From Candidatus Nanogingivalaceae bacterium (GTDB taxonomy: Bacteria; Patescibacteriota; Saccharimonadia; Saccharimonadales; Saccharimonadaceae), in contig CP072208.2 of NCBI GenBank assembly GCA_015257795.3, positions 210,001 to 242,000 of the forward strand: 32,000 nucleotides of DNA. The letters run 5' to 3'. A program made the translations under genes and the position numbers. The number at the start of each line of letters is the position of its first letter. Position 1 is the first letter of the stretch. The notes beneath the pieces are model-generated. The model saw only the letters and a list, made by a program, of their open reading frames with translations. It ran no database searches and had not been told where the DNA came from. This document shows positions 1-32,000 of the stretch, in pieces.

Positions 1-771
1 GGTGTTATTATCATTGCAGTGTTGTTGGTTGTAGCTGGTTTTCAAAAGGATCTTGGGACAGCGACTACGATTATTATTGCGATAGCTTTTCAGTTTGTTG
101 TTGCTGGCATGAAGTCAGATAAGCTTGTTCCCGTGGGTTTGGTGATTCTAGCTGGAGTTGTTTTATTGATTGTTTTTGAACCACACCGAATTTCGCGTAT
201 TTTAACATTTTCGAAAGGCGATTGCAGTAATATCTTAACGGAAAGTGGAAAAGATCAATATCATATCTGTAATGCTAAGCTTGCAATTGGTTCAGGTGGA
301 ATTTTAGGCTTAGGAATTGGAAATTCAGTTCAGTCTGCAGGATATTTACCTGAAACCATTAATGACTCAATTTTTGCGGTGATGGGTGAGATGTTTGGTT
401 TTGTAGGGCTGTTTGGAATATTAGCAATTTATTTTGGGCTAATATATCAACTTCTTAAAGTTATTTCAAGAATGGAAAACCCTGCAAGTAGACTTTTTGT
501 CGCTGGGGTTACTGGGTGGATAACTTCACAAACAGTAATTAATGTGGCGGCGATGGTTGGACTTTTCCCACTAAAAGGAATCACAATTCCATTAATTTCT
601 TACGGAGGAACAAGTCTGGTTGTGATCTTGGGCGTTCTCGGAATCGTTTTCAATATTTCAAATTACACATCGTTTAAGCAAGTTGAAGATTTTAAGGAGG
701 AAAGCTATGAAAATACTAGCAATCGGCGGCGGGTCGGGCGGTCACGTGGTGCCCGTAGTAGCAGTTTTTAA
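1..771 (+). CDS. ftsW: SEDS-family cell-division protein FtsW/RodA, C-terminal part (5' end lies outside the window)
   Basis: The frame is open from base 1. It is a polytopic membrane protein with SEDS-like C-terminal blocks (GSGGILGLGIGNS..., PLISYGGTSLV). It sits directly upstream of murG, as in dcw clusters. The last ~65 nt overlap murG. Confidence 0.8.
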   Translation, partial: GVIIIAVLLVVAGFQKDLGTATTIIIAIAFQFVVAGMKSDKLVPVGLVILAGVVLLIVFEPHRISRILTFSKGDCSNILTESGKDQYHICNAKLAIGSGGILGLGIGNSVQSAGYLPETINDSIFAVMGEMFGFVGLFGILAIYFGLIYQLLKVISRMENPASRLFVAGVTGWITSQTVINVAAMVGLFPLKGITIPLISYGGTSLVVILGVLGIVFNISNYTSFKQVEDFKEESYENTSNRRRVGRSRGARSSSF

Positions 772-1864
772 AGAGATATTAAAGAAAAAACCTGATACTG
801 AGTTGTATTTTTGGTGCGATAAAAAATTTGCACCACAAGCTACAAAAATTATGCAGCAGTCTTTTGGTGAGCAAGTTAGTGTTTCGAAAATTTCAAGTGG
901 TAAATTTCGTAGATATAATCATCTAAGTTTTTGGCAACATTTAACGGTTCCGAGTGTTGTATTTGGTAATTTTATTGATATCTTTAAGAATATTGCAGGT
1001 ATTTTTCAGGCTTTTACAAAATTAGTCGTTAACCGTCCAGATGTTATTTTTTGTAAAGGTGGGTTTGTTTGTGTTCCAGCCGGATTGGCGGCGTGGGCGC
1101 TGAGAATTCCAATTGTTATTCATGATTCTGATGCGCACCCTGGTTTGGCAAATCGCATAATTTCAAGATTTGCTAAAAAAATTGCAACAGGTGCACCATT
1201 GGAGTTCTATAATTATCCTATTGAGAAAACTGAATATGTGGGTATTCCGGTTCTAGATAAATTTAAGAAGTATAGTAAAAGTGAACGACAACAGTTTAAA
1301 AAAGAGCTTGGATTTTTAAGTGAAAAGCCACTAGTTTTAGTAACGGGCGGCGGTCTTGGTGCTGCTCGATTAAATAATGCTGTGGTTTATGAAGGCACTA
1401 AGCTTTCAAGAAAAGCTCAAATTATTTTAATATCGGGCGTTGCTCAATTTGAAGAGCTTCAAAAAGAAATTGAAGGATTTCCTGAGGATTTTCATCTTCT
1501 AAGTTTTGTCTCAAAAGATATGTGGAAATTTCTAGCTGCTGCGGATTTAGTCGTTGCTAGAGCCGGGGCAACGTCTAATCTTGAGCTTGCATCATTACAT
1601 AAACCTACAATTTTAGTTCCTAATGCAAGATTGACTGGTGGTCATCAGCTAAAAAATGCTCAGGTGTATGAAAAGTCTGGTGCGGTTGAAGTTGTTTCAG
1701 ACGATCTAATAGAAGAAAATCCTGAAATTCTTTCAAATAAAATTATTCGAATATTAGATGATCCAAACAGGATGAATAAATTGGGTGAAGAATTTGGTAA
1801 TTTTGCTAAACCGAATGCGGCAAAAGATGTTGCGAAATTAATTTTTGAATCAATAGATATGTAA
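707..1864 (+). CDS. murG: UDP-N-acetylglucosamine--N-acetylmuramyl-(pentapeptide) pyrophosphoryl-undecaprenol GlcNAc transferase MurG
   Basis: N-terminal glycine loop MKILAIGGGSGGHVVP. C-terminal GT28 blocks (VTGGGLGA, ARAGATSNLELA, HQLKNA). AGGAGG at 694-699 favours the ATG at 707 over the ATG at 683. Confidence 0.9.
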   Translation: MKILAIGGGSGGHVVPVVAVFKEILKKKPDTELYFWCDKKFAPQATKIMQQSFGEQVSVSKISSGKFRRYNHLSFWQHLTVPSVVFGNFIDIFKNIAGIFQAFTKLVVNRPDVIFCKGGFVCVPAGLAAWALRIPIVIHDSDAHPGLANRIISRFAKKIATGAPLEFYNYPIEKTEYVGIPVLDKFKKYSKSERQQFKKELGFLSEKPLVLVTGGGLGAARLNNAVVYEGTKLSRKAQIILISGVAQFEELQKEIEGFPEDFHLLSFVSKDMWKFLAAADLVVARAGATSNLELASLHKPTILVPNARLTGGHQLKNAQVYEKSGAVEVVSDDLIEENPEILSNKIIRILDDPNRMNKLGEEFGNFAKPNAAKDVAKLIFESIDM

Positions 1865-1896
1865 AAAACATCAAGCTTATGGTATAATTTAAAGAG

Positions 1897-2772
1897 ATGA
1901 AAGAAGCGGAAAACTTAACGCGTCGAGAAAAACGCGAGCAAATTCTAAAAAAGCACTCCGAAGAGAAGGGTGTTTTTCGCCGCGGTGTAACTATTTCTAA
2001 CAGGGAATGGAATAAATCTGAAAGAACACAAGAGCATAAATTAATTGTGCGCCGACGAAAACTAAGTGTATTTTTTATAAGTATTACAGCTGTTTCAATT
2101 TTAATGGTTGTATTTTTACTCCAGTTTGTATCTAGGGTTTCAGTTACCGCTAAGAGTATTTCAAACAATAATTTAGAAAAATACAAAACCTCGATAGAAG
2201 AATATTTTTCGGCAAACCCTAGCGAGAGATTTATGCCAAATCTAAATAAAAAAGCATTAATTTCGAAGGTTCAGAATGATAATCCTGAAATCCTGGATAT
2301 TTCTAATATAAACTTGAATGGTATTACTTCTTATAATTTTGAATTAAGTTTTCGAAAACCAGTTGCTTCATGGAATGCTGAAGGGAAGGAATTATTTGTT
2401 GATTCTGAAGGTGCTTCTTTTTCTACGACCCTTTTTGATAAGCCTGCATTAGCAATTGTCGATGATAGTGGTTTGACAGCATCAAACGGTAAAAATGTTG
2501 CAAGTGGTAGTTTCTTTAGTTTTGTTGGAAAGCTAGTTGCTGCAGCTAATAATAACGGTTTAGAGATTACTAAAATTCGTATTCCTCCCGCTAGCTTAAG
2601 GCAGGTCGAGGTATCTGTGAATGGTGTGAAATATTATGCTAAAATGTCTACATCTGAGTCGGCCGAGGGGCAAATGGCTAACTTTAAAACAGCGATCAAT
2701 TATTTTGCGACGCATAAGGTTTCACCTAGTTATGTAGATTTAAGAATTGAAGGAAAAGGATATTATAAATAG
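1897..2772 (+). CDS. FtsQ/DivIB-like bitopic cell-division protein (assigned by context and architecture)
   Basis: Basic cytoplasmic N-terminus, a single TM segment (VFFISITAVSILMVVFLLQFV) and a ~200-aa external domain. It lies immediately after murG. Confidence 0.45.
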   Translation: MKEAENLTRREKREQILKKHSEEKGVFRRGVTISNREWNKSERTQEHKLIVRRRKLSVFFISITAVSILMVVFLLQFVSRVSVTAKSISNNNLEKYKTSIEEYFSANPSERFMPNLNKKALISKVQNDNPEILDISNINLNGITSYNFELSFRKPVASWNAEGKELFVDSEGASFSTTLFDKPALAIVDDSGLTASNGKNVASGSFFSFVGKLVAAANNNGLEITKIRIPPASLRQVEVSVNGVKYYAKMSTSESAEGQMANFKTAINYFATHKVSPSYVDLRIEGKGYYK

Positions 2773-2808
2773 ATATTTTTCGAAAAGATTAAAAAAGGGG
2801 AATATATA

Positions 2809-2826
2809 TTTTGTTCGCTTTTTGTT
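2809..2826. repeat. Inverted copy of the 18-mer AACAAAAAGCGAACAAAA (present here as TTTTGTTCGCTTTTTGTT)
   Basis: It is the exact reverse complement of 3701-3718 and 9135-9152. It lies 37 nt after the ftsQ-like stop codon. Confidence 0.85.
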
Positions 2827-3349
2827 CTATTTGATTAGTTAGAATATAAATAAAAGAGAAGTCTATAAAAAACTATATTATTATATAAAATAATAAAAAG
2901 TCAAATTTGTCAAATAATAGCAAAGCAGGGGGTTAAAACAATAATTTAATAAGCTATAAAAATGATATTTTATCGGTAAATAATCTAAAGTTTTATAAAA
3001 TATCAATAAAGATATTAAACCACGGCAATAAGCAATTTATCCCATATAATAAAAAAAGATACATGTATTAATTCTCTTTTTTATTTTTTGAAATTTTAAT
3101 GCTGGAGATTTGGTAACGAAAATCACAGATAAAAATCTTACGTTAAGAAAAAAGGTATATTAATCTATTAAATTATTAAAAGTAATACATTGTCTGTAGA
3201 GATATAAGAATGTAAAATAATAATTTGAAGATTATGTAAATATATAAATACATAAATACAAATATGGATTAAGTGTTATGATGTATGATGAATACTTAGT
3301 TATCTTATAGTACCTAAGTATTTGTCGTAAAAGATATATTGTGCGACAC

Positions 3350-3377
3350 TTGACATAATTTCTTTATTTGATAAAAT
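3350..3377 (+). promoter_or_regulatory. Sigma70-like promoter for the 78-aa gene (TTGACA-16 nt-TAAAAT)
   Basis: TTGACA at 3350-3355 and TAAAAT at 3372-3377. It lies immediately downstream of the 21-mer box. Confidence 0.5.
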
Positions 3378-3424
3378 GATCATGTAATATAAAATAATTT
3401 TAAATTTAATTAAGGAAAAATTAC

Positions 3425-3661
3425 ATGAATAAAGAAAATTTACTAAACGAAGATAATATTATTTCAGCACTTTCCCGTTTGTCTATTAAAACTCAAGAAT
3501 CGCCAAAAACTGGCAATGTCTATACTACTATAACTTTGCATTTTAAAAATGGTCTTGAAATCCGTTATTTTGTAGATCCTAAAGATAAATTTGGTCTTAA
3601 AGATGCTATTTCTCGAATTTCGCAATCTGAAAAACTAGACAATATCCTAAACGAGGACTAA
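3425..3661 (+). CDS. Hypothetical 78-aa protein with an acidic C-terminal tail, paralog of 8862..9095. It may be a phage ssDNA-binding protein or a regulator, but the function is unproven.
   Basis: A complete ORF with an AAGGA-type RBS. It aligns along its full length with the 77-aa ORF at 8862 (shared NxDNIIS...F KNGLEI.YFVD.KDKFGL.DA...ISQSEKLDNILNED). Confidence 0.6.
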   Translation: MNKENLLNEDNIISALSRLSIKTQESPKTGNVYTTITLHFKNGLEIRYFVDPKDKFGLKDAISRISQSEKLDNILNED

Positions 3662-3748
3662 CAGCTTATGTGAAATTTAAACCGTTAGCCCAAAATCGCA
3701 AACAAAAAGCGAACAAAAAAATAATATCAACGTAAAAAAGGAGTTAAA

Positions 3749-3925
3749 ATGCTTGAGCAACTAGGAGCAATCAACTTCCCTGAAAATTTGAACACTCAAA
3801 TTATCACTGGAATTGAGAGCGCATTCTCAAACGGTTTGACTTTCGTTGCGCCTATTCTTGTAGGTATGGTAGGTATTACTATCGTGCGAAAGGTTATCAA
3901 CCGCGGTAAAAGCGGTCGGGTTTAA
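3749..3925 (+). CDS. Candidate major coat protein (58 aa; g8p-like architecture)
   Basis: My own translation is MLEQLGAINFPENLNTQIITGIESAFSNGLTFVAPILVGMVGITIVRKVINRGKSGRV. It has a polar N-terminus, one hydrophobic helix and a basic DNA-facing C-terminus. AAGGAG RBS at 3738-3743. It is too short to appear in the ORF track. Confidence 0.55.
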   Translation: MLEQLGAINFPENLNTQIITGIESAFSNGLTFVAPILVGMVGITIVRKVINRGKSGRV

Positions 3926-4162
3926 TCCCCTGCTTTCTCCCAATCCTGAGTATGATTTAAAACTACTCATCTATAATATAAATTTAACAATTAAATTAGC
4001 TTAAATTATAACTTAAATTGAAATAAAAGTGATTAGTACTTTATTAGGTTCATTTTTATTTTTTACAAATCCACATCTAGTATAAAAACATCGAAAAAAT
4101 AGTTTTTTATAATCACTTTTTTATATTTTAAACTTAAGCTTATTTAATTAAAGGTAAAAATA

Positions 4163-4318
4163 ATGGTTCAAAACGTATCATCAAATGAAGTTATCGGTAT
4201 AATTTTAGACCTATTTTCTAAAGGTTTTGTTTTTCTATTACCTATCATTGGAGTATTGGCAGGAATTCACCTTTTATATTCAATGATAATGAACGTGCTA
4301 TTTAGAGATAGACTATAG
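4163..4318 (+). CDS. Small single-TM coat-like protein (51 aa), apparent paralog of 3749..3925
   Basis: Translation is MVQNVSSNEVIGIILDLFSKGFVFLLPIIGVLAGIHLLYSMIMNVLFRDRL. It shares the core pattern I..FS.G..F..PI.....GI with the 58-aa protein. The RBS is weak (AAAGG). Confidence 0.45.
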   Translation: MVQNVSSNEVIGIILDLFSKGFVFLLPIIGVLAGIHLLYSMIMNVLFRDRL

Positions 4319-4326
4319 GAGAAAAT

Positions 4327-4464
4327 ATGCAAGATATATATTATTACACCCCTTTGCATAATAAATTTGTAAAATTCGATGATATAACTTGGCTCATTAT
4401 CATAATGCTTACGATTCTAGCATTATATTTTATTAAAAACATGAAAGTTCGCCCTAAAAGGTAG
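4327..4464 (+). CDS. Small single-TM protein (45 aa), candidate minor coat protein (g7p/g9p-like size class)
   Basis: Translation is MQDIYYYTPLHNKFVKFDDITWLIIIMLTILALYFIKNMKVRPKR. AGGAG lies 5-6 nt upstream of the ATG. It is tightly packed, with its stop 3 nt before the next ATG. Confidence 0.45.
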   Translation: MQDIYYYTPLHNKFVKFDDITWLIIIMLTILALYFIKNMKVRPKR

Positions 4465-4467
4465 AGT

Positions 4468-5721
4468 ATGAACAAATGGAAAATTTACTTTTTATTATTT
4501 GGCTTTGCATTATGCTGTGGTTTATTTGGGATTCTAAGCAAAAACGCGTTCGCCGTTGAAAGTTATAAAATATCACCCGCGCAAGACAGAGATTTTAAGA
4601 GAGCTTATTATCGGCAAGTATATATAGAGCAAGATACACCTATAAATTTACATTATTATTTTTATGCGCCCGATAAATATTCAGAAAAAATAAAACTTAT
4701 TTCTTTTATTTGTGAAGATCCTTACAATAATTATACAACTATTGATGGTTGCGGCCTGTATATGGTACAAGAAGCGGGAAGTTTTAAAATTAAGTTGAAA
4801 GCATCTGGTTATACACAAACTGATTATAGTCGCGAAACACAAGAGTCTGACCCACCATATGTTAATAAAGTATATAATTTCAGCAAACCTTTTGAAATAG
4901 CAAGTTATACAGATCAAGATTTTAAAAACGGGCTTACCCTTTTGGGTGGTACAGCGCTGAAAGAAAATAGCTGGAATTTAAATGAAGGTGGTTTTTTAGT
5001 CGAGCCGATAGGTGGAAAAACCGATAGTTCAAATAGTAACAGCGGAAATAATAGCGGTGGTGGATTTGGCGATTTCTTCGCTGGCATTCGTGATTTTATT
5101 AGAGACTTCTTTCAGCCCATGATTGATTCGATTACGCGAACTCAAAAGGTCGTTTTGGGTATAACAGACAATATTATAAAAGGAATCAGCGACTTTTTCG
5201 CGCCTATGATCCAATCTATTGGAAATATGCTTAAAGCTATCATTGATTTGCCAAAACTTATTCTAGATGGTATAAAATCAATATTTGATGGTTTAATTAA
5301 CGCTGTTACTACTTTGTTTGTCCCCGCTGAAGGTCAGATAGACACTGAAATGTCTAATTTAAAATCTATGTTTAATTTCGACAAGATAACCTCCATCTTA
5401 AATGCTACATTTTTACCACTTGAAAAATCAGGTTTTCGTTATGATTTAAATTGTAATAATCAATATTGGGACAGTGCTAGTGATTATTTAAATGAGAACA
5501 TCTATGATAAGGGAACAAATACCATCATGGAAAAGATGCACGGTAAAGCGTGGCGCATGAGCTTATCTATTTGTAAAGTGCCACCTATTTATATAACAAT
5601 AGCGCGCACGTTGTTGATATTCGCGTTTGTTTGGTGGTCAGCTTACAGATTATTTGAATTTGTACCTATTCTTATGGGTTCAGCGTTCATATGGGACAGA
5701 TGGAAGAAGAAAGAAGAGTAA
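4468..5721 (+). CDS. g3p-like adsorption/minor coat protein (417 aa)
   Basis: Cleavable signal peptide (…SKNAFA|VE), an N-terminal globular part, a Gly/Ser/Asn-rich linker (GGKTDSSNSNSGNNSGGGFG), a helical region with duplicated DFFxPMIxSI motifs and a C-terminal TM anchor (LLIFAFVWWSAYRLFEFVPILMG). It sits between the coat genes and the g6p/Zot-like genes. Confidence 0.55.
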   Translation: MNKWKIYFLLFGFALCCGLFGILSKNAFAVESYKISPAQDRDFKRAYYRQVYIEQDTPINLHYYFYAPDKYSEKIKLISFICEDPYNNYTTIDGCGLYMVQEAGSFKIKLKASGYTQTDYSRETQESDPPYVNKVYNFSKPFEIASYTDQDFKNGLTLLGGTALKENSWNLNEGGFLVEPIGGKTDSSNSNSGNNSGGGFGDFFAGIRDFIRDFFQPMIDSITRTQKVVLGITDNIIKGISDFFAPMIQSIGNMLKAIIDLPKLILDGIKSIFDGLINAVTTLFVPAEGQIDTEMSNLKSMFNFDKITSILNATFLPLEKSGFRYDLNCNNQYWDSASDYLNENIYDKGTNTIMEKMHGKAWRMSLSICKVPPIYITIARTLLIFAFVWWSAYRLFEFVPILMGSAFIWDRWKKKEE

Positions 5722-5725
5722 AAAT

Positions 5726-6019
5726 ATGATAGTTATATTATTGATGAAATTAATACAAGTTGCGCTATTTCCACTTTCGGCGTTGGTTAAAACTGTCGAT
5801 TCGGCGATAGCCCCCCTTATAAGCGCTTTACCATCATTGCGCCCAGTTGTCGCGTTTATTCAATGGCCTTTAGAGATGTTAGCTTATTTGTTAGGTTCAA
5901 GAGAATTGATGGTCTTTATGTTTACATTTACAGCTGTATTGTTGCCCGTTGAATTAGCAATTTCGTTTATATGGTGGGTGATTTACAAACTTCCCGCTTT
6001 AAGCGTAAAAAACAAATAA
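5726..6019 (+). CDS. g6p-like small polytopic membrane protein (97 aa)
   Basis: I take the internal ATG at 5726, just after the previous stop, rather than the track start at 5627, which overlaps the g3p-like gene. It has about 3 hydrophobic segments and lies directly before the Zot-like gene. Confidence 0.5.
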   Translation: MIVILLMKLIQVALFPLSALVKTVDSAIAPLISALPSLRPVVAFIQWPLEMLAYLLGSRELMVFMFTFTAVLLPVELAISFIWWVIYKLPALSVKNK

Positions 6020-6028
6020 AGGAGTGAA

Positions 6029-6793
6029 ATGTCTTACTTATCATTTATTAAAAAAGAAACAAAACCGCATATCGATTCAATCAAACAAAACTATATAGAT
6101 TCAAAAGATAAAGAGCTATTTCGTGCTAGTGGTCTAACTGTCTATTGCGGTTGGCAAGGCTCAGGCAAAACGCTTTCAGCCGTAAAACACGTTTATAATC
6201 TTATGGTTCGCTACCCTAAATCAATTTTAGTTACGAATTTGGAGTTTAACAGTGATTTACCGAACAAAATTATAACTTTTAGAAATCATGATGATCTACA
6301 TCGTTTATTAGTTGAAATCAATAACGATAAATACGGCGTTATCTACTTAATAGATGAAATACATACGTATTTTAATGCTTTGGAGTCTAAAGATATACCG
6401 CCCTATATTTTTACCGAAATTTCACAACAACGCAAGCAACGTAAAGCTATTATAGGTACTTCTCAGCTATTCTTACGTATGGCCAAACCATTTAGAGAGC
6501 AAGCGAATTATTTAGTTATGTGTTCCACTTACGGAAATATATTCACCGTAAACAAAGTTTATGATGCACACAAACTAACAACAGATTATAGCGGTGCTTT
6601 AATTGGTCATTCAGTAAAAACGGGCTTTTTCTTTCATTCTGAAAAGTTAAGAAATATGTACGATACCTTACAAAAAGTAGTGTCAGGAAAGGCAGAATTT
6701 GAAGATTTTCAGGTAATCAATTTAGAGCAGAAAAAAAAAGAAAGGCTTTCGTGCGTCCGCAAGTCGATGACGCGCGCACGAAAGCCTCGATAA
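6029..6793 (+). CDS. Zot/pI-family P-loop NTPase (filamentous-phage assembly ATPase)
   Basis: Walker A GWQGSGKT and Walker B-like VIYLIDEIH. The size and position are typical of inovirus gene I/zot. GGAG RBS. I see no C-terminal TM segment, so it would be a short form. Confidence 0.65.
   Translation: MSYLSFIKKETKPHIDSIKQNYIDSKDKELFRASGLTVYCGWQGSGKTLSAVKHVYNLMVRYPKSILVTNLEFNSDLPNKIITFRNHDDLHRLLVEINNDKYGVIYLIDEIHTYFNALESKDIPPYIFTEISQQRKQRKAIIGTSQLFLRMAKPFREQANYLVMCSTYGNIFTVNKVYDAHKLTTDYSGALIGHSVKTGFFFHSEKLRNMYDTLQKVVSGKAEFEDFQVINLEQKKKERLSCVRKSMTRARKPR
6743..6787 (+). other. Perfect 13-bp GC-rich inverted repeat (AGGCTTTCGTGCG ... CGCACGAAAGCCT) with a 19-nt loop
   Basis: Read directly from the sequence. 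It lies in the last 50 nt of the Zot-like ORF, within otherwise AT-rich DNA. Confidence 0.8.
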
Positions 6794-6817
6794 TAACCAT
6801 TATTTAAAGGAGAAATT

Positions 6818-7084
6818 ATGTTATACGAACTAAAAATTACACGTAAATTTCAATATACGTTATATCACAACCGCACCCCTATTGCACATTATAAGACTAA
6901 AAAAGATGCGAAAACTGCCCTTTTAGTCATTAAACAACGCTTTGAACTTCTCGATAAATTACAAAAAGCTATGAAAATACAAACAAATTCATATTGTGGA
7001 GATACTCACCTATCTGTCTATCAATACTGCCCTGATTTTGAGATAAAACACTATTTTAAAATCGAACGTGAACAAATTGCTTAA
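6818..7084 (+). CDS. Hypothetical 88-aa phage protein
   Basis: A complete ORF with a GGAG RBS, co-oriented between the Zot-like gene and Rep. I recognise no motif. Confidence 0.6.
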   Translation: MLYELKITRKFQYTLYHNRTPIAHYKTKKDAKTALLVIKQRFELLDKLQKAMKIQTNSYCGDTHLSVYQYCPDFEIKHYFKIEREQIA

Positions 7085-7085
7085 T

Positions 7086-7131
7086 TGTGGCGGGGCGTTG
7101 CCCCTTGGGGCAACCCTTGTCAAGAGCCACA
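7086..7131 (+). other. Nested GC-rich hairpin in the intergenic region upstream of rep (outer TGTGGC/GCCACA, inner GTTGCCCC/GGGGCAAC)
   Basis: Read directly from the sequence. It is the most GC-rich stretch of the island and is non-coding. Confidence 0.75.
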
Positions 7132-7165
7132 CTTAACACACAAAACGCTAATTTAAGGAGAAAGT

Positions 7166-15238: not shown

Positions 15239-16573
15239 TTAAAATCCAACTTTAATTTTTTGTTTTCGAAGATAAATTTCAGATAAAAAGAATTGCAAGA
15301 AACCAACGATTGCGGTTGTAGCAAAAACGCCGGTTAAGCCAAGATTGAAAGTTTTGAGAAAGATGAAAATTCCGACGGGCGTCAAAATACTGCTCGATAA
15401 AGCGTAAATTATCTGCATTACCCCGTTAAATTTTTTCAAATACGAACGCGTAATCGAGAGCAAAATATAATAGCGAATCTTTGAGCCAACTTCAATTGCG
15501 AATAAAATCAAAATCATTGGATTAAGAATTGCATTTTTTACTGCTGAATCGTTCGAAATAATATTCACCCAGATTGGCGCCGAAAACCCAATCGAAACTG
15601 TAAGAATAATGAAAAATTTTAAAGCTAACCGCCAAATAAATTTATTATTTTGATAAACTTCCATTTGAGTTTTTAAGCCTAATTTTGAATTATAAGAAAC
15701 GTCAACATTTGCAAGACTTGCACTTGCATCAACTACACCTTCAAGAAAAGCACCAATCGTATAAATCCAATATCGGGCTGAAACGAATGATGGTGAAAGG
15801 TGTAATAACGAAGATGTTGTAAAAATTGCGGCAATTCGTGGTGCTAATCTGCGGATAATTTCCCATTTTGTGTTAAGCCAAAGTTTTTTGATCCATTTTA
15901 TATCAATTTCAAAACCATTTTTAAAGAAATTTGGACAAGGTTTTGCAATTAAAAAATAAATCAGTGGAATAATATTCGCCAAAAAACAAGCTATCATCAT
16001 TCCATTTGCACCCCAGCCAAAAACCCATAGCGCCAAAAATGATCCGATTGCCATCGTCCATGTTGTTGCGTGGTCGAGAAGCATCGCTTGTCTCGTTCGA
16101 AAAGTAGCTTTAAGATAAGAAGTGATCAGCATCTGGCTCGGGCAAGCCAAGAAGATCGTCGCTACGCAAATTCGCCAATATGGCACGTAAAGCGCAAGAA
16201 GTTCTTGTGAAACGCCAAGCGAACTTAGTAATTCACCTGCAAAAATAAATGAAATTAGTGCTGGTGGTGTTAGAATTAAATAAACCAAATAAAGCGCATT
16301 TTTAAGGGGTTTCGAAGCTTTATCTGCACTTTTATTCACCATATAAGCAGGCAAATTCGAGACTAAAGCTGTTCGAACGGCATAATACGCACAGGAAAGC
16401 ACCACCCAAAGCGTATCTGTTACAGCAAACATTGTGAGCGATTTTTCCGCATAGGCTACATTTGGATACCAGGCCATTACTAGTGCCCAGTTTGCTTCGA
16501 CAAGGTTATCAGCAATCGTACCGAGAAAATTATCGAAAAACATTTTTCGAAGTTCTTTTTTGGTTTTTAGCAT
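15239..16573 (-). CDS. Polytopic MOP/MATE-superfamily transporter (flippase-like)
   Basis: A 444-aa protein with about 12 hydrophobic segments and no soluble domain. I assign the family by topology only. Confidence 0.35.
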   Translation of the reverse strand: MLKTKKELRKMFFDNFLGTIADNLVEANWALVMAWYPNVAYAEKSLTMFAVTDTLWVVLSCAYYAVRTALVSNLPAYMVNKSADKASKPLKNALYLVYLILTPPALISFIFAGELLSSLGVSQELLALYVPYWRICVATIFLACPSQMLITSYLKATFRTRQAMLLDHATTWTMAIGSFLALWVFGWGANGMMIACFLANIIPLIYFLIAKPCPNFFKNGFEIDIKWIKKLWLNTKWEIIRRLAPRIAAIFTTSSLLHLSPSFVSARYWIYTIGAFLEGVVDASASLANVDVSYNSKLGLKTQMEVYQNNKFIWRLALKFFIILTVSIGFSAPIWVNIISNDSAVKNAILNPMILILFAIEVGSKIRYYILLSITRSYLKKFNGVMQIIYALSSSILTPVGIFIFLKTFNLGLTGVFATTAIVGFLQFFLSEIYLRKQKIKVGF

Positions 16574-16621
16574 ATCTATTTATTCTATAATTTTTCAAAA
16601 CAAAAATCAATATTGAAAAAC

Positions 16622-16650
16622 TTGCTTTAAAAGCTAAAAAATGATACAAT
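16622..16650 (+). promoter_or_regulatory. Promoter TTGCTT-17 nt-(TGa)TACAAT for the 16682 gene
   Basis: The hexamers and spacing were read directly. GGAGGTG RBS at 16671-16677. Confidence 0.55.
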
Positions 16651-16681
16651 AAAAATCCAAGAAAATTTTGGAGGTGCAGAA

Positions 16682-17179
16682 ATGCAAGGACTTTTAGATA
16701 CACAAAAACCTTTAGATGGTCAAATATTCAACATTGCAACAATGGGTACGCGAGAAACTGTCGCTAAAGAGACGCGTTCGAAAATTGAAGAAGCTTTTTT
16801 AAGCGATGATCCGTATTGTGATATTGAAGTTTTTCGAAATCTTTTTGAAGTTGATGACATACTTGATCTTCAGAATCGGTTTGTTAAGAATGTTAAACCG
16901 AGTAAGTTTAGAAACTTAACGGCGATTCATCAGCTTGCGATAGTTGACGCTTCTAAAATTGGATACTCTGATTTTAAGGATAAAAAGACAATAACCGAGA
17001 AGATTGCATACGCTTGTCAACACAAATCTAGCCTTGGTAAAAAAGACCAAATCCCTAAAGATCTTCAAAAATATTTTGAAAAAATTCTAGATATTTTCTG
17101 CGAAATTATGCTTGATCAAGAAGTGCAAATAAGCTCTGGTTATGCGATGACACTATTAATGAACGCTCTAGGAGTCTAA
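16682..17179 (+). CDS. Hypothetical protein (165 aa)
   Basis: It has a strong RBS, a promoter and a downstream terminator. I recognise no motif. Confidence 0.7.
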   Translation: MQGLLDTQKPLDGQIFNIATMGTRETVAKETRSKIEEAFLSDDPYCDIEVFRNLFEVDDILDLQNRFVKNVKPSKFRNLTAIHQLAIVDASKIGYSDFKDKKTITEKIAYACQHKSSLGKKDQIPKDLQKYFEKILDIFCEIMLDQEVQISSGYAMTLLMNALGV

Positions 17180-17184
17180 GGTTT

Positions 17185-17213
17185 AAAAAAGGCCTCAAGT
17201 AGAGGTCTTTTCT
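17185..17213. terminator. Bidirectional terminator between convergent genes (A-run, GGCCTC-AAGTA-GAGGTC, T-run)
   Basis: A 6-bp stem including one G-U pair, flanked by an A-run and a T-run. Confidence 0.5.
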
Positions 17214-17905
17214 TATTGTTTTTGAACTTTTTGAAAATCGCCAAATTTTAAATCTTTCGGCAAGGAGTAGTTTCCGAAAACGGTTCGGTGTAGTTTTACG
17301 ACTTCATAACCAACCGCCGAAAAAGTTCTGCGGATTTGGCGGTTTCGCCCTTCACTCATAATAACTTTCCAGTTCTTTCGCGAATCATTAAGTCTTTCGA
17401 GTCCAAGCTGTGATTTTCCATCGGGTAAATTTATTCCAAAATCTGCAATCATTTGTTGATGTAATGGCTGAAGCGGCTCGTCTAATTCTACGAGGTATTC
17501 TTTAATCTTTCGAAATTTCGGATGTGTCATTTGGAATGCAAAATCGCCATCGTTTGTTAAGAGCAAAAGCCCGCTAGAATCTTTATCAAGCCGACCAACA
17601 GGTTTTAAAGAATGAAACTCTTTGGGTAAAATTGCATAAATTGTTTCATTCACGCCTTGTTTTTTTCTTGAACAAACATATCCGCGGGGTTTATTAAATA
17701 GTAGGTAAATTCGTTCTTCGCGGTTGTTTGATATTACTTTATCACCAATTTTTATAATATCAGTGTCTTGAAATCTCGCCCCCAGTTTTGCGGCTTTTCC
17801 GTTTATCGAGATTTTGCCTTTTTCGATAAGTTCATCTGCTTGTCTACGCGAAATTCCCAGCTGTAAAGCTAGGAATTTATTTAAGCGTTCTGTTTCTTTA
17901 TCCAC
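17213..17905 (-). CDS. RsuA/RluB-family pseudouridine synthase with an N-terminal S4 domain
   Basis: The S4-like N-terminus is RLNKFLALQLGISRRQADELI. The catalytic block is GRLDKDSSGLLLLTNDG. Confidence 0.85.
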   Translation of the reverse strand: MDKETERLNKFLALQLGISRRQADELIEKGKISINGKAAKLGARFQDTDIIKIGDKVISNNREERIYLLFNKPRGYVCSRKKQGVNETIYAILPKEFHSLKPVGRLDKDSSGLLLLTNDGDFAFQMTHPKFRKIKEYLVELDEPLQPLHQQMIADFGINLPDGKSQLGLERLNDSRKNWKVIMSEGRNRQIRRTFSAVGYEVVKLHRTVFGNYSLPKDLKFGDFQKVQKQ

Positions 17906-17908
17906 GGT

Positions 17909-18883
17909 TTATTGAGCTCCAAAAGGAGGTTGTTGTATATTTGAATTTGAAAAAGTTTCACTATTTCCACTATTTAGAATATCGTTAATTTGCGAAGCGA
18001 GATTTTCTTCATCAGTTCTATTGAGCGGCTCTAGTGGTTGAACTACCCTCTCTCCAGCTACAGATTGAACAGTCTCTTGTTGAACCGGTGATGGTGCTGT
18101 ATGAGGCTGGTTGACGAAATCGCTGATCGGGTGCGCAGGAGCTTCAATACTTCTTGATGCTGGGGTGTTTACTGTAGTGGGGTGAGCTATTGGGGTTGGA
18201 GTTTGTGCGGGTGAAGTAGCTGCCATAGGGCGACTAACCGGTTGGATCGGTCGTACTGTAGTGTCCGGCATAGTAGGTTGAGGTTGTTGGCTTACAAATC
18301 CGGCAGGAGCTGGTCGTTCTCGCTCGAATTGAGCTAAACTTGGAGCTGCTGCTCGAACAGGTGGCTGCAGTGGCTGGGTTGAGGCGACCTGTGTCATAGG
18401 TTGAGCGGGCGCAGAGGGTGCAGCTGTAAAATTATTTTGTTGAACTGGATTATTTTGTTGAGTGTTTGTAGTTACTGCTTGCTTTTGGGCAGTTCTTTGC
18501 TCTACGGTTAAATGACCGTCTTGAAGAACGTCGTGAACTGTTCGAACAACATCTTCAATACCAACTTGAGACTTAACTAGATATCGATCAGCACCAAGAG
18601 CTTCCCCTCTTCTTCGTTGATCTTCACTGGAGAGTGCCGTCATCATAATAACCTTAATATTGCGGGTCTCGGTTGTTGACCTTAAAATATCAAGCATGTC
18701 GAATCCAGAAATTTTTGGCATCATAACGTCACTAACAATTAAATCTGGACGTTCTTTAATAGCCATCGCTAAAGCTTCTTCACCGTCTCCGGCTGAGACA
18801 ATATCATAGCCTTCAGCCAAGAGCCGAACACCATAAATCTCACGCAAACTTTTATCATCTTCTACTAGTAAAATTTTTGTCAT
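17909..18883 (-). CDS. Response regulator: a REC domain plus a ~200-aa Pro/Gln/Thr/Ala-rich tail, with no recognisable output domain
   Basis: MTKILLVEDD, DLIVSDVMMP and the K of VIMMTA define the REC domain. The remainder is low-complexity sequence. Confidence 0.85.
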   Translation of the reverse strand: MTKILLVEDDKSLREIYGVRLLAEGYDIVSAGDGEEALAMAIKERPDLIVSDVMMPKISGFDMLDILRSTTETRNIKVIMMTALSSEDQRRRGEALGADRYLVKSQVGIEDVVRTVHDVLQDGHLTVEQRTAQKQAVTTNTQQNNPVQQNNFTAAPSAPAQPMTQVASTQPLQPPVRAAAPSLAQFERERPAPAGFVSQQPQPTMPDTTVRPIQPVSRPMAATSPAQTPTPIAHPTTVNTPASRSIEAPAHPISDFVNQPHTAPSPVQQETVQSVAGERVVQPLEPLNRTDEENLASQINDILNSGNSETFSNSNIQQPPFGAQ

Positions 18884-18933
18884 ATTGCTCCTATTATACT
18901 ACTATTTTTATAAAAAATCTATACTTTTTAAGC

Positions 18934-20946
18934 TTACTTTTGTCTTTGAGCCATCATCTTTTGAGCATACTCAATTTTCATTCGTTCAATGTCGTTTAAA
19001 GTTGGCTGAACTGGAGTGTTTACCGGATTCATTTGTGAAAAATTTTGGCTAGCCGCTGATGTGCTAGTTTGCTGAATCGTCTGTGTGGTTTGTTGGTTAT
19101 ATGCCTGTTGAGTTTGAACTTGAGCTACATTTTGCGCGATTGGCTGAGTAGGTTGGGCTGCATATTGTTGAGCTAAAGGATTGAAGCCACGAATAGCACC
19201 ATATTTTGCAAAATCCTGTTGTTCAGCGCTTCTTTGGGCTTGCTGAATCGTCTGTTCAGTTTGCTGACCGTATATTTGTTGATTTTGAATTGGGTTTTGA
19301 GCTACATTTTGCGCGATTGGCTGAGTAGGTTGGGCTGGCTGAACGGGTTGAGGAATTGGCTGTACTGAATGCACCGGCTCTTGTGGTTGTGGTTGTGGTT
19401 GTGGTTGTGGTTGTGGTTGTGGTTGTGGTTGTGGTTGTGGTTGTGGTTGTGGTTGTGGTTGTGGTTGTGGTTGTGGCTGTGGTTGTGGTTGTGGTTGTGG
19501 TTGTGGAACTGCTTGAATAGTAGGAATTGATAAAACTTCCTGAGTTTGCATAGGTTGAGTTTGGAAGGGCTCGGTTTCCTTAGAGTTTTCCGGAACGGTA
19601 GGTTCAGTTGGGGCTGTAGTGGGTTGATTATTTACTGTTTCTATGTTTGGATGCTCCATTGTTTCATCTTGAAGAATCGCGTTAATGTCGCGATCGGCTT
19701 CTTCAATTTCGCGCTGATTGCGCTTTTGTTCGATTTTTTGATGTTCTTCGGATTTTTTAGCATCTTCTTTCGCCTTTAAAGACTCGGCATTTTCGCGAGT
19801 GATTCGGGGTAGTTTCACAGTAAAAACACTTCCCTTTTTATATTCGCTTTCAACGGTTAATTTACCACCAATTGATTCGGTTAATTTTCTTGATAGGAAT
19901 AAGCCTAGCCCTGTGCCATTAATTTCACGCGTTTCAGAATTATCTACACGATAAAATTTTTGGAACAAGTGCGGAAGGTCTTCAGCAGGAATACCAATCC
20001 CGCTGTCTTTAACAGAAATTTGAACACTATCGTTGTCACCAGTTACGTTTACGGCAACTGTTCCACTAGGTGTATATTTAATTGCATTTTCAAATAAATT
20101 ATTTAAAACTTCATGCAAATGATCGCGGTCTGCATGAATAAAGAAAACTGGCATGATTGTCTTTTCGCCGGTTGCATTATGGTCTGGCATAAAAACATAT
20201 TCCAACCCTTTGTTTTCGGCTTTCGGTTTTAACCCTTCCCAAATATCTCGTGCAAATTCTGTTGCATCTAAAACGATAGGTTCGTTTTTTAATCGACCGT
20301 CTTCTGCTTTTGTAATATCTAACAAATCTTGAAATAGTTGTCCAAGATGTTGAGTGTTTTCGTGCGCTTTTTCAAGAAAAGATTTTGCACGAGCATCAAT
20401 TGTGGCGGTTGCCGGGTTTAAGGCAAGCCCAAGATATCCTTCGATGCTTGCAACTGGAGTTCGCATTTCGTGGCTAGCGGTTGAAATAAATTCAGCTTGT
20501 TCTCGGTTGTCGCTTAGTTCTTTCGAAATATCACGAAAGACTACAACCACTCCAGAATTAGACCCCCCGATCGAATTAACCGCCAAAAAGATTGGTGTGA
20601 TTTTTCCGCTCTGAGTTTTAATGAATAAATCTCGAGTTGTAAAGTTTTCGTTAGTTCGTAAAACGCGATTAACTGGATTTGAAATATCTAACATTTCAGC
20701 ACCGTCGTTGTTAGTGATTTTTAGAACTGAGTTAAAAACCAACCCAGCCGCATCGCTTCCACTCCAGCCAGTAATTTGTTCCGCAGCTGGATTAATAGCT
20801 AAGATATTACCTTTTTGATCAACAGCTAAAACACCGTCATCTACGGCGTCTAAAATTGCTTTTCCATCGCCCAAAAAACTACTCGAAGTATTTTTCGAAA
20901 CTTTTTCTCCCGATTTTTCGTTAAAAATATTTTTTAAGTTAAACAT
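18934..20946 (-). CDS. PAS-sensor histidine kinase with a ~270-aa low-complexity C-terminal tail
   Basis: PAS-like N-terminus, H-box SHEMRTP, N-box NLFENAIKYT and G-boxes DSGIGI/GTGLGL. I prefer the start at 20946 (MFNLKN, RBS AAGGAAG) over 20997. Confidence 0.85.
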   Translation of the reverse strand: MFNLKNIFNEKSGEKVSKNTSSSFLGDGKAILDAVDDGVLAVDQKGNILAINPAAEQITGWSGSDAAGLVFNSVLKITNNDGAEMLDISNPVNRVLRTNENFTTRDLFIKTQSGKITPIFLAVNSIGGSNSGVVVVFRDISKELSDNREQAEFISTASHEMRTPVASIEGYLGLALNPATATIDARAKSFLEKAHENTQHLGQLFQDLLDITKAEDGRLKNEPIVLDATEFARDIWEGLKPKAENKGLEYVFMPDHNATGEKTIMPVFFIHADRDHLHEVLNNLFENAIKYTPSGTVAVNVTGDNDSVQISVKDSGIGIPAEDLPHLFQKFYRVDNSETREINGTGLGLFLSRKLTESIGGKLTVESEYKKGSVFTVKLPRITRENAESLKAKEDAKKSEEHQKIEQKRNQREIEEADRDINAILQDETMEHPNIETVNNQPTTAPTEPTVPENSKETEPFQTQPMQTQEVLSIPTIQAVPQPQPQPQPQPQPQPQPQPQPQPQPQPQPQPQPQPQPQPQPQEPVHSVQPIPQPVQPAQPTQPIAQNVAQNPIQNQQIYGQQTEQTIQQAQRSAEQQDFAKYGAIRGFNPLAQQYAAQPTQPIAQNVAQVQTQQAYNQQTTQTIQQTSTSAASQNFSQMNPVNTPVQPTLNDIERMKIEYAQKMMAQRQK
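19381..19506 (-). repeat. Coding hexanucleotide microsatellite (CCACAA)x21 encoding (Pro-Gln)x21, with one synonymous CAG interruption (base 19477)
   Basis: Counted directly on the + strand as (TTGTGG)n. Confidence 0.95.
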
Positions 20947-21027
20947 AGCCCACTTCCTTAATGTAAATAGTTTAACATAATCACTTTCAAAAATCAATAA
21001 AAAAGCGAGTATTCAACTCGCTCTGTT

Positions 21028-21912
21028 TTAATATAATTTTGCAACCACCACATCACAGCAGTGCAAATTATTTTTGAAGTTCTGGTAATAAAAATTAATA
21101 ATTTTGTTATGAACTTCTGTATAGTAATCTGAATCCTCAGAATTGCCTTTCAGGTTATGCTCAAAAATTTTCAAATGCACCTTTCTGATATAATCGCTGA
21201 ATTTTTCTGCGCGCTGTTTTTTTGCATTATCGAGGATAGCGTTTATCTCAGCTAAAGTTTTTAGACACGATTGCTTAACTTCACTAAATTCTTCTCCCTG
21301 AGAATTAAATGTTTCAATACTTAAGCTTAGATCCTTTTTTTGAAGTTCAAGATCCATCAAGTGGATCGCGCGTTGATCTCGGCAAATTGTTCGGCAAAGA
21401 TTGAATGCATAAGCTGGAACAATTTCCGCAGCGTTCAAAACCTTTCCGTCTTTTAAAATTTCGCCGTCGTAACCATTCACTACAAATGAGCGCGGTGATT
21501 TTGTATTTAAGAATGCATAGGCACCATCAATTTTAGGTTGAGTTTCAGCCCATTCATCAATTTTATGAACCAAGTAGCTAGCGCAACCTTGATTTTGATA
21601 ATCTTCGAGCGTAAACATTGAACCAATTTCACCAAGATACTGGCGAAAAGAATTCAGTTGCGGTTTCATCATTGAGGCAGAAGCGATAACCTTATCGGTT
21701 TTTTCATCAAAAAGTAACGCAACACAAGCTTTTTCCATGATGTCATCCGGTGACATATCTAAGACTGTGTCGTCTTGTTTTGTTAAATTTGAAAGCCACA
21801 ATGCGACTTCACCCTGTTGATCTAAACCTAGATCATGTAAGAAATAGAACGACCATTCATCGTTTGAAATCTTTTGCATAACATTTAAGATACCTCTATC
21901 CTTAATTTTCAT
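21028..21912 (-). CDS. GNAT-like acetyltransferase-fold protein with a ~150-aa helical C-terminal extension (tentative)
   Basis: YQNQGCASYLVHKIDEWA resembles the acetyl-CoA-binding motif A (Q/R-x-x-G-x-A/G). GGAGGTGG RBS. Confidence 0.35.
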   Translation of the reverse strand: MKIKDRGILNVMQKISNDEWSFYFLHDLGLDQQGEVALWLSNLTKQDDTVLDMSPDDIMEKACVALLFDEKTDKVIASASMMKPQLNSFRQYLGEIGSMFTLEDYQNQGCASYLVHKIDEWAETQPKIDGAYAFLNTKSPRSFVVNGYDGEILKDGKVLNAAEIVPAYAFNLCRTICRDQRAIHLMDLELQKKDLSLSIETFNSQGEEFSEVKQSCLKTLAEINAILDNAKKQRAEKFSDYIRKVHLKIFEHNLKGNSEDSDYYTEVHNKIINFYYQNFKNNLHCCDVVVAKLY

Positions 21913-22048
21913 TTTTCCACCTCCTGAGTGATTTTTTCTTTCGAAAATCGAATAGATTTTGTAATTATATCATATTTTTAGCTAAAAAGCAAGCAAAAGA
22001 ATCTAAAATAAAAACCGCCTTTTTGATAAAAGCGATTTTTTAAAAAAA

Positions 22049-22174
22049 TTATTTTGCGGCCAAAGCTGCTGCGATTCGTTCGCGGCGTTTTGCTTCGCGG
22101 CGTTTTTCGATTTTTAGTTTTGCACGCAAAGCTCGTTTGCGGTCTGCTCCGTGCCAACTTTTATGTTTAGCCAT
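22049..22174 (-). CDS. Unlisted 41-aa highly basic protein (MAKHKSWHGADRKRALRAKLKIEKRREAKRRERIAAALAAK)
   Basis: My own translation. An AAAGGA RBS lies 5-6 nt upstream. It sits in an otherwise empty 340-nt gap. Confidence 0.4.
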   Translation of the reverse strand: MAKHKSWHGADRKRALRAKLKIEKRREAKRRERIAAALAAK

Positions 22175-22250
22175 CTATTTCCTTTCGTTAAAAAATAAAA
22201 CAATTCTAAATAATTATAGCATACTTGTTCGAGAATTTCAAACTCTCAGA

Positions 22251-22925
22251 CTACTTTCCATAAACAATTCTTGAAACGTTTTGGTAATAGTTTTGAACTG
22301 CATGATGAAAGTTTTGAAGTTCGGCGCCTTTTAATTCAAAGTAATGTGGTCCGGCCTCTACTTTTATCACTTGATCTTTTCGAAGTTCGTATCTGGTCGT
22401 ATTTTGATGAACTTTCCGCTTTCCGTCAATCCACTCTTCGTGATAAATCCAGGAATTGTGATCTAACACAAAGAATTCGCGTCGAGTTCCATGTAAGATT
22501 GGCCCAAAAATTTGTGCGCCAACTTTGCTTTCAAGGTCAATTAACGCTCGAGAAATATCTTGTGGATTTTTCTTGAATTGATTGAATAGATATTTATAAT
22601 AAAGCTGGTTGCTTTCGTGTTTTTTTGCTTTTTTTAGGAAAGATTTTCTAGTATATTTAAAGTGCGTATTTCTAAATTCTTCTTCCGCAATATTTCGAAG
22701 ATATAAAATTTGTGCACTTTTTGCGAACATCTCATCAAAAATATTAACTTGTTGTGTTCTCTTTCTTTGCGGTAAAGCGGTCTTTTGAATCTGTTTAACG
22801 GGTTTTAAAGGCATTTGCTTTGGTAGATCATAGGCAATCTTTATTCTTGGTTTTTCTAAAGCTGGCTCTTTGGGAGCTTCTGAAGGATATGGAATTTGGT
22901 ATAAGCTTTTGTCAGAATTGTTCAT
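22251..22925 (-). CDS. Hypothetical protein (224 aa)
   Basis: A complete ORF with a near-consensus promoter upstream. I recognise no motif. Confidence 0.7.
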   Translation of the reverse strand: MNNSDKSLYQIPYPSEAPKEPALEKPRIKIAYDLPKQMPLKPVKQIQKTALPQRKRTQQVNIFDEMFAKSAQILYLRNIAEEEFRNTHFKYTRKSFLKKAKKHESNQLYYKYLFNQFKKNPQDISRALIDLESKVGAQIFGPILHGTRREFFVLDHNSWIYHEEWIDGKRKVHQNTTRYELRKDQVIKVEAGPHYFELKGAELQNFHHAVQNYYQNVSRIVYGK

Positions 22926-22948
22926 TTTTTGCCTCTAAATATATTTAG

Positions 22949-22977
22949 ATTGTAGCATATTTTTATACATTTGTCAA
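22949..22977 (-). promoter_or_regulatory. Near-consensus promoter TTGACA-17 nt-(TGc)TACAAT on the - strand
   Basis: On the + strand, TGTCAA is at 22972-22977 and ATTGTA at 22949-22954. Confidence 0.6.
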
Positions 22978-22990
22978 TAAGGTGACAATG

Positions 22991-23773
22991 TTAGATATTG
23001 AATAACTCTTCAGTGTTTTTAGACGTAATTTTGGCGATTTCTTCGATTGAAATTTGTCGTTTTTCTGCTAAATCTTCAACCACTAATTTTGAAAATGCAG
23101 GTTGATTCGGCTTTCCGCGTTTGCCTTTTGGCGCTAAGAACGGCGAATCTGTTTCAATCAAAGTTTTCGAAAGTGGAATATTGGCAAACATTTCTAGCTC
23201 TTCGGGCTTTTTTACAAAAGTAGAGATACCATTCACACCAACGAATAAATCTCGTTTTAGAGCTTCATTCAAATTCTCTTTCGAATCTGTAAAAGAATGT
23301 AAAACGCCACGAATTTTACCATTTTTCGAAACTTCGTCGAAAATTGGCCAAAAATCTTCAAAAGCTTCACGAACATGAAAACTCACTGGTAAATTTAATT
23401 TTTGCGCAAGTTCAAGCTGTGCTTTTAAAAGCGTTTTTTGTGCTTCACGATTTGAATTTTCATAAAAATAATCAAGCCCAATTTCACCAATTGCTACAAC
23501 TTTTGGTTTTTTCGAAAGCTGTTCAAGCTCTGCAATTAACTCTTTTGGATTATATTTTTCTGCTTCATGCGGATGAACGCCAATTGCTGAGAAGAGCTTA
23601 ATCTCGCCAGAGTTCTCAGTTGAAAAATCGACTGCAAGTTTTGAGTTTTCAAGATTTTCGCCGATACAGATTGCTTTCGAAATTTTAGCGTTTTGCATAT
23701 TTTCAAAAACTTCACTTTGTGGAATTGGAAAATCCTTATCATGAATATGACAATGTGAATCAATAATTTTCAT
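22991..23773 (-). CDS. tatD: TatD-family metal-dependent hydrolase/DNase
   Basis: MKIIDSHCHI, GEIGLDY, SFHVREA, VLHSF and ETDSPFL. Confidence 0.9.
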   Translation of the reverse strand: MKIIDSHCHIHDKDFPIPQSEVFENMQNAKISKAICIGENLENSKLAVDFSTENSGEIKLFSAIGVHPHEAEKYNPKELIAELEQLSKKPKVVAIGEIGLDYFYENSNREAQKTLLKAQLELAQKLNLPVSFHVREAFEDFWPIFDEVSKNGKIRGVLHSFTDSKENLNEALKRDLFVGVNGISTFVKKPEELEMFANIPLSKTLIETDSPFLAPKGKRGKPNQPAFSKLVVEDLAEKRQISIEEIAKITSKNTEELFNI

Positions 23774-23790
23774 TTTATCCTTTCGAAAAG

Positions 23791-23820
23791 TTGAAACCTC
23801 AGCGTTGAGCCGAGGTTCTT
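23791..23820 (-). terminator. Probable terminator after metG (GAACCTC-loop-GAGGTTT, then a T-rich tract)
   Basis: The hairpin was read on the - strand downstream of the stop at 23824. The T-run is interrupted. Confidence 0.4.
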
Positions 23821-23823
23821 TGG

Positions 23824-25347
23824 TTATTTTTTAGGTTGCTGCTTATTTTGCGCTGCTGCAATTTTTGCGGCACGTGGATCTTCAGTTTTAAGATAAATTT
23901 TTGGGAAAAGTAGTCCAATCTCTTCATCGCGAATTACACCACTACCAAAAATTGTTTGGAGTTTTTCGGCTGTGTCGGGCATGAAGGGTTTAAGCATTTC
24001 ACCAATCTGAAGAAGTCCTGAAACTGAGTGCGCAAGAACTTCTGCTAAGTGATTTTCTTCATCCTTGTCTTCTTTTGCTTTTTTAGCAATTTCCCAAGGT
24101 TTTACGCCTTCAATATATTGATTATGCGCGCGAACCAATCCCCAAGCTTCATCGATAGCTTTGTTGAATTCCAGACCTTTCATATAGTTGTTGTAGGTGT
24201 GGCGGTCGTGTTCATCGCGAGGAATTTCACCGATCACGCCAGACTGATACCGTTTAACCATGTTTGCTACGCGTGAGGCTAAGTTTCCCAAATCGTTACC
24301 CAGTTCGTTATTGTAGGCATTTTCGAATTTCTCCCAAGTGAAATCACCATCATCTTGAGTTGCAATGTGGCGCGAGAAATAATATCGAAAAGCATCTAGT
24401 CCATAGTTATCGATAATTTCATTCGGATCAACCACGTTTCCGATAGATTTACTCATTTTTATACCATTGCTTGAAATATGACCGTGAACTAATAGAGTTT
24501 TAGGTAGAGGTAACCCAAGGCCGAGTAGCATTGCTGGCCAAATTCCAGCATGAAAACGCAAAATATCTTTACCAATGACTTGCACGTTTGCAGGCCAGAA
24601 ATCTTCCCATTCAGGAATGTCAGGATAGCCAATAACAGTTAGGTAGTTTGCTAAGGCGTCAATCCAGACATACATAATTTGTTCTGGATCGCCAGGAACT
24701 GGAATTCCCCAAGTTAGATTCTTTTTTGGTCGTGAAATTGAAACATCTTCGAGTCCACCTTTTAGAAAGTTTAAAAATTCTTTCTTGCGATATTCTGGAA
24801 CGATTTTCATTCGATCTGATTCAATCGCTTCGATAATTTTTGGAGTAAATTCTGAAATTCGCAAATAATAGTTTTCTTCCGAAAGTCTTTCGAAAGGCTT
24901 TTGGTGATTTGGACAAACTCCATGTGATTCGGCTACTTCTTTCTCGGTGTAAAAACTTTCACAACCTGTACAATACCAGCCTTCGTAAGTATTTTTATAG
25001 ATATAAGGCTGAAGTTTCATCCAGATATATTGTGAAGCCCCAACGTGATGTGAATCTGTTGTTCGGATAAAATCCGTGTAAGTTGTTTTCATTTTGTCCA
25101 TTAAATTTTTGAAATTTTGAACAGTTCCGTCAACATATTCTTGCGGAGTTAAGCCGTTTTCGGCTGCTTTTTCAGCAATTTTATTTCCATGCTCGTCTGT
25201 CCCAACTTGAAAACGAACTTCATTTCCCTGTTGTCGTTGATATCTTGACCAAATGTCGGCAATTAAATAATCGAGCGCATTACCAATATGTGGCGCGCCA
25301 TTTGCGTAAGGAATTGCGGTTGTGATATAGAGTTTTTTCTTTGTCAT
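23824..25347 (-). CDS. metG: Methionyl-tRNA synthetase
   Basis: The HIGH-type motif is AIPYANGAPHIGN and the KMSKS motif is present. I choose the start at MTKKKLYITT (25347). Confidence 0.9.
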   Translation of the reverse strand: MTKKKLYITTAIPYANGAPHIGNALDYLIADIWSRYQRQQGNEVRFQVGTDEHGNKIAEKAAENGLTPQEYVDGTVQNFKNLMDKMKTTYTDFIRTTDSHHVGASQYIWMKLQPYIYKNTYEGWYCTGCESFYTEKEVAESHGVCPNHQKPFERLSEENYYLRISEFTPKIIEAIESDRMKIVPEYRKKEFLNFLKGGLEDVSISRPKKNLTWGIPVPGDPEQIMYVWIDALANYLTVIGYPDIPEWEDFWPANVQVIGKDILRFHAGIWPAMLLGLGLPLPKTLLVHGHISSNGIKMSKSIGNVVDPNEIIDNYGLDAFRYYFSRHIATQDDGDFTWEKFENAYNNELGNDLGNLASRVANMVKRYQSGVIGEIPRDEHDRHTYNNYMKGLEFNKAIDEAWGLVRAHNQYIEGVKPWEIAKKAKEDKDEENHLAEVLAHSVSGLLQIGEMLKPFMPDTAEKLQTIFGSGVIRDEEIGLLFPKIYLKTEDPRAAKIAAAQNKQQPKK

Positions 25348-25408
25348 ACTGCTTATAATTATATCATATAATAGCAGCGAACACAAAAAAGATTGAGCTA
25401 GAAAAGAC

Positions 25409-26284
25409 TTATCGGTTGAAAAATAATTTCGAAATTTTTAGCCAATCATTAATTTTTAAATCTTGTGCGCGTAGATCTGGCGAAATTTCACAAGCTTCTA
25501 AAATTTCAGCAGATTTTTCTTTCGAAATTGCAAGATTAGCGCTCAAGCTTTTCGAAATTTTTTTACGTTTTGCTGCAAAACCAGCTTTAACAATTCGAAA
25601 GAATTCTTTTTCAGAAACTTGACAGTTGTTTTCGAGGTTAAATTTTTCAATTAGATTTTGTTCCCTAGCCTTTAAAATAACCACTTGAGAATCAACTTTT
25701 GGCGGTGGTGTAAAAAACTCTCGTTCAACAATTTGGCCAAGCTCGGCATTTGCATAAATCTGTGAGGCGATCGCTAAAATACTTAAATCTCCAGGTTTTG
25801 CGCAAATTCGCTCAGCTACTTCTTTTTGGACTAAAAGCGCAGCAACACTTGGTTTATTATCGCTTGTAAGTAGTTTTTCGATAATTTTTGAAGTGATGTA
25901 ATATGGCACGTTTGCGGCAACTTTATATTTTTTCGGTAGTTTTGAAAGATCAAAATCTAAAAAATCCGCATTTTGAACGGTAAGATTCTTGCCTGGAAAT
26001 TGTGCTGGTAGTTTTTTTGCCAAGTTTTCATCAAACTCGATTGAAAGAACCTCACCCGTATCGCCAGCATACCTTAAGAGCGAAGATGTTAGTGTTCCAA
26101 GGCCTGGGCCAATTTCAAGCACGAAATCGCCGTTTTTAATTTCGGCTTCTTCAGCGATTCCATCCAAAATAAATCTATCGCGCAACCAATGTTGCCCGAG
26201 GGATTTATTATTTTTTAAATTTGAATTTTCTCTTTTTTTGGATTTTTTTTGACTAGATTTCTGATTAAAGCTAAGCTTTACCAC
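25409..26284 (-). CDS. rsmA: 16S rRNA (adenine1518/1519-N6)-dimethyltransferase RsmA/KsgA (start uncertain)
   Basis: LGQHWL followed by VLEIGPGLGTLT (SAM motif) and NVPYYITS. A GTG at 26284 overlaps the upstream stop (GTGGTAA). The track ATG at 26401 would overlap the upstream gene by 124 nt. Confidence 0.8.
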   Translation of the reverse strand: MVKLSFNQKSSQKKSKKRENSNLKNNKSLGQHWLRDRFILDGIAEEAEIKNGDFVLEIGPGLGTLTSSLLRYAGDTGEVLSIEFDENLAKKLPAQFPGKNLTVQNADFLDFDLSKLPKKYKVAANVPYYITSKIIEKLLTSDNKPSVAALLVQKEVAERICAKPGDLSILAIASQIYANAELGQIVEREFFTPPPKVDSQVVILKAREQNLIEKFNLENNCQVSEKEFFRIVKAGFAAKRKKISKSLSANLAISKEKSAEILEACEISPDLRAQDLKINDWLKISKLFFNR

Positions 26285-27480
26285 GAATGACTCGCTTTCC
26301 AGTGTGCATATGCTGCTGCCCATGAGCCGTAACGGCTTGTTGCGTAAATTGATGCTGAACGGAGCTGACAAATGGGGTCGCTTAAAGTTGAGCCTGAGCA
26401 ACCATGTCTGTTTAAGTTAGAAATAGAGGTTTGGTATAGACCGTAATATTGTCCATTTCGAGCAGTTGGTCGCCAAGTTGATTCTTTAGTGATAATATAG
26501 TCAACATATCCGTAATCGCTAGCAGAAATTCCAGCCGCGCTCATCCAATCTGTGTGTGATCCGGCAGGGAGGCTAGTTTTTGTTCCAACAATCACCACTT
26601 GTTTTTTAGCAGCCTTAATTTCAGTTTCATTGATTTTTTTGCGTGAGATTTCTTTACCATTCTGCATTTCAACTTCATAAGTTACGCTCTTGGTGCCTTT
26701 TTCGCCAGCTTCTTTGATTTCTTTATAGCCAGAATCTTTATTAGCGTCTTGAATTGTTTCAGTTTGGAAATCTGTTGGTTCTTCAACGGTCAAAGTTTGC
26801 TTACCGTTTCGCCAAATTCGAAAATTCAATCCATTCGCAATTTGAGTTTTTAGGTCAATCGAAATACCATCGTCTTTTCCAAGAACGATTTTCTTTTCTT
26901 TCAAGAAATCCTCAACAGTTTTGGCTTGCGTTCGAAAACTTTCGGTTTTTCCAAATAAGTCGACAGAAATTTCTTTAGCACGAGTAATTTTTAATGTATT
27001 TATTGAGCCATCTTCAAGAATGTTTCCTGATTCCTCAAAAGCAAGCTTATCTTCATTATGAACGTTTAAGTCAGCTTTTTCGGCGATTTGGCGAGGGGTT
27101 TGCGCTGCGGTTAGAATTTTTGTTTTTAGCTCGCCGTCTTCAATGACTACCGGTTTTGCGCGGTAAATATTAATGCTGTATTCAGCGCCGGTTAATTCTT
27201 CATCAAGCCCCGGCTCGACACTGTCTTCTTTTGAGAAATTAATTTTTTGTGCTTTAAGCGCTTCTCGAACAGTTTTTGCATTAGTTTTGAATGAAGTTTT
27301 TTGGCCACTTTCAAAAACAGTTAAAATTTTGTTTCCCTGACCTGTAGCTTTTGCAGAATTTTTACCCGCAACTGCAAAAATATTTAATAGAAGCAAAAAT
27401 CCAAGCGAAGCAAACCCCGCAATTAGAAGTTGTTTTTTATAAAAATAAATAGGTTGTAAAACTCGCATTATTAATAGCAA
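26278..27480 (-). CDS. DUF348-repeat/G5-domain cell-wall hydrolase (RpfB/YabE-like architecture)
   Basis: N-terminal TM segment. Three similar ~50-aa repeats (TVREALKAQKINFSKED..., TPRQIAEKADLNVHNED..., TVEDFLKEKKIVLGKDD...). A G5-like segment. A C-terminal transglycosylase-like block (ITKESTWRPTARNGQYYGLYQ). Confidence 0.65.
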   Translation of the reverse strand: MLLIMRVLQPIYFYKKQLLIAGFASLGFLLLLNIFAVAGKNSAKATGQGNKILTVFESGQKTSFKTNAKTVREALKAQKINFSKEDSVEPGLDEELTGAEYSINIYRAKPVVIEDGELKTKILTAAQTPRQIAEKADLNVHNEDKLAFEESGNILEDGSINTLKITRAKEISVDLFGKTESFRTQAKTVEDFLKEKKIVLGKDDGISIDLKTQIANGLNFRIWRNGKQTLTVEEPTDFQTETIQDANKDSGYKEIKEAGEKGTKSVTYEVEMQNGKEISRKKINETEIKAAKKQVVIVGTKTSLPAGSHTDWMSAAGISASDYGYVDYIITKESTWRPTARNGQYYGLYQTSISNLNRHGCSGSTLSDPICQLRSASIYATSRYGSWAAAYAHWKASHSW

Positions 27481-27512
27481 TTATAGCAAATAAAATTCGA
27501 AAGGTCAAATTT

Positions 27513-29660
27513 TTAGAGCTTTTCGAGGCGGGCAAATTCAGCGTTTAGTTTTCGAATTTTGCCGTTGCCAAACTCAATTTCAACCGCCAATCCATCGATA
27601 TCTTTAACGATACCGGCACCAAAAGCGGGGCTTTTCACACGATCGCCAATTTGCAAGCCGCATTCATCAGAATAAAAATCATCAAATTCCTCAAAACTAA
27701 CCTCTTGGCTATAATCTTCTTCTTCTTTCGAAAAATCATTCCAGCCGCCAAAATTCTTTTTTGGTAGCTCTAGCTCGGCATCAGTAATAAAACGGCTCGG
27801 ACTAGAATAATTTCGTTGACCAAAAACAGCTCGCGATTCAGCATAGCTCAAAATTAACTCTTCTCGTGCGCGCGTCATTCCCACATAGCAAAGTCGGCGT
27901 TCTTCTTCTAAATCATCTTCACCAGTGTCAAAAACTCGGCTGTGCGGAAAAATCCCTTCTTCCATTCCCGCCAAAAATACCACCGGGAACTCCAAACCTT
28001 TTGCGGCGTGCAAAGTCATTAAATTCACTTCATCGCCACTTTTTGCATCAGCTGAACTCATCAGTGCGGCATCTTCCAAAAAGCTTGCCAAATCTGCGTA
28101 ATTTTTTGCTTCACTTACTAAGGTTGAAAGATATTCACTTCGTTCAGTTGCTTCGTTTTCAGTTAATTTTTCATTTTTACCGTAATTTGTTCGTTCTAAA
28201 ATTCTCTCAATAATTTCGCTCGGGTTTGATGAATTTTCGCTTAAAATTTGGCATTCGCGAAAAATCTCGCCCAGATTTACTAATGAATTTCGTGCGCGTG
28301 AAGTTAAGGTTGAAAGTTCTCCAGCTTGAAGTAAGCTCGAAATCAAATCCAAACTATTCGAACTTTGCCAGTTCAAGAATTTCGAAAGGCTCACTGCACC
28401 CAAACCGCGCGCTGGCACATTCACAATTCGCTCAAAAGCCACGCGGTCGAGTGGATTATAAATCACTCGCAAATAAGCCAAAATATCTTTAATTTCTTTG
28501 CGGTCATAAAAGCGTGTTCCACCAAAAATTTTATACGGAATTTGATACCGAATCATTGCTTTTTCAAAGTTATAGCTTTGCGCGTTTGTGCGATAAAGAA
28601 TTGCGAAATCGCTAAATTTTCGTGCACCAACAGTTTTAAAACTGAAAATCTGGCCTGCAATTTTCGCCGCTTCTTCGCTTTCATCGCGCGCACTTTGCAC
28701 TAAAACGGGTTCGCCTTTACCGAGTTCGGTAAAGAGTTTTTTATCGGTTCGGTTGTGGTTTTTCGAAATCACGTTGTGTGCGGCGTTCAAAATATTCTCA
28801 GTTGAACGATAATTTTGCTCCAGTTTTATTACTTTTGCACCCTTGTAATCTCTTTCGAAATTCAAAATATTCGTAAAATCTGCACCACGCCAAGAATAAA
28901 TGCTCTGCCAGTCATCACCAACCACGCAAATATTTCGCTCGGCGTTCACGATCATTTTTATAATCGCATATTGTGCCGCGTTCGTATCCTGATACTCGTC
29001 AATCAAAATATGATTAAATTTATTTTGCCAAAATTCGCGAATTTCTTTATTTTGCTGAAGTAATTTTACTGTTTCGAAAAGCAAATCATCAAAATCTAGC
29101 GCATTCGCTTTGTTTCGTTCTTTTTCGTAGCGCAAAAAAATCTCAGAAACTTTTTGCTCAAAACCCCAGTTTGCGCCGTTTGCAAATTCTTCTGCCGTTA
29201 AAAGCTGATTTTTTGCATTCGAAATTGCGCTTGAAACACTTTGCGGTTTCAAACTTTTTTCGTCAATTTGTAATTCTTTCATGATTTTTTTAATCAAGCT
29301 TCGTCGGTCGTCCTCATCATAAATCACAAAATTTGGCGCCACGCCAATCGCTTCACCTTTAAGTCGCAAAATCTTCACGCAAATTCCGTGAAAAGTTCCC
29401 ATCCAAGGCATAAAAAATCGGTCGTTCGCGTCGCGGTTAAGCAAATCCGCCAAACGTTCACGCATTTCTCGCGCGGCTTTGTTGGTGAAAGTCACCGCTA
29501 AAATCGTTTCGCTCGCTACGCCGTGCGCAATTAAATTCGCAATTCGGTGCGTTAAAGTTTTGGTTTTACCGCTTCCCGCGCCCGCCAAAATTAGCATTGG
29601 CCCACTTAAAGTTTCCACCGCCTCTTTTTGATTTTTATTTAAGCCTTTCGTAATATCCAT
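27513..29660 (-). CDS. pcrA: ATP-dependent DNA helicase PcrA/UvrD (SF1)
   Basis: AGAGSGKTKT (motif I), DEYQDTN (motif II), YRS and TLHAAKGLEFP blocks, VGMTRA, and a C-terminal Tudor-like tail. Confidence 0.9.
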   Translation of the reverse strand: MDITKGLNKNQKEAVETLSGPMLILAGAGSGKTKTLTHRIANLIAHGVASETILAVTFTNKAAREMRERLADLLNRDANDRFFMPWMGTFHGICVKILRLKGEAIGVAPNFVIYDEDDRRSLIKKIMKELQIDEKSLKPQSVSSAISNAKNQLLTAEEFANGANWGFEQKVSEIFLRYEKERNKANALDFDDLLFETVKLLQQNKEIREFWQNKFNHILIDEYQDTNAAQYAIIKMIVNAERNICVVGDDWQSIYSWRGADFTNILNFERDYKGAKVIKLEQNYRSTENILNAAHNVISKNHNRTDKKLFTELGKGEPVLVQSARDESEEAAKIAGQIFSFKTVGARKFSDFAILYRTNAQSYNFEKAMIRYQIPYKIFGGTRFYDRKEIKDILAYLRVIYNPLDRVAFERIVNVPARGLGAVSLSKFLNWQSSNSLDLISSLLQAGELSTLTSRARNSLVNLGEIFRECQILSENSSNPSEIIERILERTNYGKNEKLTENEATERSEYLSTLVSEAKNYADLASFLEDAALMSSADAKSGDEVNLMTLHAAKGLEFPVVFLAGMEEGIFPHSRVFDTGEDDLEEERRLCYVGMTRAREELILSYAESRAVFGQRNYSSPSRFITDAELELPKKNFGGWNDFSKEEEDYSQEVSFEEFDDFYSDECGLQIGDRVKSPAFGAGIVKDIDGLAVEIEFGNGKIRKLNAEFARLEKL

Positions 29661-29667
29661 ACTTTCG

Positions 29668-29676
29668 ATTATAGCA
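29668..29676 (-). promoter_or_regulatory. Extended -10 TGCTATAAT, 7 nt before the pcrA ATG (leaderless-type)
   Basis: The + strand reads ATTATAGCA at 29668-29676. The start codon is at 29660-29658. There is no SD sequence. Confidence 0.45.
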
Positions 29677-29712
29677 TAACTTATTTAGATATTTCCATTT
29701 TTTTCGAAAGTG

Positions 29713-29721
29713 TGCTAAAAT
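29713..29721 (+). promoter_or_regulatory. Extended -10 TGCTAAAAT, 6 nt before the ATG at 29728 (leaderless-type)
   Basis: Read directly from the sequence. There is no SD sequence. Confidence 0.45.
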
Positions 29722-29727
29722 ATTTTT

Positions 29728-30216
29728 ATGGAAAATCACGCTTATTCTGATAAAAATCTTGAAGAATTCTTGCAAAAACATTTTGGTGTTAGCTTTGGGA
29801 TTGAAGAAGTTATTTCGCGCAATCTTCCGGTTGGTTATTCGGCCGAGGCTACCATTTTTAAAAGCAAAAAAGGTCGCGTCTATGCGTTTATTTCAGTTGA
29901 AGCGCGTGCAACTTTGGGTGATATTCAATATATTCTTTCGAAAATGAACTTAAAACCAGCCTATTTCTTTCCACCAAGTGGTTTCGAAAACTATTTTTTT
30001 GAGCGTGCAAAAGTTCAATTTTTAGAGGTTTTTCCCGGTCGGCACGACGTTAAAGATTCTGAGCTTCGTTATTACAAAAAACGCGTTTCTTATAACCCCG
30101 CTCTTGTTGAAATTGCTGAAATCCGCGATGGCGAGATTCGTTGTTTTAATTCCGATTCAATCGGTTCTTGGCGCACAGCGCAACGATATTCGTATAAAAA
30201 AATTTTAATGCAATAA
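29728..30216 (+). CDS. Hypothetical protein (162 aa)
   Basis: A complete ORF divergent from pcrA. I recognise no motif. Confidence 0.65.
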   Translation: MENHAYSDKNLEEFLQKHFGVSFGIEEVISRNLPVGYSAEATIFKSKKGRVYAFISVEARATLGDIQYILSKMNLKPAYFFPPSGFENYFFERAKVQFLEVFPGRHDVKDSELRYYKKRVSYNPALVEIAEIRDGEIRCFNSDSIGSWRTAQRYSYKKILMQ

Positions 30217-30264
30217 TTTTTTAGATATAAACCACCAAATTCTTAAAAAATTCTTAAAAAAGCC

Positions 30265-30293
30265 TTGCAAAATGATTGTGCTTGTGCTTTAAT
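30265..30293 (+). promoter_or_regulatory. Pilin promoter TTGCAA-17 nt-(TGc)TTTAAT, preceded by a tandem A-tract repeat (ATTCTTAAAAA x2)
   Basis: The hexamers and spacing were read directly. Confidence 0.5.
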
Positions 30294-30362
30294 GGTTGCA
30301 TACGGACAGACCGTAAATAAAAATACTAATAATAATTGTTCATTAGAAAGGTGGAATTTCAT

Positions 30363-30845
30363 ATGAACCTAATCAACAAAAACAATAAAAAAGGTTTCAC
30401 AATCATCGAAGTTGTGCTTGTGCTTGCCATTGCAGGTCTTATCTTCTTGATGGTGTTCTTGGCATTGCCAGCATTGCAACGATCACAACGTGATACACAA
30501 CGAAAGAACGACGCTTCACGCTTGCGCGCAGCCGTAACAGACTATAGCTCAAACAACCGAGGAGCATTGCCTTGGACTGCTGCAGGAGATATCGCAGATG
30601 ATTCAGCATTCCTAAAAAACTATGTTTTGAAAGGATCGAGCTTCAATGACCCTTCAACAAATGCTCAATACAAGGTTAAAGCAAAGGATACTAATAATAC
30701 AGCATCAATGAGTGACACTGCTATTGGAACTATGTATGTAGCTGCAAAGGCTGCTTGTGATAGTGACGGTGCTATAAAAGCTGGTAACTCAATCGTTGTA
30801 TCAGTTAAAACTGAAAGCGGTGTTGCTAACTGCGTAGAAGGATAA
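30363..30845 (+). CDS. Type IV pilin (prepilin with class III signal peptide)
   Basis: MNLINKNNKKG|FTIIEVVLVLAIAGLIF carries the G/F cleavage site and Glu+5. Two C-terminal Cys residues could form a disulfide loop. The RBS AAAGGTGG favours 30363 over 30336. Confidence 0.85.
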   Translation: MNLINKNNKKGFTIIEVVLVLAIAGLIFLMVFLALPALQRSQRDTQRKNDASRLRAAVTDYSSNNRGALPWTAAGDIADDSAFLKNYVLKGSSFNDPSTNAQYKVKAKDTNNTASMSDTAIGTMYVAAKAACDSDGAIKAGNSIVVSVKTESGVANCVEG

Positions 30846-30870
30846 TCAAATCTTTCTAAACCAATCAATA

Positions 30871-30902
30871 AAAATAACTCTCGTGATGAGAGTTATTTTT
30901 TT
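30871..30902. terminator. Strong bidirectional rho-independent terminator (AATAACTCTC-GTGAT-GAGAGTTATT, A-run upstream, T-run downstream)
   Basis: A perfect 10-bp stem lying between the convergent pilin and DUF421 genes. Confidence 0.8.
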
Positions 30903-30912
30903 AGTTTCGTTT

Positions 30913-31545
30913 TTATTTATAGGTAGTTAGCTTTAGTTTTTTATCTACATATTCACCTAGGAATACATCGCTATACTTGTCTACTCCTTGTTTTTTAAGC
31001 TCAGCAAGAAGCCATTTTTCATCTTTTCCGATCAATTTAAGAATATCATTTTGTAGTTGACCATCTGTAATGATAGGAAATTTTGGATTTTCTTCACCAG
31101 AGTGAATTATAATTAGCTGTCCATCTTGTTCAACAATAGCTCTTTTTATTCCGTCTGACGAAAAAATACCGTTAGTTCGTAATTTAAAAGCCACATCGTG
31201 AGCAGATAAACCTGCTTTTTTGCAGTTTTCGATGTTTATCTTACCTTCATTAATAATGGTTAAGGCTTTGCCATCTATTAGTTGTTTGGCGGTTACATTA
31301 TTTTTCTTTATCCATTTTAGAGATAGTACAAGGGCGCACCAAATACATAAAATAGCAACAAATTCGAGAATCGTGATGTTATTATTATAGATTACTCCTC
31401 CGATTATTCCACCGAGAACATAATTTATAATCTGGTCGCTAGCCGATGATGGCGCTAGGTTGCCTTTTCCTGTTATATTTATAATTAGCGTCAATGCTAG
31501 AAAGCCAATTATTAGTTTAATGGTTAATAGTAAAAACAAGTCCAT
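30913..31545 (-). CDS. DUF421 (YetF-like) membrane protein
   Basis: The N-terminal TM pair includes ITGKGNLAPSSASDQIINYVLGGIIG. The C-terminal soluble domain is typical of YetF-type proteins. Confidence 0.65.
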   Translation of the reverse strand: MDLFLLLTIKLIIGFLALTLIINITGKGNLAPSSASDQIINYVLGGIIGGVIYNNNITILEFVAILCIWCALVLSLKWIKKNNVTAKQLIDGKALTIINEGKINIENCKKAGLSAHDVAFKLRTNGIFSSDGIKRAIVEQDGQLIIIHSGEENPKFPIITDGQLQNDILKLIGKDEKWLLAELKKQGVDKYSDVFLGEYVDKKLKLTTYK

Positions 31546-31581
31546 TTTTTTCCTCTCTTTATTAGCTGTAGGTCTATTATA

Positions 31582-32000
31582 TTATTTTTTGAGCTTTAAT
31601 ACGATCAGGTTTTCAATGTGCGGTGTTCGTGGAAAAAAGTTATATCCACGCGCATAAGTTATCTCGTATTTTTTGCTCAAAATTGCCACGTCACGCGCTT
31701 GTGTGGTTGGGTTGCAACTTAGGTAAATTACTTTTTCTGGCTCAATTTCGAGAATTTTCTCACAAACTTCGCGATTCATTCCGGCTCTTGGTGGGTCAAC
31801 AATTAGGTTTGAACCTTTTTTGATAAACTCCAGCGCTTTTTCGCTTGGCGCCAAGATAGCTTTTGCGGTTTCTTCCCTATTTAGCTTTTTGATATTTTTT
31901 TGCATTTCATCCACTGCAAATTCATTGATTTCCACTAGGGTTAAATCGCCCGCGCCAATCGTAAGTCCAATTGAACCCACACCAGAATATAAGTCAACCG
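31582..32000 (-). CDS. TrmA/RlmD-family RNA (uracil-5)-methyltransferase, C-terminal part (5' end lies outside the window)
   Basis: VDPPRAGM (SAM-MTase motif IV), the catalytic-Cys block VIYLSCNPTTQARD and the C-terminal FPRTPHIE. The frame stays open to the window end. Confidence 0.8.
   Translation of the reverse strand, partial: VDLYSGVGSIGLTIGAGDLTLVEINEFAVDEMQKNIKKLNREETAKAILAPSEKALEFIKKGSNLIVDPPRAGMNREVCEKILEIEPEKVIYLSCNPTTQARDVAILSKKYEITYARGYNFFPRTPHIENLIVLKLKK

Follow-up and report, generated by a model that had tools for sequence, protein, structure and literature searches.

HIP1 (GCGATCGC) and the alternate HIPs of cyanobacteria are short palindromes spread over coding DNA, in every frame, and over non-coding DNA, with roughly one copy per gene. 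The same is true of TTCGAA in the 32,000-nt stretch of Saccharibacteria chromosome analyzed here (the window). In both cases neither Markov background nor codon usage accounts for the excess, conservation of sites between genomes exceeds that of control words, the word is lineage-specific, with some relatives lacking it or having another in its place, its core is a palindrome of the methyltransferase or restriction-modification (R-M) type, and the organisms are naturally transformable (HIP1 features from PMC4390886, PMC5861425, and 10.1101/2024.09.10.611283). TTCGAA differs in occurring in Patescibacteria/CPR, in a 0.7-Mb genome, in being AT-rich with a 6-bp core and a soft 8-bp form, and in exceeding a second-order Markov model 2.3-6.5-fold, against 15-300-fold for HIP1. 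HIP1 further has a cognate methyltransferase, is methylated, recurs with a periodicity of 10-90 kb, and affects transformation; for TTCGAA these four traits would be extrapolations.

The uptake sequences of Pasteurellaceae (USS) and Neisseriaceae (DUS) offer a second parallel. Like TTCGAA, they number about a thousand copies or more, lie in genes in peptide-tolerant frames, form clade-specific 'dialects', and are depleted in prophages and islands, marking native DNA (PMC7371117, PMC2397512). The group hosting TTCGAA possesses genes for competence as well as type IV pili, and the window itself includes a pilin-like gene. USS and DUS, however, are asymmetric words of 9-12 nt with 100-1000-fold enrichment, whereas TTCGAA, a putative uptake word, is a 6-8-nt palindrome enriched 3-10-fold. 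In E. coli, an excess of CCWGG is attributed to very-short-patch (VSP) repair. TTCGAA resembles that case as a palindromic methylase-type word above expectation with CpG-transition neighbours as its main alternative state, but it is protected at non-CpG positions, its precursors are not depleted, and its enrichment is larger. Finally, the identical word is the target of NspV/BstBI/AsuII-type R-M systems and is avoided, as is usual, in other Saccharibacteria and in Microcystis, which carries NspV and has 1 site per 209 kb (PMC2779907); in the G6 clade studied here it is instead enriched, with no clear depletion in the resident phage.

The host belongs to the oral Saccharibacteria (TM7) clade G6 (JB003, CP076102, 692 kb). 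The features of the window are as follows; where no strand is given, none was assigned.

1..2784: native chromosome segment with the 3' part of ftsW, murG, and a 291-aa gene (Pfam FTSW_RODA_SPOVE, Glyco_transf_28); TTCGAA starts at 210, 883, 1746, 2262, 2351, and 2779 (1.3-2.3 sites/kb)
2785..10390: TTCGAA-free stretch, 7.6 kb, GC 0.20-0.31, longer than the phage insertion
2785-3402: low-GC intergenic DNA within the TTCGAA-free stretch
3403..3702, plus strand: left direct repeat, 300 nt, holding a 78-aa ORF (3425-3661); repeat spacing 5434
3703..9136, plus strand: inovirus-like integrated element, ~5434 bp, with 0 TTCGAA (Pfam, alignment break points)
4468-5721: 417-aa ORF of the element
6029-6793: Zot-like ATPase of the element (Pfam)
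Within the element: 88-aa ORF
7166-8086: Rep ORF2/G2P of the element (Pfam)
8167-8670: DUF2726 gene of the element (Pfam)
8837..9136, plus strand: right direct repeat, 300 nt, 77% identical to the left copy, holding a 77-aa ORF (8862-9095)
9322-9717: 131-aa ORF within the TTCGAA-free stretch
9720-10886, minus strand: DUF3048 gene, its 3' ~60% (9720-10390) inside the TTCGAA-free stretch
10391..29988: native chromosome segment with 60 TTCGAA (3.1/kb; 0-6.8/kb per gene) within and between housekeeping genes; by Pfam DUF3048, Exo_endo_phos, smpB, pth, der, a MATE-like gene, pseudouridine synthase, RR, HK, GNAT, tatD, metG, ksgA, G5/DUF348, and pcrA/uvrD
29728-30216, plus strand: 162-aa ORF, its 3' end (29989-30216) in the site-free terminal stretch
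29989..32000: site-free terminal 2 kb; TTCGAA resumes past the window end
30336-30845: pilin-like gene (N_methyl motif)
30913-31545: DUF421 gene
Within 29989..32000: 132-aa ORF

The window contains 66 TTCGAA, 6 at 210-2784 and 60 at 10391-29988. For its host part (25.6 kb), base composition (M0) predicts 8.5 and Markov models of first to fourth order (M1-M4) predict 20.7, 28, 34, and 56, the M4 model already containing two enriched pentamers of the word. Dinucleotide shuffles (n=100) gave a mean of 24.8 and a maximum of 41, and the host-gene coding sequences hold 59 sites against 19.0 +/- 3.9 after synonymous-codon shuffling (maximum 33 in 1000). By z-score TTCGAA is the top hexamer against M1 and M2, and against M3 it falls slightly below its own sub-words TTTCGA/TCGAAA (5.1 vs 5.4); by abundance it ranks 10th, and among NNCGNN words it is 4-fold commoner than any other (66 vs 15.5). 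The excess in the host is real and lies at the DNA level. A sequence-only reading had described the word as over-represented in host DNA and in need of a special explanation; both points hold. Neither a third-order model nor codon shuffling reproduces the count, with M4 coming to 56. That reading had also named TTTTCGAAAA as a frequent form, but this octamer makes up just 5 of the 66 sites, and the preferred form is TTTCGAAA (34/66). T occupies position -1 in 70% of sites, against 39% in controls, and the signal ends at -2; enrichment over the second-order model rises from 2.3-fold for the hexamer to 6.5-fold for the octamer.

Native chromosome carries ~2.4-3.3 TTCGAA/kb, or one per ~350-400 bases in the two regions sampled. 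Extrapolation to the full 692 kb gives ~1,700-1,800 hexamers. Flanks beyond the window have 2.35-2.40/kb, and the 10,000 nt past its end have 2.4/kb. The sites are spaced in a Poisson-like manner (CV 0.75-1.18). The counts reported earlier for other 'sparse patches' were correct; the patches themselves, largely membrane, hydrophobic, or strain-variable genes, are for that reason not clearly beyond chance.

Within genes, the word skews codon choice. TCG makes up 48% of Ser codons in the context T_AA and 11% elsewhere, and CGA makes up 81% of Arg codons in the context TT_A and 27% elsewhere. In pooled relatives, all three frames are enriched, and 51% of Phe-Glu pairs are spelled TTCGAA against ~20% expected. 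Non-coding DNA shows a stronger excess than coding DNA, with 78 sites in 21 kb against 13 expected under M1 (~6-fold); intergenic sites in the window start at 13699, 15231, 21940, 23782, 27496, and 29703.

Comparison of related genomes, proposed earlier as a check, revealed the excess in about 20 related species. Pooling 17 species representatives gave 874 TTCGAA in 300 kb (observed/expected, O/E, 3.4 under M1), and unlinked PheT loci carry 2-3.2/kb, showing, like the flanks of the window, that the excess is not a local one. In contrast, 51 loci from other Saccharibacteria average 0.22/kb (O/E 0.67), several having none, and sister taxa L030-L032 have 3 sites in 45 kb and carry synonymous alternatives at the matching Der codons. 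These data show that TTCGAA is a highly iterated palindrome specific to a single lineage, one clade within the G6 Saccharibacteria (Nanogingivalaceae). This clade is uncultured. Site counts are lower in the species of the window than in any relative compared, and its Phe-Glu frame shows no excess, which suggests that the force varies or has weakened there.

In 6 of 7 species comparisons, TTCGAA was the best-conserved hexamer, with 68-88% retention against a mean of 32-57%. Higher retention is limited to offsets -1 to +6, covering the whole octamer and then stopping at its edges. The third-position A of CGA was kept in 109/109 cases inside the word, compared with 87% where A follows without a preceding TT and 60% in other contexts; GAA after TTC was retained in 32/32 cases, compared with 89%. 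Site turnover includes K/E, Q/R, and L/S replacements. The analysis shows a whole-word force at the DNA level that holds TTCGAA, bending codon choice and at times amino acids.

The element at 3703..9136, a resident filamentous phage, lacks this enrichment. Its limits had been placed at 2809-9153; the real insertion is ~5.4 kb, bounded by the diverged 300-nt repeats, and strains L003-L005, L090, and L092 have an empty site with one repeat copy. Half-words are common in the island, as claimed (TTCG 22, CGAA 31), and its CpG odds ratio is 1.32, the same as the host's, yet it holds no TTCGAA. The earlier statement that the island is devoid of sites is right for all of 2785-10390, but the zero is not significant by the island's own composition (1-4 expected, P(0) = 0.02-0.3); it is significant only against host density (16 expected). 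In 30 related phage copies from IMG/VR contigs, cores carry 0.35 TTCGAA/kb, compared with 2.7-3.1/kb in the host DNA that flanks them on those contigs, so the word is a good marker of native versus foreign DNA, as had been proposed. These copies show 49-97% amino acid identity, indicating a long association. Pooled cores (127 kb) hold 45 sites, against 43 (M0), 64 (M1), and 83 (M3) expected. What sets the phage apart is that it lacks the enrichment seen in the host, not that it avoids TTCGAA, and the 8-fold contrast arises from host excess. Together, the evidence favours a whole-word, chromosome-specific force.

What this force might be is a matter of analogy. Tentatively, we prefer to see TTCGAA as a palindrome like HIP1 and uptake sequences, kept by a sequence-specific protein, transformation, and molecular drive. 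A dimeric, sequence-specific DNA protein, with an NspV/BstBI-type TTCGAA methyltransferase as the most plausible candidate, would target the word; natural transformation would favour DNA carrying (methylated) TTCGAA at binding, uptake, processing, or recombination; such alleles would spread by molecular drive across recombining chromosomal DNA; and non-participating DNA, such as phage and recent arrivals, would keep the compositional baseline. The force is probably linked to transformation and methylation. The sequence-only reading had listed an uptake-signal-like word and a methylation-linked signal as candidates, and these are the two strongest leads. Methylated HIP1 increases natural transformation >100-fold (10.1101/2024.09.10.611283), and an uptake-sequence role has been proposed for HIP1 (10.64898/2026.06.24.733823). 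Natural competence is a trait of Saccharibacteria, which retain the com genes along with type IV pili (PMC10633639); a type IV pilus system is present in G6 genomes (PMC8386444), and both R-M systems and m6A methylation are known to target TTCGAA (PMC2779907; 10.64898/2026.06.24.734251). No suitable DNA methyltransferase was found in ~50 kb of host genome and related loci, where a Type III Mod, present in some relatives, was the sole methyltransferase seen. Also counted against this reading are the modest enrichment, the short palindromic word, the fewer sites in the window's species, and the fact that phage non-enrichment is also what one would expect if a chromosomal function were directly selected.

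Such direct selection is the strongest rival, though we consider it unlikely. Here TTCGAA would be bound or methylated for nucleoid organisation, for replication or segregation control, or for strand discrimination in methyl-directed mismatch repair, with purifying selection on each site; in the mismatch-repair version it would be a 6-mer counterpart of Dam/GATC, for which sites must recur every few hundred bases. GATC density in E. coli is comparable to the one TTCGAA per 350-400 bp found here. A palindrome suits a dimeric binding protein, and the absence from phage and the conservation of the whole octamer with sharp edges fit as well; Xu et al. (2018) argued likewise from conservation for HIP1 (PMC5861425). 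But ~1,800 sites of tiny effect would require effective selection in a host-dependent, reduced-genome bacterium, which is population-genetically harder than drive. Moreover, spacing is irregular, close relatives live with 0.05-1 TTCGAA/kb, and a candidate protein was not found in the DNA examined.

Biased mismatch repair, whether Vsr-like or a methyl-directed 'ratchet', is less probable still. It would convert T:G mismatches in TTTGAA/TTCAAA to TTCGAA, creating and protecting the word against AT-biased mutation. Indeed, exchanges between TTCGAA and TTTGAA/TTCAAA make up most of the differences between species at sites, the third-position G of TCG is retained in 85% of cases inside the word against 53-64% in other NCG codons, and where TCA stands in T_AA, relatives have G twice as often as elsewhere. 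There are precedents in the HIP1 model and in CCWGG in E. coli, whose excess was reportedly ascribed to VSP repair by Bhagwat and McClelland in 1992 and by Gelfand and Koonin in 1997. Elhai (2015) proposed the ratchet for HIP1 (PMC4390886). However, synonymous non-CpG positions are protected too, which T:G-specific repair cannot explain. The precursors TTCAAA/TTTGAA are not depleted (O/E 0.94), TCA still makes up 33% of Ser codons in T_AA, about the same as its ~29% share of window-host Ser codons overall, conserved Arg-codon sites arose from CGG/CGC/AGA and not solely by CpG transitions, and no enrichment is seen in a phage family that has long lived in these cells.

The sequence-only reading had found the phage's lack of sites to fit restriction avoidance. 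A phage that had purged its sites under an active host enzyme for this classical type II site would fit the zero in the 5.4-kb copy, pooled cores slightly under M1-M3 (45 vs 64-83), and the strong avoidance in Microcystis. Yet related phage copies carry 1-4 sites each, with a pooled count at base-composition expectation (45 vs 43), the single zero has P = 0.02-0.3, the contrast reflects the host, and TTCGAA R-M genes were not found in the DNA examined; we regard this explanation as very improbable. Lastly, composition, codon-usage, or codon-pair bias, in part suggested earlier, would make TTCGAA a by-product of frequent TT/AA and CG dinucleotides and preferred TCG/CGA codons and can draw on over-represented CpG, TT, and AA (odds ratios 1.32, 1.39, and 1.39) and on M4 predicting 56 of 66 sites, but it is scarcely credible and effectively refuted by codon shuffling (19), preference for TCG and CGA solely inside the word context, the three-frame enrichment in relatives, and the non-coding excess. 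M1-M3 (21-34), an island of equal CpG odds ratio with no sites, and sister species of similar GC content without the excess speak against it as well.

We conclude that the TTCGAA excess of these Saccharibacteria resembles both the unexplained HIP1 palindrome and the DNA-uptake tags of competent bacteria.

The Der GTPase encoded in the window is identical, residue for residue, to that of CP076102.2, the complete 691,584-bp chromosome of strain JB003, a member of Saccharibacteria (TM7) clade G6 ('Candidatus Nanogingivalaceae') from human saliva (PMC8386444). The closest named relative is Ca. Nanogingivalis gingivitcus. Housekeeping genes in the window include ftsW, murG, smpB, pth, der, metG, ksgA, tatD and pcrA, and there are also a two-component pair and a pilin-like gene. 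The island encodes a Zot-like ATPase, a Rep ORF2/G2P protein and a DUF2726 protein, which identify it as an inovirus-like element. Strains represented by the related loci L003-L005, L090 and L092 do not have the element, and alignment to them gives an insertion of ~5434 bp, not the 2809-9153 assigned by a sequence-only reading, with direct repeats at its boundaries:

3403-3702, 300-nt direct repeat containing a 77-78-aa ORF
8837-9136, 300-nt direct repeat, 77% identical to the first, also containing a 77-78-aa ORF

The repeat is single-copy in the empty-site strains, and the phage seems, from this alignment, to carry its own diverged copy of a small host gene at the attachment region. Elsewhere in the window, a histidine kinase gene (PAS/HisKA/HATPase; 18934-20997, minus strand) contains 21 tandem copies of TTGTGG at 19381-19506, which read CCACAA on the coding strand and encode (Pro-Gln)x21 in the C-terminal tail of the kinase. 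The tract appears to be length-variable, as kinase length differs among strains (634-650 aa).

TTCGAA occurs 66 times in the window, with six sites at 210-2784 and 60 at 10391-29988, and the 7.6 kb from 2785 to 10390 contain none. The sequence-only reading had the site count, the composition estimate and the coordinates of the empty stretch right, and erred in describing the word as often TTTTCGAAAA, a form present in just 5 of the 66 sites. Base composition predicts 8.5 sites in the 25.6-kb host part, and Markov models of order 1, 2 and 3 (M1-M3) predict 20.7, 28 and 34, none of which reproduces the observed number; the expectation is 56 under M4, a model that already includes both enriched pentamers. 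Dinucleotide-preserving shuffles (n=100) gave 24.8 +/- 5.0 sites, with a maximum of 41. TTCGAA is tenth among hexamers by raw frequency and the top-scoring one against both M1 and M2, and it outnumbers every other NNCGNN word by a factor of four (66 vs 15.5). Over-representation against M2 is 2.3-fold for the hexamer (66 vs 28) and 6.5-fold for the octamer TTTCGAAA, seen 34 times in the host part with 5.25 expected (~6 under M3); a 41-fold octamer excess holds only against base composition. A T at position -1 flanks 64-70% of TTCGAA sites vs 39-43% of controls, and the composition around the window sites carries no signal past position -2.

Several simple sources of the excess were ruled out. 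The spacing between sites is Poisson-like in these loci of at most 32 kb (CV 0.75-1.18), neither regular nor clustered. Composition and conservation signals end within +/-1-2 nt of the word, which excludes a longer repeat or mobile element containing it. A nanopore assembly artefact at a methylated motif is excluded by Illumina metagenome assemblies of the same species, which are 99.5-99.99% identical to the window and have the same TTCGAA counts. Metagenomes contain hundreds of strains of this species, and for each window protein looked up, 85-117 index blocks include a contig that encodes it.

Codon or codon-pair bias, a candidate of the sequence-only reading, fails as well. Synonymous shuffling that kept the proteins and overall codon usage fixed gave 19.0 +/- 3.9 sites (maximum of 1000 shuffles, 33) vs 59 observed in coding DNA. 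Codon choice is bound to context: TCG makes up 48% of Ser codons in the T_AA context vs 11% elsewhere, and CGA 81% of Arg codons in TT_A vs 27% elsewhere. In the Phe-Glu frame (TTC GAA) the window has 7 of 33 and no excess, which first gave the impression that this frame is never enriched and would have opposed a DNA-level force. That impression is true of the window species but fails in its relatives: when the window is pooled with eight related species, 51% of Phe-Glu dipeptides are written TTCGAA vs ~20% expected. Thus, the effect extends to each of the three frames in the clade, with the window's own species as an exception in the Phe-Glu frame. Non-coding DNA is hit hardest: intergenic segments totalling 21.4 kb (GC 30%) have 78 sites, where 7 are expected from composition, 13 from M1 and 19 from M2. 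Several intergenic sites, among them those at window positions 13699 and 23782 and others from the pooled set, lie as TTTCGAAAGGA across the ribosome-binding region of the gene that follows; CTTTCGAA/TTCGAAAG were counted 12 times against an expectation of 2.2.

We identified 30 IMG/VR contigs encoding proteins related to the Zot-like ATPase or the Rep protein of the island (49-99% identity). The phage cores on these contigs, 127 kb when pooled and partly redundant, hold 45 sites, or 0.35/kb, where composition predicts 43, M1 64 and M3 83; the host DNA that flanks these cores has 2.7-3.1 sites/kb. O/E is 3.4 for the host, and for the phage it ranges from 0.5 to 1.0 with the choice of null model. 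The phage family is therefore at, or mildly below, its own TTCGAA baseline, and appears to lack the host enrichment rather than to have lost sites to restriction. Restriction avoidance, to which the absence of TTCGAA from the island had been attributed, is unsupported across the related contigs; given the family rate or the composition of the window's copy itself, the chance of finding no site in that copy is P ~0.02-0.3. The 8-fold contrast between host and phage is robust, and the proposal that TTCGAA marks native versus foreign DNA was borne out. Members of this diverse phage family have enriched host DNA on their flanks without exception, which makes a bias on any DNA replicating in the cell unlikely, although this argument is weak because the phage replicates by rolling circle.

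The sequences behind these results cover the neighbourhoods of two genes, der and pheT, together with ~50 kb of the focal genome. The 10 kb past either end of the window carry 2.35-2.40 sites/kb. PheT loci of G6 relatives from metagenomes, which share no sequence with the window region, carry 2.0-3.2 sites/kb (O/E(M1) 3-4), and one of them belongs to an assembly that also contains an enriched-clade der locus. Extrapolating from the sampled regions, the genome would contain a total of ~1,700-1,800 TTCGAA hexamers. An 840-aa AAA_13 ATPase gene ~7-10 kb right of the window end (locus L087:280-2802; GC 0.29) has 1.2 sites/kb and is another strain-variable, TTCGAA-poor patch; locus L089 has topA and a sigma-factor-like gene at the same position.

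For the comparison between species we used the der loci of 80 GTDB species. The excess recurs throughout the window clade, in which 17 species representatives hold 874 sites in 300 kb (2.9/kb, O/E(M1) 3.4), and is absent in the sister taxa (L030, L031, which is N. gingivitcus, and L032), with three sites in 45 kb. Lineages L026 and L028 (GC 41-43%) reach 3.7-4.2 sites/kb, L029 and L022/L024 are weak (0.9-2.0 sites/kb), and the other Saccharibacteria (51 loci) average 0.22 sites/kb with an O/E of 0.67, several loci having none. When hexamers were ranked within each locus, TTCGAA came first in every window-clade locus except L013, where it was second; it ranked second or third in L026/L028 and was unlisted in L022/L024/L029. 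At the conserved Der residues IRT, LRT, FSN, VSK and SSK, enriched species have TTCGAA and sister species have synonymous alternatives. Other palindromes are modestly over-represented in Saccharibacteria der loci, namely TCATGA (L035, L052, L059 and L077; 13 vs 3.4 expected in L035), GGCGCC (L045, L072), GAGCTC (L076) and CTTAAG (L042), and these may be further lineage-specific iterated palindromes.

The word is also conserved as a unit. When the window was compared with seven species at 80-90% DNA identity, six of them kept 68-88% of TTCGAA sites and L010 kept 53%, and the mean over all hexamers was 32-57%; among 47-110 hexamers, TTCGAA ranked first to third in retention in all but one of the seven comparisons. 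Per-position identity is raised just at offsets -1 to +6 (0.85-0.97, with a flanking mean of 0.85), and because it is raised in the octamer alone, a local mutational cold spot is not the cause. Synonymous positions of the word are protected, in counts that pool non-independent relatives, so that P-values are indicative only, and that use simple longest-ORF calls as gene models for the related loci. The third-position G of TCG is kept in 85% of cases inside the word vs 53-64% in other NCG codons. The third-position A of CGA is kept in 109 of 109 cases inside the word; elsewhere it is kept in 87% if A follows without a preceding TT, and in 60% otherwise. The A of GAA is kept in 32 of 32 cases after TTC vs 89%, and the T of xTT before CGA-A in 95% vs 85%. 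Differences between species at these sites are mainly TTCGAA <-> TTTGAA/TTCAAA, and they include the non-synonymous changes K/E, Q/R, L/S, A/S and T/F, which extend the DNA-level pressure into protein sequence. We conclude that a clade-specific, DNA-level force conserves the whole word and acts on the chromosome, not on the phage. The window species (the whole window, L001 and L003, compared with L010-L044) has net fewer sites than every relative compared, and several of its FE positions read TTTGAA in place of the TTCGAA found in most relatives; in this lineage the force that maintains the word may have weakened.

What maintains the word can be narrowed less firmly. We lean, tentatively and at somewhat less than even confidence, towards a molecular drive linked to natural transformation over selection site by site. 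Such a drive would build up TTCGAA in chromosomal DNA through a presumed methylation of the word and a putative preference, in uptake or recombination, for DNA that bears it, with proteins responsible for these methylation and uptake steps predicted to exist. We favour it because natural competence, together with conserved com genes and type IV pili, is known in Saccharibacteria, because TTCGAA is a classical R-M/methylation palindrome, and because its nearest analogue, the cyanobacterial palindrome HIP1, boosts transformation. Competence has been demonstrated in Saccharibacteria other than G6 (PMC10633639, also the source for the com genes and pili), and G6 possesses a type IV pilus system (PMC8386444). 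HIP1 raises natural transformation up to ~7-fold unmethylated and >100-fold methylated (10.1101/2024.09.10.611283), and has been put forward as an uptake sequence (10.64898/2026.06.24.733823). A metagenomic methylome is reported to include m6A at TTCGAA (10.64898/2026.06.24.734251), and NspV sites occur once per 209 kb in Microcystis (PMC2779907).

Selection at each site for some chromosomal function remains as a second mechanism acting on the whole word, but ~1,800 sites of tiny effect would be hard to hold in a reduced, host-dependent genome, which is a further reason for favouring the drive. A purely T:G-to-C:G repair bias, either Vsr-like or of the kind in Elhai's ratchet, is disfavoured. 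It could produce the CpG of the word, but synonymous non-CpG positions are protected as well, the precursor words TTCAAA/TTTGAA are not depleted (O/E 0.94), TCA still makes up 33% of Ser codons in the T_AA context, and some sites are derived from CGG, CGC or AGA codons. The hallmarks of very-short-patch repair, depletion of deamination-product words and protection at the methylated C/G position alone, were accordingly not seen here. Nor does the host show the hallmark of a type II R-M system, under-representation of the site in the exposed genome.

We looked for an endonuclease or methyltransferase acting on TTCGAA with ORF clustering, motif filters and Pfam, in ~50 kb of the focal genome and at two loci in its relatives. 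This yielded only a Type III R-M system, an OLD-family ATPase and housekeeping RNA methyltransferases, and no methyltransferase suited to TTCGAA. The sole DNA methyltransferase found was the Type III Mod, of the asymmetric-site type, which adjoins der in some relatives:

L012:12133-14085 and L013:13966-16854 (der loci of relatives), Type III R-M downstream of der; Mod with N6_N4_Mtase and EcoP15I_C, Res with ResIII and endonuclease domains

In L012, TTCGAA is as dense as in host DNA both within the Mod ORF and over the next 3 kb downstream; the Res gene of L013 is also at host level, but the putative L013 Mod region has just 0.48 sites/kb. Given this host-level density, the system looks long resident, at least in L012.

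TTCGAA resembles HIP1 in its palindromy, its excess over Markov background, its lineage specificity, its presence in all frames and in non-coding DNA (Phe-Glu of the window species excepted), and its conservation between genomes above that of control words. It differs in magnitude, at 2.3-6.5-fold over M2 vs 15-300-fold for HIP1 (Xu 2018). A periodicity of 10-90 kb is a further criterion for HIP1; the loci here span at most 32 kb, and their short-range spacing is Poisson-like. Abundant HIP palindromes are accompanied by a cognate, often orphan, DNA methyltransferase (Elhai 2015). With DNA uptake sequences (USS/DUS) TTCGAA shares abundance, clade specificity and depletion in prophage, and it has their hallmark of a rich core chromosome with poor phage cores (0.35/kb) and a poor strain-variable gene (AAA_13, 1.2/kb). 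The known uptake motifs, however, which lead the competence machinery to favour DNA that carries them, are asymmetric, 9-12 nt long, high in information and in at least 100-fold excess, whereas TTCGAA has a 6-bp core, is palindromic and is soft at the +/-1 position. We found no paper that mentions both TTCGAA and Saccharibacteria, and the genome paper (PMC8386444) makes no mention of R-M, methylation or TTCGAA.

The purpose of iterated palindromes like HIP1 has, to our knowledge, been debated for ~30 years, and a single phylum has supplied all the examples to date. An independent instance would establish that the phenomenon is general. A host-dependent, naturally competent CPR lineage with a 0.7-Mb genome, whose close relatives include some that lack or under-represent the word, forms a compact comparative system in which to ask which gene comes and goes with TTCGAA. 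The density of the word is also a simple, strong native/foreign marker that can aid binning and curation of G6 contigs from oral and gut metagenomes. If the link to transformation is true, including (methylated) TTCGAA in constructs could improve the genetic manipulation of Saccharibacteria. A more specific and somewhat less likely reading is that TTCGAA is a methylated, R-M-derived palindrome preferred by the competence/recombination machinery of G6; it would then be the first tag of self DNA to be described from the Candidate Phyla Radiation. If so, a former restriction site would have flipped, within one family, from being avoided, as in the sister species, to being accumulated; HIP1 would have been replicated independently, and iterated palindromes, methylation and uptake sequences would be joined in one mechanism.
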